The translations under genes and the position numbers were made by a program. A DNA stretch of 64,000 nt from the NCBI GenBank assembly GCA_964473485.1, contig CAYYPH010000001.1, positions 477 to 64,476 on the forward strand, read 5' to 3'. The notes beneath the pieces were generated by a model. That model was not told the origin of the DNA. It made no database searches and saw nothing but the letters and a program-made list of their open reading frames with translations. This document shows, one piece after another, positions 1 through 64,000 of this stretch. Numbering within the stretch: the stretch's first letter is position 1; each line of letters begins with the position of its first letter. This DNA is from an uncultured Prolixibacteraceae bacterium. GTDB lineage: Bacteria > Bacteroidota > Bacteroidia > Bacteroidales > FEN-979.

Positions 1-68
1 TTTAACAAAGAAATCAGAAATTTTATAGTTGAAAAATTATACTCATTACTGCTTTCTTTGGCTGATAA

Positions 69-842
69 TTGGACCAGGGCTTCCAGGAAGGATGGACGCC
101 TAAGGGCAAAGCTGCCTTCACACCGGTTGAGATCATGCAGCGCCGGCATAAGATCGATCTTTCGTTTTATCCCGATGAAATTGTGGAAACCTGGCTGGGG
201 TTCCTGGCTGATGAATCCACCGACCGCAAAGTATGGCCGGTCATCCGGTACATCATCGAGCAGCTGATCCTTCCCAAGGTTCTGGATAACCGTGAACTCA
301 AGCTGATCGGTACCGGTGATTATGCAGCGCCGGTTGACGGCACCGCCCAGGCTGTCGGACTGTCGATGGACGGGTTTTGCACCATCCTCCGTGACAAACA
401 TACGGCTGGCACCTCCAGTATCAATTTCATTGACCTGGAAGTGCTAACCAAGGAGAATATCTTCGACCAGATTGAGCATTTCGGCAGAAGTGTCGATGAG
501 CTCTACATCAATCTTTCGATGAATGTCTTCCTTTCCCGCAAATGATACGCCGCTTACCATCGCAAGCGCCGCTACCTGCACGGGAAGGACACCAACTACA
601 CCGGCATGAAAGATGTGATCGAGGGGACCAACCTGACCCTGGTTCCTCTGCCCTCCATGACCGGTGAGAACATTATGTTCACAACCCCGAAGGAAAAGTT
701 TATCCGGCTGATCAACCGCAACAATTGCGCCTCGAACATTACGGTCGAGAGCATCGACCGCCAGATCAAGGTTTTCGCCGACTGGTGCGAGTCCGTCGGC
801 TTCGGTATCGAAGAAGCAGTATTTGCCAGCGTTCCGGTTTAA
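69..842 (+). pseudogene. Phage capsid-like structural gene remnant split by a single in-frame TGA
   Basis: ORFs 69..545 and 606..842 share a frame. Codons 546..605 have no stop, so one TGA (543..545) interrupts a 258-codon frame. The 5' end has only TTG 69 or ATG 135, preceded by AT-rich 1..68. The resemblance to P2-family major capsid C-terminal halves is from memory only. Confidence 0.4.
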
Positions 843-862
843 CCCAAAAAATCTGAAAGAAA

Positions 863-1525
863 ATGAGCATACCACTGTTTGACCTTTTCAAACCCACCGT
901 GCGGAATGCCGGTGGCGGCGGCGGGATAAAATCCGAGATCATCCTGATCATGGAGAGTGATATCGACTGGTCTGCATTCCCTGACCGGGATGTTGACGGA
1001 ATTACCATCACCACTGATATCCCGCTTGTGACCGGCAAGTTCATGCATAGTTTTTATATGACCCAGGGTACCATCAAGCCATCCCAGAAGAAGCTCAAAG
1101 GCTCCAACCAGGACTGTGGTGGTTACGAGATCGGGGTGGAAGGTTTCTATCCCGGCATTGAAAAAGCTGTGCAGAAATGGATCGCCAACTTCGGCATCGA
1201 CTTCAGGGGGATCGTCATCATCCAGAACTGTGCTTCGGCCAAGCGTTATCTGATCGGTGAACCCTGTAACCTGGTTCACCTGGAAACCCTTGAAACGACC
1301 TGGGGAGAAGAGATCGACAAGGACAAGGGGCACAAATTTGGTTTCTTGTGCAAGCAGGGATCGCCGATGGCCTTCTATGTAGTCGCTCTGTCATGGATCC
1401 CAATGCAACCGGCGGATAACAAAGAAGCTCTTGTAGAGTGTTTTCGTAAACGTGAGGTTAAAGCCTGCCGGAGAAATTCGGCGGGCTTTTGTATTTTGAT
1501 CTATTGGTTTTGTAATTGGTTGTAA
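863..1525 (+). CDS. Hypothetical phage-like (structural?) protein
   Basis: 220-aa ORF 21 nt after the capsid-like frame, with the same roughly 50% GC composition. No recognisable catalytic motif. A strong terminator hairpin lies in its last 65 nt. Confidence 0.45.
   Translation: MSIPLFDLFKPTVRNAGGGGGIKSEIILIMESDIDWSAFPDRDVDGITITTDIPLVTGKFMHSFYMTQGTIKPSQKKLKGSNQDCGGYEIGVEGFYPGIEKAVQKWIANFGIDFRGIVIIQNCASAKRYLIGEPCNLVHLETLETTWGEEIDKDKGHKFGFLCKQGSPMAFYVVALSWIPMQPADNKEALVECFRKREVKACRRNSAGFCILIYWFCNWL
1461..1498 (+). terminator. Rho-independent terminator
   Basis: aagcctgccg (1461..1470), loop gagaaatt, cggcgggctt (1479..1488). This gives a 10-bp stem with one G-U pair, followed by ttttgtatttt. 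Confidence 0.6.
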
Positions 1526-1610
1526 TTATTTGCTAATATTGTCACAATAAAAGCGGTAAATAACATCTCTATCTTCTTTATCTGTAGTTTATTCAAAGCA
1601 TGCAATTTAC

Positions 1611-2210
1611 ATGAACATAGAGCAATTCAAAGAAAGACTTATTAGTGAAGACCTAGATAGCATGCTTAATAGTATTTTATTAAGTCCAGATGCCGAACAT
1701 GTCGATCATAGTCAACAAGAGCATATAAAAAATAAATTGGCAACGAAATACAATGTTCCAATAGAACAAATAAATGTAATTGTCGTAGGTTCTGCTAAAC
1801 TTGGATTTTCCATCACAGAAAAAATACTTTTTGATGGCAGGACTTTACCTAGGTACCGGAAATTCAGCTTTTTTTCTGATATTGATTTGGCTATAATAAG
1901 TCCACCAATATTTGATAAAATATGGAATGAATTGACTAATTTTTCTCATCGTCAAGCTTATTTTCCTTGGACCTCAAGAAAACTTGGTGATTATTTGATA
2001 TGTGGTTGGTTGCGTCCTGATCATTTTCCAACTGGCACAAGTCTTCGCTATTGTGATGATTGGTGGGATATTTTTAGGGATTTAACAGCCAAAAGATTTT
2101 TTGGTAGGAGAAAAGTAAGAGGGGCGCTTTTTTATAACTTTGACCAATTAAAGAAATATCAAGCTCGATCTTATAAAGAATGCCTAGATATTGAAACAAG
2201 TAAAATATGA
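1611..2210 (+). CDS. Small Pol-beta-superfamily nucleotidyltransferase (199 aa)
   Basis: VVGSAKLGF...FFSDIDLAII fits the hG[GS]...D-x-D NTase signature, but with an unusually long 26-aa spacer. ATG start. The stop overlaps the next gene's start (ATGA at 2207..2210). Low GC. Confidence 0.55.
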   Translation: MNIEQFKERLISEDLDSMLNSILLSPDAEHVDHSQQEHIKNKLATKYNVPIEQINVIVVGSAKLGFSITEKILFDGRTLPRYRKFSFFSDIDLAIISPPIFDKIWNELTNFSHRQAYFPWTSRKLGDYLICGWLRPDHFPTGTSLRYCDDWWDIFRDLTAKRFFGRRKVRGALFYNFDQLKKYQARSYKECLDIETSKI

Positions 2211-3256
2211 AAACAGCCTCAACGAATAAAAAGATAAGAGAAATTATAACTTCAGTAAAAGAAGGCAAAATTATTCCTCGCCCCGAATTCCAAAGAAGGC
2301 TAATTTGGACTCGGGAGGACAAAAACAATTTCATAGATACAATAATCAGAGGCTACCCGTTTCCCGAAATATATCTAGCTGACGGCGATATCGATTTGGA
2401 TACTGGGGCTGGCTCCCAATTATTAGTTGATGGGCTACAAAGAGTCAATACGATATTTCAATATTTTACCGGAGATCCCGATTTAAAATTAACGACAGTA
2501 TCAAGTTACAACGATTTGGAACCGGACGAAAAGGGTAAATTCTTACAATATGATATTGCTATTAGAGATTTAGGATCAATATCAAAGGATGAAATTGTTG
2601 AGGTCTTTAGAAGGCTCAATGCCACAAAGTATTCATTAAATGACATTGAAATAAGTAATGCTGTATATGCAGGTGAATTGAAGAAGTTTGCTGATGAGTT
2701 TTCAAAACTTGATTTTTTTGAAAACAATAAGGTATTCAATGCAGCCGACTATAAGCGAATGGGAGACCTCAAATATTGCTTATCGATTATCTCAACTATG
2801 TTAATCGGGTACCATAATAGAGATGATGTTTTCGAGGAATTGCTTAAGAAGTATAATGACGATTTTAATTTAAAAACTGATATTTCTGAAAGAATTGATA
2901 AAGTCATCGATTTTATTATTGAATGTGGATTTCCAACCCAGTCAAGGTTATGGAAGAAAGCTGATTTATTCACAGTTTTTATTGAGATTGACACAGCATT
3001 AAATATAAAAAACGAAAAATTGCAACCAGGAATCGTTGTTGAATCAATTCAAACATTTTTTGATGGAATTGGAAATCAAATTGTTGAATCGTCATTAACT
3101 CACGCAACATATTACAAATCTGCCCTTCAAGCATCAAATGATAAATCAAATAGGTTGAAGCGAGGATTGATAATCGGAGAATTATTACTTGGGAAATCTA
3201 TTAAAGATATTGATGCAATTTTAATTTCAGAAGGAATTGAGCCTGAGGTGCAATAA
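2207..3256 (+). CDS. DUF262 (ParB-like, GmrSD N-terminal type) domain protein lacking DUF1524
   Basis: IPRPEFQRRLIWTREDKNNFIDTIIRGYPFPEIYLA...LVDGLQRVNTI is the canonical DUF262 signature. The helical C-terminal 230 aa has no (D/E)HxxP...N...N..K His-Me motif. Confidence 0.75.
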   Translation: MKTASTNKKIREIITSVKEGKIIPRPEFQRRLIWTREDKNNFIDTIIRGYPFPEIYLADGDIDLDTGAGSQLLVDGLQRVNTIFQYFTGDPDLKLTTVSSYNDLEPDEKGKFLQYDIAIRDLGSISKDEIVEVFRRLNATKYSLNDIEISNAVYAGELKKFADEFSKLDFFENNKVFNAADYKRMGDLKYCLSIISTMLIGYHNRDDVFEELLKKYNDDFNLKTDISERIDKVIDFIIECGFPTQSRLWKKADLFTVFIEIDTALNIKNEKLQPGIVVESIQTFFDGIGNQIVESSLTHATYYKSALQASNDKSNRLKRGLIIGELLLGKSIKDIDAILISEGIEPEVQ

Positions 3257-3302
3257 ATAACCTGTTCTTTCTCCCCTGCAATTGCAGCCCTACTTTCGCT
3301 GC

Positions 3303-3953
3303 ATGGATCACGAAATCTTCTCCTGGCTCAATTCTCAGCAGGATTATTCTTCAGGACTTCAATTATTTGACCGATACGGCAAAAACTTCAACCTTGCCCG
3401 TATCTTGCGTGTCGGGGGAGCAACCGGAAGCAACCGGAAAACCCTTGCCTATGAGTTGGGCAAGCTTGTCCAGTACCTGCGTGATGTAACACAAATACCT
3501 GCAATTGCAGCATTACCTGACAAACACCAAGAAAACGAATACCTCCCGGGGATTACCCGCATCGGGGATTTGAAATCAGAGCAGAAGATGCTCTACAAGA
3601 TGCTGGATAATCTCCATGCCGTGCTTGAATTCAGGCCGGTTCAGGAACGGAAAAAGATCGCTTTTCATATCCTTGACCTGGATGATCAGCTCAAGGAACT
3701 GAACGATAGGACTGCTCATTATGAGAAACATGGCGTGATTCCTGTATTGCCTGTCACGGATGAAAAAAAGAAAATCTCCGAGCTCAACGCAGTTGAGCTA
3801 ATCCAGTGGCAGAATAACGTCCGAACCTACGTCGCCAGGTACAAAAGACTGGTAGCCGGTTCTAAAACTCCCAAGGCTCTTTCCCGTAATCAGCAGCTCC
3901 TTTTGCAGTACCAGCAGGAACTGGAAGAAATCACCAAACGACTTCAAGGATGA
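3303..3953 (+). CDS. Hypothetical protein (phage/mobile-element context)
   Basis: ORF 3282..3953 with the first ATG at 3303. GC returns to about 50%. Its stop overlaps the next ATG (ATGA at 3950). Confidence 0.45.
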   Translation: MDHEIFSWLNSQQDYSSGLQLFDRYGKNFNLARILRVGGATGSNRKTLAYELGKLVQYLRDVTQIPAIAALPDKHQENEYLPGITRIGDLKSEQKMLYKMLDNLHAVLEFRPVQERKKIAFHILDLDDQLKELNDRTAHYEKHGVIPVLPVTDEKKKISELNAVELIQWQNNVRTYVARYKRLVAGSKTPKALSRNQQLLLQYQQELEEITKRLQG

Positions 3954-4171
3954 GCTTGTTTTCGACAGACGACCTGCAAAAGAAGAGGGTCAACAGATCG
4001 AAATCCGGATCTGTCGCATCTGAGGGTAAAAAATTGCTGGCCATTGGCAAGGCAAACCAGAAGCTTCAGGAAGTCTTTGGCAAGGTTGTCCAGGGTCAAT
4101 CCGTGCATTATGCCTCCCTAGGGGACTGGTCCACCCATGACCTTCTTTTCTTTTTATTGGATCAAACGTAA
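3950..4171 (+). pseudogene. Truncated hypothetical gene (N-terminal 73 codons only)
   Basis: Translationally coupled to the previous ORF. It ends abruptly just before the IS-like fragment, and its composition matches the phage-like block. Confidence 0.3.
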
Positions 4172-4234
4172 GCCTACGGCCACGAGCATCTTTTCTGGCT
4201 AACCAACTGTACGCAAATTGCGTTCAAAAAAGCC

Positions 4235-4437
4235 ATGACCATTCAGGAGAGAAACAGCAAGATGGCGGCCATCGTAAAGAACTGGGTTGAAAGCGGGCTC
4301 ACCCAGGTTGAATTTGCCCGGAACCATAATACTAAACTGGCCACATTGCGATATTGGATTGCCAAAAACAGGAAGGCATCTGAACACCATCCTTTATTCA
4401 GATCAACGGCCCGGTACCCTCGGGCATCCACGCTCCT
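4235..4437 (+). mobile_element. IS66-family Orf1/TnpA-like HTH fragment (decayed)
   Basis: MAAIVKNWVESGLTQVEFARNHNTKLATLRYWIAKNRK is a typical IS66 accessory-protein HTH. Sense continues only after a frame change near 4390 (SFIQINGPVPSGIH in the neighbouring frame). No transposase body follows. Confidence 0.45.
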
Positions 4438-4848
4438 TTGCCCAATATCGATGAGAATTTCAAGAACCTTCAATATCTTGGTTTTGAATTTAATGGCCAA
4501 AATATTTACATTAGACCGTCAAGTTTGTCCAGATATTTCAGAAAAATGAAAGCGGGAATCTTTAAGACTGTATCAATGGCTTATAGTCCTAATTCAAAAT
4601 CGCATAATATTTTTAAACAAAGGCTTTTCAGTAAATATTCTCATTTTGGGAGAAGAAATTTTATTTCCTATGCGAAGAACGCAGCGAGGAAGTATTATAA
4701 AAACTCATTGGGTGAAATAAAAGAAGGGATGAACTCCCCCAGCATAAGCAGGCAAATATCCGCACACATGAGAATATTGACTCAAGAACTTGAAAAGACA
4801 AGTGCGCAGCGTGCAAAAACCAAAAGTGTCACCAAGTTGAAAAACTGA
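4438..4848 (+). pseudogene. Reverse transcriptase C-terminal (thumb-region) remnant
   Basis: NLQYLGFEFNGQNIYIRPSSLSRYFRKMK matches the conserved YLGF block that follows the RT palm in Abi/DRT/retron-type RTs. No RT motifs 1-5 lie upstream. Non-ATG start and low GC. Confidence 0.5.
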
Positions 4849-4895
4849 ACTGATGCTTCTGATAAATGAGTTAGCCAGGTTAAAAAGTAGTACAG

Positions 4896-6989
4896 CTAAA
4901 TTTGTATTATCTCCGCCCTCGTCCCCGTTCCTGTAATTTCAACCTTCTGCATTGCCCTGGTAATAGCAACATAAATGAGCGCCCGCTCCGTAAGAAGATG
5001 TTCCTCTTGGTGATATAGCTCGGATTGATTGAATGATTTGGGTAAAAATGGAGCTGTACGGTAGTTTACATCAGCCAGGATAACAATCTTAAATTCCAGC
5101 TCTTTAAGACTATGAAAGGTCGAAAGGTTAATCCCTCCCGGTGATCCGCTCTGGGAGGTAAGGTCGAAATAGGGGAGGGTGCATTGATGGAGAGCGGATT
5201 TTATCTCCCGGAGTGAGTCCTTGAGCCGGGTTGCAACAGCGATATCACTATATGAGAGCCCAAGGTTGACGTTTTCTTTGATGACTTTGATTATGTATGC
5301 AAGTTCTTCTGCTTTGGTAGTGAACAGGTGATATTTTGGTTTTTCTCCATGAAACAGTGAAAGGTACCCATCCATCTTTTCAGCCTCACCTTCAAAGTTG
5401 TCGTAGGAATAATCCCTGACAGTGCTAATTGCCAATCGTTTAATTTCCTCTGTGGTTCTGTAATTAATTCGCAGTCTTTTGCTCCTTGTACCGCGGATAT
5501 TGATACCAGCCGATGAAAAATTGATCTTCCGCCGGAAAATCCTTTGATAAGGGTCACCCACCAGGAACATGTCATCGCTCTTTTCTTCTACCAGCGAACG
5601 GATAAAGCGCAACTCAACATTGGAAAAATCCTGTATTTCATCAACAATTATATGGGAAAATGGCTTTGACTCTTGCGTTTGATAATAAGTTGAAAGATTA
5701 TTGAAGAGTTCGGCCCTGTCCAGGAAATTTTCTTTTCTCTTTTTAACAATATAAGCCTCAATGGCTTTCCAAACTTCAATGCGTTGTTTACGGGTAATGG
5801 CCTTGCCCCGACCGATGCGGGATTGTTTTAAATACGCATCCAACGCCAGGATGCCATTGTAAAGGATTACTTCCTGGTATTCTGAATGTAGAAATGAAGC
5901 ATCAAACGGACAAAGCGTTTGCTCAAGCACTTCATCCCACAATTCAAGACTCGATTTGGAATTCGGGAAATCAAGAAATCGTGATCCTTGTGAGATTTTG
6001 CCTGTCGCTTTAGCCAAATCCCGTGCGAGCATATCTATATTTACAAGGCGGTAGAGGTTTGAGGGAATTCCCATTCCTGCAATAAGTTTTCCCAGGTTTG
6101 CAGTCAGCGCGGTGGTATAGGTGGCAAAAAGAATGGGTTGAGAGGCCGGGATTGTTTTTTCAGTCGCAAGGAACTTCAAACGATGCAAGGCTGCTACAGT
6201 CTTTCCGGTACCACCCCCCCCGGTAACTTTAACAGGTCCCCTGAAAAGCCCTTCCACAAGTTTACGTTGCGAAGGATGCAGAAATACCTGCCACTTTTTC
6301 AGGTCTCCATGTATCAATTCTTCCAGCAGCTTATCTTCTGCCACCACGAAACTTCGTTGGTTATTGATGCTTTGAACCTGCTCTTCATAGGTTGCAGATT
6401 TCACTTTTCCTTCTTCAATTTCAAAGATCAGGTTGTCGATGTTTGCTCCGTCGGCCAGGTAAAAAAGATTTTCAAAGGCATCCTCCGGCAGGTTTTTCTC
6501 AATATTTTCAAGGTCATCCAGGCTTGTGACATTTCTGACCAAACTCAGGGAAACAGGTGGCACTCCAATCGCCATCAATTGTTCATCTGATAGCTGACTA
6601 TATATATCAGACTCCCTGAAAGCTGGTATTGCCGACGGTGAAGGCATGGGTGAAACAGGAGGTGCAGTAAAAATCTGCACTACCTGCGTGTTGTCATTCC
6701 AGGTGATCATTTTATTTTGTGCCCAATCCATGGCCTCATCATGGGTATCGACCCAAAGCAGGAAATAGTCGTCCCCGGTTTCAGGAACCTTTATAATTGC
6801 CCGGTACTTATCATCAATGCGGGCTGTTCTTAGCGATTGATCGATAAAGGTCTTAATGGGTTCAAGATGGATTGCCTGGGAGCGTGAATTTTCCCGGAAT
6901 TTCCGCTGGAAGTCCAACACTTTATTCTGAATCGATTTTGGCAGGTCGATGAATTTTTCGAAAAATTTATCGTACAAAAACAATCTCAT
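4896..6989 (-). CDS. UvrD/Rep-type SF1 DNA helicase with about 100-aa N-terminal accessory domain
   Basis: Motif I VTGGGGTGKT, II IIVDEIQDF, III LVGDPYQRIF, IV LRINYRTTEEI, V TFHSLKELEFKIVIL, VI LIYVAITRA. The start overlaps the stop of the upstream gene by 4 nt. Confidence 0.85.
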   Translation of the reverse strand: MRLFLYDKFFEKFIDLPKSIQNKVLDFQRKFRENSRSQAIHLEPIKTFIDQSLRTARIDDKYRAIIKVPETGDDYFLLWVDTHDEAMDWAQNKMITWNDNTQVVQIFTAPPVSPMPSPSAIPAFRESDIYSQLSDEQLMAIGVPPVSLSLVRNVTSLDDLENIEKNLPEDAFENLFYLADGANIDNLIFEIEEGKVKSATYEEQVQSINNQRSFVVAEDKLLEELIHGDLKKWQVFLHPSQRKLVEGLFRGPVKVTGGGGTGKTVAALHRLKFLATEKTIPASQPILFATYTTALTANLGKLIAGMGIPSNLYRLVNIDMLARDLAKATGKISQGSRFLDFPNSKSSLELWDEVLEQTLCPFDASFLHSEYQEVILYNGILALDAYLKQSRIGRGKAITRKQRIEVWKAIEAYIVKKRKENFLDRAELFNNLSTYYQTQESKPFSHIIVDEIQDFSNVELRFIRSLVEEKSDDMFLVGDPYQRIFRRKINFSSAGINIRGTRSKRLRINYRTTEEIKRLAISTVRDYSYDNFEGEAEKMDGYLSLFHGEKPKYHLFTTKAEELAYIIKVIKENVNLGLSYSDIAVATRLKDSLREIKSALHQCTLPYFDLTSQSGSPGGINLSTFHSLKELEFKIVILADVNYRTAPFLPKSFNQSELYHQEEHLLTERALIYVAITRAMQKVEITGTGTRAEIIQI

Positions 6990-9900
6990 AAGCCAATCAT
7001 GTTAAGTGTAAAATTTACCGGATCAACGCACTTAAATCCTGCATTCTCAAATGCTTTTTTGTCAAGGTCAGAAATGGGGCTGATAACAATCCTTGCATTG
7101 GTGAACCCGATGGCCGCTTCCGCTACAACTCCATTTTCGTCCTCCAGAAAATAGCTTCCTTCGTGATTGAATTGAACATCGTTTGCAATGAGCAGCTTTA
7201 CGATCGGATGCAATTCGGGATCAAAATAGTCAAATACCTCCCCATCTTCATTTTCTTTTTCTTCGCCTGGCTTCTTTCCTTCACTTGTTGCAGTAAACAA
7301 TATCCTGCAAGATTCCTGCACCAGATTGTAAACCCGCCATAAATGTTGCCATTCTTCCTTATCAAGTCCGTTCTCAGGAATTTCCCTGATCAGGATCGTT
7401 GATTTGAAATTCAGGTCTCGCAGCCTGATGAGTAATCGTGCATCATACAAACTGGTTTCCGAGATGGCTTGAGAAATCATGCAAAAGTCTCCTTTTGCCT
7501 TTTCAGAAACTTCATGGTTGGGATCAATCGGTATCTTAAGGGCAAGGATATCTTCAGCCTCTTCATTTGAAAACGATGGTCTGGCAAGGATTTCCTGGAA
7601 TAACGCAAAAAACAGAGCAATTTTGTACCTGTTTTGATCTGTTTCTAAAGGATGTGTTAGTTGCCAGAGTAATCGCCCCATTGAATTTCCGGTTTCAATC
7701 AGATCACTGTTATGCTTGATCCAATGAGGGGTTCGCCCAAGCGCCTGAATCGTATTCCTGAATCTTGAACGATCAAGTGATAGCGTATCTTTCTCTTCCT
7801 TGTCAAATAGCTCCAGGTCATCCCAGGTAAGGGTCCAGGTTAATTTATCTGCTGATTCAACGATGGCCATGCGACGTTGTAAATCAGTCAGGAATCGCTG
7901 ATTCTCTTTCGATGCATGGTAGGTATATCCATCGAGATATACTGCAATTCGTTTTACCGATTCTGCGATTTCGGGATCCTCCACCGTGAATCCATTGTGC
8001 TGTATGCCGGTACATGAAATATAGAAATCCGATACCGTCTGGTACCTCACCCCCTGAGCGGTGCCGAGAGCTACCTGGGGCCGTATCATGTAGTTGAATT
8101 TGTAAGCTTCATTTACTACCGTAAGCATGTATGTAAGTATTCCGTCATCCACAAACTCTTCAAATTGCCATCCGTACGAACTCATCTTCGCCGATGTATT
8201 CCGTAAACTTCGGATAAACCGCTCTTCGAGCTCACTCTCCTCTATCTTTCCTGTACCGGAGAGTGTACTTAATCCATGGCTTAAAACTTCCCATGCTTCA
8301 GCATTGCTGACCAGTTTTTCAAAGAATTTCTCTGCCCGGCTGCGGCTCAACGCTTCTCTTAAATACTGGTTGGAATATGAAAAAATACACCGGTAACATC
8401 CATCCATCCCCTGATGCTGGCATGAACACTCCTTGATTGCCTTATAGGCGAAACGGATAAGTTGTGTAAATTCGGCCGGGTCGAATAGTTTTCCCAAATA
8501 TCCCGTCCCACCGGGTATTTTATCATAAAGTATCAGAAACCTGTCGAATCGGTTGTTTTGCGGGTTAAATTCCGAATAGCTTATCATCCTGATGTGTTCC
8601 GGGTTCCCCTGGTAGTACTTTTTCAAACCGAGTTCAAGCCCGGCTTTGAACATATTGATGGTGGCATCGTTGTCAAACTCCTGTACCGGAAGCAGCACTT
8701 TCAATACTTCCGTTTTTATACTTCGGAAGAGAAAAACCTCCTCGAACACTTCGTCCGGTTGATCATTATACTCATGATCCTTATGTTTGCAGTAACCGTA
8801 ATGAAACTTTACATCCTTACTCTTTGGTGAAGAGGTGGATTTTCCGCAATACCGGCAGGTGACAAAACCTGAGGCGGGAATCTCTTCAAGCTGGTTGATG
8901 GAGAGTTTCCGCGCATTGTATGCATCGAGCCGGCCCAGGTTAACTTCAGTGATTTCAACGGACTTAACATATTCAATCCCAAAGGGAATGTTTTTCATAC
9001 CCCAGGCTCCCTGGAACGTGTTCCTGTCAAAATTAAGATGCGTCGAAAGAACATACCGGCTGCTATCACGATCTTCGTTGCTGTCGTCGAGAATTGACTT
9101 ATCGCGGATATTAACTGACTTTACCGCATTCAGTTTAACAAATTTGTGTTCGTTTGACACGGAGGACCAGGACGAGTGCCCGCATTTTGGGCAGGTATTC
9201 TCTGAAACCATCGGTTTGTCGGCAAGGTGATCGCAATGGGAACAAAACCGTTTCGTCAGAAGGATCGAAGGATCATGCCAGTCATACGTATTAAGTCCTG
9301 ATATCGTTAATTTGTTGCCCTGGGAGTAGAAGAAGTTATCGGGCGCCAGTTCCCGGATTGCCACTTCGGCGGAGCGGACTATTTCAACCTGTTCGTCAGC
9401 AGGGGGGACGGCGCTTCCTTTTGCCTGGTATCCTTTCACCCATGCATTTAAAGTAACCCCCGTTTCGGGGAACGCATAGTTCGGAAGCAGTCCCGTATTT
9501 GTAAGATGCTCGAGTACTGACCTACGGTCGATTAACCTTTTAAGTCCCCACAATGCCTTCTTCTCCGCTTCCAGTTCCTTTCTTTCATCATCATTTGCCC
9601 CAAGGTGTTTCTCCTTGATGATTTTATCGATCTCCTTTCTCTTTAAATCAATGGTTCTGTACTCATCCTTCAATTTTTCAAAAACCCTCCGCAATCTGAA
9701 ATAAAAGCTCTCATCCCTAAGTTGATTTTCGATGCTATCCAGCACCTCCGGTTGAACTTCATGGATAAAGATCGTCCTGAATCTTTGAATTAAGGCGACT
9801 TCATGGGCCTTGATAAAACTGATGATTCTGTTGATGAGAAATCCGGATGAACTGATATCCGTGTTATAGATACGGAGTGCGATCAGCCGGCCGGGGATGG

Positions 9901-12900
9901 AATTTTCCTTTGGATTGGCCGATGCCCAGGAATCGAGACAAAAGGCAAAGAAATGGCGCAGCAGAATCTCCTTTGCTTCAAGGTAACACCCGGGGGTTGA
10001 GATCTCGCCCTCCATCATCTCCTTTGGCTCCTGGTAATAGAACAAATCATGTGCTTTGTTCTGTACGAAATTGGTGATGAGCGCTGAACCGGAAGATCTT
10101 CCCGCCCGGCCGATTCGCTGCATGAAATTGGAAGCGAGCGGTGGGACAGAATTATTAATGGCGGTATTCAGGGTTCCGATGTCGATCCCCATTTCAAGGG
10201 TCGATGTAGCTACAAGTGCATTGAGCGAGTTATACCGGGGCCGCATCTTAAAGTCGTTTTCCATTTTTTCACGATCACCCCGGTTCAGTATGCCTGTATG
10301 CTCTGTTGCATATATCCGTGGCGCCCTTGCCCGGTTATAAATCAGTTGATAGTAATTCAACTCCCTGACTTCATTGGTAGTATATTCTCCCGTACATCGA
10401 TAATTCAGACATTTTGCCCCTTTTGTAACGGTATCGTTAAACCCGACGGATAGTTTTGATGAACATTCGGAGCAAATCAGGTGTTTAACCTTGTTTTGTA
10501 CAAGGACAGAGTCTGGTCTCAGGCAGTAATTATGTTCAGCTCCTTCAGCCGCTTCGTTCAATATTCCTGTGTCACAAAGCAGTTCAAACAATTTCACGAA
10601 GAAATCATTCTGTATAGGATGGTAAGCAGGAGCATTAACAAATGATTTCGTAAAATAGGAATGAAACCAGTTGGCTGTCTGGGTGTTCGTGGTGTCAAGT
10701 AATCCCCGCAGATGAACATTTGATGTTACAAGTTTCGGGAACCTCGATTTGGGATGATACAGTTTGTTCAGGAAGTGTCTGTTATCACGCATCCAGTTCA
10801 GGTCCAACAGTTTCAGACCCTCATTGCGGTATTTTTCCAGGTAGGGATGATCAATGCCTCCCCTGATCCTGATTCGGTGTAAAATGCCGGCTAAGAAAGA
10901 GTGAAATCCATCTTCATCGATCATGCTGAGGTTGTTGTCATCCAGCCACGGTTTAATCTCCTGGAAAATCGCTCTGATTTTTTCCTCCGGGAAAAGAACG
11001 GCGGAGGCTCCGCTCTTTTCCAGTGTACGTCCAATACTCGCATTGAAACCAAATTCAGAAGAAATCTCCCAGGTAATCCTGTGGTCAAATTCATGGCAAA
11101 AATCCCGGGAGAATTTATGCGTTACCGGATCCCTGAAGTCATGGCGCAAATTTGTTTTACCCCGGTAATCCGAAGGGAAGAAACGATAATAATAGGCCTC
11201 TTCATCATCTTTCCCGGCTTCTCCGGTAAACCCCTTCCAGAAACGGATGAACTCCGTCTGAAGCGCTTCAATCGAAACCGTCCGGTTCAAAACATTCAAT
11301 ACCTTTTGAAGTGAGGAACGAAAGGTGAACCGATAATTCCTTGCTTCAATAAACCCGGCCTGGTGAGCTGCATCCTGCACACTATTGGTAAAGGCCAGTA
11401 CTTTCCGGTACTTTTCATCTCTGCTGTCCAGATCCGACGCCAAAATCTGGCTTACGGTAATGGATGAAAGTGTAGCTACGCGGGTTCCGATGATACTGAC
11501 CGTGTTTTCGGTATTGCATTCGGGGCATACATGGCGTGCTTTGCTGTTATGCAGTTTGCGCACTGCGATGATCTTCATCCTGTTCTTCCCATCGGTGTCA
11601 TGAATGGACAAATCCACGGGATCGAGGTAACGGTTGTTCAATAAGTCGGTCGGTTCATATTCGTCCACCGGCTTATGTTCATCCATAGCCGTATTGACAA
11701 AATAGATGTTTTTATGGTTGCTGAAGAAATGGTCATATATGGAAGGCAGATCAGGTTCAAAACTGTTACGGTTGTCATTTTTTAACCCCAGCCATCCGCT
11801 TGCACCACATTCGCGGCAAAACCAGGGAGGCAACGCCTTTGTTTCATCTTTATCTGATATTTTATCCTTCCATGTAAAGGAGGGCTCATTGCTGACCTCA
11901 CGCAACAGGCCACTGAGTTCTCTGATCCAAAGTTGTATCTGCAGGTAAAGGAAGGGAAATTTTTTACTGCCTGGCATTTTTGCCTCCGCGATGAGGGCCA
12001 GCAGGGAGTTCAATACCTCTTCCCGGGGTTTGAGGTCAGATTCAGACCCTATCTCCGGTAGCTTTCTGAACTCACCGTTTCTGTCGGCCAGTTTTTCAAG
12101 CAATTCCTGGATGGATATGATCCCGGCCGATGTCAGGTGAAGAATATCCCTGGTAATCTTCAGCTTTTTAAGTTCATTCCCGAGAATTACTTCATCAACA
12201 GTTTCCGGTATCTGCCATAATTTTTTCTGGCGCCGGATGTATTCCGTGTATTTCTCGTTTGAACCCAACCGGCTCTCGGTTATTCCCGACAAACGCGGAA
12301 TAAATGTTTCGAGTTCCTGTCCGGGTACGGCGAAAAAATCCTCAACCGTGATACGATTCTCAGTAACAATTGAATCCAGGTCGAATGATTCGCCAAACAC
12401 ACCCTGTGCATAACCGGTAAGCAGTTGTTGGGCTCCTTCGCCAGCGCCCATGGTAGCCGAGGTTCCCACCGGGCACAGATACCCCTCCGGAACATTCAAT
12501 TTGAGCTTCAACCGGCGGATGAGGTTGGCCACATCAGTACCCTGCGCTCCGTCGTAAGTATGGAGTTCATCAAGGACCAGAAACTTAAGTAAAGAAGGGT
12601 CGTTTAGATTATGCGTCCACAAATTGTGAAAATCGCTTCGCATCAGGCCATAGTCAAGCATCTTGAAATTGGTCAGCAGGATGTCCGGTGGGCTGTCCAC
12701 AATGGCATTCCGGTTTTCGATGATGTTCGCCGGACCCATATCTTTGGGATACTTCGCTTTATTCTTTCCCTCCCCGATTAACAGTCCGGCTGATATGTTA
12801 CCTTTTAGCCTTTCATCCACCCAGATGGTTTCCGCAAGCCGCTTCGCCTGATCGGTGGCAAGGGCATTCATAGGATAAAGGATGATCACCTTGATCCCCG

Positions 12901-13276
12901 GTTGGTGCTTGTGAAGGAAACAATAATCAAGGATGGGAAAAAGGAATGCCTCCGTTTTTCCCGATGAGGTGCCGGTAGTGATCAGCGTTGGCTGTGGATC
13001 ATGCTCATTTCGGGTGGTAAGCCTCCTGAATGCCTTGATCTGGTGATCGTAAGGAGGAAATCCGGGTTTTATTTCAAGGGGGATCTCTTCGCCATCTGCC
13101 TGGATCACAAAGGGCAATTTTAGTGATATATAGGGGCCTTTGAACAATCCATCCGTGTCATCGTTGATAAATCGCTGAAACGCCATATTCATCTCCCGCT
13201 CCTTGAAGTCAAATGTGGCTTTCAGATACTCGATGATGGAGTATTTTATTTCGTAGGCTTGCTGGAGGGGGAGCAT
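6986..13276 (-). CDS. 2096-aa DEAD/DEAH helicase fused to DUF1998 (MrfA-type Zn-ribbon) plus about 450-aa C-terminal extension; DrmA+DrmB-like or DruE-like
   Basis: Walker A TGTSSGKT (12953..12976), DELH (12560..12571), LVATSTLEMGIDIG and QRIGRAGR. Cys pairs CSHC..CPKC and CRYC. The DUF1998 end signature is PGGTGYL...CSCQHQGMDGCYRC (8387..8428). The C-terminal extension contains SDFY...IAVYLDGYTYHAS...RR, which is DUF559/Vsr-like. Confidence 0.8.
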   Translation of the reverse strand: MLPLQQAYEIKYSIIEYLKATFDFKEREMNMAFQRFINDDTDGLFKGPYISLKLPFVIQADGEEIPLEIKPGFPPYDHQIKAFRRLTTRNEHDPQPTLITTGTSSGKTEAFLFPILDYCFLHKHQPGIKVIILYPMNALATDQAKRLAETIWVDERLKGNISAGLLIGEGKNKAKYPKDMGPANIIENRNAIVDSPPDILLTNFKMLDYGLMRSDFHNLWTHNLNDPSLLKFLVLDELHTYDGAQGTDVANLIRRLKLKLNVPEGYLCPVGTSATMGAGEGAQQLLTGYAQGVFGESFDLDSIVTENRITVEDFFAVPGQELETFIPRLSGITESRLGSNEKYTEYIRRQKKLWQIPETVDEVILGNELKKLKITRDILHLTSAGIISIQELLEKLADRNGEFRKLPEIGSESDLKPREEVLNSLLALIAEAKMPGSKKFPFLYLQIQLWIRELSGLLREVSNEPSFTWKDKISDKDETKALPPWFCRECGASGWLGLKNDNRNSFEPDLPSIYDHFFSNHKNIYFVNTAMDEHKPVDEYEPTDLLNNRYLDPVDLSIHDTDGKNRMKIIAVRKLHNSKARHVCPECNTENTVSIIGTRVATLSSITVSQILASDLDSRDEKYRKVLAFTNSVQDAAHQAGFIEARNYRFTFRSSLQKVLNVLNRTVSIEALQTEFIRFWKGFTGEAGKDDEEAYYYRFFPSDYRGKTNLRHDFRDPVTHKFSRDFCHEFDHRITWEISSEFGFNASIGRTLEKSGASAVLFPEEKIRAIFQEIKPWLDDNNLSMIDEDGFHSFLAGILHRIRIRGGIDHPYLEKYRNEGLKLLDLNWMRDNRHFLNKLYHPKSRFPKLVTSNVHLRGLLDTTNTQTANWFHSYFTKSFVNAPAYHPIQNDFFVKLFELLCDTGILNEAAEGAEHNYCLRPDSVLVQNKVKHLICSECSSKLSVGFNDTVTKGAKCLNYRCTGEYTTNEVRELNYYQLIYNRARAPRIYATEHTGILNRGDREKMENDFKMRPRYNSLNALVATSTLEMGIDIGTLNTAINNSVPPLASNFMQRIGRAGRSSGSALITNFVQNKAHDLFYYQEPKEMMEGEISTPGCYLEAKEILLRHFFAFCLDSWASANPKENSIPGRLIALRIYNTDISSSGFLINRIISFIKAHEVALIQRFRTIFIHEVQPEVLDSIENQLRDESFYFRLRRVFEKLKDEYRTIDLKRKEIDKIIKEKHLGANDDERKELEAEKKALWGLKRLIDRRSVLEHLTNTGLLPNYAFPETGVTLNAWVKGYQAKGSAVPPADEQVEIVRSAEVAIRELAPDNFFYSQGNKLTISGLNTYDWHDPSILLTKRFCSHCDHLADKPMVSENTCPKCGHSSWSSVSNEHKFVKLNAVKSVNIRDKSILDDSNEDRDSSRYVLSTHLNFDRNTFQGAWGMKNIPFGIEYVKSVEITEVNLGRLDAYNARKLSINQLEEIPASGFVTCRYCGKSTSSPKSKDVKFHYGYCKHKDHEYNDQPDEVFEEVFLFRSIKTEVLKVLLPVQEFDNDATINMFKAGLELGLKKYYQGNPEHIRMISYSEFNPQNNRFDRFLILYDKIPGGTGYLGKLFDPAEFTQLIRFAYKAIKECSCQHQGMDGCYRCIFSYSNQYLREALSRSRAEKFFEKLVSNAEAWEVLSHGLSTLSGTGKIEESELEERFIRSLRNTSAKMSSYGWQFEEFVDDGILTYMLTVVNEAYKFNYMIRPQVALGTAQGVRYQTVSDFYISCTGIQHNGFTVEDPEIAESVKRIAVYLDGYTYHASKENQRFLTDLQRRMAIVESADKLTWTLTWDDLELFDKEEKDTLSLDRSRFRNTIQALGRTPHWIKHNSDLIETGNSMGRLLWQLTHPLETDQNRYKIALFFALFQEILARPSFSNEEAEDILALKIPIDPNHEVSEKAKGDFCMISQAISETSLYDARLLIRLRDLNFKSTILIREIPENGLDKEEWQHLWRVYNLVQESCRILFTATSEGKKPGEEKENEDGEVFDYFDPELHPIVKLLIANDVQFNHEGSYFLEDENGVVAEAAIGFTNARIVISPISDLDKKAFENAGFKCVDPVNFTLNMIGL

Positions 13277-13330
13277 TTAATGGTTCTGGTTTTGTTGTTT
13301 CTTTTTTCTTATATAGATATTATGGACATT

Positions 13331-14695
13331 TTATCCTTCATGAACCCCATCAGTAACCTTCCAGCTTCCACCCTTAGCCCCTCCCATTCGCTCGAGTTTT
13401 TGTTTTGCTTTCAGCCGGTTGATGCTTCGCTCAATGGATCGCGTGCTAACTCCCAGCGCAATTGCCAGTTCGGGAATGGTAATTTCATGATTCCTGGAAA
13501 TAAGTTCCAGTATTTTTTCGGTGGTTTTCCCCGACGCTTTCCCCGACGCTTTCCCCGACGTTTTCCCCGACGTTTTCCCCGACGATATTTCCGTTTCCTT
13601 TTTAAACTCAATCACGAAACCGGATAAGTCATAACTGAAGACTGGTGGTGGTAATTGTGCCAATGAGCACTCCCTGAGAATTTTCAGGGTGCCACGGCCC
13701 CACGACTCGATTAATCCGGCACGAAAGAAGGTTGCGGCAATATCCGGATTAAATGGAACCGATGGATGCTTGTGCAACAAATGTTCAACCGTCCAGTTGT
13801 CGGGTAGCTGGCCTTCGTTCCAGAAAATTATACGATCGTCGTAAACACTGATCTGGATGGGATTTCCACTGCTGTAATCCTTGTGGGCCAATGAATTCAA
13901 CAACGCTTCGCGTAAAGCAGCTTCCGGGAATGGATACGATTCAACCCTGGTTATGCCATCATAGGAAATGATTGCTTTCAGATATTTTGTGAGCAGCAAA
14001 TCCATCGTTTTGTCAACCTGTCCGAACAGATGCCCGTGGATTTCGTCCTGGTAAAGCAGTTCATCGTCTGTTCTGAAAAATCCGATTTTGACATATGCGC
14101 CGGTTACAAATTTTTCCGGATCGGGGTGAAACAACAGAATGGCAGCCCTCTTCAGGTAATTTCCTTCGGTTAAATGCAGTTTCTCTATCAATATTCCATT
14201 GTCATCCTGCAACATTTCCGGGCTTAACCTCTTGCTTCGGGAAGCCTTTTGACGGAAGTTGATAAACGCATCTTCACTCAGGTTTGGCACAGAAACATTG
14301 GGAACTGGAACGCTATCCCAGCGCCTGCCCTGTTTTTGCAATAAAAACTTATCGAGGGCAGCTCCCTTTAATTCAAGCTTTGTACTCCCGCTGCGGTAAT
14401 GGTATTGCCCCTTGTAGTTTACCGGGAATGGCTGCGGCTCAACCACAATCTCCAGGTACTCGCGGCCATTTTTCGATTGAAGGTTAACATCAACAACAAT
14501 TCCCAGAATATCCCTCACTTTATTCGGAATGGTTTCGAGTAACTTTCGCGGCTCTGACAAACCGGTTACCATGCCCTTGTCGTTGATGCCGATATAAAGG
14601 GTACCCCCGTTTGCATTGGCAAAACCGCAAATCCACTTTATGTATTCATCCCTCCAGGATTCCTTCCATTCAACATGCTGGTTTTCGGCGCTCAT
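13331..14695 (-). CDS. AlbA_2 (Schlafen-like) + HATPase_c_4 + C-terminal wHTH protein
   Basis: N-terminal ENQHVEWKESWRDEYIKWICGFANANGGTLYIGINDKG is the AlbA_2 signature. The C-terminal ILELISRNHEITIPELAIALGVSTRSIERSINRLK is a wHTH. An (SGKT/A)5 linker sits between them. Confidence 0.7.
   Translation of the reverse strand: MSAENQHVEWKESWRDEYIKWICGFANANGGTLYIGINDKGMVTGLSEPRKLLETIPNKVRDILGIVVDVNLQSKNGREYLEIVVEPQPFPVNYKGQYHYRSGSTKLELKGAALDKFLLQKQGRRWDSVPVPNVSVPNLSEDAFINFRQKASRSKRLSPEMLQDDNGILIEKLHLTEGNYLKRAAILLFHPDPEKFVTGAYVKIGFFRTDDELLYQDEIHGHLFGQVDKTMDLLLTKYLKAIISYDGITRVESYPFPEAALREALLNSLAHKDYSSGNPIQISVYDDRIIFWNEGQLPDNWTVEHLLHKHPSVPFNPDIAATFFRAGLIESWGRGTLKILRECSLAQLPPPVFSYDLSGFVIEFKKETEISSGKTSGKTSGKASGKASGKTTEKILELISRNHEITIPELAIALGVSTRSIERSINRLKAKQKLERMGGAKGGSWKVTDGVHEG
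13529..13584. repeat. 12-bp tandem repeat (ccccgacgcttt / ccccgacgtttt), 4.7 copies, in-frame
   Basis: Read directly from the sequence. It encodes SGKTSGKTSGKASGKASGKT in the minus-strand AlbA_2 gene. Confidence 0.9.
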
Positions 14696-14734
14696 GGGTC
14701 AGTGTATCGTAATGATCTGCAAATGATTCATTGT

Positions 14735-17700
14735 TTATGTGTTATCAAAGACTTTCTCAAAATACCCCCACGCCACCCTGTAATCCTCCACCCGGTCGCA
14801 TTTGTCAAACGGGGCATGGTAAGTTACCTTCCTGCCATAATAAAGCTCGCTTTTGGTGATGGTGTGCTCATAGGTTTTCCCGGCGGGAAGGTTTCGAATC
14901 TGCTCCCACACCAGGCGGTCAACGCCAACCCCATTGAGCCCTTTGCTGCAGGTGAACACAATATTCCCGTTGGTATCATACCAGGTGTCGTCTTCATTCT
15001 GCTGAAGGACCGGGAACTGCACGTTGTAAATCAATATCAGCTCTTCCAGGGTTAATCCCAATGCCATGGCGGTGATCACATCTATCTCCACCAATGCCTG
15101 CCGCCGCTCGAACCAGTTGCGCAGGGGGGTGCCCCATTGCCACTGCGGTGTCAGCGTATCAAAGGGTTTGAGCCGGGGATCGGGCTTGCTCCATTGATCC
15201 CGGTTGAACTCCGACTGGTACATCTCCTCCCAGAGCGGCGCGTAATATTTGTTGAGACAGTTGAGGAGAAGGGTGCGGGAGTATATGTGGTTTTTGAATT
15301 TGATATCGATACCCAGTGGAAATTGTTTGATAATATTATCTGTCAAATTGGAAGCTCCAATTGATTTCAGGAAGAAATCAAGAATTATTGAAGAGGTTAT
15401 CCCGCAAAGCTCAATAACTAAGGCTACATTTTCGAAAACGATAGAATTTATACTATTCAGGTGAAATACTCTGGGAGGCAGAATTACAGGTTGTAATGTC
15501 CTTTCACCAGTAATACTTAGCATACGTGACCAACTCGTTTTAAATACTTCAACCCCACTGCAAGGGTTTCTCTTCTTAAATACCGTGAACCTTTCGGTAA
15601 AATCTTCAATTGATTGTAAAACCTTAAAACTTGTATTTGGAAAAAAATCTTCAATTATTTCAGTAATATCAACTGCATCATAATCGAGATTATTTTTTGC
15701 AGTGGGTCGAATGCTTTTGTAAATTGGGTTACAAACAAAGAAGTTAGGACCACTGTAAACTACAACATTTTCTTTTGGAGAGAAAAACTGAGGCTGTTCA
15801 ATGATATTTTTCTCTCTGATTTCTTTAGCTTGGTCTAAGCCAATCAAAATCTCAAATATGTATTCTGATACTCTCTTCTCAACATTTGCCAGCTTATCTA
15901 ATGCACTTAAAATATCATTTGAGTGAATGCTTACGAGTTTAGTCCCAGAATAATTATCTGAGTTTTCAAAAACCTTTGCAAGTAATTTTAGACTATTCTC
16001 ATTACAATGTAAGATTCTTTTTTTGTGTGGCTGTATATTCCAAGTCGACTTTCCGGTTGCCTTATCCTTTTCTTTAATTCCGCCACAAATACCAGTGCCA
16101 TCATGAATAAATGAACCACTTATTGTGAAAGGATGAAATAAATTATTAATGGAAGAGAAAGAAATTTCCCGTTTATTCCAAGCATAGATGTTTATACCAT
16201 ATGTATTGTGATGGTCTATTTCGGCAAATAGTAGTAACTCATTTTTAAATTGAAAATGATATAAAAGTCTTTTAAATATATTTTGTCGTGCATTTTTTGC
16301 ATTAGGGTCATCGTATATGCTTTCAGGGTGCACTAACCCGATGAGTCCTGTTTTATTTGTAATCCCAAAACTGTTTTCCAGTACATTTTTATAGAGGTTG
16401 TTTTTTTGTCCAATCATAATTGGATAATTCTGACAGCTTCCAATAAAACTTTGAATGCATTCAGCGTTTACTTGCTCATCAATTACTTCTGTTTTAAATT
16501 CATCAAATTTTCTAATAATCTGTTCGCAAAGACTAAACGCATCATCAGTATTAGTTTTACGGATTAATACTTCAGGATAAAGTGTGGACACTAATCCTTT
16601 AACATCAAACAGTATTTCAACCCATGGAGGATTCCCCGCAATCAGATCAAACCCGCCCCGTTCCCAGAAAACATCAAGAAATTCCAGTTGGGGATGAAAG
16701 AAGCGGTATTTTAGGGTTAACTCCTGGACAATTGGGATTCGTTGATTCTGGTCGAAAAAATCACGTTTAACGGAGTAGCGAACAAAGGCTTCATTCACGA
16801 AATTAACGTTATCCACTTCAGTTGCCTCTGCTTCGGGATATTCTGTTACTGTTTCAGGGGCAAGGGTACGATCATCCGTTGGTGCAATTTCGTTCACCCT
16901 GGGTTCTTCCTTTTCCGGTGTTAGCGTAAGCTGAATGGCTACCGGCGCAAACATGTTCAGCTGCACCCCTTTATCATCCCCAAATTCATCCGGTTTGCGG
17001 GAAGTCCGGAGATCAGCGGCTGCTTTGGCCAGGTCAAGGTCGAGAATGTCGGCGATATCCTGCCAGTATTGTTGCCGGGTAGGTAATTCGCCTGCCTCTC
17101 GCATGTCCCAGAACCAAAGGGCGCACCAGTAGTCCATCACCATCTTCAGTTTGAAGTAGGGTGCGTTGTGGCGGTTGCGGTAATCGGCAAGCGCCTCCTT
17201 TTCATGGTAGGTTTTCAGCGCGGTCTGAATCCCTTCCGTTGGCACCCCGAAAACTGACAGGCGGGTATGGGTCTGTTGGTTAATGTGTTGCTGGAACCGG
17301 TAATACTCTTTTATCAACCCGTCAATGGTGGCCGAGATGCGTTGCAGTATTTTGAGTTCCGAAAGCAATATTGGTTTTACCCAATCGCTTTTCCATTCCC
17401 TCACCTTTTTGGCTGCCTCAGGGTATTCGTTTTTCAGCATCGGAATTCCGGCAGAGGCCAGCATATTTTTATCGGGCAACAGAAAATGATAAATCTCCTT
17501 CTCTTTCCGGAGAACGCCTTTTTTACCGATTTCAAGTTTTACAGGCGCCGTTTCCCACCATGCTTTAATGGGTTGCCGCCTGAGTGGTTTTCCTGATGAA
17601 TCCAACTCTGTAAGAAACGATGCGGCAGGATAGGCCTTCAGCCAGGCGCCCACCACCGCGTTGCCCACCCCCAGCCGGTTGCTGAAGAAGGGGGTCTCCA

Positions 17701-19669
17701 TATCCCTGTGGATCACGTTGAGCCATAGGGAGAGTTTGCCCAGCTCGATGGCTGTGGGGTTGATATCGACTCCATACACATTGTGGGTGGCGATATAGGC
17801 CTTCACCTTCTGCAGTTCTTCGCGGTACTTGTTGGGTGGAATCCTTTGGTTGATCTCTTCCTGCCGGTAGGTAAGATATGCCTCTGCCAACTGGTTGATC
17901 ATTTCGTTGTGAAATGCCGCGGCACCCATGGCAGGTTCGAGAAGTTTCAGGTTGAGTAGTTCCAAAGAGTCGATCTCTTTATTATCAAGCCTTTCAAGAA
18001 TGGGCTTCAGGGTATATTTTACCGTACACCGGGTCAGCACTTCGGGGGTGTAGTAGGAGGCCGATTTCTGGCGGTCACGGCCCGATAGGCGATATACAAA
18101 GGTCCCCTTTTTCAGGATCTCCGTTTCGCCGTTTTCATCCTTCAGGATCTCATCCTCGTTGAAGTCGTCGCGCCGCGACCGGGGAACGAGGTAGGTGCCA
18201 TCTTCGGGTTTGCCAGCCTTGTGTACCTCAATGTAATCCTGTTCTGCATAAAAGCCCCGGTAGGCCAGCAAACTTTCATAAACGCTGCCAAGCTGGTTTA
18301 TGCCGAGGTTGGCATAGGATATACGTCCGCGGTTGCGGCCCCGCTGCTCCTTCGACAGGGAGAGGCGGCGGATGATCTCCTGCCACACAAAGTTGCGGAA
18401 TTTCACCTCCCTTAAATGAAGTAACCGGGTATCGTCGAAGTGGGGCGAATCGATGGATCGTACCCTGAAACTCCGGTTTTTTGAATCCTCCTTTTCGCGG
18501 TACCCGGTTCCAAGGAGGTGAAAGAGGCGGGTCAGCGATTCATGGAAGAAGTACCCGTTGCGGCTGCTGTCGGAATACATGGGCACCTGCTCCAGGTCGC
18601 GCAGCATTTCAAGCGAATAGCCTTTAAGGTATGCACTGTCGTTTGTTGGCAGGATATCCAGTTCAATTCGTGATTCTGCATAAAAGATGAAAAGAAGGCG
18701 ATATACAAAGATCAAACATTCCTCCTTCATCGCCTGCTCGAAAAGATCGTTAGTTTCGTCAAATACCTCCCCGGCAACCTGTTTTTTGTACCATAGGGCC
18801 TCGTTGGCCAGCGCTTCCACCGCGTGAATGATGCCTTCTTTCAAATCCCTGGTTACTTCGTAGGCGCTTTTGTGGCTGTCTTCATCCAGTTGGTCCAGCA
18901 AAATCATGTTGCTCTGGTGTGCCAGCGATTCCTTTGCCAGCAGGAAATAGAAGAGCGCATAGGTATTCTTTGACGGGAAGGCCTGGTGTTCGGTAAACAA
19001 CTCTTCGAGGTCGAACTTCAGGTAGCTGCCACGGTCCCACTTATCCTGTTCGAGAAGGAAAACGATGTTCCCTGCCAGTAGCAATATGTATTTTGGCCGG
19101 TTATGTTTGAGCAGGAAAAGAGCCGATACCGCTTCATTGATCTTGCTCGGGGAGATCCTGACGCCTTCCGGGACAGAGAAAATGCGTTCCCATTGTTTAC
19201 GGTGGTAACGCTGGGCCTCGGTTTGCGTCTCCTCGTTCTCCACATTATAACATTGCTCGAAAAGGCTGTCCGGCTCATTTTCTCCCTCCCTGATCATGGG
19301 TTGCATCTCCATGATCATGAGTTGCACCTGGTCTCCCCGGTAAAGGAGGTGCCGTATGGGCAGCGCATCGTGTTCGTTCAGGTGGAAAAGGGAATCGTAG
19401 CTCGTCGGGTTGCCCTGGTAGCCCAGGGCATCAAGCAGAACGGAATGGAATTTATGGGTCTCGTAGATTTTATCCCTCGTGCGCAACCCACCTTCAATCA
19501 CCAGTTGCTTAAACCTGAAATAGGCGGTACTTAACGGCGATATTCGTTTGTTGAATTCCCCCAACTGGTCGCGGGCATACCCGGTTTTATCGATCACCTT
19601 TGCCGGGAAATCCTCGTCGAACCAGGTGGTCGAAAAATAGTCGCCTACATTTTCAATAAATCGGATCAT
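14735..19669 (-). CDS. 1644-aa gamma-class N6-adenine DNA methyltransferase (DrmMI/PglX-like)
   Basis: SASYYTPEVL, motif I LEPAMGAAAF (17912..17941), GVDINPTA, FHPQLEFLDVFWERGGFDLIAGNPPW with NPPW at 16622..16633. The start overlaps the SNF2 stop (ATGA at 19666..19669). Confidence 0.85.
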   Translation of the reverse strand: MIRFIENVGDYFSTTWFDEDFPAKVIDKTGYARDQLGEFNKRISPLSTAYFRFKQLVIEGGLRTRDKIYETHKFHSVLLDALGYQGNPTSYDSLFHLNEHDALPIRHLLYRGDQVQLMIMEMQPMIREGENEPDSLFEQCYNVENEETQTEAQRYHRKQWERIFSVPEGVRISPSKINEAVSALFLLKHNRPKYILLLAGNIVFLLEQDKWDRGSYLKFDLEELFTEHQAFPSKNTYALFYFLLAKESLAHQSNMILLDQLDEDSHKSAYEVTRDLKEGIIHAVEALANEALWYKKQVAGEVFDETNDLFEQAMKEECLIFVYRLLFIFYAESRIELDILPTNDSAYLKGYSLEMLRDLEQVPMYSDSSRNGYFFHESLTRLFHLLGTGYREKEDSKNRSFRVRSIDSPHFDDTRLLHLREVKFRNFVWQEIIRRLSLSKEQRGRNRGRISYANLGINQLGSVYESLLAYRGFYAEQDYIEVHKAGKPEDGTYLVPRSRRDDFNEDEILKDENGETEILKKGTFVYRLSGRDRQKSASYYTPEVLTRCTVKYTLKPILERLDNKEIDSLELLNLKLLEPAMGAAAFHNEMINQLAEAYLTYRQEEINQRIPPNKYREELQKVKAYIATHNVYGVDINPTAIELGKLSLWLNVIHRDMETPFFSNRLGVGNAVVGAWLKAYPAASFLTELDSSGKPLRRQPIKAWWETAPVKLEIGKKGVLRKEKEIYHFLLPDKNMLASAGIPMLKNEYPEAAKKVREWKSDWVKPILLSELKILQRISATIDGLIKEYYRFQQHINQQTHTRLSVFGVPTEGIQTALKTYHEKEALADYRNRHNAPYFKLKMVMDYWCALWFWDMREAGELPTRQQYWQDIADILDLDLAKAAADLRTSRKPDEFGDDKGVQLNMFAPVAIQLTLTPEKEEPRVNEIAPTDDRTLAPETVTEYPEAEATEVDNVNFVNEAFVRYSVKRDFFDQNQRIPIVQELTLKYRFFHPQLEFLDVFWERGGFDLIAGNPPWVEILFDVKGLVSTLYPEVLIRKTNTDDAFSLCEQIIRKFDEFKTEVIDEQVNAECIQSFIGSCQNYPIMIGQKNNLYKNVLENSFGITNKTGLIGLVHPESIYDDPNAKNARQNIFKRLLYHFQFKNELLLFAEIDHHNTYGINIYAWNKREISFSSINNLFHPFTISGSFIHDGTGICGGIKEKDKATGKSTWNIQPHKKRILHCNENSLKLLAKVFENSDNYSGTKLVSIHSNDILSALDKLANVEKRVSEYIFEILIGLDQAKEIREKNIIEQPQFFSPKENVVVYSGPNFFVCNPIYKSIRPTAKNNLDYDAVDITEIIEDFFPNTSFKVLQSIEDFTERFTVFKKRNPCSGVEVFKTSWSRMLSITGERTLQPVILPPRVFHLNSINSIVFENVALVIELCGITSSIILDFFLKSIGASNLTDNIIKQFPLGIDIKFKNHIYSRTLLLNCLNKYYAPLWEEMYQSEFNRDQWSKPDPRLKPFDTLTPQWQWGTPLRNWFERRQALVEIDVITAMALGLTLEELILIYNVQFPVLQQNEDDTWYDTNGNIVFTCSKGLNGVGVDRLVWEQIRNLPAGKTYEHTITKSELYYGRKVTYHAPFDKCDRVEDYRVAWGYFEKVFDNT

Positions 19670-22527
19670 GCCTTTGGAGGATTATAAAAAACGGCCAGTA
19701 TCTTCAGAAATGCGTCGTTTTGCAGTGAGGTCAGGTTTTTATAGTATTGACCGCTGGTGTTCAGGATGGTTTTGATCTCCTTAAAGGTGTTGTCTTTCCT
19801 GGTTTTTAGAAAAACCGTTTCCCCTTTTCCAAAAAATTCCATTTCAAGCTGTTGTAAGGCACCTGCCTCCCATTCGGATAAATGTTTCTCAAAGGTGGTA
19901 AGTTTCTGGTGCATTTTCCGTTGCAGGTCATCTTGTCGCGGAGCCATGTAAAGCAACTGGGCGCGGTTGATGACATCAGTAAGCAGGGTCTGCAAATGAG
20001 CCAGGTGGTCTTCTTCGATAAGTTCTGTGTAAAGGGTGTCGGTTAAATGGTACGCATCCACGAATTCGCTGAAGAAAAACGGTTTTTGAGCCAGGCTGCC
20101 ATCCCACTTCACCCCGGTGACAAAAAAATCGGAAATGACCGGCTGACCCAGATCATTTGAAACCTGCCCGTGAAGAATAAACCAGGCCGTTCCCTCAGGG
20201 AAAATGGACGAACGGGCGGCCAGTGCAATATCCTTATCAACGCTGGCTTCCAGTTTGCTCATGAAATAACGGATGGCGGGATGCAGTTCATAGAGTACCT
20301 GGAACTTTGCCCATTCCCCTCCCTTTTTCCTGGCCTGTTCGATGGCTTTCTGCACAAGCTCCTTGTCTGAGGTCAGGCGAAAGATGTCGTTGATTTTTGG
20401 CAATGCTTCCGGCGGAAGGTCAAAGAGAACTTCATTCAGTTCAGGTGTGTTCATCAATTCAATGTAGCCGGGTGAATTCTCCTTCAATTCATTCCCTGAA
20501 ACCTGGCCTGAACTGATAAGTTGTTCGAAAAGGTCCCGGTAAAAAAGGTCATCCCGGGGATAAACCGAAAGCGGGGCATCGTAAGGCTGATCAGTAATAA
20601 CAGGTGATGTTTTATCAGATTCATTTTCAAATAGAATCGAAAAATCAAAACCGGCTTCCCCGTGTTTTTCAAGATAATCTTCATCCTGCTTTTTAATGGC
20701 ATTCGCCACATATTGCTCCTCTTTCTTCTGGTTGTAGAGCCTCATCACCGAACCCGCATCACCCAGCGATTTATGTGCCTCCTCCTCTTTGTGTGTTAAC
20801 CGTTCGATGATATGCAGATCTGTTTTCAGGCCGGGAATATCCGATTCGGCAACCAGGTAGTAAATATAAGGCGTGTTGTACTGCCCATACCGGTCAATAC
20901 GTCCATTGCGCTGTTCAAGGGTGATAAGCGACCACGGGATGTCGTAGTTGATCATCCGGTTGCAGAAAAAATGCAGGTTGACCCCCTGCGATGCAGCATC
21001 GGAGCAGATCATGATGCGAACCCGGCTGTCTTTCTTTCCAAAATCATCGATCATGGCCTCCTGCTCCACATCCGATAGGCTCCCGTGGAAAAAAGCAACC
21101 GACTCAGGTTCTAAACTAAAATCGCGCGTGAGATTTTCTTTCAGGTATTCAATGGTATCGATCCTTTCGGCAAACAATACGATTCGGTCGTCATGCAGGC
21201 GTCCCGACCAACCCAGTTCAATCAATGTCTCCCTGAGTTTATGATACTTGCTGTCAGCCTTATTGTCGAGGATATTTTCAAGTTTTGATTTCAACTCATG
21301 AAGTACCGCGAGGTTATCCTCAAGATCGTCAGTAATGCTAACCGCTTGTTTCACCTTTTCAATCCGGTTATGAATGCTTGCAAGGGCTGCTTTTGGCGAC
21401 GAGAGAAAAGCCTTGAAAATACCGATGGAAAAAAGATAGTCGTTTTGCGGTTTTCCCTCTCTGATTCCTGCAAGTGCACTGACCTTTAGGTTTTGCTGGT
21501 ACTGCAGGAAGTCAATTTCACCTGCGGTCAGGCGGGTTCCCAGGCGCACAATCTCACGATCCCGGAAATTGGCCCGTACACTTGCATCTTCGATGTCGTT
21601 TTTAAACCGGCGCACATAATAATCCTCGATATCCGCCTTGCCATATTCACCGCTTCGGGGAATCGCGGTTGGTTCGATCATCCGGATGATATTGGCGAAG
21701 GATTCCTTTCGTCCGTTATGCGGCGTAGCGGATGTGAGTATGAGTGCATCACATTGCTGTGAAAGGAACTGTGCCAGGTCGCCGCGCTGGCTCTCTTCAT
21801 TGGCAACCGTATGACATTCATCAATGACAATGATATCCCAGCGCGATTTTTCGATGTAATGCCTGAACTTGGCATTGTTCTTCAGGGTATCGATGGAGAT
21901 GATTGTTTTGTCGTAGTACTCAAATGGATTTTTGTTGGCCGGGAGTTTCGTTTTTATCCGTGAGATGCCTTCGCTGTCAAGCCGAACCAATGGGATGGCA
22001 AACCGGTTCCACATCTCTTGCTGAAACTGCGCGAGAATAGACTTTAATGCAAGCACCATGATCCGTTTCCCTTTGCCGCGTTTCATCATCTCGGCCAGGA
22101 AGATCCCCGCTTCGATGGTTTTCCCCAGTCCGACTCCATCCGCGATAAGAATCCTTGGCCGTGGCAGTTTCAGCGCCTTCAGTGTCGGCGTCAACTGGTA
22201 TTCTGCCAGGTTGAATGCCCCTTTCGGAGCAATGGTGATTTTCTCCGAATAGATAAAGGAGTTCCGGACCTGGGTTTCGATGAAAAGTTTTGTCTTCCTG
22301 TATCCGCTGTCAATATCCGCAATCAGGCGGGTCCGTGTCGGATCAACCGTTGAAATCTCTGTATCTATATTTGTATCAAATACAAAGGATTTCCCCTTCA
22401 CCAGTTCACTGATTCCCTGCGCATGAAGCAAAAAGGAACCATCGTAGTTGGTTTCAACTTTGGATATAAGAAAATCCTCGCCACGGGCTGAGATTTTTTG
22501 ACCTTCTGAGAAAATGCTGGCAGACAA
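19666..22527 (-). CDS. SNF2-family helicase (DrmD-like)
   Basis: ILIADGVGLGKT (22117..22140), DECH box (21814..21825), SATPHNG, QRNGRIDRYGQ. The only available start is TTG at 22525..22527, so the start is uncertain. Confidence 0.85.
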   Translation of the reverse strand: MSASIFSEGQKISARGEDFLISKVETNYDGSFLLHAQGISELVKGKSFVFDTNIDTEISTVDPTRTRLIADIDSGYRKTKLFIETQVRNSFIYSEKITIAPKGAFNLAEYQLTPTLKALKLPRPRILIADGVGLGKTIEAGIFLAEMMKRGKGKRIMVLALKSILAQFQQEMWNRFAIPLVRLDSEGISRIKTKLPANKNPFEYYDKTIISIDTLKNNAKFRHYIEKSRWDIIVIDECHTVANEESQRGDLAQFLSQQCDALILTSATPHNGRKESFANIIRMIEPTAIPRSGEYGKADIEDYYVRRFKNDIEDASVRANFRDREIVRLGTRLTAGEIDFLQYQQNLKVSALAGIREGKPQNDYLFSIGIFKAFLSSPKAALASIHNRIEKVKQAVSITDDLEDNLAVLHELKSKLENILDNKADSKYHKLRETLIELGWSGRLHDDRIVLFAERIDTIEYLKENLTRDFSLEPESVAFFHGSLSDVEQEAMIDDFGKKDSRVRIMICSDAASQGVNLHFFCNRMINYDIPWSLITLEQRNGRIDRYGQYNTPYIYYLVAESDIPGLKTDLHIIERLTHKEEEAHKSLGDAGSVMRLYNQKKEEQYVANAIKKQDEDYLEKHGEAGFDFSILFENESDKTSPVITDQPYDAPLSVYPRDDLFYRDLFEQLISSGQVSGNELKENSPGYIELMNTPELNEVLFDLPPEALPKINDIFRLTSDKELVQKAIEQARKKGGEWAKFQVLYELHPAIRYFMSKLEASVDKDIALAARSSIFPEGTAWFILHGQVSNDLGQPVISDFFVTGVKWDGSLAQKPFFFSEFVDAYHLTDTLYTELIEEDHLAHLQTLLTDVINRAQLLYMAPRQDDLQRKMHQKLTTFEKHLSEWEAGALQQLEMEFFGKGETVFLKTRKDNTFKEIKTILNTSGQYYKNLTSLQNDAFLKILAVFYNPPKA

Positions 22528-22597
22528 AGGAGAACTATTTATTGAAATGAATCAAATTCAAGGGAAAAATGGTTTTGTCGTATGTTTAATATTTTAG

Positions 22598-24430
22598 TTA
22601 ATCGCCGTTCTCAACAAATTCTTCTGTTGGTTCATCTGGCTCCTCCTGGAACAAATCTGTTGTCACCGACATAGTAATTTTCTTACCCATCGCCTTTTCA
22701 ATTTTTAAAATCAGCTCAGAGGAACGATTTTCATAGAATGTATTAAAGTCATTATCTTTTAATGCAAGAATATCAATTGAATGCGTTTTTAATATTTCAC
22801 TCATTCGCTCGTCAGTAATTTGAGCAACTGAATTTTTTTGCAACCTTTCTAAATATATGCTTGGTGCGTTTCCTCCAATAATTCTATTTGTCCTTGCAGA
22901 AATTGGAGTTTTGTTAACTATACTTTCTCTTTTCTTATCGTCAATTTGTTGGGAAATACAAAAGGTACGTGGAAACACATGGTGGATATCTATTTTTTCG
23001 TCAAAGTATGTATGGAGGTCAATGCTATCACCATTTCTAAAGTCCAGGCAACCATCTCTCATAAGCAAAACATAAATGCCTTTATATGCTGCACTATTTC
23101 TTGTTTTGAGAGTAAGCAATCGGTTTTTTGAAAAATTCGCATCACTGACAGTTGTAGGCTCTGGTCCTCCAGAAACCCATACAATTACTTCGGGCAAATC
23201 TTTTGCAAACCTGCTTTCAATTGCTCCACCATACAACTCACCCAATATTCCACACCAAAACCACTTCGCCAATTTCTGTTTTATCCCATCGTTTTCTGCT
23301 GTTGGCCCTAATACTGAAAATATTGCTGCAAGAGGAGTCAATTGTGTTCTGTAGGGCAATTCTCTTGATGAATAGAATTTTTGTGAATGAAGAAAGCGAG
23401 CCACCTTCTCGTAACTTTCCAAAACAGCATCTGCATGTTTCATATAGTCTTCCAAGGTCAATCTCAAAATATCTTTTCGCTTGCAGCTTATTGGAATGTC
23501 GCTATTGTTTCTGTTCTTATGATATGTTGAAAGTAAAGTGAGTGATTGTAAGAAATCAGTATTTTCAATTGATTGCAGAATGGAAATTTTTGCCAGTTTC
23601 TTTTTTCTTAAATCCCAATCGTCTCTCAAATTGTAATCATCTGCTGCATATGTTGCCGTTAGTAATTCAAAAACAGTTAGAGAAACGCCTCCTGTATTTA
23701 CTTTTTCAAAAACCTGACAAACAGCTTCTTTAGGTGTTTCTTTTTTTAGTTGAATGAAAGGAATGTGATATTGCTGGACTCCTTGTATTATTTGTTGGTT
23801 TAATGTATTCCAAACATTTATGCGCTCTGCTATTTTAACAGGATCATTATCTCTTTGGAAATACTTCATTTGCCATTCAGTAAATTTTGGTGTGTCGAAG
23901 AAAATGGAAAATGGAAGATATTCGGCTTCACATTCTTTTTCAAGAGATGAATAATCTGCAGTTATCTCACCTCTGAAGTTTTTTATCTTTTTGTCTTCAG
24001 GGATTGATAGAATGGATTCCTCCCTGTCAATGTTTGGGTTGATTGCTTTCTTTATGTCAAGATAATACCAACGATGAATTATTGCTCCTTTTATATCTTT
24101 TGTCTTTACGGCATTATTGGAACTAAAAACTTGAAATAAGGAAGTTAGCCGTTGTTGTCCATCAAGAATTAATTTTTCTGGTTTAGTATCATTTAACAGG
24201 ATCACCCCTTCAACTGGTCTGGTTTTAAACTTCAATTCGGGGCTTGCTTCAAGCAACATAATTGCCCCGATTGGGTATGCAAGTGATAAACTAGCCAATA
24301 AACTTTTAATATGCTCATCATCCCAGACCCAACCTCTTTGGAAATCAGGTAATTGAATTTTGCCTTTCGCAATGTCTCTTAGCAAGTTTGATGTGAGTTC
24401 TTTGTCAGTGTAAAATGTTGATATTGTCAT
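22598..24430 (-). CDS. GmrSD-type DUF262 + DUF1524 protein (type IV restriction-like)
   Basis: LPDFQRGWVWDDEHIKSLLASL...LDGQQRLTSL (DGQQR at 24149..24163), plus C-terminal DIHHVFPRTF...NKTPISARTNRIIGG (His-Me finger/DUF1524). Low GC. Confidence 0.85.
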   Translation of the reverse strand: MTISTFYTDKELTSNLLRDIAKGKIQLPDFQRGWVWDDEHIKSLLASLSLAYPIGAIMLLEASPELKFKTRPVEGVILLNDTKPEKLILDGQQRLTSLFQVFSSNNAVKTKDIKGAIIHRWYYLDIKKAINPNIDREESILSIPEDKKIKNFRGEITADYSSLEKECEAEYLPFSIFFDTPKFTEWQMKYFQRDNDPVKIAERINVWNTLNQQIIQGVQQYHIPFIQLKKETPKEAVCQVFEKVNTGGVSLTVFELLTATYAADDYNLRDDWDLRKKKLAKISILQSIENTDFLQSLTLLSTYHKNRNNSDIPISCKRKDILRLTLEDYMKHADAVLESYEKVARFLHSQKFYSSRELPYRTQLTPLAAIFSVLGPTAENDGIKQKLAKWFWCGILGELYGGAIESRFAKDLPEVIVWVSGGPEPTTVSDANFSKNRLLTLKTRNSAAYKGIYVLLMRDGCLDFRNGDSIDLHTYFDEKIDIHHVFPRTFCISQQIDDKKRESIVNKTPISARTNRIIGGNAPSIYLERLQKNSVAQITDERMSEILKTHSIDILALKDNDFNTFYENRSSELILKIEKAMGKKITMSVTTDLFQEEPDEPTEEFVENGD

Positions 24431-24688
24431 TGTTATAGGTTTTTGTTTCTGATGTAGTCTAATCCTTGGGGATAGTAAAGTAATTTCATTTTTTATTAGA
24501 TATTGTGTTCATGCATTATCAAGTTGCCAATAACTTCTTCTCTTGGTAATGATTATGATATGCATAGTAAACTTTATCCATGGTAAAATTAGCCTTTTTT
24601 TTGTTAGCAAGGCATGGCTGAGTTTTTCCTCCTGCATATTCTTTATTCCTATATCTTGAGCCAATTCTGCAGCTGATATTATCGGGGA

Positions 24689-25072
24689 TCACTGTTCATG
24701 GGATGAATCTACCTTAGCATCTTCCGGTTCATTACTATCTTTCATCTCCCAATGCCACCGCTGGATCCGCTCCTTGTCAAAATCATCCAGTTTCGTTAAA
24801 TCAATGGATGTTAATGATTCAATAATGGATGGAACAACCTCAACGGCAATCTGCGAAGGAATCCATACGAACCAATGCGGATTTTGCGTGAACTCCTGCC
24901 AGTAGGCTTCAAAGGAAGTTACCACTCTTTCACCCGTCTTCCAGAAGTCCTCAACATCCTCTATCTGCATAAAACTGTATTCCACCCGATACTCTACTCT
25001 ACCGCCGGTCGTAAACTTGTATATCCGTTCTCCGCCCCCCTCCATTCCGACGGTCAGGAGATGTGTTCTCAT
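24689..25072 (-). CDS. Hypothetical 127-aa protein
   Basis: ATG start overlaps the stop of the upstream gene by 4 nt. Acidic C-terminal tail. No motif recognised. Confidence 0.5.
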   Translation of the reverse strand: MRTHLLTVGMEGGGERIYKFTTGGRVEYRVEYSFMQIEDVEDFWKTGERVVTSFEAYWQEFTQNPHWFVWIPSQIAVEVVPSIIESLTSIDLTKLDDFDKERIQRWHWEMKDSNEPEDAKVDSSHEQ

Positions 25073-25683
25073 AGAAATCTAGCTTTTCTTACGTCATCCT
25101 TTCCCAAATAGTTATGATTTGGTTCATCAGTATCGACTATGAAACGGTATTTTTTCTCAAGGAAAAGCTCAGTTTCACCTTTCTGTTTTGGTTTACTCCG
25201 GTCTAATCCAATCCTTTTTAGTCCGTAGGACGGTTGTTGCTTCTCGTATTCTTTTCTAATTATTGAAAGATTTACATTCGCATTAATTGCATTTCCGAAG
25301 AACGAAACTACCTTGTCATGAATCTTCCATACGCCATCAAGGTAATCCTTTGTCTTAAAATCCTGCAACCTTCGCAAAAGGATCCCTCCAAAATGTTCCT
25401 CATCAGTTCCAATTGTTAAATCAATACCCGAGTAATGGAAACACCAGAGGCCCATTTTCTTCTGATTTTCATTTCCATAAACAAATGGATCCATGTGACT
25501 GGGTGACCAATAATAAAATTCGATCTTAATAAATCGAAAAAGGTTGCCATTCACTGACAAAAAATAATTATTCTGAAAATCTTCGGCAACTTCACGAAAT
25601 ATTTGCTGTCCATTAACCTGATTAACATCATTCAGGCGAAATTCGATTTTCTCTTTTGGATGATAAATAATTCTTGGTTCCAT
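25069..25683 (-). CDS. Hypothetical 204-aa protein, possibly an AAG/Mpg-fold (alkylpurine glycosylase-like) protein
   Basis: The segment order resembles 3-methyladenine glycosylase II family proteins. KIEFYYWSPSHMDPF compares with ETEAY..D.A.H, GGILLRRLQ with VLIRA, and GLKRIGLD...KYRFIV with GPRIGI...WRF.V. The match is weak and made by eye only. Confidence 0.35.
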   Translation of the reverse strand: MEPRIIYHPKEKIEFRLNDVNQVNGQQIFREVAEDFQNNYFLSVNGNLFRFIKIEFYYWSPSHMDPFVYGNENQKKMGLWCFHYSGIDLTIGTDEEHFGGILLRRLQDFKTKDYLDGVWKIHDKVVSFFGNAINANVNLSIIRKEYEKQQPSYGLKRIGLDRSKPKQKGETELFLEKKYRFIVDTDEPNHNYLGKDDVRKARFL

Positions 25684-25712
25684 GCTATTTGGTTTTAATT
25701 AAAGATTGCTAT

Positions 25713-26864
25713 TCATTTGATCCAACTTATACAATTCAGCACCCCGCCATCCTCAGCGATTTCCCGGGCATCCACCTGCACAACCTTTTTTGAAGGGAAA
25801 TACGCCCTGCATTTATTCAATGCAACTTCATCCTCCTCCAGGGCGAAGGCAGGCAGAATGACCAGGTCGTTCATTTCGAGGAAGTTCATGTAACAGCCCA
25901 GGGCGGTAAAGTCTCCATGTTTGTTCTTGCGTTGAAACGACCGGTAGGGGAGGGTCTCTGCAATTGCCATCCCTGCCTCCGCCAGAGACCGTCTCAGTTT
26001 TTCGATGAATGTTCGGGAATATCCGTCCTGCCAAAGGTAATCGTTGATGATCACGGTATCGGGTCCTACAAACCTGACCATGCCATCGGCATGTCCCGTA
26101 AAATCATCCGGCTCGGTGGGTATCACCACCACCTTATCCACTTCAAGGAGCTTTTGAATTTCGTCCAAAATACCCGTTTTCCTTCTTTTCGGGTTCTCCC
26201 TGAATATCTTGTCGGTTAAAACCACCGTCCTGTCATGCATGATCACATTACCCCCATCGATCACGAGCGGAGAGTTCACCAGGTCGAGGTTCAAATTCCT
26301 GGTGACAGGGGCGGGATCAGTCCTTAAATCGGCCCATGCACCCTTCAGATAATCCGGGTCATAAGTAAACTGTATATACTTTTCACCGGATATCTTCACC
26401 GGCATGAAATCGCGGCACCAGATGTCGTTCGTTTTTGAAAGCAACTGGATGTGAACATGGTTGTCTTCCAGGAGTTTTCGGAATCGTTTGTAAAAGGTGG
26501 CATAGCGTGTAACAAGCTCCGAAGAGAGAAAGACCGTCTCTTTCATCTCCTGCTTTCTATGATCCCCGGGTGCTTCATCACCCGGTTTGATTGCCTTTTT
26601 GTACTCTTCACTGGCCGTCTTGAATTCGCGGATGGTTTTACAATAAACCTCGTCACTCCATACCGGGTGCCTGGCCATCTCTACGAATACCTTCTCGAAA
26701 CCCTGCCCCAATGGCAGCTCAAAGTGCCTAAGGACCTCCGCCATGAAATCCCTGATCACCGGCCTGAAAGGCACCATATGCAGTTGTTTTCCTTGATAAC
26801 CATTCCAATGATAATGTTTATAGATCTCATGCAATTTTTCAGAAAACAAACGATCCTGATTCAT
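25713..26864 (-). CDS. Agmatine deiminase / Porphyromonas-type PAD family (guanidino-group modifying) enzyme with divergent N-terminus
   Basis: DIWCRDFMPV, VIDGGNVIMHDRTVVLTDKIFRENP, TGHADGMVRF, CYMNFLEMNDLVILPAF, and the C-terminal catalytic-Cys block EDGGVLNCISW. Confidence 0.75.
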   Translation of the reverse strand: MNQDRLFSEKLHEIYKHYHWNGYQGKQLHMVPFRPVIRDFMAEVLRHFELPLGQGFEKVFVEMARHPVWSDEVYCKTIREFKTASEEYKKAIKPGDEAPGDHRKQEMKETVFLSSELVTRYATFYKRFRKLLEDNHVHIQLLSKTNDIWCRDFMPVKISGEKYIQFTYDPDYLKGAWADLRTDPAPVTRNLNLDLVNSPLVIDGGNVIMHDRTVVLTDKIFRENPKRRKTGILDEIQKLLEVDKVVVIPTEPDDFTGHADGMVRFVGPDTVIINDYLWQDGYSRTFIEKLRRSLAEAGMAIAETLPYRSFQRKNKHGDFTALGCYMNFLEMNDLVILPAFALEEDEVALNKCRAYFPSKKVVQVDAREIAEDGGVLNCISWIK

Positions 26865-27101
26865 AACAAATATTTAATATAAATAATTAATAATTAATTA
26901 ATTACGTTGTTCGTTTGCGAAGTTCGAAACACTTTTTTGAAATAACAAATTTTCCCGAAAGTTATTCCAGGGTAATCCTGCCAGGTCTTTCTTATTCCTT
27001 AACAGGCCAACAAAAACAAATAGCTGTAAATGGCCTGCCTACGGCGGCCAGTTCAGGAATTGCCGTAAATTCTCGGATTTGTAAGAAAGCTTAAAAGCAT
27101 T

Positions 27102-27129
27102 AAACAAAGAAAGCGGCCCAAGGGCCGCT
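27102..27129 (-). terminator. Rho-independent terminator of the repeat-protein gene
   Basis: agcggccc-aa-gggccgct hairpin (27112..27129), followed on the minus strand by tttctttgttt. Confidence 0.6.
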
Positions 27130-27163
27130 TCTTCAATATATTATGCGGGGAATATAGTGGGGG

Positions 27164-27586
27164 TTATTCGAAATCAGCTTCTGCAGGCGTAGCAGGGGCA
27201 AGTTTTACAATGGCCACCTCCACCGGTGCATCTTCAAACGTGGCCTCCTCCGGGGTAACAGGGGAGAGTCCCTCATAGGTGGTTTCCATAGTCACATCCT
27301 CAAAATCAGCCACCCCTGGAACAACCGGTGCAAGACCTTCAACTACAACTTCCATAGTAACATCTTCGAATGTGGCCTCCACGGGCATAACTGGCGCCAG
27401 CGCATTGAACCAATTTGCAGCGCTTGCATCCTCAAAAGTCGCCTCAATCGGAGTTACCGGCGCAACCCGCACAAACGCCGTCATCTCGTTCGATTCAATT
27501 GAAGGAGTCATGGCGATTACCGTCCCGGAAATAATACTTGTCTGGAGGAAGAGTGCGCAGGCGAGGATCAGGTTCGATACTTTCAT
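27164..27586 (-). CDS. Secreted tandem-repeat protein (five LAPVxPxEAxFED units)
   Basis: Signal peptide MKVSNLILACALFLQTSIISG from ATG 27586; the ORF-track start at 27631 is GTG. The motif P-x-(E/G)-(A/V)-x-F-E-D recurs about every 22 aa. A TATTTTTG -7-like box lies about 29 nt upstream. Confidence 0.7.
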   Translation of the reverse strand: MKVSNLILACALFLQTSIISGTVIAMTPSIESNEMTAFVRVAPVTPIEATFEDASAANWFNALAPVMPVEATFEDVTMEVVVEGLAPVVPGVADFEDVTMETTYEGLSPVTPEEATFEDAPVEVAIVKLAPATPAEADFE

Positions 27587-27811
27587 TTTTTGCTTGTTTG
27601 AAATTGATAAAGCAAAAATACAACCGATCACACCCCTTGTACATTCTAAGTCGACCTAGCCCGGCTTAAACCCGGTAAACGACAGGCAGGAGTCGGCGAA
27701 TAGTTCTTGGGAGTGAACCCGGCTACCACCCCCCTTTTAATTTCGTCAGAAAATACTTGAAAACACTTCGGTAATACGAAATGAATGATTTTCAACAGTC
27801 TGCCTTCTCTA

Positions 27812-27949
27812 GAAATCCTCTATCCCGTAAATACTTCCGCTGCTGTCCTTCTGTGGCTGCCAGGTGCGCACCTGTATCAAAGGTTCATCAGGCTTGTTAG
27901 AATCGACCAGCAGGAAAAGGTATCCCTGGTCGCCGTAATTGGTCGAATA
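27812..27949 (-). pseudogene. 46-codon C-terminal gene remnant (SMI1/KNR4-like immunity-protein flavour)
   Basis: The minus-strand frame reads YSTNYGDQGYLFLLVDSNKPDEPLIQVRTWQPQKDSSGSIYGIEDF then stop (27809..27811). It is bounded upstream by TAA and has no start codon. Family assignment is from memory only. Confidence 0.25.
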
Positions 27950-28007
27950 TTAATTTTGCTTAAGTTGGATCCTTTACAGGTCGCCCTCCTTGCAGATTTT
28001 GCATTCC

Positions 28008-28880
28008 TCAATGTATTTCGTTGTTCATTGAAAATAGTGCGTCGAACACCTCTTCGTATTTGAGCGATGGGTTGGTTTCGAGCATCTGGTTGATAAGGGC
28101 GCTGTCGAGTGTTAGATCGATTTCTGCAGATAGAATGGCTGAAAGCCTGGCCCCGACAGAAAGATCGTCGCTTATCATTGATTTTATATCTCTTGCCATC
28201 AAGGTGGCTCCGGCGACAAAAGCGGAAAAAGGACTCCTGTCGTATATATCGTAATGATCGCGAACAGCCCTTTCGTCGTTCAGCGAAAGGTAGCTGGCAA
28301 GTACAAACGCCATATCTTCTGCGTCCCTGTCGTGCGTCAGGTACCTGTCGTGCCAGGCAATCAGTTTGAGGATGAAAATGCCTGGCAGGGAGGCAACCCG
28401 GATGGTGAGGGAATTATCGAGCGTAATTTCGAGGGCATCTTTGGCCATCTCCACAAAGCCATGGACAGGCATGGCAAAAGATTCTTCAGGAGGCCAGTAG
28501 ATATATCTATTCGCTTTTGCCACTTCGCCAAACGGCACTATATCAACCAGATATACTCTTTTATAGCGGAAACGCTGTTTCTGCTCCGGTGATTTAGTAA
28601 ATTCCGTTTTTTTACAGAGTTTTACGGAGATTTCCTCATATTTATCCCAATCGGGGATCGCGATGGCAATGTCGAGATCAACCGTTTTCCTCCCCGAATG
28701 CTGGGCGTGAATACCCGCCATGACGATGTCGCGGGCAGTAGCGCCAATAACATAAAATTCCGAGCCTTCGGAACTGAAAAAATCAGTCAGCGCCTGCAGG
28801 AGTTCTTTTAGCAACGGATTGCTTAGCCGGTCACTTGATATATTGTAACTCATTGTCGTAGATAATCGTTGAGGTTTCAA
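28008..28880 (-). CDS. Pol-beta-superfamily nucleotidyltransferase (AbiEii-like position)
   Basis: FYVIGATARDIVMAG...GRKTVDLDIAIAI is a G-x-x-A-R-D ... D-x-D NTase head. It overlaps the upstream wHTH gene. An alternative ATG lies at 28853. Confidence 0.65.
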   Translation of the reverse strand: MKPQRLSTTMSYNISSDRLSNPLLKELLQALTDFFSSEGSEFYVIGATARDIVMAGIHAQHSGRKTVDLDIAIAIPDWDKYEEISVKLCKKTEFTKSPEQKQRFRYKRVYLVDIVPFGEVAKANRYIYWPPEESFAMPVHGFVEMAKDALEITLDNSLTIRVASLPGIFILKLIAWHDRYLTHDRDAEDMAFVLASYLSLNDERAVRDHYDIYDRSPFSAFVAGATLMARDIKSMISDDLSVGARLSAILSAEIDLTLDSALINQMLETNPSLKYEEVFDALFSMNNEIH

Positions 28881-29826
28881 TATTCCGGTCGCTGCCGGTG
28901 CTCATGAGATCAGCATAAGTCAGGATAGGAGGGACACCCTTATAGGTTTCCTTCTTCCAGAACATCTCGAGAACTTCCACTTTGCCCTTTTCATCGGGGA
29001 TGAGTTCAATTTCCTTGAAACTTTGCCAGTTCTGGTCGGTATAAATTGTAAAGGTACCCGGTTGTAGGTAGCCCGTGAGGAGGTTGGCAGCAGGCTCACC
29101 ACCCCAAAAAGCTGTTCCATTGATCCTGGCCAGGTCAATCTCCTTCCAACGGTTGTAACTATCCGGGTTGATAAACCGCATCTGTTTCTTCAGCAGGCGG
29201 GGCCTTAATACATCATGGTACGCAGTAATCCAGCGTTTGAGGAGGTCTTTGGTATTTTTTAGCTTCTTGGTTTGCTTGGTTTTCAGAATAAAATTGAGAT
29301 CCGTCAATTCCTGCATGATCATTCCGACAGAGCCTAAAGAAATATCAGCAAGTTCGGCCAGTTCGCGGTAGGGGAGCTGTGTTTTTTCAGGATCGACCAG
29401 GAACTGGAAGATCAGTTTTATACCAGCTTCCTGAAATGCCCGGGGCTGGTTTACCCTGGCCATGCGCTCGATCTTTTTTCCCTCAATCAGAAGGAAAAGT
29501 TTGTTCCGGCGTATGTTGCAGTTACCTGCCACATCGAGGTAATGGATGCCTTCTTCCACATATTCTTTGGCAATTTCACTTGGAATGTACTTTGTTACCA
29601 GCAGGATGGGAAGGTTATTTTCACGGGAGATGTTTTTTAGGTCCATGAGCACGATGCCTTTGTTGCCTTTGGTGATTTCCGGTTTCATTTCCACCACAAA
29701 TTGCTCTCCGGCAATGCTTAAATAGGCATCATGCCGCTTCCGTCCATTTAAAATAATAGCTTCAATACCTGTGTACTTTTGCAAGCTGTTTAAAGCTTCA
29801 GCAAGTATTTCCTTCTCGTTTCTCAT
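28831..29826 (-). CDS. AbiEi-like wHTH transcriptional regulator/antitoxin (331 aa)
   Basis: Central wHTH (LPYRELAELADISLGSVGMIMQEL). The C-terminal FWGGEPAANLLTGYLQP..FTIY block resembles AbiEi_3-type proteins. The N-terminal D..EMK patch suggests a PD-(D/E)xK-like fold. Assignment is by eye. Confidence 0.5.
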   Translation of the reverse strand: MRNEKEILAEALNSLQKYTGIEAIILNGRKRHDAYLSIAGEQFVVEMKPEITKGNKGIVLMDLKNISRENNLPILLVTKYIPSEIAKEYVEEGIHYLDVAGNCNIRRNKLFLLIEGKKIERMARVNQPRAFQEAGIKLIFQFLVDPEKTQLPYRELAELADISLGSVGMIMQELTDLNFILKTKQTKKLKNTKDLLKRWITAYHDVLRPRLLKKQMRFINPDSYNRWKEIDLARINGTAFWGGEPAANLLTGYLQPGTFTIYTDQNWQSFKEIELIPDEKGKVEVLEMFWKKETYKGVPPILTYADLMSTGSDRNIETSTIIYDNELQYIK

Positions 29827-29832
29827 GGTTTT

Positions 29833-29887
29833 ATGTTCACTGAATGCTTCTGTTCAATTTCAATGAACAAGCAAATATAATGAACAT
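29833..29887. promoter_or_regulatory. Nested inverted repeats upstream of the AbiEi-like gene (candidate operator)
   Basis: ATGTTCA (29833..29839), TGTTCA (29851..29856), TGAACA (29864..29869), TGAACAT (29881..29887). These lie 7-61 nt upstream of the minus-strand ATG at 29826. Confidence 0.4.
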
Positions 29888-30011
29888 TTTGGCAGAAACA
29901 ACAAATTTCATTAGAAACAAACTACCAAATTTGCATTTTCAAAACCGGCATGATGGTGGTAACTCCTGTAAAGCTTTTGCAACCGTGGCAACCATCCTGA
30001 GATTGATCTTT

Positions 30012-30536
30012 TTATTCTCCATGAAGAATCCTCTTTTTAAGTTCCACAGTTGCAAGATCCTTTTCCCTTGCCCTGCCGATGCGCAAAGCATCGGTTAGGG
30101 CCAGCAGTTCATACAGTTTCGCATCCGTTACTGCTGCTTCGGGTACCGAAGGGTAAAGCGGTACAATGCACTGCCCCCTGGCCTTTCCTTTCGCCCATGG
30201 CCAAACGTAAAGTTCATCACCGACAATGGTTGAGTTCAGCGGAGCGGCCGAATGCGCCGTGGGCAACCCCCTTACTGCCGGCCCCGGTTTCTGCGGGAAA
30301 ACATAAGCAAGTCCATACTGAAGAAAGTCGAAGAATGCACGACGCATCACCTTTTTCCCGGCGCCATCCAGCAATCCTGCAAATTTTGAGCGGGCGACCG
30401 ACTGACTGACTTCCGACTGGCTTAATTTTAACGCTTCTGACAATGGCTTCTGGAACCATTCGTCCTTATCCAGCGCTATTATTTTCAGCAAAATGACCAC
30501 GTCCTGTGGTTTCATTGAATACTGTTGTTGTTTCAT
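30012..30536 (-). CDS. Hypothetical wHTH-like DNA-binding protein (174 aa)
   Basis: N-terminal KPLSEALKLSQSEVSQSVARSKFAGLL is HTH-like. A perfect palindrome sits immediately upstream. Confidence 0.45.
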   Translation of the reverse strand: MKQQQYSMKPQDVVILLKIIALDKDEWFQKPLSEALKLSQSEVSQSVARSKFAGLLDGAGKKVMRRAFFDFLQYGLAYVFPQKPGPAVRGLPTAHSAAPLNSTIVGDELYVWPWAKGKARGQCIVPLYPSVPEAAVTDAKLYELLALTDALRIGRAREKDLATVELKKRILHGE

Positions 30537-30546
30537 AGATCGTCGT

Positions 30547-30568
30547 ATTGCAAATTCCGATTTGCAAT
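30547..30568. promoter_or_regulatory. Perfect 9-bp inverted repeat ATTGCAAAT-tccg-ATTTGCAAT
   Basis: Read directly from the sequence. It lies 11 nt upstream of the wHTH ATG (30536, minus strand). Confidence 0.4.
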
Positions 30569-30935
30569 ATTACAATATAAATCATTTGTTATCAAACAAA
30601 AGTAAATAAATATCGCGTATCGCGATATAAAATACTTGAGCCGTTCAGCAATTTGCTGGTGTTCAATAATGGGCTCTTTGCAATACTTTATGAAGCAGGC
30701 ATTGGTGAAATGGAGCCCGAATCTCCGGCCACGGAAGATCAGGAAGTACAAAATCAATAATAATTTAATAAATGGACAAATAGGATGTATGTGTTTGGGA
30801 AAAATATAGTACTTTCACATGGCCTATTTTTACCTTAATCGGATTTTCTGAACAAAAATAGACTGAGAACACGAGTCGGTACCCTTCGTAAACAGGCCAT
30901 CGTTACAGCTCTTGACACTGTATATCATAAACGAT

Positions 30936-32864
30936 ATGAAATCAATCGTACACCTTTTGATGCTCCTGATGGCTTCCAGTGCCATCGGACAAGGTACTGT
31001 GTGGAATTGGGAATGGGCCCGATCAAACCCTCATGAAGGATATATTGGATCCCCGTCCCAGCACCTTTGTCTCGACCCTGATGGAAATGTATACAATGGT
31101 TTTTGGTACAACTTTTCCATTTTACTTGGCGACTCGCTTTTTTCTCACGATTCCTCTACCTATTGCTTTGCTGTAATGAAAAACGATCTTGATGGCAATT
31201 TCGAACAGGCGGTTGAAATTCATGGACCAGCCTGGGGCATTCGTCCGGATATTACCTTTGGGGTCGATTCATACCAGAATCTTTACTTTGCCGGCCGGTT
31301 TTACGACAGTCTCTACATTGGCGACAGCATCATCCGCAAAGCGAATAATCATCCTGCATCAATGCCCGACGTTTTTGTGGTTAAGCTTGATAATGAATTT
31401 AAAATGAAGTGGGTTAGGATTATTTCCTCTTCAGGATGGGATAATTTGGGCAGTTTTTCTATCGGCCCTGATGACCATGTTTATCTTGCGACCACTCATT
31501 CCAGGTATAACCATATTAGTACCTGGGCCAACTATTGGGATCAGGATTCCGTTTTGGTACCAATGAATGGATGTACCGACATGCTGAACATTGATCCCAA
31601 TGGAGACCTGGTTTGGAGAAAACACCTGATAAGTACTTTGAATGAAGAAATCACGAGTTTAGAAATTTTAGCAGGCAATGATAAACTGATATACTTCACA
31701 GGACGATCTTTTGGCGATGTTTTTGTTGACGGACAGCTTCTGCAGATACCGTCAGCCATTAAGCCTTACGAAGGCACTTTTTTTATTGGGATGAACGAAT
31801 CAGGAGAAATATCCCGTGCATCTTACTTCAATTTCCGGTTCGTTTTAATCAACATGGTTGTTTCTTCAAACGGCGATCTGGGTTTACTTGGCTTGCCCAT
31901 CAATCCCTGTGTCCTGGGCAATGATACCATTCAAACCCCTTCTGGTAAAATCAAGTACCTTATCGCGCGGGTCGATTCAACCATGAACCCGGTTTGGTTT
32001 AAAACCATCGAGATGGTACCTTTTTCCTCGCAAAATCATTTTTGGTTATATAGCAGTCTGTACAATAAATACGACACGATCTTTTTTGCAACTACATTAA
32101 ATACCCTCTTTTCGATTGACTCCACTATCTACAACCCCGGAAGCTATCCCCAGGGCTTTTTAGGGATAATTGCACCCGATGGTTCATTGATCGCTCAATA
32201 CCTGACAGAGTCAAGCATGGGAGGCAGTATCTATAATATGATCCCAGGAGGTTGCGGCAACATTTATATAAGCGGGATTTTTAAAAACAAGGCTGTTTTC
32301 GGCTCCGATACATTGTACTCAACAAATACGGGCATTGAGGGTTCACGATATTTCGCAAAACTGAGCAGGTATCTGCCGCCTCATTTTACCCTGGGGAATG
32401 ACACTGTTATAACCACAGGTTCATTGCTCACCCTCAGCCTTCCTGAAGGTTACAGCCACCACAGATGGTCGACAGAAGAAACAAGCCAACGGGTCACACT
32501 GAAAGGATCGACCCTTGGCGTCGGAACCCATCATATCTGGGCCGAAGGCGGTGAACCTGACTGTTTTCACTCTGATACCATCACAGTCACCGTTAAATAT
32601 AGTGCCTCAACACCTGATCCGAACAACACTTCAGCTTCCATCTATCCCAATCCGACGGAAGGATTATTCAACCTGAAAACACGCTGCAAATCCTGCAGGG
32701 TTGAGATCAGGAATCACCTGGGAGTCCTGATTAATCCCAAAAGCACCGCAAGAGTTGCTGAGGATCAGATAGCATTAGATTTATCAGCTCATGAACCGGG
32801 TATCTATTTTATTCTGTTGGTTGAACCTGAACAGTCATCTGCATTTAAGTTGATTAAATACTAA
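30936..32864 (+). CDS. Secreted protein with T9SS (Por) C-terminal sorting domain
   Basis: Signal peptide MKSIVHLLMLLMASSAIGQG from ATG 30936. The C-terminal SIYPNPTEGLFNL...GIYFILLV...FKLIKY is a typical T9SS CTD. Confidence 0.8.
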   Translation: MKSIVHLLMLLMASSAIGQGTVWNWEWARSNPHEGYIGSPSQHLCLDPDGNVYNGFWYNFSILLGDSLFSHDSSTYCFAVMKNDLDGNFEQAVEIHGPAWGIRPDITFGVDSYQNLYFAGRFYDSLYIGDSIIRKANNHPASMPDVFVVKLDNEFKMKWVRIISSSGWDNLGSFSIGPDDHVYLATTHSRYNHISTWANYWDQDSVLVPMNGCTDMLNIDPNGDLVWRKHLISTLNEEITSLEILAGNDKLIYFTGRSFGDVFVDGQLLQIPSAIKPYEGTFFIGMNESGEISRASYFNFRFVLINMVVSSNGDLGLLGLPINPCVLGNDTIQTPSGKIKYLIARVDSTMNPVWFKTIEMVPFSSQNHFWLYSSLYNKYDTIFFATTLNTLFSIDSTIYNPGSYPQGFLGIIAPDGSLIAQYLTESSMGGSIYNMIPGGCGNIYISGIFKNKAVFGSDTLYSTNTGIEGSRYFAKLSRYLPPHFTLGNDTVITTGSLLTLSLPEGYSHHRWSTEETSQRVTLKGSTLGVGTHHIWAEGGEPDCFHSDTITVTVKYSASTPDPNNTSASIYPNPTEGLFNLKTRCKSCRVEIRNHLGVLINPKSTARVAEDQIALDLSAHEPGIYFILLVEPEQSSAFKLIKY

Positions 32865-32892
32865 AACAAAAACGATTGGCAAACCCCAAAAA

Positions 32893-33315
32893 ATGAGACC
32901 GACGTCAATTATCCGGATATTGGTTTTTTATATGCTCACTCTGACAATAATTTATGGTTGTAAGAAAGATGATTCTCGGAATTATGCAGGTGATTATGCT
33001 TTTCAGATTATAAACTCCGGAAATCCCGATTCGACCATTTACTCAGACGGATCGATCAGTTATGATAAGGATTTAAAAATTTTGACAGTTAATTTCATGA
33101 AACAATACAATCCTTCCTTTTCTTCACCTGTTTACCCTCATGTTGAAGACAACGGGATATTGTCCTATCCTGAATACACCAACAAAATGAAAAACTATTT
33201 CTTTTCCGGTACCATCAATGGAAATGGATTCATAAATTTTAAAATTGGATACTATATCTATCACTTTGGAGCCAAATGGGAACAATCAACAACCGTCAGA
33301 GGCGAGAAGAAGTAG
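32893..33315 (+). CDS. Small lipoprotein
   Basis: Lipobox LTIIYG-C after a hydrophobic leader. Confidence 0.6.
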   Translation: MRPTSIIRILVFYMLTLTIIYGCKKDDSRNYAGDYAFQIINSGNPDSTIYSDGSISYDKDLKILTVNFMKQYNPSFSSPVYPHVEDNGILSYPEYTNKMKNYFFSGTINGNGFINFKIGYYIYHFGAKWEQSTTVRGEKK

Positions 33316-33433
33316 AATTTTACCTGACAACTGAATCGACATTCTATAAATTTTGCATCCCATTGAAAATTTTATAATAACATGCTTTCCGAGAAATGCC
33401 ACTTCAAGCTTTCTCCTTCTGCAAATGGCACGG

Positions 33434-33517
33434 CAGCTAATGCACGTCAGCTAATGCATTTCAGCTAATGCACGTCAGCTAATGCACGTCAGCTAATGCA
33501 CGTCAGCTAATGAACGG
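33434..33517. repeat. 14-bp tandem repeat cagctaatgcacgt x6
   Basis: Units start at 33434, 33448, 33462, 33476, 33490 and 33504. Units 2 and 6 are degenerate. The repeat is intergenic, between convergent genes. Confidence 0.9.
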
Positions 33518-33600
33518 CAGCCAAAATGAGCTGCAAACCGGCCCTCTTATCGATTGGCCAATTAAAGACAAATAAAATCAATAAGGCAGGGAAGTATGAG

Positions 33601-35154
33601 TTAAATTGGAAGCCTGGGTAAAGTGAAACTGAAGACACTTCCGACCCCTTCCTCACTGGTAACCCATATTTTTCCCCCATGTCTTGCGACAAATTCATAG
33701 CAAAGAATTAACCCTAATCCGGTACCGGTTTCCTTGGCAGTGCCTTTTGTGTGAAAACCCGAATCAATGCGGAATAACAGTTCAAGATCCTTCTGCTTTA
33801 TCCCCACCCCCTCATCTTTCACAGCAATCGCCACGAAGCCTTCTGCAGCCTGTTCCGATTCAGTAGGCGTCGTGGTTGCGATGCATATGGTTTTGTGTTT
33901 GTCGGTAAACTTTATCGCGTTCGAGATGAGGTTCCGTAAAATGGTTTGTGTCATGTTAAAATCGGCATAGACCATGGTCTTATCTGGAATTTCTATCCTG
34001 ATGACCTGCGATTTCTTTTCAAAACTCAAACTTTGTGTATCTGCCATCTCGGCGATCAGAAGCCCGATGTCAAACGGTTCCGGGTTAAACTCAAACCGAC
34101 CCGATTGCACCCTCGACCATTCCAGCAAATTCTCCAGTAACTTGTAATTGTTCCTCAATCCATCCTTGATCTTACACACATAAAGTTTCTGCTCTTCTTT
34201 AGTAAGGCTGTCGAATTCGGCATGCAGTAATTCCGAAAATCCGAGTATGGCATTGAAAGGGCTCTTCAGATCGTGTGCGATAATCGAGAAGAATTTATTC
34301 TTGTTGGAATTCAGTTCCTGAAGTTTTACTTCCGACTCCCTTAATTGTTGCTCAATGCGACTGCGCCTTTCCAATTCCCGGTCCAACTCATCCAGCATCT
34401 CATTCAGTGCCATTGATATGGCAACAATCTTATCCTTCGTCTGCTTGGCAGCCACCGGAACCCTTGCCAGCAAATCCCCCTTCGACCGCCGGTCCATGGT
34501 GGTAATCATGGAATCAGACGGACGGAGGATAAATCGCTTGATGGACAGGTAAATGAAAAATGTACCCAACGAAATTGATATCAACGTACCCAGGGCCATG
34601 GCCAGTACAGCCAACGATAATTCTTTATGCAATGCCTTCGTGTCAAGTTCAACGTACACAGCGCCATTCTCCGTCAGGATTCCCTGGGTATTTGTTCCGG
34701 AAAACTTGAGGGAGGAAATAAAAATGGAGGTTCCGGCAATGTGTCTTTCATACCTGTATATGCCACGCGTACTGGCAGCCGCTCTGACGAATGGCCGTTC
34801 CTCGAAGTCTTTCAGTTCCGAAAGTCCCTTGCCAATCCACTGAATCTTTGAAGCGGCGAAGATCACGGGAGGGTTGCCCGACAGGGTCATGATCATGGTT
34901 ACGTCCTTCTCCAGCTGTAAGGTTGTAACGAGGCGCTGTATCTGGATCGGATCGGCGGATGCATCGCAGGAGTAAATGATGGTGCTGGCAATGGTCTCCA
35001 CCCGCTTTTTAGCCTCATTTTCAAACTGGTCGGTCAGATACCATCGAAACAACCAAAAGGTCAGAATAAAGGTCACAACCGATATGGAAATGAGTGGACC
35101 CAAAAGCTTCGATCTCAGGGATAACCCCTGTGCGAAGAACGATTGTTTAATCAT
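33601..35154 (-). CDS. Sensor histidine kinase (two TM segments, extracytoplasmic domain, HAMP, HisKA, HATPase_c)
   Basis: H-box FFSIIAHDLKSPFNAI, N-box LRNLISNAIKF, G-boxes DEGVGI and GTGLGL. Confidence 0.85.
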   Translation of the reverse strand: MIKQSFFAQGLSLRSKLLGPLISISVVTFILTFWLFRWYLTDQFENEAKKRVETIASTIIYSCDASADPIQIQRLVTTLQLEKDVTMIMTLSGNPPVIFAASKIQWIGKGLSELKDFEERPFVRAAASTRGIYRYERHIAGTSIFISSLKFSGTNTQGILTENGAVYVELDTKALHKELSLAVLAMALGTLISISLGTFFIYLSIKRFILRPSDSMITTMDRRSKGDLLARVPVAAKQTKDKIVAISMALNEMLDELDRELERRSRIEQQLRESEVKLQELNSNKNKFFSIIAHDLKSPFNAILGFSELLHAEFDSLTKEEQKLYVCKIKDGLRNNYKLLENLLEWSRVQSGRFEFNPEPFDIGLLIAEMADTQSLSFEKKSQVIRIEIPDKTMVYADFNMTQTILRNLISNAIKFTDKHKTICIATTTPTESEQAAEGFVAIAVKDEGVGIKQKDLELLFRIDSGFHTKGTAKETGTGLGLILCYEFVARHGGKIWVTSEEGVGSVFSFTLPRLPI

Positions 35155-36151
35155 GGTTACCGGAATTTTCCAGGCTATGGTTCACCGGGCCGACATTGAT
35201 CGTCCGGCGAACCTGAATGTTTTTCCGTATTGCCGCGAACTCCCTTAAAATTTCCAGGGCTGCGCTGGTAGCTTTAATTAGTTGACCATGTTCGTTAAAA
35301 TACTTTTCTTGTTGTCGGAGATCCTCGATGAAGATTCCCTTATAGGCATCTTTCAACTCCTGCATAGTAATGCTTTCATGTCCGGCAATAACCGGTAAGG
35401 CTTTGTCGGGATGATCCCTGGTGAATTGCACAGCCCTGTCAAAGCATTGAATGAGGATTGCAAGAGCTGCTGTATGGGAATTGATGAATGATTCGTCAGC
35501 TATCAATACATCTAAAATGAAACCCGGAATCTGCGAGCTGTTAAAGAGCAGGTTGGCTGTACCCTTATTCATAATTCTGACCGATGTTGGCGGGTAGGTA
35601 CACAAAGCGTCGACCTTCAATTTGTCATAATTATCCTCCATGCCATTCTGAGCCATCGGTACCAGTGAAACATCTTTCACGCTCATACCGTGTGCCTTCA
35701 GCGCAAGGTTGATGGTGAGCAGGTCCAGTGAAGCAGGTTCAACCCCAACCCGTTTGCCCTTAAGTTCCCGGATCGATTCAAGGGGTTTTCTGCCAAGGAT
35801 GACATCAGCGCCATTCGAAAAATCCGTTACATAAAACGTTTGCGGAGTTTTGAAAGAATTATTGCTGATGATCAGCATCTCAACGATTGTCCCGGCAAGT
35901 ACATCGATCTGTCCGCGTTCAAAGGCTCTCCTTGAATCACTGAGCGAAACAAAATCAAACAATTTTACATTAAGGCCGGCCTCCTCAAAGTAACCCAATT
36001 CCTGGGCCAGGTATAAAAAATCGTACCCCGGCCATAAAGTGGAGCCAATCCGGATATGGGCTCTCTCTCTTTGGCAGGCTGGCAACATAAGGGTCAGGCA
36101 CATCAGGCCGATGACAATACGAAGATTCCTGGCGCCCTTCAATAAAATCAT
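35147..36151 (-). CDS. NMT1/SsuA/TauA-type substrate-binding lipoprotein
   Basis: Lipobox LMLPAC. The pattern IRIGSTLWPGYDFLYLAQELGYFEEAGLNVKL is typical of NitT/TauT-family SBPs. It overlaps the kinase start by 8 nt. Confidence 0.65.
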   Translation of the reverse strand: MILLKGARNLRIVIGLMCLTLMLPACQRERAHIRIGSTLWPGYDFLYLAQELGYFEEAGLNVKLFDFVSLSDSRRAFERGQIDVLAGTIVEMLIISNNSFKTPQTFYVTDFSNGADVILGRKPLESIRELKGKRVGVEPASLDLLTINLALKAHGMSVKDVSLVPMAQNGMEDNYDKLKVDALCTYPPTSVRIMNKGTANLLFNSSQIPGFILDVLIADESFINSHTAALAILIQCFDRAVQFTRDHPDKALPVIAGHESITMQELKDAYKGIFIEDLRQQEKYFNEHGQLIKATSAALEILREFAAIRKNIQVRRTINVGPVNHSLENSGNHD

Positions 36152-36316
36152 ATTTTTGAGGTAAAAATTTCCTCGGAAAGAGGAAGTAAAGGTAGACTAA
36201 TATTCAATGTTCCAAACCTGCATCTAATTTTTATTTTCAAAAACCTGATACTTGCTGAAATGATATATTGAGTATTTTTGTTGATATGGATATATGTATC
36301 ATCGAAGCCGAAGCCC

Positions 36317-39300
36317 ATGAAAATTGATATTCTGAAATTAATCGATTTTGAGAAAGTAGATACGTTACTCGAAGGATTCAACAAAACAACAGGATTTGTA
36401 ACCGCTATTTTAGACCTTGAAGGAAATATTTTATCAAAATCGGGCTGGCGGAAGATTTGTACCGAGTTTCACCGTGTAAATCCCTGTACTTCTCAAAAAT
36501 GTACCATCAGTGATACCGCACTGGCGAATGAACCTGGCAATGGCGAGAAATGTCATTTCTATGAATGTTTGAACGGCCTGGTCGACGTCGCTGTGCCGGT
36601 TATTGTCAACGGCGAGCATATTGCCAACCTGTTTTCCGGACAGTTTTTTTTCAACGAACCCGATCGCACATTCTTCAAAAACCAGGCTGTCTCAAATGGT
36701 TTTGACGAGGTGGAATACCTGAAGGCCCTGGATGACGTACCAGTAGTTTCGATGGAGAAAGTTAAAGTAGCGCTTGATTTTCTACTGAACATGACGCAGT
36801 TAATCAGTGAAATGACCTTTCATAAATTAGAGCAAATTGAGTTGAATAATGCCATCCGGAAAAACGAACAAATTTTCCGGCTATTTGTGGAACATTCGCC
36901 TGCCTCTATTGCCATGTTCGATAACCAGATGCGTTACCTTGTGGCAAGTCGCAGGTTTCTGATAGATTATAACCTGGGTGACCAGGAGATCATTGGACGG
37001 TCACATTACGAGGTGTTTCCTGAAATATCCGAAAACTGGAAAACTATGCACCGGCGGTGCCTGGCGGGCGAAATCATCAGTGCCGGCAGCGACCCTTTCC
37101 CTCGTGCCGATGGTACCACCGACTGGGTGCGATGGGAAATCAGACCCTGGTACGAAGCAGAAAATCAGATCGGCGGAATTATCCTCCTTTCTGAAGTCAT
37201 TACGAACCAGGTTAAAGCTCATGAAGAGCTGATTGAAAGCGAACGCCATCTGAAAAACTCACAAAAAATAGCGCATGTCGGCAGCTGGCAGTTGGATTTA
37301 GCAACCAATCAGGTAATGTGGACGGAGGAGCTCTACAAAATGTATGGCTTTGATCCCTCACTGCCGCCCCCACCTTATACCGAACACATGAAGTTATTCA
37401 CTCCGGAGAGTTGGGAAAAGCTTTCTGCTTCCTTGGCAATAACCAGGGACAAAGGAACACCCTACGAGCTGGAACTGGAAACAGTTAAGAAGGATGGCAG
37501 CAATGGATGGATGTGGGTGCGAGGTGAGGCGCTAAGAGACCCGGCTGGAAAAATTAATGCCCTTTGGGGGGCGGCTCAGGACATTACAGAACGTAAGCAG
37601 ATCCAGGTTGAACTGGAGCGTTTGCTTGCTTCGGAACAGGCTGCGCTTAAGGAGGCAAACAAGGCCAAAGAAAACCTGTCGCAGATACTTGAGCGCATCA
37701 GCGATGGATTTGGCTCCCTGGATAGCGACTGGCGCTACACGTTTGTCAATGACAAGCTGGCAGAAAGTGTCGGACGTCGCCGCGAGGAGATGTTAGGCCA
37801 GAATATCTGGAAGGTGTTTCCTGAAGCAGTTGGAACACAGGTCTATCAAGCCTATCAACGGGCAATGAAAGAGCAGATGGCATTGGATCTGGAGCATTAT
37901 TATCCTCCCTTCGACCGATGGTTTCACCATCGTTTTTACCCATCAAAAGAAGGGATCTCGGTATTCAGTCATGATATCACCGAACGCAAACAGGCAAAGG
38001 AGAAGCTGATAGAGAGCGAGGACCGGTTTCGGAAGATATTTGAGGAGGGCCCATTGGGCATGGTAATGGCCAATATGACTACCGGAAAGTTTATAAGCGT
38101 AAATAAGGCTTTTTGCGATATGCTTGGATATTCCCGCGAAGAGTTGTCTGAGCTTACTTTTATGGATGTCACCCATCCCGATGATCGTGCTCCTGACCTG
38201 GTTGGGATCAAAAAGTTGCAGGAGGATCAGATTCAGAGATACAATACGGTAAAAAGATACCGGAAAAAGGATGGAGAAATTATATGGGCTAACCTGTCGG
38301 TGGCAAAATTATATAGCAATAAGGAGCAATTTCACTATGCCCTTGGGATGATCGAAGACATTACAGAACGAAGGCAGGCGGAAGAAAAAGTCCGGCTCAA
38401 AGACATCCAATTCAGAAAACTGTCAAAACATGTATCTGATCTGATTTTTCAGTTTACCAGGAGACCCGACGGAAGCTATTGTGTTCCTATTGCATCGGAA
38501 GGAATCCGGAATATTTTTGGGTGCGCCCCGGAAGATGTCCTCGCGGATTTCTCACCCATCGCAAGGGTGATTTATCCTGAAGATGCTGAACGGGTTATCG
38601 CCGACATCGAATACTCCGCTAAACATCTGACCTACTTTACATGTGAGTTCAGGGTGCAGATACCGGGGAGGGAAGTCCAATGGATCTATTCCAAGTCAAC
38701 TCCCGAGAAACTGGCCGATGGCAGCATTACCTGGTATGGCTTTAATGCAGATATCACCGATCGGAAGAGGACAGACGATCTCCTTAGAAAAAGCGAGGCT
38801 CGTTTTAAACTCCTGTTCGAGAATGCAACTTTTGGAATGGTTATTTGTAAGCTGATCAGGGACGAATCAGGAAAAGCAATTGACTATCTGCATGTTCAGG
38901 TGAATGAATCCCTTTACCGGCATGTCGGCATTGTTCAGCAGGATGTTCTTGGCAGGTTGGGCTCAGAAGTGATTTCAAAAGAAGAAACGGCTTTTCTGGT
39001 CGAAAAATTCAATGCCGTAATCGAAACCGGCATCCCTTCTGAATATTTACAGTACCTGCCTACCTTCGATAAAACCATCGACATGCAGTGCATCTATATC
39101 GAGGAAGATTATTTTTCTGTCCTGTTTTTTGATGTCACTGAAAAAGAGAAGTCTCAGGAGAAGATAAAAACACTGAATGAACGATTGCGTTTGCTGCTTG
39201 AAGCCATTCAGAACTTATCAACATCGATCTCCCTGGAGAATGTGATGGAGACGGTACGTGTTTATGCACGTAGGTTGCTGAATGCAGAGGGTTCAACCTT

Positions 39301-40387
39301 TATTTTACGCGATTCTGATTTTTGCTATTATGCCGACGAAGATACCATTAGTCCGCTCTGGAAAGGACAGCGTTTCCCAATGAATCAATGCATCAGTGGC
39401 TGGGTAATGCTTAACAAACAATCGGTCGCTATCCATAATATCTATACCGATACCCGGATCCCGATTGAAATTTACCGGTCTACTTTTGTGCATAGCCTGG
39501 CCATGGCTCCGATCAGGATAAATGACCCGCTGGGGGCAATCGGAGTATATTGGGGTGTGGAACATGCGCCTTCGCCCGATGAAGTTCAGCTCTTGCAAAC
39601 CCTTGCAGATGCTACTGCAAAAGCTGTCGAAAACATCCAGTTGATTGAGGATTTGGAGGTAAGGATTGACGACCGTACTTCGCAACTTAAAGCGGCAAAT
39701 AAGGAACTGGAAGCATTCAGCTATTCCGTTTCACACGATCTGCGAGCTCCACTGCGCCATATCAACGGCTATGTTGATTTACTGAATGACCGGTTTCAGG
39801 ATGTTTTACCCGATAAGGCCCGGCATTATCTAACTACCATCACCGACGCCTCCAGGCAGATGGGGACGCTGATCGATAACCTGCTTCAGTTTTCAAGAAC
39901 GGGCAGGCAGGAGCTTCGGAAAGTACAGCTGGATATGAAGGAGCTGGTCAATGAGGTGCTTGAAAAAATACGGATTGATACTGAAAACCGACAAATTACC
40001 TGGACTGTTCAGGAACTTCCGTGGGTATTTGGCGATTATTCTTTGCTAAAACAGGTGTGGGTCAACCTGTTAGATAATGCCGTGAAATATTCCAGGTTTG
40101 AAAAATCTGCTGAAATTGCGATTGAGTACCGCGAGGAAAAAGAAAGTTTTGTATTTTTAGTTCGTGATAATGGAGTCGGATTCGACATGAAGTACGCCCA
40201 TAAATTATTTGGTGTGTTCCAGCGCCTGCATTCGCAAAATGAATTTGAAGGGACTGGTATCGGGCTGGCCAATGTACAGCGCATCGTAAACAAACATAAT
40301 GGAAGGGTATGGGCAGAGGCTGAACCAGATAAAGGTGCGACATTTTATTTTAGCATCCCAAAAACGTTGGAGGAATTCCATGATTAA
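36317..40387 (+). CDS. PocR - multi-PAS - GAF - HisKA - HATPase sensor kinase
   Basis: ATG at 36317 (MKIDILKL). PocR-like block DLEGNILSKSGWRKICTEFHR..C..QKC...LVDVAVPVIV. Repeated PAS/PAC blocks end in DITERK. H-box FSYSVSHDLRAPLRHI, G-box GTGIGLA. Confidence 0.85.
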   Translation: MKIDILKLIDFEKVDTLLEGFNKTTGFVTAILDLEGNILSKSGWRKICTEFHRVNPCTSQKCTISDTALANEPGNGEKCHFYECLNGLVDVAVPVIVNGEHIANLFSGQFFFNEPDRTFFKNQAVSNGFDEVEYLKALDDVPVVSMEKVKVALDFLLNMTQLISEMTFHKLEQIELNNAIRKNEQIFRLFVEHSPASIAMFDNQMRYLVASRRFLIDYNLGDQEIIGRSHYEVFPEISENWKTMHRRCLAGEIISAGSDPFPRADGTTDWVRWEIRPWYEAENQIGGIILLSEVITNQVKAHEELIESERHLKNSQKIAHVGSWQLDLATNQVMWTEELYKMYGFDPSLPPPPYTEHMKLFTPESWEKLSASLAITRDKGTPYELELETVKKDGSNGWMWVRGEALRDPAGKINALWGAAQDITERKQIQVELERLLASEQAALKEANKAKENLSQILERISDGFGSLDSDWRYTFVNDKLAESVGRRREEMLGQNIWKVFPEAVGTQVYQAYQRAMKEQMALDLEHYYPPFDRWFHHRFYPSKEGISVFSHDITERKQAKEKLIESEDRFRKIFEEGPLGMVMANMTTGKFISVNKAFCDMLGYSREELSELTFMDVTHPDDRAPDLVGIKKLQEDQIQRYNTVKRYRKKDGEIIWANLSVAKLYSNKEQFHYALGMIEDITERRQAEEKVRLKDIQFRKLSKHVSDLIFQFTRRPDGSYCVPIASEGIRNIFGCAPEDVLADFSPIARVIYPEDAERVIADIEYSAKHLTYFTCEFRVQIPGREVQWIYSKSTPEKLADGSITWYGFNADITDRKRTDDLLRKSEARFKLLFENATFGMVICKLIRDESGKAIDYLHVQVNESLYRHVGIVQQDVLGRLGSEVISKEETAFLVEKFNAVIETGIPSEYLQYLPTFDKTIDMQCIYIEEDYFSVLFFDVTEKEKSQEKIKTLNERLRLLLEAIQNLSTSISLENVMETVRVYARRLLNAEGSTFILRDSDFCYYADEDTISPLWKGQRFPMNQCISGWVMLNKQSVAIHNIYTDTRIPIEIYRSTFVHSLAMAPIRINDPLGAIGVYWGVEHAPSPDEVQLLQTLADATAKAVENIQLIEDLEVRIDDRTSQLKAANKELEAFSYSVSHDLRAPLRHINGYVDLLNDRFQDVLPDKARHYLTTITDASRQMGTLIDNLLQFSRTGRQELRKVQLDMKELVNEVLEKIRIDTENRQITWTVQELPWVFGDYSLLKQVWVNLLDNAVKYSRFEKSAEIAIEYREEKESFVFLVRDNGVGFDMKYAHKLFGVFQRLHSQNEFEGTGIGLANVQRIVNKHNGRVWAEAEPDKGATFYFSIPKTLEEFHD

Positions 40388-40820
40388 ATTAGGAACTATA
40401 TTGCTGGCAGAAGACAATCCACAGGATGTGGAGCTGACCATTGAAGCGCTTGCTGAGCATAACCTGGCCAATAAGGTCGTGGCAGTTGCCGACGGAGTTG
40501 AAGCCATGGAGTATCTTAACTGTGAAGGAAAATTCAAAGACCGTAAAAAGGGTAATCCCGCCGTCTTGCTGCTCGATATAAAAATGCCGCGGTTGGATGG
40601 AATCGAAGTACTGGAGACCATCCGCAAGAGTGAGAAATTTAAATCCCTTCCGGTCGTCATGCTAACCTCCTCGCGTGAAGAACCCGACCTGAATAAATGC
40701 TATGATCTGGGTGTCAATGCGTATGTGGTAAAGCCGGTGAATTTTAAAGATTTTATCGATGCAGTAAAACACATTGGCATCTTCTGGGCAATTCTCAACG
40801 AACAACCGCCAACCAGGTGA
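40380..40820 (+). CDS. Single-domain response regulator (CheY-like)
   Basis: ATG at 40380 overlaps the kinase stop (ATGATTAA). ILLAEDNPQD...LLLDIKMPRLDG...VVMLTSS...AYVVKP. Confidence 0.85.
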   Translation: MIKLGTILLAEDNPQDVELTIEALAEHNLANKVVAVADGVEAMEYLNCEGKFKDRKKGNPAVLLLDIKMPRLDGIEVLETIRKSEKFKSLPVVMLTSSREEPDLNKCYDLGVNAYVVKPVNFKDFIDAVKHIGIFWAILNEQPPTR

Positions 40821-40823
40821 GAA

Positions 40824-42770
40824 ATGGGTGTAAGCAAACAAATCTCAAACATTGAGCTTAAGGTTCTTGTGCTGGAAGATTCCAGGCAGGATCTTGAATT
40901 GATCAGGGAACAATTAATAGACGCAGGATACATTTTAGACCTGACCCATGTAGATAATGAAGCAAGATTTATTGCTTCGTTACGCAAGAGTGGCTTTGAT
41001 ATTATTTTATCCGATTTTAAATTGCCTGGTTTTGATGCGTTTGGAGCGTTGCAGATAAGAAATGAAATCTGCCCTGATGTCCCTTTTATTTGTATTTCCG
41101 GATCCATTGGTGAGGAAACAGCCATCGAACTGCTTAAACTGGGTGCGGTTGATTATGTTTTGAAAGACCGGCCTGATAGATTGCCTTTTGCCGTAAAGCG
41201 GGCACTGGATGAAGCACTAGTGAAATCGGCCCATTTCAGGGCAGCAAAAGCATTGGAGGAAAGTGAATACCGTTTTAAACAGGTTGCAGAGGATGCTCAG
41301 GAATGGATTTGGGAGGTTGATAAGGACGGAAAATATACCTATGCAAGCCCCGTTATTAAGTCATTGCTCGGTTATTCCGCCAGTGAGATTGTGGGTCAAA
41401 AGTATTTTTATGATTTCTTTATTCCTGAAAAAAAGGAAGAACTGAAAGTAGCTGCTTTTGAACACTTTTCAAGAAAAGAATCCTTCCGGCATTTTGAAAA
41501 CCCCAATCTGCATAAAGACGGTCATATCATTATCCTCAACACAAGCGGAAGTCCGATACTTGACGATTCCGGAAATTTGGTGGGCTATCGCGGCGTCGAT
41601 GCCGACATCACCGAAAGAAAAAAGATGATGGAAGAGTTGATTGCCGCTAAAGAAAAAGCCGAACAAAGCGATAAGTTGAAGACAGCTTTTATAAACAACA
41701 TCTCTCATGAACTCCGAACCCCGTTAAATGGCATTTTAGGATTCGGGCGATTACTCACCGAACCGGAACTTAATGCTGATGAACGGATGGATTACTGCAT
41801 CCGCCTTGAAAAATCCAGCCACCGGCTGATGAATACGGTTTCCGACTATATGGACATGGCCCTGATTGTGTCGGGTAGCATGGAAGTGCATAAAAAGGAG
41901 TTTCTCCTGCGACCCTTATTTGACGAAATTATTGAAACCCCCATTCGTTTATGCGCAGATAATAATATTGAGTTTGAGGCTGTAATACAGTCAGTTCCAA
42001 TTGAGATAACACTATACTCCGACCGTGAGTTTATCCGGAAGTCCCTAAATATCCTGTTAGATAATGCCATGAAATTTACAAAGAAGGGGCGCATTGCATG
42101 TGGCTACCGGATAACGGAAGGTTTCCTGGAATTTTTCGTTCAGGATACAGGGAGTGGCATAGCGCCCGATAAACTCGGGATCATTTTCGACATGTTTACC
42201 CAGGCCGATCTCACCAATACACGTGGATATGAAGGCAGCGGACTGGGACTGACCATTGCCCGGGGATTGGTCAATTTGCTTGGAGGCGCCATCCATGTCA
42301 ATTCTGAACAAGGCAAAGGCACTGTTTTTACATTTACAGTGCCATACGCAGTGCCCGAAACTCAAGCTAATCTGTCCGATGCACAAACAACCAGGTCGGC
42401 CAAAGTTTGCAACTTGCAAATACTCATTGTCGAAGACGAAGATTCAAACTACTCTTACATGAAGGCTCTGATGCAGGTGATTGGTTGCCAATACCTCCAT
42501 GCATTGGATGGAGAGGAAGCGGTAGCATTGTGCCGACAGCACAAGGAGATAAACCTGGTGCTGATGGATATCAGAATGCCGGGAATGAACGGGATTGAAG
42601 CTACCCGGCGTATCCGTGAATTCAGGCCCGATCTACCAATTATTGCTACTACTGCCTATGCGCAAACCGGCGACGAACATCGCTTTCTGGCTGCCGGTTG
42701 CGATGGTTACCTTACAAAACCCATTTCGAAAGCGGCCTTGATGGCCTTAATCCAAAAGTACAACCAATAA
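40824..42770 (+). CDS. Hybrid sensor kinase (REC-PAS-HisKA-HATPase-REC)
   Basis: N-terminal REC (ILSDFKLPGFD), PAS ending DADITERK, H-box FINNISHELRTPLNGI, G-box GSGLGLTI, C-terminal REC (VLMDIRMPGMNG...YLTKP). Confidence 0.85.
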   Translation: MGVSKQISNIELKVLVLEDSRQDLELIREQLIDAGYILDLTHVDNEARFIASLRKSGFDIILSDFKLPGFDAFGALQIRNEICPDVPFICISGSIGEETAIELLKLGAVDYVLKDRPDRLPFAVKRALDEALVKSAHFRAAKALEESEYRFKQVAEDAQEWIWEVDKDGKYTYASPVIKSLLGYSASEIVGQKYFYDFFIPEKKEELKVAAFEHFSRKESFRHFENPNLHKDGHIIILNTSGSPILDDSGNLVGYRGVDADITERKKMMEELIAAKEKAEQSDKLKTAFINNISHELRTPLNGILGFGRLLTEPELNADERMDYCIRLEKSSHRLMNTVSDYMDMALIVSGSMEVHKKEFLLRPLFDEIIETPIRLCADNNIEFEAVIQSVPIEITLYSDREFIRKSLNILLDNAMKFTKKGRIACGYRITEGFLEFFVQDTGSGIAPDKLGIIFDMFTQADLTNTRGYEGSGLGLTIARGLVNLLGGAIHVNSEQGKGTVFTFTVPYAVPETQANLSDAQTTRSAKVCNLQILIVEDEDSNYSYMKALMQVIGCQYLHALDGEEAVALCRQHKEINLVLMDIRMPGMNGIEATRRIREFRPDLPIIATTAYAQTGDEHRFLAAGCDGYLTKPISKAALMALIQKYNQ

Positions 42771-42892
42771 CAGCGCCATCATCGGCAAATTACCTGGTAT
42801 TTACCGACAATAAATCGTGTTCAGCGTTTGGATTTGCATTGGGTGAACTCCTCTAACGGCACTGTCGTCCTGATCTTATCGATATAACTTTA

Positions 42893-43219
42893 CTAGTGCG
42901 TCAGAACGTCGGCTAACTGCTCCTGGCTGAAGTCGGCGAAAACCGATTCACCGTATTTCCGGATGGAACTGTCAGGGAACGGGTACATGTCGCCGATCAG
43001 GTTGATGACCAGTTCCGAGAGGTCTTTGAGCTGGTTTTCCTTTGGTTTTGCCAGAATGTAATCCACCAACAGTTCTTTGAGCACACTGTCTTCGATCTTC
43101 GCAAACGAGGGTGTGTACTCGTTCCTACCGGTCTCCTGTAAATCAACTTTGTAGATGTCTGATGATACATCATCAAATGCGATGTATTTGTCACTCCTTT
43201 CCAACTGGAATCCATGCAA
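42893..43219 (-). pseudogene. Possible C-terminal gene remnant (108 codons, no ATG start)
   Basis: The frame is open upstream to a TAG at 43259..43261 and has only TTG as a start. No motif recognised. Confidence 0.3.
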
Positions 43220-43424
43220 TAAAATCTTTTCATTCAGTGTAACCCTTGAAAAGCCTGACTATTTTCAACTCGTTCGTGAATCCGGAGTTTCACGGATTTT
43301 TTAAATTTGCGTTGTCGATGGCAACCATGTCTTGATTCCGTATTAACCGGTTTAGTCACCGAAAAATCTCCTGAAGCGGAATTGGGGCGGGGAACAGCAT
43401 GATCAGCCATCAAAAACTAAGCGG

Positions 43425-44297
43425 ATGTCCAGAATCCTCGCGATCTTTACCCGGCGATTTCCCCGGAACTTCATGGTACAATACCCGCTATGGGGCGCAT
43501 TGATCCTGATGTCATTCTGCTTTCTCTTTGCCCTCCTTTACCGGCCTCAGGACACCCACGCCTCGTGGTATTTCAACTACCCGGCCACCATGGCGATCTA
43601 TTGCCTGCTTGCTTCATCCTTTGTAGGGCTCCTGATGGTGGCGCTGCGAAAAATCCCCTGGTTCTCGGATCATCAACCATGGAGTTTCATAAAGGAAATT
43701 CTTTCCATCGCGATTCTCCTTCTCGGGATGGGGATTGCTATCTATTTCCTGGCTTTTCTGCTTTAAGCTAAAACCGATCGCTGGAACTTTGCAACGCTTT
43801 GGAATTCGTGCAGCACAACCTTCGCGGTCGGAGTGATCCCCTTTGCCTTCTTCACCCTGTCCAATTACCGCTACCTGTTTCTGGCGGAAACGCTAAAGGA
43901 GTTTGCCCCCGATGCGGGTCAAACGGCAAGCGCCGGCAACCGGGAAGAGAAAATACACATCGTGTCGCAGTTAAAAAAGGAGGAACTTAGTTTTTACTCC
44001 AGCGAGTTCCTGTACGCCGAATCCGATGGAAATTACGTTGTTTTCTACCTCACCGGCGATACGGCAGTACGAAAAACGCTCATCCGGAACTCCATTACCA
44101 GCATCGAAAAACAACTCGAACCGATCCCCTGGTTCGTCAGGACCCACCGTGCCTTTATCGTTAACGTTAAAAAAATCCGTTCCAAACAGGGCAATGCCCT
44201 TGGATACCGGCTGAAACTTGCCGGTACGGATTCCGAAATCCCGGTTTCACGACAAAAAGTTTCGGAATTCGACCAGGCCCTGGCGCGTTTTATCTAA
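43425..44297 (+). pseudogene. Membrane LytTR-domain regulator interrupted by one in-frame TAA
   Basis: ORFs 43425..43766 (TM helices) and 43833..44297 (LytTR: FLYAESDGNYVVFYL...FVRTHRAFIVNVKKI) share a frame. Codons 43767..43832 are stop-free. A single TAA lies at 43764..43766. Confidence 0.65.
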
Positions 44298-44469
44298 TCC
44301 ATCCATCCCAAATCCTTGCCGCCGGTCCCATTTTTCCGGTACCGGCCATCGCTGTCTTGCCGCCCGTCACAAATCCTTGCTGTCTGTTTCATTTACTTGC
44401 ATGTCAGTGTTTTAGAATATTATTTTGTCTCCGCAAACCGTGCTATTCAATCACAAAAAAACGAGACAA

Positions 44470-46854
44470 ATGAAAAATCAGATGAAAATTTCCGGCAAAC
44501 AAGCTGTCGTCAGGGTCATGATCCTGGCTTTGTTTTTACACCTTTCAGGCGCTTCAACGCTGTTTTCCCAGGTGGCCACTTCGGTCACAGGCCGCCTGAC
44601 CGACCAACGCGATCAAACCCCGCTTCCTTATACAAATGTTATTCTAACCGATTGCGTCAATGGAACGATGATTGCCGGTACCAGCAGTGATACCGGGGGT
44701 TGGTTTACCATCAATCAGGTGCAGGCCGGTACTTACCGGCTGAAGGTCTCCCTCATTGGTTATGAGACCTTGTCGAAGGAAATCCATGTGGTGGGAAACC
44801 AATCCTTTGACGCCGGAACCCTGTCGCTTTCAGAAAACATCACCGCATTGCAGGAGGTGACGGTGACGGGAATCCGGTCGAAGGGTAAAGCAGAACAGGA
44901 AAAAACGGTCTTTTACATGACCCGGAAGATATACGATGTTTCCAGGAACGGTCTCGATGCGATCAGGCACGCACCTGGGGTGCAGGTCGATCTGCAGCAG
45001 AACATATCCCTCGAAGGAAGCCGCAACATCCTGATCCTGGTTGATGGCCGCGAAACCGACCAGGGTTTTGTAAGCCAGATCAATCCTGAACTGATCGACC
45101 GGGTGGAGGTGATGAGCGCGCCGCCTTCAAAATACGACGCAAATGTAACCGGGGTTATCAATATTGTTTTGAAGAAAGATAAAGATCGGGGCATTGCCGG
45201 AAATATAAACCTGGAAATCCCGACGAGCGCGGCCCTCATCTATAGCCGTCCTTCCGTAAATCTCAGCATCGGTTTGGGGAAAACAAGGATTACCGCATTC
45301 TACAAAGGTGAAATGATCTATGGCAACATCCATGATGTTACGAAACGGACGTGGGTGGTGGGCACAATGCATTCCAGCACCGTGGCCGATCAGCAACTCA
45401 GGCAGGAATACCGGTCACACCGGTTCGAGATGGAAATGGAATGCCAGATTACAAAGAGCGACCGGATGAACCTGAGGGCCTATTACAATCCCACTTCCAG
45501 GTCGCTTAACGGGTCGGTGATCGCTATTTCTGACGGCCAGTCGAATCAGTCATGGGAGAGCGCGAAGATAAACCGCGACCTCCAGTCGACCACCAGCCTT
45601 TCGCTGTATTATCAGCATCATTTCAATGAAAAAGGCGCCGGGATCAGCCTCGATCTTACCGGCAACCACCTTCGTGGTGAATCTTCCACATCCTTCACGA
45701 ACCTCGAATCAGCTCAATCCGGCAGTGCCGCTGATTGCATCAGCAAACCCGGCCAACATTCCATCTGCCTGAAACTGGATGGCGTTGTTCCCATAGCCAG
45801 GGCATGGCGTGTCGATATGGGGGCCAAATGGAAGCGGGTGAACCTCTGGGATGCAACCCTGCCTGATTTTGATCATACGGAACAGACGCTTGCTTTTTAT
45901 GGCTCATTGGGATTCGTACACCCGAAATTTGATTTCAATGCGGGTCTCCGGCTGGAGGATTCCCGTTCGGAAACGGAAGGTTTGTTTTCGAGCCATGTTC
46001 TGGCGATGTTGCCAAGCGTTTCCATGAACCTGCACCTCGGATCGGGGCTGCAGATCCGGTTTTCAGCAGGCCGATCGTTGCAAAGGCCCGGCATCTGGCA
46101 GTTGAATCCCTCGGCAATGCTGGATGATCCGTTCACGATTTCGACCGGAAACCCATTGTTGCGGCCCGAATACCGGACCTTTGCCTGGGTGGAGTACGCC
46201 AAAAAACTTCCGGTCGATTTCTTTTCTGTTCGCCTGTTTTTTGAGGACCACACCGATGTCCTGAATACCCTGATGGTGCAGGGTGATTCAAACGTGTTCG
46301 GAATCGGCTGGAACAACCTCGGCAGGATCAGTCAGGCGGGAGCGCAGGCGCTCGGGACCTTCAACCTTGGAAAATGCATAACCATCAATCCGTTTCTGAA
46401 GGTTTATTATCGTTTAACCACCGGAAACGATCTGGCCCGGTTGCACCAGATCGAAAACCGCGGACAATGGGTTGTTGAATCCGGACTCACCGGCATTGTC
46501 TCCCTCCCGCACGACATGGCCGCCTCGGTGATCGTTCAGTACGTCAGTCCGAAAAACAACATCCAGGACAACAGCCTCAGCGGTCCGCTGTATTTCATCA
46601 CCTTCGACAAAACGTTTAAAAAAGGGTGGAAAGCCGGTATGGTTTGCGGGATGCCGCTGACCCGCCATTTCAACTACAACGGATCAGCCATCAACGGTCC
46701 CGGATTTACCAGCAATTACCGTGGCGACATGCAGGTGCCAGGTTTGCTGCTCAATCTCACGTTAAGTTATCGTTTTGGCGCGGGCAAATTCCTGGGCAAA
46801 TCCGACCGGAAATCAGAGGAACCGGAGTCCATCTATCAGAAGAAAGGCTTCTGA
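44470..46854 (+). CDS. TonB-dependent outer-membrane receptor (CarboxypepD_reg + plug + barrel)
   Basis: Signal peptide from ATG 44470. TGRLTD..PLPYTNVIL..AGTYRLKVSLIGYETL is a CarboxypepD_reg-like fold. Plug block DAIRHAPGVQV. C-terminal Phe. Confidence 0.8.
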   Translation: MKNQMKISGKQAVVRVMILALFLHLSGASTLFSQVATSVTGRLTDQRDQTPLPYTNVILTDCVNGTMIAGTSSDTGGWFTINQVQAGTYRLKVSLIGYETLSKEIHVVGNQSFDAGTLSLSENITALQEVTVTGIRSKGKAEQEKTVFYMTRKIYDVSRNGLDAIRHAPGVQVDLQQNISLEGSRNILILVDGRETDQGFVSQINPELIDRVEVMSAPPSKYDANVTGVINIVLKKDKDRGIAGNINLEIPTSAALIYSRPSVNLSIGLGKTRITAFYKGEMIYGNIHDVTKRTWVVGTMHSSTVADQQLRQEYRSHRFEMEMECQITKSDRMNLRAYYNPTSRSLNGSVIAISDGQSNQSWESAKINRDLQSTTSLSLYYQHHFNEKGAGISLDLTGNHLRGESSTSFTNLESAQSGSAADCISKPGQHSICLKLDGVVPIARAWRVDMGAKWKRVNLWDATLPDFDHTEQTLAFYGSLGFVHPKFDFNAGLRLEDSRSETEGLFSSHVLAMLPSVSMNLHLGSGLQIRFSAGRSLQRPGIWQLNPSAMLDDPFTISTGNPLLRPEYRTFAWVEYAKKLPVDFFSVRLFFEDHTDVLNTLMVQGDSNVFGIGWNNLGRISQAGAQALGTFNLGKCITINPFLKVYYRLTTGNDLARLHQIENRGQWVVESGLTGIVSLPHDMAASVIVQYVSPKNNIQDNSLSGPLYFITFDKTFKKGWKAGMVCGMPLTRHFNYNGSAINGPGFTSNYRGDMQVPGLLLNLTLSYRFGAGKFLGKSDRKSEEPESIYQKKGF

Positions 46855-47226
46855 CCTTTATAGAATGAAAACAGGAGACGGATAGACATGCATTTTGCTT
46901 TTTGACAACAACCCGCAAGATACCCCCATTCAATCAAGAAGTCGTCATTTTTGTACTAACGGATTATGGTTCGCGTGGCGACCGTCAGCGATCACCCGAT
47001 GAAGGTTGTATTGATACAAAGCAACGCTACCAGGTGTAGTTTTGGCCCACATAACATCACATGAACATTCTGGTGCTGATGAGACGAACAAAACGGTTGT
47101 TGCGGGTTCATTACTGCGTAATCTCAAAATTATCGCTTTGTATAACAAAAGGATCGGGATGTTATTTAAAATCAAAATAAATTATCTGACATTTAGTTAC
47201 CTAATTGCATAAATAAGAAAAAACAT

Positions 47227-47234
47227 TTATGTTT
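47227..47234 (+). promoter_or_regulatory. Bacteroidota -7 promoter box TATGTTTG upstream of the nar operon
   Basis: Matches the TAnnTTTG consensus and ends 33 nt before ATG 47268. Confidence 0.35.
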
Positions 47235-47267
47235 GCAAACACTAACATGGCTTAAAATCCGTAAGAT

Positions 47268-48098
47268 ATGATTTTAATTCAAAGGGTTTTGATAGCGCTT
47301 GCGTTTTGTCTGATTACTATTCATGGCTCATCTCAGAATGGGGCTGAGCTCTACAAGCGCCACTGTGCGGCCTGCCATTCGATCGGAGGTGGCCGTCTCG
47401 TAGGGCCCGACCTGGCGGGTGTCACCAAAAAGGCCGACAAGGTCTGGCTGACAAAATTCATTAAGAATTCGGCCGATATGATAAAAAGCGGGGATCCTGC
47501 GGCAGTGGCTATCGGCAAGGAATACAACAATCTGCTGATGCCGCCTTACAACGGCACCGATAATGAAGTGGCGGCCATCATCGGCTTCATCGACTCGAAA
47601 GGCGGTTCGGCGCAGTCGGCCGCAGCCGACACCTTTCTGAGTGCCGCCTCTGTTGACCATGTCGCACGTGGCAGGGCGCTTTTTTCCGGGACTATACCTT
47701 TTAACAATGGTGGTTCTTCCTGTATCACCTGTCATTCCGTTCACGACGTAGCCGGGATGGGGGGCAGCCTGGCCAAAAGCCTGAATCTCTCTTACTTCAT
47801 GTTAAAGGGACAAGGTATCAAAGCCATGCTTCAGTCGCCTCCTTTTCCGGCCATGACCAACGCCTATGCGACTCATCCGCTGAACGACCAGGAGATTTAC
47901 GACCTCTCCGCCTATCTGAAAAGTATTTCACAAACAATGATCAAAGGAGAGGCAACCCGGGCAACGTTTCCTTTCCTGCTCCTGGGAATCGGGGGCTGGT
48001 GCCTTTTCGTGTTGTTGCTGTTTGGATTATGGCGGCTGAGAAAGCGGTTCAGCGTGAATCACGCGATATTTTCGCGCCAGCTGGCCACTGAAAAATAA
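47268..48098 (+). CDS. Membrane-anchored dihaem cytochrome c (NarC-like position)
   Basis: Signal sequence, two CxxCH sites (CAACH, CITCH), C-terminal TM helix FPFLLLGIGGWCLFVLLLFGLW. It lies immediately upstream of narG. Confidence 0.7.
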   Translation: MILIQRVLIALAFCLITIHGSSQNGAELYKRHCAACHSIGGGRLVGPDLAGVTKKADKVWLTKFIKNSADMIKSGDPAAVAIGKEYNNLLMPPYNGTDNEVAAIIGFIDSKGGSAQSAAADTFLSAASVDHVARGRALFSGTIPFNNGGSSCITCHSVHDVAGMGGSLAKSLNLSYFMLKGQGIKAMLQSPPFPAMTNAYATHPLNDQEIYDLSAYLKSISQTMIKGEATRATFPFLLLGIGGWCLFVLLLFGLWRLRKRFSVNHAIFSRQLATEK

Positions 48099-48122
48099 TG
48101 TAATCAATCCAATATACTACCG

Positions 48123-51100
48123 ATGAGCTGGATTACCGATCTTATTTCTCCCAAAACCCGCAAGTGGGAGGAATTTTACAGAAACCGATTTGCGCACGAC
48201 AAGGTGGTGCGAAGCACCCATGGCGTCAATTGTACCGGCGGATGCAGCTGGAATGTGCACGTCAAGAACGGAATAGTTGTGTGGGAAACACAGGCGGTTG
48301 ATTACCCGTTGCTTGAAAGCAGTCTTCCGCCTTACGAACCGCGGGGCTGCCAGCGAGGTATCTCGTTTTCATGGTACCTCTATTCGCCCTTGCGTGTTAA
48401 ATATCCCCTGGTCAGGGGCAAACTCATCGACCTGTACAGGGAGGAGAAGGCCAGGACCGGCGATGCATTCACGGCGTGGGAAAATATTCAGTCGGATCCG
48501 GTGAAACGAACGGCCTATCAACAGGCCCGCGGCAAGGGAGGATTCCGCCGCATTCAATGGGAGGAAGCGCTGGAGATGATCGGCGCTGCCAATATTTACA
48601 CCGCAAAGAAGTATGGTCCCGACCGGATCGTGGGATTTTCGCCGATCCCCGCCATGTCGATGATCAGCTATGCCGCCGGTTCACGCTTTCTTCAGTTGAT
48701 GGGCGGGGTGAACCTCAGCTTCTACGACTGGTATTGCGATCTGCCCAACGCGTTTCCCGAGGTGTGGGGCGAACAAACGGATGTGGCGGAAAGCGCCGAC
48801 TGGTACAATGCCAAGTTCATTGCCTGCATGGGATCGAACCTTGGAATGACCCGCACGCCCGATGTTCATTTCTTTTCCGAATCACGCCACAATGGAACAA
48901 AAACTGTGGTCTTTTCGCCCGATTTCAACATGGTGGCCAAATACTCCGATCAGTGGATCGCTATCAATGCCGGGCAGGATGGCGCTTTCTGGATGGCGGT
49001 GACCCATGTATTGCTGAAGGAATATCATGTGGATAAACAGGTTCCCTTTTTCATCGATTATATTAAACGATTTACGGATTCACCCTACCTGGTTGAGCTG
49101 GAAGAAACGGATGGGAAACTGACCCCCGGGCGCCTGTTGCGTGCCGGTCAGGTTGAAAAATTCAGGGGGGGTGAAAACGGGGAATGGAAATTTCTGAATG
49201 TTGATGAGGTCAGCGGGAATCTGGTTTGTCCGGGCGGCAGCGCCGGTCATCGTTGGGGAACCGCCGACGGTAAATGGAACATGAAACCGGAGGATGCGGA
49301 GACAGGCGATCCGTTTACCCCGTCGCTGAGCCTCATCAGCAACCGGGATGACATCGCCATGGTTGCATTCACCGACTTTGCCTTCAACCTGCAGCATGAG
49401 CGGGGCGTACCCGTAAAATATATTGAAACGGTTTCAGGAAAAAGGGCTGTTGTGGCGACCGTGTATGACCTGCTGATGGCTCATTATGGCATTGATCGTG
49501 GACTTGGCGGTGATTATCCGCAAGGGTACGACGATGAAAAGGGGGCTTTTACGCCGGCCTGGCAGGAGGTCTTCACCGGAATAGGCCGTAACACCGTTCT
49601 GCAGTTTGCCCGTGAATGGGGTCGTACGGCCGAAGCTACCAATGGTAAATGCATGATCATCATCGGCGCCGGGATCAACCACTGGTACCATCAGAACCTG
49701 ATTTACCGCGCCGGGATTACGGCGCTGCTGATGACCGGATGTGTGGGGCGCAACGGCGGGGGGATCAACCATTATGTTGGCCAGGAGAAACTCGCGCCGG
49801 TGGATTCATGGGGTTCGATCATGTCGGCCCGCGACTGGAACCCGGCTGCACGGCTGCAACAGGCCCCGATCTGGCATTACATGAACTCCGACCAGTACCG
49901 TTACGACGGAGACCAGTCGCAGTACAATGCATCCCTTGAAAATGATCTCACCGTGCAGCACACCGCCGATCTGATCGTAAAATCGGTACGGAACGGGTGG
50001 ATGCCTTTTTACCCGCAGTTTGACCGCAATAATTTCGAAATCGTTGAGGCGGCGGTGGCCTCCGGGGCCAAATCGGATGAAGAGATAAAAGCCTGGATCA
50101 TTCAGAAACTGAAGAGCAAAGAACTTTCCTATTCTGTTGCCGATCCCGATGCGGATGTCAATTTTCCGCGTGTCTGGTTCATCTGGCGCGGCAATGCCAT
50201 CATGTCGAGCGCCAAGGGTCATGAGTATTTTCTGAAACATTACCTGGGAACCCATCACAATTCCATTGCCGATGAAGTAGCCGGGGGATCGTTGAATGAG
50301 GTCAACTGGATGGAAAATGCCCCGACCGGAAAAATGGACCTGATCGCGGATCTGAATTTCAGGATGGATACCAGCGCGCTCTACTCGGATATTGTGTTAC
50401 CCTCTGCATCCTGGTATGAAAAGGCTGACCTGAACAGCACCGACATGCACTCCTTCATTCATCCGCTTTCGGCCGCCATTCCGCCGGTTTGGGAGTCCCG
50501 GAGCGATTGGGCCATCTTCAGATCAATTGCAAAAATTACCAGTGAAATTGCATCTGTTCACCTCAATAAACCGTTGATGGATGTCGTCAACACGCCATTG
50601 TCGCATGATTCATCAGCCGAAGTTGCACAGCCGCATATCAAAGACTGGGCGAAAGGCGAATGTGAAGCTGTTCCGGGGAAAACCATGCATAACATGGTGA
50701 TGGTTGAGCGCGATTATACCCGGCTGTATGATAAATTCTGCAGCCTGGGTCCCAACATGCGGACAAATCCTATCGGAGCGCACGGCAATTCATTTTTGGC
50801 CGCTGATGTTTACGATATGCTGGCGGCCGACAAGGACCATCTTCATCTCACGGGAAATACCCTCTATCCATCGCTGGAACAAGACGAAGAGGCCATCAAT
50901 GCCATTCTCCGCATGTCGTCGCTTACCAATGGCGAACTTAGCTTCAGGGCCTATCAGAATGCCGAGAAAAAAACAGGGCTGAAACTTACCGACCTGGCCG
51001 AAGGCAGCCGTGATATAAGGATTACCTATGCCGACCTGCAGGCGCAGCCAAGGCGGTATAACAATTCACCAATCTGGTCGGGCTTGCTGGACAAGGGTCG

Positions 51101-51740
51101 CGCCTATGCCGCTTATACCTATAATGTGGAGCGGCTTGTTCCCTGGCGGACCCTTACCGGACGGCAACACCTGTATCTCGACCATGAGGGTTATATTAAA
51201 TTCGGAGAGAACCTTCCGACGTATAAGCCATCGCCCAAACCGGAGGTGTATGGCGAATTGCGCAAAACCCTGGTGGATAAGGATGCCCTGGTGCTCAATT
51301 ACCTCACCCCGCATGGCAAATGGCATATACACTCCACGTATGGAGATAACCTCAGGATGCTTACCCTCGGAAGGGGAATGGTCCCGGTATGGCTGAGCGA
51401 GGAGGATGCTGCAGCGTTGGGCATAAACGACAACGATTGGGTTGAAATCCATAACGACAACGGAGTTTACAGCGCCAGGGCCTGTGTGAGCGCGCGTATT
51501 CCGAGGGGATTGTGTTTTGTCTACCATTCGCCCGAGCGAACCTACTCAAAGCCAAAATCACAGGTCAGGGGAAACCGTCGTTCGGGAGGGCACAACAGCC
51601 TGACCCGGGTTCATCTTAAACCCAACAACCTTGTAGGCGGATATGGCCAGTTTACCTACCATTTCAATTACTGGGGACCGGTCGGAGTGAACAGGGACAC
51701 CTTTGTTGTTATTCGGAAAATGGACAAGGTGGAATTTTAG
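48123..51740 (+). CDS. narG: Respiratory nitrate reductase alpha subunit
   Basis: [30 protein letters not shown] is the canonical NarG FS0 H-x3-C-x3-C cluster. 1205 aa, followed by narH/J/I. Confidence 0.95.
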
Positions 51741-51771
51741 TTTACCATGAACGATTCACGATGTTAAAGTT

Positions 51772-52254
51772 ATGATCAAAAAGGTAATGCAGGAAATGAT
51801 TCAATACTTCGGACAAGATGTCCGTCGGATAAATCATGCCTTAAAGGTTTACGGTTTTGCTGGTTGCATTGCCGGAGGTAAGAATCTGAACGCACAGGAG
51901 GCGTTGGTTGTTGATCTTGCGGCTATCCTCCACGACATCGGGATCAGGGAGGCGGAACGGAAGCATCATTCGAACAGTGGACATTACCAGGAGATTGAAG
52001 GGCCTGCCATTGCCCGCAGCATTCTTTCAGGAAAGGATCTGGATAATGAAACCATTGAAAGGGTGTGTTTCATCATTGGTCATCACCATTCCTATCAGAA
52101 AATCGACGGCCCGGATTTTCAGATCCTCGTGGAAGCTGATTTATTGGTCAATATCCATGAGGATTCGATGGAGAAGCATTCCGCTGAGCGGATCAGGAAA
52201 CAATATTTCAAAACCCACACGGGCATTTCAATGATTGAAAGTATGTATTTGTAA
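51772..52254 (+). CDS. HD-domain protein (160 aa) inserted between narG and narH
   Basis: H...HDIG motif (AAILHDIGIRE) and a later IIGHHH. Gaps to its neighbours are 31 nt and 11 nt. Confidence 0.75.
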   Translation: MIKKVMQEMIQYFGQDVRRINHALKVYGFAGCIAGGKNLNAQEALVVDLAAILHDIGIREAERKHHSNSGHYQEIEGPAIARSILSGKDLDNETIERVCFIIGHHHSYQKIDGPDFQILVEADLLVNIHEDSMEKHSAERIRKQYFKTHTGISMIESMYL

Positions 52255-52265
52255 ATGCTGAAAAT

Positions 52266-53756
52266 ATGGATATAAGATCCCAAATTGCAATGGTATTCCA
52301 CCTCGATAAGTGCATCGGGTGCCATACCTGTTCCATTGCCTGCAAGAATATATGGACCGACCGCAAGGGGGCCGAATACATGTGGTGGAACAACGTGGAA
52401 ACCAAGCCTGGGACCGGTTACCCGAACAAATGGGAGGATCAGTCGGTGTACCAGGGAGGCTGGACAAAGCCGGATGGTCAGCTCCGGCTCAGGGGAATGG
52501 ACCGGAAATCGACCATGGCCAATATCTTTCACAATCCTCGCATGCCGGTGATGGATGATTATTATGAACCCTGGACCTATGATTACGCCAACCTTTTCGA
52601 GGCTCCGGCAGGAGATGACCAGCCCACCGCTCGTCCGGTTTCGCTTGTAACGGGCGATCCCATCGATATTAAAACCGGTCCCAACTGGGATGATGACCTG
52701 GGAGGTTCGCCCGATTATGCCCGTCAGGATGTGAACATGCACGATCTCACTCCTGCCGAAAAGGAAGCAATGTTCCAGCTCGAACGCATGACCATGTTTT
52801 ATCTTCCCCGCATCTGCAACCATTGCCTGAATGCTGCCTGTGTGGCCGCATGCCCATCGGGCGCCATATACAAGCGTGGCGAGGATGGCGTCGTTCTTAT
52901 CAACCAGAACAAATGCCGCTCCTGGCGCATGTGCGTTTCAGCCTGTCCTTACAAAAAGAGCTATTATAACTGGAACAACGGCAAGTCGGAAAAATGCCTG
53001 TTATGTTATCCGAGGCTCGAAACGGGCCAGGCACCTGCCTGCATGCATACCTGTGTGGGAAGGATTCGGTATCTCGGGGTCTTGCTCTATGATGCCGACC
53101 GGATCAAAGAGATTGCTTCGTGTGATGAAAAGGAGCTGGTTGCAAAACAAATGGAGATCTATCTCGATCCTTTTGATGAGAAGGTACAACAAGTTGCCCG
53201 CGAAAATGGCGTGGCCGAAAGCACGCTCGATTCGGCCATGAAATCGCCGGTCTGGAAATTTGTGAAAGAATGGGGCATTGCCCTTCCGCTGCATCCCGAA
53301 TACCGGACCCTGCCGAATCTGTTTTACGTTCCGCCTTTGCTTCCGGCCATCGCTGATACCTCCACCGGATCGTATGAAACAACAAGCGCTTCACTCTGGG
53401 GTGGAATTGAAAGCAGCCGGGTGCCGATGCAATACATGGCCAACCTGTTTACTGCAGGCGATACCGCAAAGATCAGGGAGGTGTTGAAAAAGCTGATGGC
53501 TGTGAGGATCCACCGGCGGGAGGTCACTGTTGGCGATATTAACGAAGATGAATGCCGGCAGGCTTTTGCAGAAACAGGGCTTAACGCGGAAACGGCTGAT
53601 GCCATTTTTCGCCTGACTTCGCTGCCCAGATTCGGCGACCGGTTCGTCATACCGGCCGCTCATCGCGAAGAGGCCACGGAGCTGCTGGAACATACCGCAG
53701 ATGTAAAGGGAAACACCGGCTTCGGAACCATCAATACGCCTCAAAGAATTTTATAG
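52266..53756 (+). CDS. narH: Respiratory nitrate reductase beta subunit
   Basis: QIAMVFHLDKCIGCHTCSIACKNIW..., CNHCLNAACVAACP, CRSWRMCVSACPY and CLLCYPR ferredoxin-type clusters. Confidence 0.95.
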   Translation: MDIRSQIAMVFHLDKCIGCHTCSIACKNIWTDRKGAEYMWWNNVETKPGTGYPNKWEDQSVYQGGWTKPDGQLRLRGMDRKSTMANIFHNPRMPVMDDYYEPWTYDYANLFEAPAGDDQPTARPVSLVTGDPIDIKTGPNWDDDLGGSPDYARQDVNMHDLTPAEKEAMFQLERMTMFYLPRICNHCLNAACVAACPSGAIYKRGEDGVVLINQNKCRSWRMCVSACPYKKSYYNWNNGKSEKCLLCYPRLETGQAPACMHTCVGRIRYLGVLLYDADRIKEIASCDEKELVAKQMEIYLDPFDEKVQQVARENGVAESTLDSAMKSPVWKFVKEWGIALPLHPEYRTLPNLFYVPPLLPAIADTSTGSYETTSASLWGGIESSRVPMQYMANLFTAGDTAKIREVLKKLMAVRIHRREVTVGDINEDECRQAFAETGLNAETADAIFRLTSLPRFGDRFVIPAAHREEATELLEHTADVKGNTGFGTINTPQRIL

Positions 53757-53808
53757 GACTGAAAATAAACATCAAACGATCAATCATACCGTTGGAATAA
53801 GCTGAATC

Positions 53809-54426
53809 ATGTTGCAGAAATACACCATCCTGGCCGGTCTATTCGATTATCCTGATGCGAAAACAGAGGATTTGCTCAAGCTGACCCGCGATATCCTGCA
53901 GGAACAATATCCCATGGCAATAGATTCGTTCATGCATTTTGAAGAAACCATCCGTGGAATGGATTTGCATAGCAGGGAGGAGTACTTCATCAACACTTTT
54001 GAAGTGGAAGCATTAATTTCTATGGACCTGGGGTATATCCTTTTCGGCGAAGACTACAAGCGGGGGAATTTTCTTGCCATGATGCAACAGGAGCAAACAC
54101 AAGCGGGTAACGACCTGGGCAGCGAACTGGCCGATCACCTGCCCAATGTAATGCGGTTGCTCCCGTTGATGACGGAAAAGGAGGTTGCTGAAGAACTCGC
54201 CTGCAGCATCATGCTCCCGGCGATCAGGGAGATTCTGAAGAAATTTGAACAAACGGACAATGTTTACCGTCATGCATTTGAAACGCTGCTGACCGTAATG
54301 GAAACAGACTTCTCCGGACTGCCTTATGAAGTTTATGAGGTGAAAACGGATTCTCAAAGTTGTGCAGGCGATGCGTATGCCTGCGGAGCTGACTTTTTAC
54401 AGGAAATTGGCAAACAAAAATTTTAA
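53809..54426 (+). CDS. narJ: Nitrate reductase Mo-cofactor assembly chaperone (TorD-like)
   Basis: Sits between narH and narI. 205 aa, helical and acidic, with an N-terminal LAGLFDYPD block. Confidence 0.65.
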   Translation: MLQKYTILAGLFDYPDAKTEDLLKLTRDILQEQYPMAIDSFMHFEETIRGMDLHSREEYFINTFEVEALISMDLGYILFGEDYKRGNFLAMMQQEQTQAGNDLGSELADHLPNVMRLLPLMTEKEVAEELACSIMLPAIREILKKFEQTDNVYRHAFETLLTVMETDFSGLPYEVYEVKTDSQSCAGDAYACGADFLQEIGKQKF

Positions 54427-54429
54427 CCT

Positions 54430-55152
54430 ATGAGCGACATTTTTCTACTCATCGCATTGCCCTACACAGCCCTGATCGTGATGCTTACCGGATCGGTTTA
54501 TGTTTACCGTACGCAAGCATACAGAGTAACCTCCCTTTCAACCCAGTTCCTCGAGAGCCGGGATCTTTTTTTCGGAGGGTTGTTTATGCATTGGGGAATT
54601 GTTGCCCTGTTCTTTGGCCACCTGATCGCCTTTTTGTTCCCTGCATCGGTCATTGCCTGGAACGGAAACCCAGTGCGACTGATCATACTTGAATCTGCAG
54701 CCCTGATCTTCGGAATATCCTTTTTCGCAGGCGTGGTTATCCTCATCTTCCGGCGACTTCGGAACAAGCGCCTTCACCGTGCCACCACCGATATGGATAT
54801 TGCCGTCTTCATCGTGCTGCTCACCCAGGCTGTGACCGGGATCTGGATTGCCCTGACCTATCGCTGGGGCTCGGCCTGGTTTGCATCGGTGCTCACTCCG
54901 TATATCCGCTCCCTGTTTTCACTGAATCCTGATCTGGCGGCGGTTTCGGCCATGCCACTGGTCATTAAAATTCATATTTCCACTGCTTTTTTGCTCCTCG
55001 CCATGATCCCGTTCAGCCGGTTCATGCATTTCCTGGTATTTCCGGTGAAATATTTCTGGCGTCCTTTCCAGGTGGTGATCTGGAACCGCGACCGGAAGAT
55101 GATGCGAAGTTCAACAGCCATTTCACCTGAAGTAAAATCAAAAAATAACTAA
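54430..55152 (+). CDS. narI: Respiratory nitrate reductase gamma subunit (dihaem b)
   Basis: Five TM helices. Conserved His in FMHWGIVALFFGHL and in IHISTAF...FMHFLVFP. Confidence 0.9.
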   Translation: MSDIFLLIALPYTALIVMLTGSVYVYRTQAYRVTSLSTQFLESRDLFFGGLFMHWGIVALFFGHLIAFLFPASVIAWNGNPVRLIILESAALIFGISFFAGVVILIFRRLRNKRLHRATTDMDIAVFIVLLTQAVTGIWIALTYRWGSAWFASVLTPYIRSLFSLNPDLAAVSAMPLVIKIHISTAFLLLAMIPFSRFMHFLVFPVKYFWRPFQVVIWNRDRKMMRSSTAISPEVKSKNN

Positions 55153-55247
55153 GTCATCGCTTTGATATACATATCAATGACACAAAGCTGCCAATAAACC
55201 ATCATAACCTAAGCATCAGTCAGACTTCAATCGATAACAACCGAAAC

Positions 55248-56756
55248 ATGCAACATACAGTAACCCCCAAATCGCACCGGATGTTGTTCTTTAACACGCT
55301 GGCATTCACCGTTTGCTTTGCGGTGTGGACCTTCAACGGGGTCATGATCACTTTTCTCGCCGACAACGGGCTTTACAACTTCAGCCTGGTGCAGGTTGGA
55401 TGGCTTATCGGTATTCCGGTGCTGACCGGATCGGTTTTCAGGCTTCCGATGGGAATATTGACCGATAAATACGGAGGAAAATGGGTGTTCGGACTGTTGT
55501 TGCTTTTCTGTGCCATACCCATGTATCTCTTTTCACTGGCCGATGGTTTCTGGGGTTTTATGACCTGCAGTTTTGGATTCGGGATGGCGGGAACCGGATT
55601 TGCCGTGGGGATTGCCAATACTTCGGTATGGTATCCGAAAGAGTGGCAGGGAAGGGCGCTTGGGATCTTCGGCGTTGGGAATGCCGGCGCGGCTGTGACC
55701 ACGCTCCTGGCGCCTTCGCTGCTGAATTATTTTACCGGGGGGTCGGGGATGGAACACTGGCGGATTTTGCCGCTCATCTATGCCTCATCGCTCGTAATAA
55801 TGGGGGTGTTATTTCTTCTTTTCACCGAAAACAAAAAGCATCATGTGCAGGGGCAAACGATGAAAGAGTTGCTCCAGCCATTGAAGAGCGTGATGGTATG
55901 GCGATTCGGACTTTACTATTTCCTGGTCTTCGGCGGGTTTGTCGCCATTTCGCAGTGGTTGGTTCCATACTTTGTGAATGTTTATTCCGCCTCGCTGGTC
56001 ATGGCGGGTCTGATGGCGTCGTTGTTCAGCCTGCCATCCGGTGTGATCCGCGCACTGGGCGGCTGGATGGCCGACCTGTGGGGAGCCCGTAAGGTGATGC
56101 TGTGGGTATTTGGCATTTCCATCGCCACCTGTTTTCTGCTGATCGTTCCACGGATGGAGGTCTTTTCGCCTGGGAAAGCCATAACGGCAGCTAAAAAGGG
56201 CACCGTTACCTTTGTTTCCGATACCCTGATCAAGGTGGATGATCGCTCCTATCCGGTCATTCATAAACATGAAACCGTTGCAAACCTTGATGAATCAGGG
56301 CTGCTTATTCTGCCAACCAAGGATTCGTGGCAGAACCCGGTTGTTAAAGAGGGCGATCAGGTGAAAAAGAAACAGATGTTAGCCAGGGGAATAACCAAGA
56401 TCTACTTTCAGGCGAACATGTGGATTTTCGCCATCCTTGTGTTTATCGTAGGCATTGCCTGGGGAATCGGAAAAGCAGGCGTTTACCGGTTCATTCCCGA
56501 TTACTTCCCCGACCAGGTGGGTGTTGTGGGAGGAATGGTCGGCGTGATCGGCGGGCTGGGCGGCTTTTTCTGTCCCATCATTTTTGGGTACCTCCTCGAA
56601 TGGACCGGGTTGTGGACGAGTTCCTGGATGTTCCTGTTTGTTTTGTCGGTGGTTTGCCTTTGGTGGATGCGCCATGTGATCGCCCGACTCATGCAACGGG
56701 CAGCGCCGGAATTCTCCACACGCGTTGATCACAAACCCCAAAGCCAGCAAAACTAA
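55248..56756 (+). CDS. narK: MFS nitrate/nitrite transporter with about 88-aa hydrophilic insertion
   Basis: NNP-family pattern GILTDKYGGK...GFGMAGTGFAVG. The insertion spans residues about 302-389. Confidence 0.8.
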   Translation: MQHTVTPKSHRMLFFNTLAFTVCFAVWTFNGVMITFLADNGLYNFSLVQVGWLIGIPVLTGSVFRLPMGILTDKYGGKWVFGLLLLFCAIPMYLFSLADGFWGFMTCSFGFGMAGTGFAVGIANTSVWYPKEWQGRALGIFGVGNAGAAVTTLLAPSLLNYFTGGSGMEHWRILPLIYASSLVIMGVLFLLFTENKKHHVQGQTMKELLQPLKSVMVWRFGLYYFLVFGGFVAISQWLVPYFVNVYSASLVMAGLMASLFSLPSGVIRALGGWMADLWGARKVMLWVFGISIATCFLLIVPRMEVFSPGKAITAAKKGTVTFVSDTLIKVDDRSYPVIHKHETVANLDESGLLILPTKDSWQNPVVKEGDQVKKKQMLARGITKIYFQANMWIFAILVFIVGIAWGIGKAGVYRFIPDYFPDQVGVVGGMVGVIGGLGGFFCPIIFGYLLEWTGLWTSSWMFLFVLSVVCLWWMRHVIARLMQRAAPEFSTRVDHKPQSQQN

Positions 56757-56907
56757 ACGGTTATGTTAACATTAATCTGTCTCATGGTTAACCTGTTAAC
56801 CTTTTCACTGGCTCAACCGTTACCCTTTAACTGTTCACCGGTTTACCCGTTCACCGCTACCGGTTTATCCGCTCACAAGTTCGCTAAATAACTAATTCAT
56901 CCTTAAG

Positions 56908-56959
56908 GCACTCACTCATTCATTCAATCACTCAATCACTCAATCACTCAATCCCTCAA
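56908..56959. repeat. 8-bp tandem repeat tcaatcac x3-4 within a G-poor leader
   Basis: tcaatcac at 56924, 56932 and 56940, and tcaatccc at 56948. Only 3 G in 56881..56979 by hand count. Confidence 0.85.
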
Positions 56960-56979
56960 ACACCCACTAACCAACCCAT

Positions 56980-58563
56980 ATGAGCAAACAACCCGCTACC
57001 ATCGGACACTGGAATCCTGAAGAACCGGGATTCTGGGAAAAGACAGGAAAAAAAATAGCCAACCGCAACCTGTGGATCTCGATCCCTGCCTTGTTGCTGG
57101 CATTCTCGGTCTGGATGATGTGGAGCATCATCATCGTGCAGATGGAAAGGCTGGGTTTCAGATTCAGCAGCGACCCAGACGCCAACAAAGCCATGCTTTA
57201 TTCTTTGCCTGCAATCGCCGGGCTGGCCGGCGCTACCCTGCGAATTCCCAACTCCTTTCTCATTGCCATCGGAGGGGGGCGAAACGTGATCTTTATCAAC
57301 ACTTTGTTGCTGTTGGTCCCTTCGATCGGGGCGGGGATTGCTCTGCAGGATATGCAGACTCCCTATCTGATGTTCGCTTTTCTTGCAGCAACCTCTGGTT
57401 TTGGTGGCGGAAACTTTGCCTCCTCCATGTCGAATATAAACTCATTCTTTCCGAAGAAGATGGCGGGAACGGCACTGGGTTTGAATGCAGGTCTTGGAAA
57501 CCTTGGAGTAAGCCTGATGCAATGGCTTTTACCGGTGACCATGGGATTTTCCCTGTTTGGTGCACTGGGTGGTGACGGAATTCTTAAACCACCGGCCTCA
57601 GACGGGCAGGCCTCAGGTGAATTGGTGTTCATTCAGAACAGCGGATGGACCTGGGTTCCCCTGCTTATCGCAGTGATTGTTGCTGTGTGGTTCGGAATGA
57701 ACAACCTCAAAACAGGTTCCCCTTACCTGAAATCGGATGTTCTGGGCATATTACGCTCCTTATACCTGGTGTTTTTAGGGATCGTTGCGACGGCGTTCGG
57801 AGCCTACCTGCTGATCTTTCTGAAACTGAGCATGTGGATCGTTTTGCCGGTCACCATTGCCGTCACCCTGGCGTTGTTGAAATTTCTGGCCCCCGGAGAG
57901 ATCAGGGGGAGCCTTGATAACCAGTTTAAAATATTCAGCAACAAGCACAACTGGATCATGACCATTCTGTATGTCATGACCTTCGGATCATTTATCGGTT
58001 TTGCCGGAGCCTTTCCAAAACTGATACAGGATGTTTTTGGTTACCTGCCCAATGGAGAGGTCAATTCCAAGGCCCCAAATCCCATGGCCTGGGCCTGGAT
58101 CGGTCCGTTTTTAGGGGCGGTGATTCGTCCGGTCGGCGGGTGGCTATCCGATAAAGTGAAAAGCGGATCAAAAGTGACCCAATGGTCGACGCTGCTTCAG
58201 ATCATTGCCGCATCGGGGGTGGCTTATTTTATTATTCAGGCGCGGCAAAGTCCGTCGCCTGAAAGTTACTGGTTGCCCTTTTTCATACTCTTTGTCCTTC
58301 TGTTTGTCGGGGCTGGTTTGGGCAACGGCTCAACCTTCCGCAGCATTCCCTATATATTCAGCAAGGAACTCGCCGGACCGGTACTTGGGTGGACATCTGC
58401 CATTGCTGCCTATGGCGCATTCATAATCCCGAAAGTATTCGGACAGCAAATTCAGCATAAAACTCCGGAGTATGCCATGTATGGCTTTACCCTATATTAT
58501 ATCCTCTGTCTTGTGTTAAACTGGTGGTACTACGACCGGAAAAATTCAGGGATTAAATGTTGA
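56980..58563 (+). CDS. narK: Second MFS nitrate/nitrite transporter (NarK2/NarT-like)
   Basis: NRNLWISIPALLLAFSVWMMWS, GFGGGNFASSM and GLGNGSTFR are typical NarK signatures. Confidence 0.85.
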   Translation: MSKQPATIGHWNPEEPGFWEKTGKKIANRNLWISIPALLLAFSVWMMWSIIIVQMERLGFRFSSDPDANKAMLYSLPAIAGLAGATLRIPNSFLIAIGGGRNVIFINTLLLLVPSIGAGIALQDMQTPYLMFAFLAATSGFGGGNFASSMSNINSFFPKKMAGTALGLNAGLGNLGVSLMQWLLPVTMGFSLFGALGGDGILKPPASDGQASGELVFIQNSGWTWVPLLIAVIVAVWFGMNNLKTGSPYLKSDVLGILRSLYLVFLGIVATAFGAYLLIFLKLSMWIVLPVTIAVTLALLKFLAPGEIRGSLDNQFKIFSNKHNWIMTILYVMTFGSFIGFAGAFPKLIQDVFGYLPNGEVNSKAPNPMAWAWIGPFLGAVIRPVGGWLSDKVKSGSKVTQWSTLLQIIAASGVAYFIIQARQSPSPESYWLPFFILFVLLFVGAGLGNGSTFRSIPYIFSKELAGPVLGWTSAIAAYGAFIIPKVFGQQIQHKTPEYAMYGFTLYYILCLVLNWWYYDRKNSGIKC

Positions 58564-58593
58564 TGCACAGTTGTTTCATCATATAGAATTTCA

Positions 58594-59907
58594 ATGGACT
58601 ATAAAGAAAATTACGATAAGGTGGTGTCCGACCTTCTTCGGCCCATCTATGTCACCCGGTCGTTTAAAAGATGGTTTGCTTTTCTGTTGGGTGGGTTGGC
58701 CATCAGCATTTTCGCCTATACAATTCAGTTAAAGCTTGGTTTGGGTGTTACGGGATTGCGGGATATTACCACCTGGGGAATGTACATTGGCAACTTTGTC
58801 TTTTTTGTTGCCACCAGCCTTGTGGGGATGCTCATTACCGCGACGCTCGGCTTACTTGGGATTAAGTGGGCTGCCCCGCTGTCGCGCATTGCCGAGATCA
58901 TAGCGCTGGCCTTTGCCGCGGTGGCAGGTTTGGTGATCATCATCGACATGGGGCGGCCCGACCGGCTGCTGAATGTCTTTATCTACGGACGGTTTCAATC
59001 GCCGATCCTATGGGATTTGACCGTTGTCATAACCTACACCGTGATCAGTGCACTGTTACTCTATCTTCCCCTGATCCCCGATCTGAAAATCTGCGCCGAC
59101 CGGCTGGAAAAGGCGCATCCGTTGCAACGAAAGCTCTATCAGATACTTTCTCTCAGATGGAGCGATCAGCCGGAACAGGTGAAGATCATTCAACGTGGAA
59201 TCCGGATTCTCTCCATCCTTATCATTCCCATCGCGCTTGCCATCCATACCGTCACCTCATGGTTGTTTGCAGTGACCATGCGGCCCGGATGGGACAGCAC
59301 GATATTCGGGCCCTATTTTGTGACCGGCGCCTTTGTTTCAGGAACTGCCGCCGTTATCCTGGCCATGTATTTCTTCAGAAAAAACTATCACCTGAAGGCC
59401 TATGTCACCGACTTCCATTTCGACAGGATGGCCCGGCTGCTGGTTCTTGTTTCTTTGGTGTACCTTTACTTTAACATCAATGAATTCCTGGTGCCCGGTT
59501 ATAAACTGAAGAAATTTGATACCGTTCACCTGCATGCCCTGTTCAGCGGACATTATGCGTGGCTTTTCTGGGGAACCCAGATCCTTGGATTGATCCTCCC
59601 GATCATCCTCCTGATGTTCAGATTCTTCCGCAAACCGGTCAACGCCTTTGTCATTGCGCTATTTGTGCTCGCCGGCGCATGGTTAAAACGCTATATCATT
59701 GTTGTTCCCACTATGGATCACCCATTCCTTCCGGTTCAACACCTGCCGCTTAACTTTACCGTTTATACCCCTACCCTGATCGAGATCACCATCACCATGG
59801 GAACCATTTTTCTTACACTGATCATCATCACCGTGCTGTCAAAGTTTTTGCCCATCATACCAATCTGGGAGATGATGCACAAGGTGGAGCACACCAAACC
59901 GGATTAG
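58594..59907 (+). CDS. NrfD/PsrC-family polytopic membrane protein (orphan)
   Basis: About 10 TM helices. LGLGVTGLRDITTWGMYIGNFVFFV is a typical NrfD N-terminal block. Confidence 0.7.
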   Translation: MDYKENYDKVVSDLLRPIYVTRSFKRWFAFLLGGLAISIFAYTIQLKLGLGVTGLRDITTWGMYIGNFVFFVATSLVGMLITATLGLLGIKWAAPLSRIAEIIALAFAAVAGLVIIIDMGRPDRLLNVFIYGRFQSPILWDLTVVITYTVISALLLYLPLIPDLKICADRLEKAHPLQRKLYQILSLRWSDQPEQVKIIQRGIRILSILIIPIALAIHTVTSWLFAVTMRPGWDSTIFGPYFVTGAFVSGTAAVILAMYFFRKNYHLKAYVTDFHFDRMARLLVLVSLVYLYFNINEFLVPGYKLKKFDTVHLHALFSGHYAWLFWGTQILGLILPIILLMFRFFRKPVNAFVIALFVLAGAWLKRYIIVVPTMDHPFLPVQHLPLNFTVYTPTLIEITITMGTIFLTLIIITVLSKFLPIIPIWEMMHKVEHTKPD

Positions 59908-59995
59908 ACTTTTTCCTACTTTTGCAGCTGCATCGAGTGGAGCAGCAAAGGTGGTTTTGCAAACCTGTTCCGATTCGGTGTAACACTAGAAACTT

Positions 59996-60598
59996 ATGAC
60001 TGAATCACCATATTCCGACCGGCAGGTGCAGATCATCAATGCAGCCATTAAACTGATGGGAGAGGGAGGCATTCAGTTGCTGACAACCAAAAACCTGGCC
60101 CGGGAAGTCGGGGTGAGTGAACCCGCGCTCTACCGGCATTTTTCAAACAAGGTCGATATTCTGCAGCAGGTTTTATCATACCTGAGATTCAGGATCATTC
60201 TACGGATAAAGAGTATCACCTCCTCGGAACTCAGCCCCCCTGAAAAGCTGCGCGAACTGGTTGGCAGACAATTTAAGGCCTTCACCAACAGACCTGAAGT
60301 GGTCGTGGTACTCTTATCTGAGGGGCTATACCAGAACAACAGGGAACTTTCTTCCCTCGTGTATTCAATCATGCAAGAGTCGGCCTTATTTTACCTGCAG
60401 GTTATCCATGACGGTCAGGCTGCAGGTGATTTTCGCAACGACGTGCCAGCCGAACGAATCGCCTTTATGATCATGGGCAGCATGCGGTTCTGCGTGATTC
60501 AATGGCATCTGTCAGGATTTTCCTACGATCTGATACCCAAAGGTGAAGAGCTTCTTGCTACATTCTTTGCCCTCCTGCAACCCACTTTACCCGGATGA
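59996..60598 (+). CDS. TetR/AcrR-family regulator
   Basis: N-terminal HTH LTTKNLAREVGVSEPALYRHFSNK. Confidence 0.85.
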   Translation: MTESPYSDRQVQIINAAIKLMGEGGIQLLTTKNLAREVGVSEPALYRHFSNKVDILQQVLSYLRFRIILRIKSITSSELSPPEKLRELVGRQFKAFTNRPEVVVVLLSEGLYQNNRELSSLVYSIMQESALFYLQVIHDGQAAGDFRNDVPAERIAFMIMGSMRFCVIQWHLSGFSYDLIPKGEELLATFFALLQPTLPG

Positions 60599-60700
60599 TC
60601 TGATGCCCGGTTTTTCCTGCGTATGTCAGGAGTTTTTACCTCGGGGTTATTTCCAGAACAATAAATATATCAAAAATGTTAGTATTTGCTAACTTTTATT

Positions 60701-60708
60701 TATATTTG
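60701..60708 (+). promoter_or_regulatory. -7 promoter box TATATTTG upstream of the hemerythrin gene
   Basis: Matches TAnnTTTG and starts 76 nt upstream of ATG 60777. The same decamer tatatttgca occurs at 63071..63080. Confidence 0.3.
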
Positions 60709-60776
60709 CATTCAGGTATTTAATTACCTTTAAAATATTTAACGCCCGCCTTAAAAATTAATGTCAAATTGAATAA

Positions 60777-61343
60777 ATGAATTCAGCCATGAAAGCAACA
60801 GAGCACCTGATCACCGAGCACGAATCCGTGCTCAAAATGATTAAAATACTGGAATCAATTGCAACGAAACTTGATAAAGGTGAGAATATATGGGCCAGCG
60901 ACCTTGAAGCTGCCCTGGATTTTTTGCGGGTTTTCGTCGACAAATGCCATCATGGAAAAGAGGAAAATCTCCTGTTTCCGAAACTGGTAGAAACCGGAAT
61001 TCCCAACGAGGGCGGACCGGTTGGCATGATGCTGCGTGAACATGTGATCGGTCGCAATTACATTGCCGGTTTCGCTGAGGGGACTGCTAAATACAAGGCC
61101 GGCGACAGGGAGGCCAAGGCTGAGATTATAGAAAATATAAGGGGATACGGTGAATTGCTTACCTCCCATATCTTTAAAGAGAACAACATACTTTACAAAA
61201 TGGCCGACATGCACCTTACACCACGGCAACAAAATGATCTGCTGGCAAATTTTGAAAAGCTTGAAGGAGAAGTCCTTGGCCGGGAGAAACAGGAAGCATA
61301 TCGCCAGTTGTTAGACAGGCTTGCGCAGGAATATCTAAAGTGA
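60777..61343 (+). CDS. Hemerythrin-domain protein
   Basis: HESVLKMI...CHHGKEENLLFPKL...HIFKENNILY are hemerythrin-type His/Glu ligand blocks. Confidence 0.75.
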   Translation: MNSAMKATEHLITEHESVLKMIKILESIATKLDKGENIWASDLEAALDFLRVFVDKCHHGKEENLLFPKLVETGIPNEGGPVGMMLREHVIGRNYIAGFAEGTAKYKAGDREAKAEIIENIRGYGELLTSHIFKENNILYKMADMHLTPRQQNDLLANFEKLEGEVLGREKQEAYRQLLDRLAQEYLK

Positions 61344-61404
61344 GCATTTCTATTCTTAACACGTTCATGATCAATTTATTTGTTACCAGAAGTAAAATTG
61401 TGCT

Positions 61405-62103
61405 ATGGAGAAAAGTAATATTGAATTCAGGAAAATCGGAGACATTGTTGCCGACAATTTTAAAGCGGCCGAAGTATTTAAAAAGTATGGGATCGATTTC
61501 TGTTGTGGCGGAAATTCATTGCTGAACCAAGCCTGCGCGGATAAAAATATCGATGTGGCCGCGCTTTCTGAGGAGCTTGAAGAGATTGCCGGACAACCGG
61601 CCGACGCCGCGCATAATTTCAAGGAATGGGATCTTGGTTTTTTATGTGATTACATCGTCAATACCCACCACCAGACCGTCGTCAGGCTGTTGCCGCAAGT
61701 TTTGACATACACCCGTAAGATCGCTGACGTACACGGTCCGCATCACCCTGAATTGAACCAGATTGCAACTTTGTTTGCACAAATAAATGATGCGCTTATA
61801 CCGCACCTGAAAAACGAAGAAGAGCTCCTGTTCCCTGCGATCAAGGATTTCATCAAAACCGGATCTTCCGAATCCAGGGAAACCATAAAATCGGAAATAG
61901 CCCGGATGAGCAAAGAGCATGAGTTTGCCGGCGATGCCATGGACAGAATAAACAAACTGAGTTCAGGTTATCAGCTTCCGCCGGATGCCTGCAATTCCTA
62001 TATGGTTGCCTTCAAATTGCTGGAACAGTTTGAGGATGACCTGCATATCCATGTCCATCTCGAGAATAACATAGTGTACCCCAGGGCGCTGGCATTGGCA
62101 TAG
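61405..62103 (+). CDS. ytfE: Iron-sulfur cluster repair di-iron protein (RIC, YtfE/ScdA family)
   Basis: ScdA_N block FKKYGIDFCCGG, followed by hemerythrin-like HHQ..., HL.NEEELLFP and HVHLENNIVYP. Confidence 0.9.
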   Translation: MEKSNIEFRKIGDIVADNFKAAEVFKKYGIDFCCGGNSLLNQACADKNIDVAALSEELEEIAGQPADAAHNFKEWDLGFLCDYIVNTHHQTVVRLLPQVLTYTRKIADVHGPHHPELNQIATLFAQINDALIPHLKNEEELLFPAIKDFIKTGSSESRETIKSEIARMSKEHEFAGDAMDRINKLSSGYQLPPDACNSYMVAFKLLEQFEDDLHIHVHLENNIVYPRALALA

Positions 62104-62156
62104 TCCCGGTTGAAGCGTCCTGATTTCAGATTTACTTTCCTTTTCGCAAAGCGCTT

Positions 62157-62510
62157 CTAGAAAGTCAGCGTTTTGTCGCTGTCCAGCGTCCATTGCACCA
62201 GTTCCTTCATGGTGCTGAGTCCGGCGCCGGCAATGAGCGGCAGATCCTTGATGCCTCTTGCTTCGGCACAGGAACCACAGATTTTAACTTCCCCTCCTTT
62301 TAAAAGCACCGATTTGATCATCCTCTCAATATTATAATAACCCTGGGGTGTGTTTTGGTTGGGCAAGGCTGCCGTTGCAGCATCGGCCATCAAGAAAATA
62401 CGGACTTCGGCGGTTTCATCCTCCTTCTGGATGGTCATGGCCATGCGCAGTGCATTGTAGGCTTTCTCGGTGCCGTATGGGGCATCGTTGATGATAAACA
62501 GGATTTTCAT
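62157..62510 (-). CDS. DsrE/DsrF-like family protein
   Basis: MKILFIINDAPYGTEKAYNALR...ICGSCAEARG is a typical DsrE-fold pattern. Confidence 0.7.
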   Translation of the reverse strand: MKILFIINDAPYGTEKAYNALRMAMTIQKEDETAEVRIFLMADAATAALPNQNTPQGYYNIERMIKSVLLKGGEVKICGSCAEARGIKDLPLIAGAGLSTMKELVQWTLDSDKTLTF

Positions 62511-62530
62511 GGTTGGATCTTTGAAGTAAA

Positions 62531-62950
62531 CTAAAATGTAATAACCTTATCAGACCATTTAACTATGTTGTACATGTCCTGCATGGTGGATAACGGGCAC
62601 ATTTCTGAACCCTCCTTTTGTCTGATTGTCAGACATGATCCGCATGCAAACACCTTTCCCCAGTTGTCAATAAATCTCCGTATCTGATCTGTCACACTGA
62701 ACTTCTTTGTATTTAAACGCTCACATTCAACACCTTTTGCCAGCAAAAATACGCGAACCGAATCTCCCTCTATAAGCGCAAAATTCCCGAACCTGAATGC
62801 GTTCCAAACCGTTTCAGGATCATTGGAATAAATGATCATTCCGATTTTCATCCCGGGGGCAGGAACTGGTTTAATACCGGAACCCGGATTTGTTTGGCTG
62901 ATTCCTGTGAAAGGAAGAAGAATGACCAGTAGAAAAAAAAACTGTTTCAT
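62531..62950 (-). CDS. Secreted DsrE-like paralogue
   Basis: Signal peptide MKQFFFLLVILLPFTGISQ. ACGSCLTIR parallels ICGSCAEAR of the neighbouring gene. Confidence 0.55.
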   Translation of the reverse strand: MKQFFFLLVILLPFTGISQTNPGSGIKPVPAPGMKIGMIIYSNDPETVWNAFRFGNFALIEGDSVRVFLLAKGVECERLNTKKFSVTDQIRRFIDNWGKVFACGSCLTIRQKEGSEMCPLSTMQDMYNIVKWSDKVITF

Positions 62951-63082
62951 GATTTCGTTTTAGAATGATACATCTTCCAAAAGTAAGCAAATAGAAAGAA
63001 CGGGAATGGGTATATTTGGGATGGATAAAAAAATCTAATAAAATACTTGCATTCTTGAAATAATTATCAGTATATTTGCAGA

Positions 63083-63094
63083 GTGAATATTCAC
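63083..63094. promoter_or_regulatory. Perfect palindrome GTGAATATTCAC (candidate TetR operator), copy 1
   Basis: Sits 4 nt downstream of a TATATTTG -7 box (63071..63078) and 44 nt upstream of ATG 63139. Confidence 0.5.
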
Positions 63095-63138
63095 ATACTT
63101 CTTTGATTCGTAAAACACCATGAGTAATATTAATTCAA

Positions 63139-63726
63139 ATGAGCACGGAATTATCTGAACGGCAATTAGAAATTGTAGAAGCAGCCAGCAAAATACTTAC
63201 CTCCTCAGGGGTTGGCGGATTGACTATTAAAAATCTGGCGAAGGAGATGAAATTCTCTGAAAGCGCTATTTACAGGCATTTTACCAGCAAAGAGGAAATT
63301 GTCATTGCATTGCTGAACTTTCTGGCCGAAAGCATTGATCTGCGGTTATCGGATATTGCCGGTTCATCAGATCCTAAAGAAAAACTCATCGCCATGTTCA
63401 GGGAACAATTCAGATTTTTTAATTTAAATCCTCATTATGTGGTAGCTGTTTTCTCAGATGGACTGATGGAAGAGACGCAACGCATCAATGAGGCCATTCT
63501 TAAACTGATTAACGTAAAAATAAAACACCTGATGCCCGTCATCATGGAGGGACAACAAAAAGGAGTTTTTACCAATGCCATCACCACCGACGAACTGGTA
63601 CATATTGTCATGGGAACATTCAAACTTCAAATGTTTAAATGGAGAATCGCTGATTTTCAATTTGATATAATAAGGAATGGAGAAAATATGCTCCAATCTA
63701 TACTTACCTTGATCAGTAGAAAATAA
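63139..63726 (+). CDS. TetR/AcrR-family regulator
   Basis: HTH LTIKNLAKEMKFSESAIYRHFTSK. Confidence 0.85.
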   Translation: MSTELSERQLEIVEAASKILTSSGVGGLTIKNLAKEMKFSESAIYRHFTSKEEIVIALLNFLAESIDLRLSDIAGSSDPKEKLIAMFREQFRFFNLNPHYVVAVFSDGLMEETQRINEAILKLINVKIKHLMPVIMEGQQKGVFTNAITTDELVHIVMGTFKLQMFKWRIADFQFDIIRNGENMLQSILTLISRK

Positions 63727-63774
63727 CGCGGAGAATCAAGATGGAAAAATGATTTTTTTTCATCATAAAAGTAA

Positions 63775-63786
63775 GTGAATATTCAC
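63775..63786. promoter_or_regulatory. Perfect palindrome GTGAATATTCAC, copy 2
   Basis: Identical 12-mer, 13 nt upstream of ATG 63800. Confidence 0.5.
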
Positions 63787-63799
63787 AAATATAACCGCA

Positions 63800-64000
63800 A
63801 TGAATGCGCAAAACACAAGTATGGTTGAAGCTGCCGGCCGCATCATTAACCGATCGGGTGTCAAAGCGTTGACAATTGAAGAAATGTCGCATGAAATGGG
63901 GATAGACACTGATCAACTTTGGTTTTACTTTAAGAAAGAGGATGACATACTGTTGCTGCTTATGCACAGCCTGGAAAGTGAGATTAAGCAATTTGTCAAG
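63800..64000 (+). CDS. TetR-family regulator, 5' partial (runs off the window)
   Basis: ATG 63800 opens MNAQNTSMVEAAGRIINRSGVKALTIEEMSHEMGIDTDQLWFYFKKEDD..., a frame that stays open to the window end. Confidence 0.7.
   Translation, partial: MNAQNTSMVEAAGRIINRSGVKALTIEEMSHEMGIDTDQLWFYFKKEDDILLLLMHSLESEIKQFVK

Follow-up and report, generated by a model that had tools for sequence, protein, structure and literature searches.

Two adjacent genes in a 64,000-nucleotide stretch of DNA from an uncultured Prolixibacteraceae bacterium, here called the window, were found to form a pair that is obligate in both directions. Gene A (1611..2210; all features described lie on the forward strand) encodes a 199-aa protein resembling the minimal nucleotidyltransferases (MNTs) of the Pol-beta superfamily, without a curated family. 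Gene B (2207..3256) encodes a 349-aa NsnA-like protein with a ParB-DUF262 NTPase domain and a helical ParBDB-like domain, without a nuclease domain. When the search started from A, B was adjacent in 78 of 78 testable genomes; when it started from B, A was adjacent in 45 of 45 metagenome loci. Because the two genes are always together, often lie near genes directed against viruses and correspond to no named system, the pair is a good candidate for a novel bacterial module of the immune or toxin-antitoxin kind. Our preferred reading, with a probability of about 0.45, is that A and B constitute a self-contained, mobile two-protein conflict module of the anti-phage or abortive-infection type, kin to the DUF1524-less DUF262 systems and equipped with a different partner.

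Layout and genomic setting of the cassette

The original prediction of a translationally coupled two-gene cassette was confirmed in coordinates, protein lengths and overlap, the stop of A and the start of B sharing an ATGA at 2207..2210 according to the ORF coordinates. The module measures 1.65 kb. Its predicted low GC content was also found, with 0.29-0.39 across 1500..3300 (300-nt windows) versus about 0.45-0.53 in the flanks (0.50-0.53 on the left, 0.46-0.49 on the right). The strong terminator that had been placed before the cassette is an intrinsic-terminator-like hairpin with a T-tract (1460..1499). The hairpin itself (1460..1489) has a 13-bp stem with seven G-C pairs and a 4-nt loop, and is followed by TGTATTTTGA. 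It closes the upstream transcription unit and sets the left boundary of the low-GC cassette. It falls in the 3'-terminal part of ORF 863..1525, a frame from the mechanical list, and 1.4 terminator-like sites are expected per 2.2 kb. The AT-rich leader of the cassette (1500..1610) contains one weak sigma-70-like match (1539..1566, 9/12). No promoter is claimed here, because the number of matches equals the shuffle expectation and the match at 1539..1566 does not exceed chance. Rfam gave no match in positions 1..5000 of the window, leader included, and a search for insertion scars at the cassette found neither repeats, direct or inverted, on its flanks nor a tRNA.

The pair lies in a defence island of approximately 30 kb. 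It had been described as a moron in a phage remnant, a description that was rejected. Of three flank genes tested, only ORF 863..1525 weakly resembled a phage protein (from a Bacteroides phage, E 2e-9), the others having no phage match, and A was absent from all 50,697 phage records. Among 2.9 million viral contigs, only three divergent copies of A were present. The downstream gene 3282..3953 had no PADLOC match, and PADLOC identified a Drt2 fragment at 4438..4848, a degraded system in the same island. The window also encodes an AbiEii protein (Pfam AbiEii, 3.8e-6) and, at 22598..24430, a protein of 610 aa with the motifs DGQQR (residue 90), DIHHVFP (481) and NKTPISARTN (506), the last two of which had been quoted correctly. 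Pfam detected GmrSD_N alone in this protein, which shares 26% identity with B over 82 residues.

Pairing, distribution and neighbouring genes

The A-B pair was found in more than 120 independent loci from at least 13 phyla, and the family comprises 875 clusters at 50% identity. Genomes carrying the pair numbered 178, and about 125 paired sequences were assembled. The same 4-nt overlap is present in 63 of 102 complete pairs elsewhere. A and B co-diverge and are under strong purifying selection, with the catalytic motifs of both intact. The original prediction had offered conservation of the two genes as neighbours as its own test, and neighbours they are in every testable locus from either side; moreover, A falls into no housekeeping family, nor does the pair correspond to any PADLOC system. 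No third conserved gene was found beside the pair among 78 loci. Clusters of flank genes considered as a third partner were rejected, being lineage-specific synteny in Poribacteria. One A-B fusion protein was found (P0331), a singleton that could be a frameshift artefact.

In 84 of 85 loci the GC content of the module is about 11 points below that of its flanks, and these flanks vary between loci. The module moves on its own. A small high-copy plasmid carries it as cargo, and in Rufibacter it adjoins another toxin-antitoxin pair. It is also known from an enterobacterial plasmid, the copy of Cronobacter pA84-3 lying at 329..1975 of locus L083.

The co-occurrence data bear on the explanation that B is an orphan NsnA-like or GmrS-like gene, left by a decayed Menshen or GmrSD system beside an unrelated small gene with which it has no joint function. 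NsnA is the best PADLOC match of B and the island does contain further systems in decay, among them the Drt2 fragment. Such a remnant is hard to reconcile with two-way co-occurrence in this many loci and phyla, with the conserved overlap and co-divergence, with intact catalytic motifs under strong purifying selection in both proteins, or with the genes for NsnB and NsnC never being adjacent. It is effectively refuted by the strict two-way co-occurrence, and we give it almost no credence.

The pair often adjoins defence or restriction-modification (R-M) genes, as judged from raw PADLOC and Pfam flank counts of the 25 commonest families, not normalised to background. Many of its neighbours across loci are housekeeping genes, and in 17 of 80 loci, those of Ca. 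Poribacteria, it sits in conserved non-defence synteny. Both observations count against the preferred reading. In 5 of 35 non-redundant loci, and also in locus L084, C5-cytosine methylases lie no more than two genes from the pair, and the methylase-linked loci carry three different endonuclease types (SmaI, NaeI and one unknown). These methylases are consistent with an accessory role in DNA modification, in which B, as a DndB- or DpdB-like NTPase, would load or regulate a DNA-modifying enzyme and A would nucleotidylate DNA ends, nicks or bases, the pair cooperating with or policing nearby cytosine-methylation R-M systems. ParB-like proteins work with modification enzymes in Dnd and Dpd (PMC12839542), and lactococcal AbiR, which has a ParB-like protein, is methylase-dependent (PMC13064643). 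However, 30 of the 35 loci are without a nearby methylase, as is the immediate neighbourhood of the pair in the window, and no restriction partner is conserved. The methylase link is moreover confined to a divergent subclade and could reflect clustering in defence islands. An accessory role of this kind is considered improbable.

The two proteins and their proposed roles

A is very probably a Pol-beta-fold nucleotidyltransferase (NTase) and, judging from its sequence, most likely an active minimal one of the Pol-beta type. The protein consists of an NTase core with one helical region on its N-terminal side and another on its C-terminal side. Its predicted GS (VVGSAKLGF) and DxD (SDIDLAI) motifs are both present. 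G60-S61 (1788..1793) corresponds to the hG[GS] motif of NTases and is invariant in 102/102 homologues; in the predicted model VVGS at 58-61 directly follows strand 1 (55-59) and precedes helix 2. D90-I91-D92 (1878..1886), the putative metal-binding DxD motif, sits at the start of strand 2 (91-96) in the model, with both Asp invariant in 102/102. D137 (2019..2021), part of an invariant GW-RPD-P motif and likewise invariant among the 102 homologues, follows a short strand (133-134) in the model and is, by its inferred position, a candidate third catalytic carboxylate.

Several signals, each weak alone, together suggest this assignment. Comparison of the A profile with verified MNTs by hhalign gave an E-value of 8.2e-5 at a probability of 61%, placing the GS motif of A on the MNT FGS and its DxD on the MNT SDLDLA, with a 13-residue insertion between the two motifs in the core of A. 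The verified MNT set was recovered with an HI0073-like seed and restricted to database proteins with Pfam labels; a motif hunt for genuine MNT genes in 1.3 Mb of retrieved genomic sequence yielded none. Pfam PF01909 reached 9 of 43 members of the A family, at best with E 0.026 and below the gathering score, and SMODS one of 43 (E 0.096). Family searches with A in Pfam, NCBIfam and PADLOC gave no match, and PHROGs returned one family of unknown function (3.6e-5). In Foldseek the top-ranked matches of the A model were all NTases but weak (E ≥ 0.17, TM ≤ 0.29), with nothing at E ≤ 1e-3 against PDB or BFVD, so that the fold-based reading relies on which families top the list and not on the E-value. 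A profile search of the PDB gave nothing relevant, and the sole PDB matches of a single-sequence search, designed repeat proteins, were discarded as spurious. No similarity was detected by hhalign between the A profile and the AbiEii of the window, used as a single sequence (probability 0.2%). The NTase call of the original prediction is made very probable by invariant motifs, the profile match and the fold ranking, and goes without a Pfam, NCBIfam or PADLOC match; of the profile families it had named, MNT gave the alignment of 61% probability described above, AbiEii did not match and SMODS appeared in the single member given above. A is near-neutral and not markedly basic (median pI 7.9); the charge analysis did not discriminate between mechanisms.

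B matches Pfam GmrSD_N at 1.2e-17, and no DUF1524/GmrSD_C model of Pfam matched it. It carries the predicted stretches PEFQRRLIW and DGLQR and all DUF262 motifs as defined in PMC12065111 and PMC12137116. F28-W34 (FQRRLIW, 2288..2308) is motif I (QR...W), with F, Q, R and W invariant in 102/102 homologues; D75-R79 (DGLQR, 2429..2443) is the DGQQR-type NTP-binding and hydrolysis motif, with D, G, Q78 and R79 invariant; and F134-N138 (FRRLN, 2606..2620) is the invariant FxxxN motif. Residues 155-349 (2669..3253) form a predicted all-alpha, ParBDB-like C-terminal domain, modelled confidently (pLDDT ~90) and without a beta-beta-alpha finger, in agreement with the expected lack of a DUF1524 nuclease. 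Near-invariant polar residues of this domain are Y202, N217, R247, E260, Y302, R316 and R319. For the N-terminal half the prediction was poor (pLDDT < 50), a likely consequence of a shallow alignment of close sequences. The fold search was uninformative except for BrxU, which had the best TM-score (0.30) and was the sole PDB sequence match (E 0.068). The best PADLOC match of B was NsnA (1.8e-31, residues 5-224), and the NsnA model covers positions 42-381 of 385 in fusion P0331. On sequence evidence, B is distantly homologous to Menshen NsnA over its full length, with intact NTPase motifs and no nuclease.

The conservation of B is unusually high, with 43 positions at least 97% invariant, among them the tyrosines Y86, Y115, Y142, Y202 and Y302, and a mean column identity of 67%; its evolutionary rate is lower than that of A. 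Strong conservation and a slower rate would be expected of an effector or toxin more than of a sensor in an arms race, and favour a toxin-antitoxin pair resembling type VII. In such a pair, MntA-like A would keep B inactive by covalent nucleotidylation, for example by AMPylating one of the five invariant tyrosines. B would be a growth-arresting NTPase of the ParB/Srx fold, acting by depletion of NTPs or by nicking or clamping DNA, and released when infection or loss of the element abolishes the activity of A. Antitoxins usually evolve faster than toxins, as A does relative to B. In mntA-hepT operons the NTase comes first and the partner second with a 4-nt overlap, and this gene order is that of A and B. 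The only detectable relatives of A are MntA-type minimal NTases, and both the high-copy plasmid and the Rufibacter locus speak for this reading. The A-B fusion has a parallel in the MNT-HEPN fusions described together with MNT-HEPN pairing (PMC13000451), and ParB/Srx proteins that have both ATPase and DNase activity exist, Osa being the one cited in PMC12839542. On the other hand, B has no recognised toxin domain, and characterised DUF262 domains are sensors or regulators, not effectors (PMC12065111, PMC10952713). No autoregulatory DNA-binding domain is evident, and A is twice the size of MntA, its extra N- and C-terminal helices suggesting a macromolecular substrate-binding domain of its own. 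A toxin-antitoxin pair of this type is possible, but we consider it rather doubtful.

In the preferred conflict module, B would sense DNA that is invading or differently modified, in an NTP-gated manner. Translational coupling would ensure that A and B are made in a fixed ratio, and A, as the only output enzyme, would be licensed by B, probably inside an A-B complex, to transfer nucleotides onto a macromolecular target. AbiEii/MenT toxins are NTases that block translation by nucleotidylating tRNA. Like these, A would most likely act on an RNA 3' end, such as the tRNA acceptor stem, which would stop translation and with it phage growth. The analysis shows how the genes are built, to which folds and families the proteins belong, that the catalytic motifs are intact, and that the pair is obligate, mobile and frequently near defence or R-M genes. 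We infer the physical interaction of A and B, their roles as actor and sensor, what A acts upon and the defence phenotype itself. The resemblance of A to the MNT antitoxin family, and not to the MenT/AbiEii toxins, and its near-neutral charge count against this mechanism.

Another reading, which we hold to be rather unlikely, is a novel type of immune or addiction module that has no nuclease and relies on mutual action between a minimal nucleotidyltransferase and an NTP switch of the ParB fold. In one version B, bound to DNA and loaded with NTP, would license A to cap the ends of RNA or DNA; in the other, A would covalently nucleotidylate B and so set its state. If true, it would provide the first example of direct coupling between a ParB/DUF262 sensor and nucleotidyl transfer, the coupling replacing a nuclease or an ATPase-nuclease relay. 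The link by nucleotide signal or nucleotide modification that had been suggested between the two proteins is a conjecture.

Comparison with known systems

Bacterial immune systems repeatedly use DUF262/ParB sensors as their front end (GmrSD, BrxU, SspE, Menshen, Dazbog, PD-T4-2). To our knowledge, all characterised or modelled cases hand their signal to a nuclease. Here this front end is tied obligately to a small nucleotidyltransferase and nothing else, in at least 13 phyla. If the module defends cells, it would represent a new output chemistry for the sensor family and would extend minimal NTases beyond HEPN partners. Its small size, its occurrence on an enterobacterial plasmid and clear catalytic residues to mutate make a yes-or-no experiment cheap.

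No published description of an NTase-DUF262 pair was found in a search largely confined to literature outside subscription journals. The prediction that no named system has this pairing stands for the pair, which no known system matches, but not for B alone, given its homology to NsnA. Menshen NsnA and B have in common the ParB-DUF262 domain and the helical ParBDB domain, homology over the full length, the QR, DGxQR and FxxxN motifs and the lack of a DUF1524 nuclease. However, B scores 108 bits versus 360 bits for genuine NsnA in Vibrio phage L9-1, a genuine Menshen operon having been scored in the same search as positive control. Neither the NsnB ABC ATPase (AAA_15/DUF3696) nor the NsnC inPIN-nuclease effector is ever adjacent to the pair (PADLOC, 78 loci). 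Menshen has three genes, whereas the module has two, with the small NTase upstream and overlapping B.

PD-T4-2 is similar in having two genes, for a nuclease-less DUF262 protein and one small enzymatic partner, and PADLOC PD-T4-2_A matches B at 5.6e-19 (66 bits), more weakly than NsnA does. HEPN and MNT are classic partner families, and the HEPN partner of PD-T4-2 is mirrored by the MNT-like partner in the module. The PD-T4-2 partner is a HEPN RNase (PF18735; PMC10952713), whereas A is an NTase without a HEPN, Pfam or PADLOC match, and its gene lies upstream of the DUF262 gene. GmrSD, BrxU and SspE share with B the N-terminal DUF262 NTPase domain and a helical domain; B lacks their DUF1524 His-Me finger nuclease and would therefore be unable to cut DNA as they do. 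No Dzb model of Dazbog (DzbAB) matches A or B at PADLOC E ≤ 0.1.

With HepT-MntA the module shares the NTase, the nearest detectable relatives of A being minimal NTases of the MntA type, and the order of an NTase gene that comes first and overlaps its partner. That partner is a HEPN RNase with an Rx4-6H motif, whereas the partner of A is a DUF262 protein, and A differs by its length of about 200 aa, the insertion between its motifs and its extra helical regions. AbiE and MenAT are likewise two-gene conflict modules whose active component is an NTase of the Pol-beta fold, but A is smaller, has no sequence similarity to the AbiEii of the window and is paired with a protein other than an AbiEi-type transcriptional antitoxin. 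Compared with the CD-NTases (SMODS) of CBASS, A is without a PADLOC match and the pair is without a conserved effector gene beside it. On these components, identification of the pair as Menshen, GmrSD, PD-T4-2, Dazbog, HepT-MntA or AbiE was rejected. By its domain make-up, the module is a partner-swapped relative of the known DUF1524-less DUF262 systems.

A coupled two-gene module

The cassette consists of two genes on the forward strand, located by ORF scan: A (1611..2210, 199 aa), a predicted nucleotidyltransferase (NTase), and B (2207..3256, 349 aa), a DUF262 protein. Their reading frames overlap via ATGA. In 300-nt windows, the G+C content was 0.29-0.39 at 1500-3300 compared to 0.50-0.53 at 150-1500, and was back at 0.46-0.49 to the right, confirming the original prediction of a coupled, low-GC cassette. 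The strong terminator predicted in front of it was also found, as a terminator-like hairpin at 1460..1489 with a 13-bp stem (seven G-C pairs), followed by TGTATTTTGA. This hairpin lies inside the 3' end of a mechanically listed ORF (863..1525) that reads through it, and the 3' end of this ORF, or the ORF itself, is therefore uncertain. Its product weakly resembles proteins of Bacteroides and Flavobacterium phages, one of which is annotated as a holin. Since phage similarity around the cassette was weak and confined to this left-flank gene (E 2e-9), the earlier view of a moron in a phage remnant is not the best description. The leader holds a single sigma-70-like match, a count not above that of shuffled sequence, so no promoter is claimed. 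No Rfam families or tRNAs were found at the cassette, nor flanking repeats as an insertion scar around it, and the small antisense ORFs within it are probably a chance product of AT-rich sequence.

A and B form an obligate unit. A search with A through 185,579 species, each represented by a single genome, returned 178 relatives, and 80 loci were kept; B lay immediately 3' of A in 78 of these, the remaining two contigs stopping short of B. A metagenome scan seeded with B, scored where 600 nt or more of upstream sequence was available, placed A directly upstream in 45 out of 45 loci, and a partial A was seen in all five loci with partial upstream room. The two genes are thus conserved as neighbours, the point on which the original prediction could have failed. 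The overlap of 4 nt was present in 63 of 102 complete pairs and the junction ranged from -23 to +14 nt in 100 of them. Inserts of 1.4-3 kb, probably IS elements, separate or interrupt A and B in four loci of the genome scan (L025, L053, L071 and L072), and these copies are likely inactivated. A and B diverge in step, with a Pearson correlation of 0.76 between their pairwise distances. One database protein of 536 aa (P0331, NCBI contig of 241.7 kb) joins A and B in a single polypeptide; as it forms a singleton cluster, either a true gene fusion or a frameshift may lie behind it. No conserved third gene was found, the sole flank clusters being synteny inside Ca. Poribacteria. Hosts of A in the species scan include Bacteroidota, Acidobacteriota, Nitrospirota, Desulfobacterota, Chloroflexota, Planctomycetota, Cyanobacteriota, Alpha-, Beta- and Gammaproteobacteria, Actinomycetota, Verrucomicrobiota, Gemmatimonadota, Bacillota and Poribacteria. 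The two genes make up a genuine and widespread module that is uncharacterised.

The pair was lower in G+C than its flanks in 84 of the 85 loci with enough flank among the homologous loci fetched for comparison (L001-L151), the mean difference being 10.7 points (Wilcoxon p 1.4e-15). Host flanks ranged from about 45% to 69%; the dip thus belongs to the module and not to this genome. An offset this even across phyla is striking; recent transfer on many occasions or a constraint on base composition may account for it. The module moves independently: where the pair is most similar to that of the window (83% and 91% identity), the surrounding genes are unrelated (Schlafen/AlbA, RadC, Mrr). In Cronobacter, the pair is cargo on a 6.2-kb ColE1/Rop plasmid. 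No match to A was obtained in 50,697 phage genomes, and among 2.9 million viral contigs only three carried it, each as a divergent copy with B directly downstream. The two genes are inherited together and move together, and purifying selection on them is strong.

Identity of the two proteins

A was recognised by none of the curated libraries (Pfam, NCBIfam and PADLOC gave no match, PHROGs only a family of unknown function at 3.6e-5), and PDB sequence searches gave no relevant match. The family is large and tight, with 195 matches in an indexed search, all of about 200 aa and all 'hypothetical', and 875 clusters in an exhaustive profile search (50% identity, E <= 1e-3). Across 102 sequences with a mean pairwise distance of 0.63, residues G60-S61, D90, D92 and D137 (in GW-RPD-P) are invariant. 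In the AF2 model (pLDDT 94.7, pTM 0.89), strand 55-59 leads directly into GS and DxD opens strand 91-96, with a helix next in both cases, which is the core topology of NTases. Aligned by hhalign with 40 database proteins carrying PF18765 and PF01909, which represent the minimal nucleotidyltransferases (MNT), the family gave an E-value of 8.2e-5 (probability 61%, 74 columns), pairing VVGSAKLG with AFGSRVKG and SDIDxAV with SDLDLAI, A having an insert of 13 residues. PF01909 was detected below threshold in nine of 43 members (best E 0.026). In Foldseek against the PDB, 11 of the 12 top matches were Pol-beta NTases (CutA, GLD-2, TUT1, Pol lambda), all matches being weak (E >= 0.17, TM <= 0.29). 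These four independent lines, each inconclusive singly, together make it highly probable that A is a Pol-beta-superfamily NTase. The window's own AbiEii, compared as a single sequence, showed no similarity to A and a SMODS signal was essentially lacking.

B matched Pfam GmrSD_N (DUF262) at residues 11-154 (1.2e-17) and, as predicted, none of the DUF1524/GmrSD_C models. Its top PADLOC match was NsnA (1.8e-31), followed by PD-T4-2_A (5.6e-19). NsnA, the predicted sensor of Menshen, combines a ParB-DUF262 NTPase domain with a helical, DNA-binding 'ParBDB' domain (PMC12065111). Aligned to P0331, the NsnA model spans positions 42-381 of 385, so B is homologous along its full length. The N-terminal half was poorly modelled by AF2, and residues 155-349 confidently (pLDDT about 90) as all-alpha, without a beta-beta-alpha-Me finger. 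BrxU was the sole PDB relative (sequence E 0.068) and gave the top TM-score of the fold search, 0.30. The motifs QR..W, DGxQR and FxxxN are invariant in 102 homologues, and several polar residues in the C-terminal domain (Y202, N217, R247, E260, Y302, R316 and R319) are invariant or nearly so. From the Pfam and PADLOC matches, the all-alpha model and the invariant motifs, B is probably an active, nuclease-less DUF262 NTPase with a helical domain of the DNA-binding type.

Genomic neighbourhood

In the window the pair lies at the edge of a defence island of about 30 kb. A transposase-HTH fragment (4235..4549) directly precedes a C-terminal fragment of Drt2 (4438..4848; PADLOC Drt2 3.3e-27, model positions 371-477 of 502), and 4235..4848 looks like a DRT2 system wrecked by transposition. 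The following systems are on the reverse strand. A UvrD-like helicase (697 aa) overlapping DruE (2096 aa, PADLOC DruE3 3.3e-91) at 4896..13276 is a Druantia type III-like pair. Within 13331..22527, a Schlafen/AlbA_2 + HATPase_c_4 + HTH protein precedes a type IIG R-M enzyme (1644 aa) whose gene overlaps that of an SNF2 helicase (953 aa, DrmD-like, 6e-97), a DISARM-like or helicase-assisted type IIG arrangement. The GmrSD-like protein at 22598..24430 (610 aa) carries DGQQR, DIHHVFP and NKTPISARTN; Pfam finds its N-terminal domain only, and PADLOC ranks two candidates, PDC-M55C and HEC-05, highest. The G+C content at 22-26 kb is also low (0.38-0.39). An AbiEii/AbiEi type IV toxin-antitoxin pair (28008..29826) is the second NTase-based module of the island, unrelated to A. 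Taken with the nearest homologues, a T9SS sorting domain at 30912..32864 suggests a host from the Bacteroidota.

In other genomes the pair is often found in conflict-gene neighbourhoods, where 'defence-associated' is a qualitative statement from a flank survey of unnormalised counts. Sponge-associated Ca. Poribacteria (L037, L049-L075) account for 17 of the 80 species-level loci, where the syntenic neighbours of the pair are conserved and comprise multi-copy TPR genes and a TIM-barrel gene resembling xylose isomerase, not defence genes. In a divergent subclade (L044, L062, L066, L068, L069, L070 and L076), it adjoins R-M systems that share a C5-cytosine methylase but differ in endonuclease (SmaI, NaeI). 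An unannotatable gene of about 400 aa begins 3-200 nt past B in L044, L069 and L076, with a Dcm methylase just past it in the latter two. This methylase association prompts the reading of the pair as a DNA-modification or R-M accessory, which we consider improbable.

Proposed mechanism and comparison with known systems

Pol-beta NTases transfer NMP onto hydroxyl groups in RNA, DNA, proteins or small molecules. Both A and B are enzymes whose active-site motifs are intact, and they are made in a fixed ratio; their function and the defence phenotype are inferred. DUF262 domains bind and hydrolyse NTPs and serve as DNA or modification sensors gating the output in GmrSD, BrxU and SspE, a role also proposed for NsnA (PMC12065111, PMC10952713). 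In the preferred model (probability roughly 0.45), B would sense foreign DNA and then license A, the only output enzyme, which would nucleotidylate a macromolecule, most plausibly RNA 3' ends in the style of MenT or AbiEii. The main rival reverses this logic, with A as a modifier restraining B, like MntA, the NTase partner in the type VII toxin-antitoxin system HepT-MntA. The gene order, the MNT affinity of A and its faster divergence than that of the very conserved B (mean distance 0.63 versus 0.50) fit this arrangement, which is somewhat less probable than the preferred model.

The original prediction knew of no named system with this composition, and A indeed matched none of the 5,027 PADLOC models, candidate systems included. 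GmrSD was rejected because B has no nuclease, PD-T4-2 and HepT-MntA for want of a HEPN partner, Dazbog as no model matched, AbiE for lack of similarity, and CBASS for lack of a SMODS signal and an effector. Menshen was checked with the genuine operon of Vibrio phage L9-1 as positive control, which scored 360 bits for NsnA, 344 for the ABC ATPase NsnB and 93 for the nuclease effector NsnC. With B scoring 108 bits on NsnA, against 360 for the genuine protein, and NsnB and NsnC missing, membership failed. A Menshen or GmrSD remnant is effectively excluded by the two-way co-occurrence of A and B. The original observation was confirmed, and its core interpretation withstood its own refutation tests. 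Full-text searches, which covered few subscription-journal papers, turned up no account of an NTase-DUF262 pair, and one may already have been published.

In the P2-like phage L9-1 (L152, 437..5755), the complete type II Menshen, with an N-terminal extension on NsnA, adjoins a cytosine methyltransferase and an integrase. In Escherichia phage vB_EcoM-689R6 (L153, 2468..4179), an NsnA-like DUF262 gene (350 aa, PADLOC NsnA 8.5e-32) adjoins an integrase and is followed by a 216-aa gene without Pfam or PADLOC match. This is a further uncharacterised pair of DUF262 and a small partner, in the gene order opposite to A-B.

A 2013 survey of HEPN proteins contains ParB/DUF262-HEPN operons, none with an MNT. 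The module is best seen as a variant of those DUF262 conflict systems that lack DUF1524, with its partner exchanged: an MNT-like NTase stands where relatives have a nuclease-bearing protein.

Follow-up and report, generated by a model that had tools for sequence, protein, structure and literature searches.

Gene Organization of the Locus

Five closely packed genes on the minus strand of a 64,000-nucleotide stretch of Bacteroidota DNA (the window) raise the question of whether familiar helicase and methylase parts have been assembled into a new kind of defence system or whether a known system lies behind them. The earlier note had read these genes as a single multi-gene defence operon with kinship to both DISARM class 1 and Druantia, which agrees with the present analysis. 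It had also suggested an undescribed hybrid architecture, which does not agree with it: the same gene content and order are those of the catalogued ARMADA type II system (PMC12458937, PMC13463889), a case that the note itself had named as one that would refute its reading. The locus is very probably an ARMADA type II operon (armA-armB-armC-armD) in a Bacteroidota genome, with an unrelated single-gene defence candidate, a prokaryotic Schlafen nuclease (pSlfn), embedded between armB and armC. The locus adds a member to a family already described and does not represent a novel type of system.

The first gene, armA (19666..22527, minus strand, as for all features described below), is an ORF of 953 aa encoding an SNF2/BrxHII/RapA-like helicase. 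It is followed by armB (14735..19669, 1644 aa), which encodes a PglX-like N6-adenine DNA methyltransferase, and by a pSlfn cargo gene (13331..14695, 454 aa), whose product has AlbA_2, HATPase_c_4 and wHTH domains. The operon continues with armC (6986..13276, 2096 aa), encoding a YprA-family DEAD/DExH helicase with a DUF1998/MZB module and a C-terminal nuclease region, and closes with armD (4896..6989, 697 aa), encoding a UvrD-type helicase with a RelE-fold N-terminus. On the plus strand, TCAT stands at both 19666-19669 and 6986-6989, hence ATGA on the coding strand, and at the second of these sites the start of armD overlaps armC by 4 nt. The coordinates leave gaps of 39 nt between armB and the AlbA_2 gene and of 54 nt between the AlbA_2 gene and armC.

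All five ORFs, with the motifs and domains quoted for them in the earlier note, are recovered at these positions. The SNF2 protein has DGVGLGKT at residue 130, DECH at residue 236 and QRNGRIDRYGQ at residue 539, and the methylase has LEPAMGAAAF at residue 577 and GGFDLIAGNPPW at residue 1005; an hmmscan of the five proteins against Pfam returns the expected helicase, methylase, AlbA_2, DUF1998 and UvrD domains. Five ORFs of such size with such domains are far beyond chance. A scan for sigma-70 promoters and terminators gave counts equal to those of shuffled sequences, the Bacteroidetes motif TAnnTTTG is absent from the four intergenic gaps, and a megablast of the 17.6-kb locus against plasmids gave no match. 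The locus lies in a defence island, with GmrSD, AbiE and a DUF262 protein nearby. The GmrSD gene, which lies upstream, was weighed as a possible component of the system, and this was rejected because homologs of GmrSD are not conserved at that position.

Relationship to ARMADA Type II

ARMADA type II was described in 2025 (Bell et al., PMC12458937) and again in mBio in 2026 (PMC13463889). Its genes follow a strict order of BrxHII-like helicase, PglX-like methylase, YprA-like helicase and RelE-GajB-like helicase (PMC12458937). In E. coli, defence needs all four genes as well as the ATPase and NPPW motifs (PMC12458937), and protection is direct and non-abortive (PMC12458937, PMC13463889). With the locus of E. 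coli ATCC 8739 as the reference for comparison, the four arm proteins of the window are colinear with their counterparts and can be aligned end to end, with scores of 535, 472 + 409, 818 and 398 bits for ArmA to ArmD, respectively. Their lengths of 953, 1644, 2096 and 697 aa are matched by 952, 1642, 2113 and 704 aa in E. coli ATCC 8739, and the ARMADA II loci of E. coli NCTC 12900 and EDL933 (O-island 172) likewise encode these four proteins, with the gene order unchanged and the lengths nearly equal. The E. coli proteins, which are the validated ones, share only 30-40% identity with those of the window. All of the eight residues mutated in the E. coli experiments are kept here, and so is the order of the four genes, with one extra co-directional gene between armB and armC. 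The assignment to type II is made on operon content and on ArmD.

ArmA contains the Pfam domains SNF2-rel_dom and Helicase_C and is 34% identical to E. coli ArmA over residues 1-947; K136 of its Walker A motif and D236 of its Walker B motif stand at positions identical to those mutated in E. coli. ArmB contains an Eco57I-type methylase domain and shows 35-40% identity to E. coli ArmB in two segments, and it preserves G582 of the SAM motif (G605 in E. coli) and N1013 of the NPPW motif (N971 in E. coli). ArmC carries DEAD, Helicase_C and MZB (DUF1998) domains in one polypeptide, so that the fusion of helicase and DUF1998 claimed for the single 2096-aa ORF is borne out. It is 30% identical to E. 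coli ArmC over residues 1-1834, with K107 (K110 in E. coli) and D236 (D234 in E. coli) kept, and its homologs bear a faint Pfam annotation as YjiV_N. In ArmD, the UvrD-helicase and UvrD_C domains span residues 238-686, the identity to E. coli ArmD is 33% over residues 2-689, and K263 (K266 in E. coli) and D450 (D454 in E. coli) are kept.

Synteny was surveyed on contigs encoding homologs and by a metagenome scan; a scan of genome contigs with a single protein gave only 4 loci. The four arm genes occur together and in the same order in Bacteroidota, Cyanobacteria, Actinomycetota and Proteobacteria. The nearest relatives in other phyla all lie within A-B-C-D operons, and the same order is found on plasmids of Nostoc, Streptomyces and Gemmobacter. 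The host is a member of the Bacteroidota, whereas Actinomycetota and Pseudomonadota are stressed in the ARMADA paper (PMC12458937). Among the rows listed of Table S1 of that paper, those of type I include some Bacteroidota, and six NCBI accessions of close homologs are absent from the rows listed (Bell et al., PMC12458937). Neither Druantia III nor Zorya II lies next to the locus in the window, a difference from ARMADA II in E. coli.

The C-Terminal Region of ArmC

BLAST gives no alignment between the last ~260 residues of ArmC and E. coli ArmC. Residues ~1675-1830 (7787..8254) are predicted to form a Vsr/DUF559-like PD-(D/E)xK nuclease domain, and a nuclease role is inferred for it. Among 51 diverse ArmC proteins, that of E. 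coli being one of them, residues E1684, Q1734, D1750, D1782-G1783, H1787, D1798, R1802 and D1820 show no variation, and the AlphaFold2 model of the region has a pLDDT of 87.5. For E. coli ArmC, HHpred matches to Vsr have been reported and the C-terminus has been called a Vsr-type nuclease (Bell et al., PMC12458937; PMC13463889). By hhalign, the tail matches E. coli Vsr (1CW0) only weakly and locally (E 0.0037, probability 9%), in an alignment that pairs D1750 of ArmC with D51 of Vsr and H1787 with H69. One ArmC homolog matches REase_MTES_1575 (E 0.006).

The Vsr fold was not recovered by single-sequence hmmscan of the window and E. coli tails at E ≤ 10, by scans of all 51 ArmC tail sequences or by a profile search of PDB sequences. 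Foldseek with a three-domain model of 442 residues also returned no Vsr fold, and the multi-domain query probably hurt this search. When the predicted nuclease domain was used as query for an exhaustive phmmer search of 1.84 billion cluster representatives, 292 of these were matched; among the matches listed, which are the best-ranked ones, almost all are ArmC or ArmC fragments, and none forms a bridge to DUF559. The proposal that the system includes the UvrD helicase and a nuclease-like tail agrees with the present analysis, the tail carrying the invariant Vsr/DUF559-like motif.

The UvrD Helicase ArmD

A homolog of ArmD lies directly after armC in 63 of 68 related loci. The earlier note had treated the UvrD gene, together with the AlbA_2 gene, as an extra gene embedded in the operon and had asked whether the two co-occur with the 2096-aa protein. 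The UvrD gene does so; it is not an addition and is the core ARMADA component ArmD, with a RelE-fold N-terminus. The AlbA_2 gene does not, being found in ~5 of ~50 informative related loci, four of them sequence-distinct. The fold of the N-terminus (residues 1-108, 6666..6989) comes from an AlphaFold2 model with a pLDDT of 85, for which Foldseek against the PDB returns the toxins YoeB, RelE and YafQ with a probability of 1.00, a target-normalised TM of 0.70-0.79 and an E of 5e-4. Among the PADLOC models, GajB and NERD+UvrD match ArmD. Several ArmD homologs carry the JGI name 'RelE'.

Alternative Assignments

DISARM class 1 (DrmD, DrmMI, DrmA, DrmB and DrmC) also begins with two genes, for an SNF2 helicase and for a large adenine methylase, that it shares with ARMADA by definition (PMC12458937). 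A further common part is a YprA-family helicase with a DUF1998 module, and unmodified DNA is the presumed target of both systems. DrmD is the best PADLOC model for ArmA (324 bits), and DrmMI gives 160 bits on ArmB. It is nevertheless highly improbable that the locus is a DISARM class 1 variant with DrmA and DrmB fused and DrmC replaced by UvrD and a nuclease tail. In NCBIfam, DrmD reaches 340 bits against a cut-off of 610, which indicates a homolog and not an equivalog, and DrmA reaches 24 bits against a cut-off of 999; the large helicase scores ~300 bits with the DruE-type models of PADLOC, its best matches, and at most 76 bits with DrmA. Helicase and DUF1998 form one polypeptide of the Druantia/ARMADA branch, and the ARMADA helicases have been grouped with Druantia, outside the DISARM/Dpd branch (Bell et al., PMC12458937). 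A separate DrmB and a PLD nuclease are absent, and an extra RelE-UvrD helicase is present. The locus fails on the defining features of DISARM, and the membership in class 1 proposed for it has to be given up. The lack of a PLD protein (DrmC), claimed at the same time, is confirmed, none of the proteins having a PLDc match, not even when their unannotated segments are scanned at E ≤ 10; the one HxKx4D string in the locus is an isolated HEKEALAD in the methylase. Druantia type III (DruH and DruE) likewise has a ~2100-aa helicase of the YprA family that carries DUF1998 and, C-terminally, a nuclease region. A system of this type, or a chance juxtaposition of a Type IIG enzyme and unrelated helicases in a defence island, would agree with the DruE-type matches of ArmC, with the 1623 bits of the REBASE-derived Type IIG model (REase_MTase_IIG, PDLC03614) on ArmB and with the defence genes around the locus. 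Both readings are scarcely credible, however. With E. coli DruH as tblastn query, the window gives no match. The large helicase reaches 818 bits with E. coli ArmC versus 110 bits, over a local similarity, with E. coli DruE, and the locus differs from Druantia type III in its predicted Vsr-like instead of PLD tail and in having a methylase together with SNF2 and UvrD helicases. Juxtaposition is refuted by the synteny of the four genes across four phyla, and no nuclease domain is found in ArmB with Pfam, nor in its unannotated segments at E ≤ 10. The PADLOC run that the earlier note had proposed for the locus was made with the PADLOC models, and these return the DrmD, Type IIG and DruE-type matches given above.

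The fifth gene could also be seen as part of the system itself, the AlbA_2/HATPase_c_4/wHTH protein being an integral subunit or a dedicated regulator of the operon in a five-gene ARMADA variant. Its co-directional position with short gaps on both sides and the C-terminal wHTH favour this reading, as does the presence of AlbA_2+HATPase_c_4 genes directly upstream of armC in three ARMADA lineages (the window with loci L012 and L099; locus L001; and loci L075 and L081). However, most related loci and every E. coli locus lack the gene, and its position is taken elsewhere by many unrelated genes. The three lineages share only 23-30% identity in this protein, as against 63-65% between the embedded protein and stand-alone genes in other phyla, and homologs stand alone in unrelated defence or mobile contexts. 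An integral or dedicated regulatory role is very improbable. Within the ARMADA type II operon, the AlbA_2 gene is variable cargo, separately mobile and independently acquired, and lies outside the core.

Proposed Mechanism

In the ARMADA type II operon, ArmB would methylate adenine in host DNA, thereby marking self and/or acting as a subunit that the system requires, like PglX in BREX. ArmA, as an SNF2 translocase, and ArmC would act on unmodified invading DNA, the presumed target. ArmC would be an ssDNA translocase of the YprA type, which has a canopy of OB, connector and Zn-cluster parts as well as further Zn modules, and its predicted Vsr-like PD-(D/E)xK domain may cut the invading DNA, standing in for the PLD nuclease DrmC of DISARM. 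ArmD, combining a RelE fold with a UvrD motor, would be the obligatory fourth subunit. The resulting immunity would be direct and non-abortive, as in E. coli.

Distribution and Annotation

The finding opens no new class of immunity; it extends ARMADA type II to the Bacteroidota. The Bacteroidota-type lineage has thousands of metagenomic homologs, with 53-82% identity, which are annotated only as 'DEAD/DEAH box helicase'. The HMMs of PADLOC-DB v2.0.0 (2023) and NCBIfam r20 (2026) would call the pieces of such a locus DrmD, Type IIG, DruE or nothing, and loci of this kind are probably misfiled at scale because current models label their pieces in this way or leave them unnamed. The gain is correct annotation and a naturally occurring collection of ARMADA loci, some with embedded cargo and some lacking it, in which the cooperation of nested defence genes with their host system can be probed.

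The Embedded Schlafen Gene and the armB-armC Junction

Nucleases of the Slfn/AlbA_2 type with an Ex4(E/D)xK motif and accessory domains are known as pSlfn, and a HisKinase-HTH class has been defined among them (PMC13056530). In the 454-aa protein, Pfam recovers SLFN_AlbA_2 (PF04326, E 2.4e-15), HATPase_c_4 and a C-terminal wHTH, and the motif is intact as E4-NQHV-E9-W-K11 (ENQHVEWK, residues 4-11). By these sequence features the protein is a predicted pSlfn nuclease of the HisKinase-HTH class, with which it shares the order of an N-terminal Slfn/AlbA_2 domain, HATPase_c_4 (GHKL-like) and wHTH as well as defence-rich surroundings; it differs from the pSlfn proteins of PMC13056530 in being nested inside another system. 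More than 8000 homologs were found, mostly stand-alone in defence or mobile contexts. Defence by pSlfn has been shown only for DUF262-Slfn and Ig-like-Slfn; the HisKinase fusions tested in E. coli, of classes other than HisKinase-HTH, gave no protection (PMC13056530). The embedded pSlfn would most likely be an independent, second-line, trigger-activated nuclease, presumably an RNase, co-transcribed with the operon.

The existence of a cargo slot between armB and armC is well supported. The junction is empty in 12 loci and occupied by other genes in at least 27. It serves as a cargo slot in the majority of related metagenomic loci, with Tiamat, GmrSD, AbiE, Fic and others as contents, whereas in 526 E. 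coli genomes the slot is unoccupied and armB and armC are contiguous. With its extra gene the locus deviates from the strict gene order given for ARMADA type II, and the embedding of genes is not mentioned in the two ARMADA papers (PMC12458937, PMC13463889). Upstream of armC, no conserved sequence indicative of a possible recombination site was seen.

A more far-reaching suggestion, which we regard as rather unlikely, is that in Bacteroidota-type ARMADA II the junction may be a dedicated cargo bay that exchanges second-line defence genes functionally coupled to ARMADA. Its contents (pSlfn, Tiamat, GmrSD, AbiE, Fic, OLD-like ATPases and others) may then be under the operon's own transcription, and the AlbA_2/HATPase_c_4 Schlafen nucleases, present in three independent lineages, may be a recurrent preferred partner. 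A functional coupling of the cargo to ARMADA, for example as a backup if phages inhibit or evade ArmC, is speculation. As in the arrangement seen here, co-directional foreign defence genes nested among the core genes have been described in another methylase-helicase system, in a study that left ARMADA II uncovered, and GmrSD-like genes are frequent cargo in both.

Assignment of the Locus to ARMADA Type II

The locus comprises five minus-strand genes whose coordinates are exactly those of the earlier note: armA (19666–22527; SNF2 helicase of 953 aa, Pfam SNF2-rel_dom/Helicase_C), armB (14735–19669; methylase of 1644 aa, Pfam Eco57I-type methylase), a prokaryotic Schlafen nuclease gene, pSlfn (13331–14695; 454 aa, Pfam SLFN_AlbA_2 and HATPase_c_4 with a wHTH), armC (6986–13276; 2096 aa, Pfam DEAD, Helicase_C and MZB (DUF1998)) and armD (4896–6989; UvrD-type helicase of 697 aa, Pfam UvrD-helicase and UvrD_C). 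Both overlaps of 4 nt (ATGA, reading TCAT on the plus strand; 19666–19669 and 6986–6989) and all five quoted motifs are present where that note put them, and the gaps of 39 and 54 nt agree with the ORF coordinates. The absence of a PLD was also borne out: no PLDc family of Pfam was found, including in unannotated N- and C-terminal segments scanned at E ≤ 10, and a search of the locus proteins for HxKx4D gave a single isolated string, in the methylase. The observation of the locus as a whole is therefore upheld.

The interpretation of the locus as a DISARM class-1-like operon is a different matter. The PADLOC models give the same mixed picture that had been seen before, with the SNF2 protein matching DrmD, the large helicase DruE, the UvrD protein GajB, and the methylase both a REBASE-derived 'Type IIG' model and DrmMI. 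The NCBIfam DISARM models, however, score well under their cut-offs (DrmD 340 against 610, DrmA 24 against 999), and DISARM membership was rejected on these grounds. Druantia membership was rejected as well, since no DruH homolog was found in the window and the large helicase has only local similarity (110 bits) to the neighbouring DruE of E. coli. Four of the genes instead match ARMADA type II, a system of four genes kept in strict order: a BrxHII/RapA-like SNF2 helicase (ArmA), a PglX-like methyltransferase (ArmB), a YprA-like helicase carrying a Vsr-type nuclease at its C-terminus (ArmC) and ArmD (Bell et al. 2025, PMC12458937). Defence by the E. coli system is direct and non-abortive and requires all four genes as well as the ATPase and NPPW motifs (PMC12458937); ARMADA II has also been validated in EHEC EDL933 (PMC13463889).

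In direct comparison with the E. coli ATCC 8739 locus, all four protein pairs are colinear over essentially their full length, with 953, 1644, 2096 and 697 aa here and 952, 1642, 2113 and 704 aa in E. coli. Identities are 34% for ArmA (535 bits), 35–40% for ArmB (472 + 409 bits), 30% for ArmC over residues 1–1834 (818 bits) and 33% for ArmD over residues 2–689 (398 bits). The eight residues targeted by mutation in E. coli are all retained here: K136 and D236 in ArmA, G582 and N1013 in ArmB (E. coli G605 and N971), K107 and D236 in ArmC (E. coli K110 and D234), and K263 and D450 in ArmD (E. coli K266 and D454). The colinear match, the conserved residues, the failed DISARM models and the lack of DruH together identify the locus, at the level of sequence, as ARMADA type II and as a member of neither DISARM nor Druantia, an assignment based on operon content and ArmD rather than on a tree. 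As ARMADA II is already known (PMC12458937), the proposed 'undescribed hybrid architecture' cannot be maintained; the locus adds a member in Bacteroidota, a phylum not emphasised in that paper.

ArmB matches the PADLOC model PDLC03614, 'Type IIG restriction enzyme-methyltransferase', over its full length (14735–19669, minus strand; 1623 bits), and Pfam/hmmscan revealed no nuclease domain in the protein. ArmB-type proteins have probably been catalogued as putative Type IIG enzymes, in which case automated annotation would be misled.

ArmD and the C-terminal Domain of ArmC

The UvrD gene, previously taken for an extra gene embedded in the operon, is the core subunit ArmD. Its co-occurrence with the large helicase holds across genomes: of the 68 related loci that extend far enough downstream, 63 have an ArmD homolog starting 0–686 nt past the armC stop, and the A-B-C-D order is also found on Nostoc, Streptomyces and Gemmobacter plasmids. 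An AlphaFold2 model of ArmD residues 1–237 (pLDDT 85) matches the YoeB, RelE and YafQ toxins in Foldseek with a probability of 1.00 and target-normalised TM of 0.70–0.79; several ArmD homologs are annotated RelE by JGI.

The 'nuclease-like tail' suggested earlier has an invariant Vsr/DUF559-like motif. E1684, Q1734, D1750, D1782-G1783, H1787, D1798, R1802 and D1820 are invariant in 51 diverse ArmC tails, including that of E. coli, and the resulting pattern, E...Q...D(F)...xDGxxxH...DxxxR, is that of Vsr/DUF559-type PD-(D/E)xK nucleases. The hhalign alignment of the tail with E. coli Vsr (its sequence checked against 1CW0) places D1750 on D51 and H1787 on H69, although the match is weak (E 0.0037, probability 9%), and one ArmC homolog matches REase_MTES_1575 (E 0.006). 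Since neither hmmscan nor the PDB-profile and Foldseek searches recovered a Vsr-like fold, the reading of the tail as a Vsr-type nuclease relies in part on the HHpred results given for the ArmC C-terminus by Bell et al. (PMC12458937). A search of 1.84 billion cluster representatives with the nuclease domain (7772–8269, minus strand) gave 292 representatives at E ≤ 1e-3, and the best-ranked matches listed are almost all ArmC or ArmC fragments; these matches indicate that this predicted domain is largely private to ARMADA helicases.

By homology, ArmB would mark self DNA by adenine methylation while also being needed for defence itself, ArmA and ArmC would move along unmodified DNA of invaders, which would be cut by the Vsr-like domain of ArmC, and ArmD would be an obligatory RelE-UvrD subunit. 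In E. coli the defending cells do not die (PMC12458937), and the presumed target is DNA that lacks modification.

The armB–armC Junction and the Embedded Schlafen Gene

The armB–armC junction is an often-occupied cargo slot in metagenomic loci (L001–L091), which is not mentioned in either ARMADA paper (PMC12458937, PMC13463889); the embedding of genes within systems is a phenomenon already described. The metagenome sample covers the 80 top matches out of at least 585 and includes some near-duplicates. The two genes are separated by 0.6–8.6 kb of co-directional genes in 27 related loci, and in 13 further loci armC is preceded by more than 10 kb of co-directional genes similar in kind, with armB not seen there. 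Among the cargo are Tiamat TmtA (984 bits, full length), Sacsin-like giant proteins that in some cases are paired with a Mokosh-like SF1 helicase, GmrSD pairs, AbiEi/AbiEii, Fic-wHTH, AAA_15/21 ATPases, HNH and YhcG nucleases, a cassette containing HSP70 and pSlfn, which fills the slot in the window (13277–14734). Among 5426 complete E. coli genomes, 526 have the junction in contiguous form (reference L011:22000–24000, ATCC 8739), mostly on the chromosome, with 15 places on plasmids. In L091, a metagenome locus of enterobacterial type, the junction instead carries an inserted UvrD-like gene of 986 aa.

The AlbA_2 gene is embedded in the operon, as had been noted, but it is variable slot cargo and not part of the system. 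It is not conserved beside the ARMADA core, armB and armC being directly adjacent (≤68 nt) in 12 related loci and separated by other cargo in others. Besides the window and its close relatives L012 and L099, the loci L001 and L075/L081 have AlbA_2 + HATPase_c_4 genes in this slot; these versions share only 23–30% identity with the window protein, whereas proteins of stand-alone genes from Niastella and from a MAG of Desulfobacterota share 63–65%. Strong homologs in the family number more than 8000 and occur alone beside OLD-type ATPase, Fic, FokI/HsdR, HNH and NB-ARC genes and on integrase-bearing islands. Because the stand-alone genes are closer than the slot versions and the family is widespread alone, the gene is judged to be independently captured cargo. 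Its architecture is the 'HisKinase-HTH' composition, which accounts for 19.2% of 5,930 pSlfns (PMC13056530), and the catalytic Ex4(E/D)xK motif is intact (ENQHVEWK, residues 4–11). The pSlfn classes with demonstrated defence are DUF262-Slfn and Ig-like-Slfn, of which the second is a Mn-dependent tRNase that responds to a phage protein as its trigger; the HisKinase-HTH class is not one of them (PMC13056530). The embedded pSlfn is most likely an independent trigger-activated RNase that would gain from co-transcription.

Variant Loci and Genomic Surroundings

In one sub-lineage (L006/L007, L014, L054 and L062), ArmC is shorter (~1990–2007 aa), with ~100 C-terminal residues missing, and armD is absent downstream; L006 instead has an 857-aa UvrD-like gene immediately after armB. 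Three gut/rumen-type metagenome contigs (L027, L028 and L049) have the permuted order armC-armD-armA-armB, so the 'strict order' of type II does not hold everywhere. In the closest genome-derived relative (L003, Bacteroidales MAG JADJEQ010000015.1; 86% ArmC identity), armC and the upstream Sacsin-like/helicase cargo are split into many short ORFs, reflecting either pseudogenisation or long-read assembly frameshifts.

The window, which comes from a Bacteroidota genome, carries T9SS sorting domains and CarboxypepD_reg-TonB receptors, and the nearest relatives are MAGs of Bacteroidales and Bacteroidia. The locus lies within a defence island. A GmrSD-type (DUF262) type IV restriction gene (22598–24430, minus strand; 610 aa; best PADLOC models PDC-M55C and HEC-05 (BrxU-like)) precedes armA by 70 nt on the same strand, and was rejected as an ARMADA part since its homologs are not conserved at that position in related loci. 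The overlapping ORFs for an AbiEi_2 antitoxin and an AbiEii nucleotidyltransferase toxin (28008–29826, minus strand) represent a predicted type IV toxin-antitoxin/abortive-infection module. A second, DUF262-only protein (2207–3256, plus strand; NsnA-like, 108 bits; PD-T4-2_A, 66 bits) is encoded between two unannotated ORFs, one of which (1611–2210) overlaps its gene by 4 nt, and this group (1611–3953, plus strand) may be a small separate defence module. Directly downstream of armD, there are two short overlapping ORFs (4235–4848, plus strand). One has an HTH_Tnp_1 transposase domain, and the pair is probably what remains of a transposase at the system's edge.
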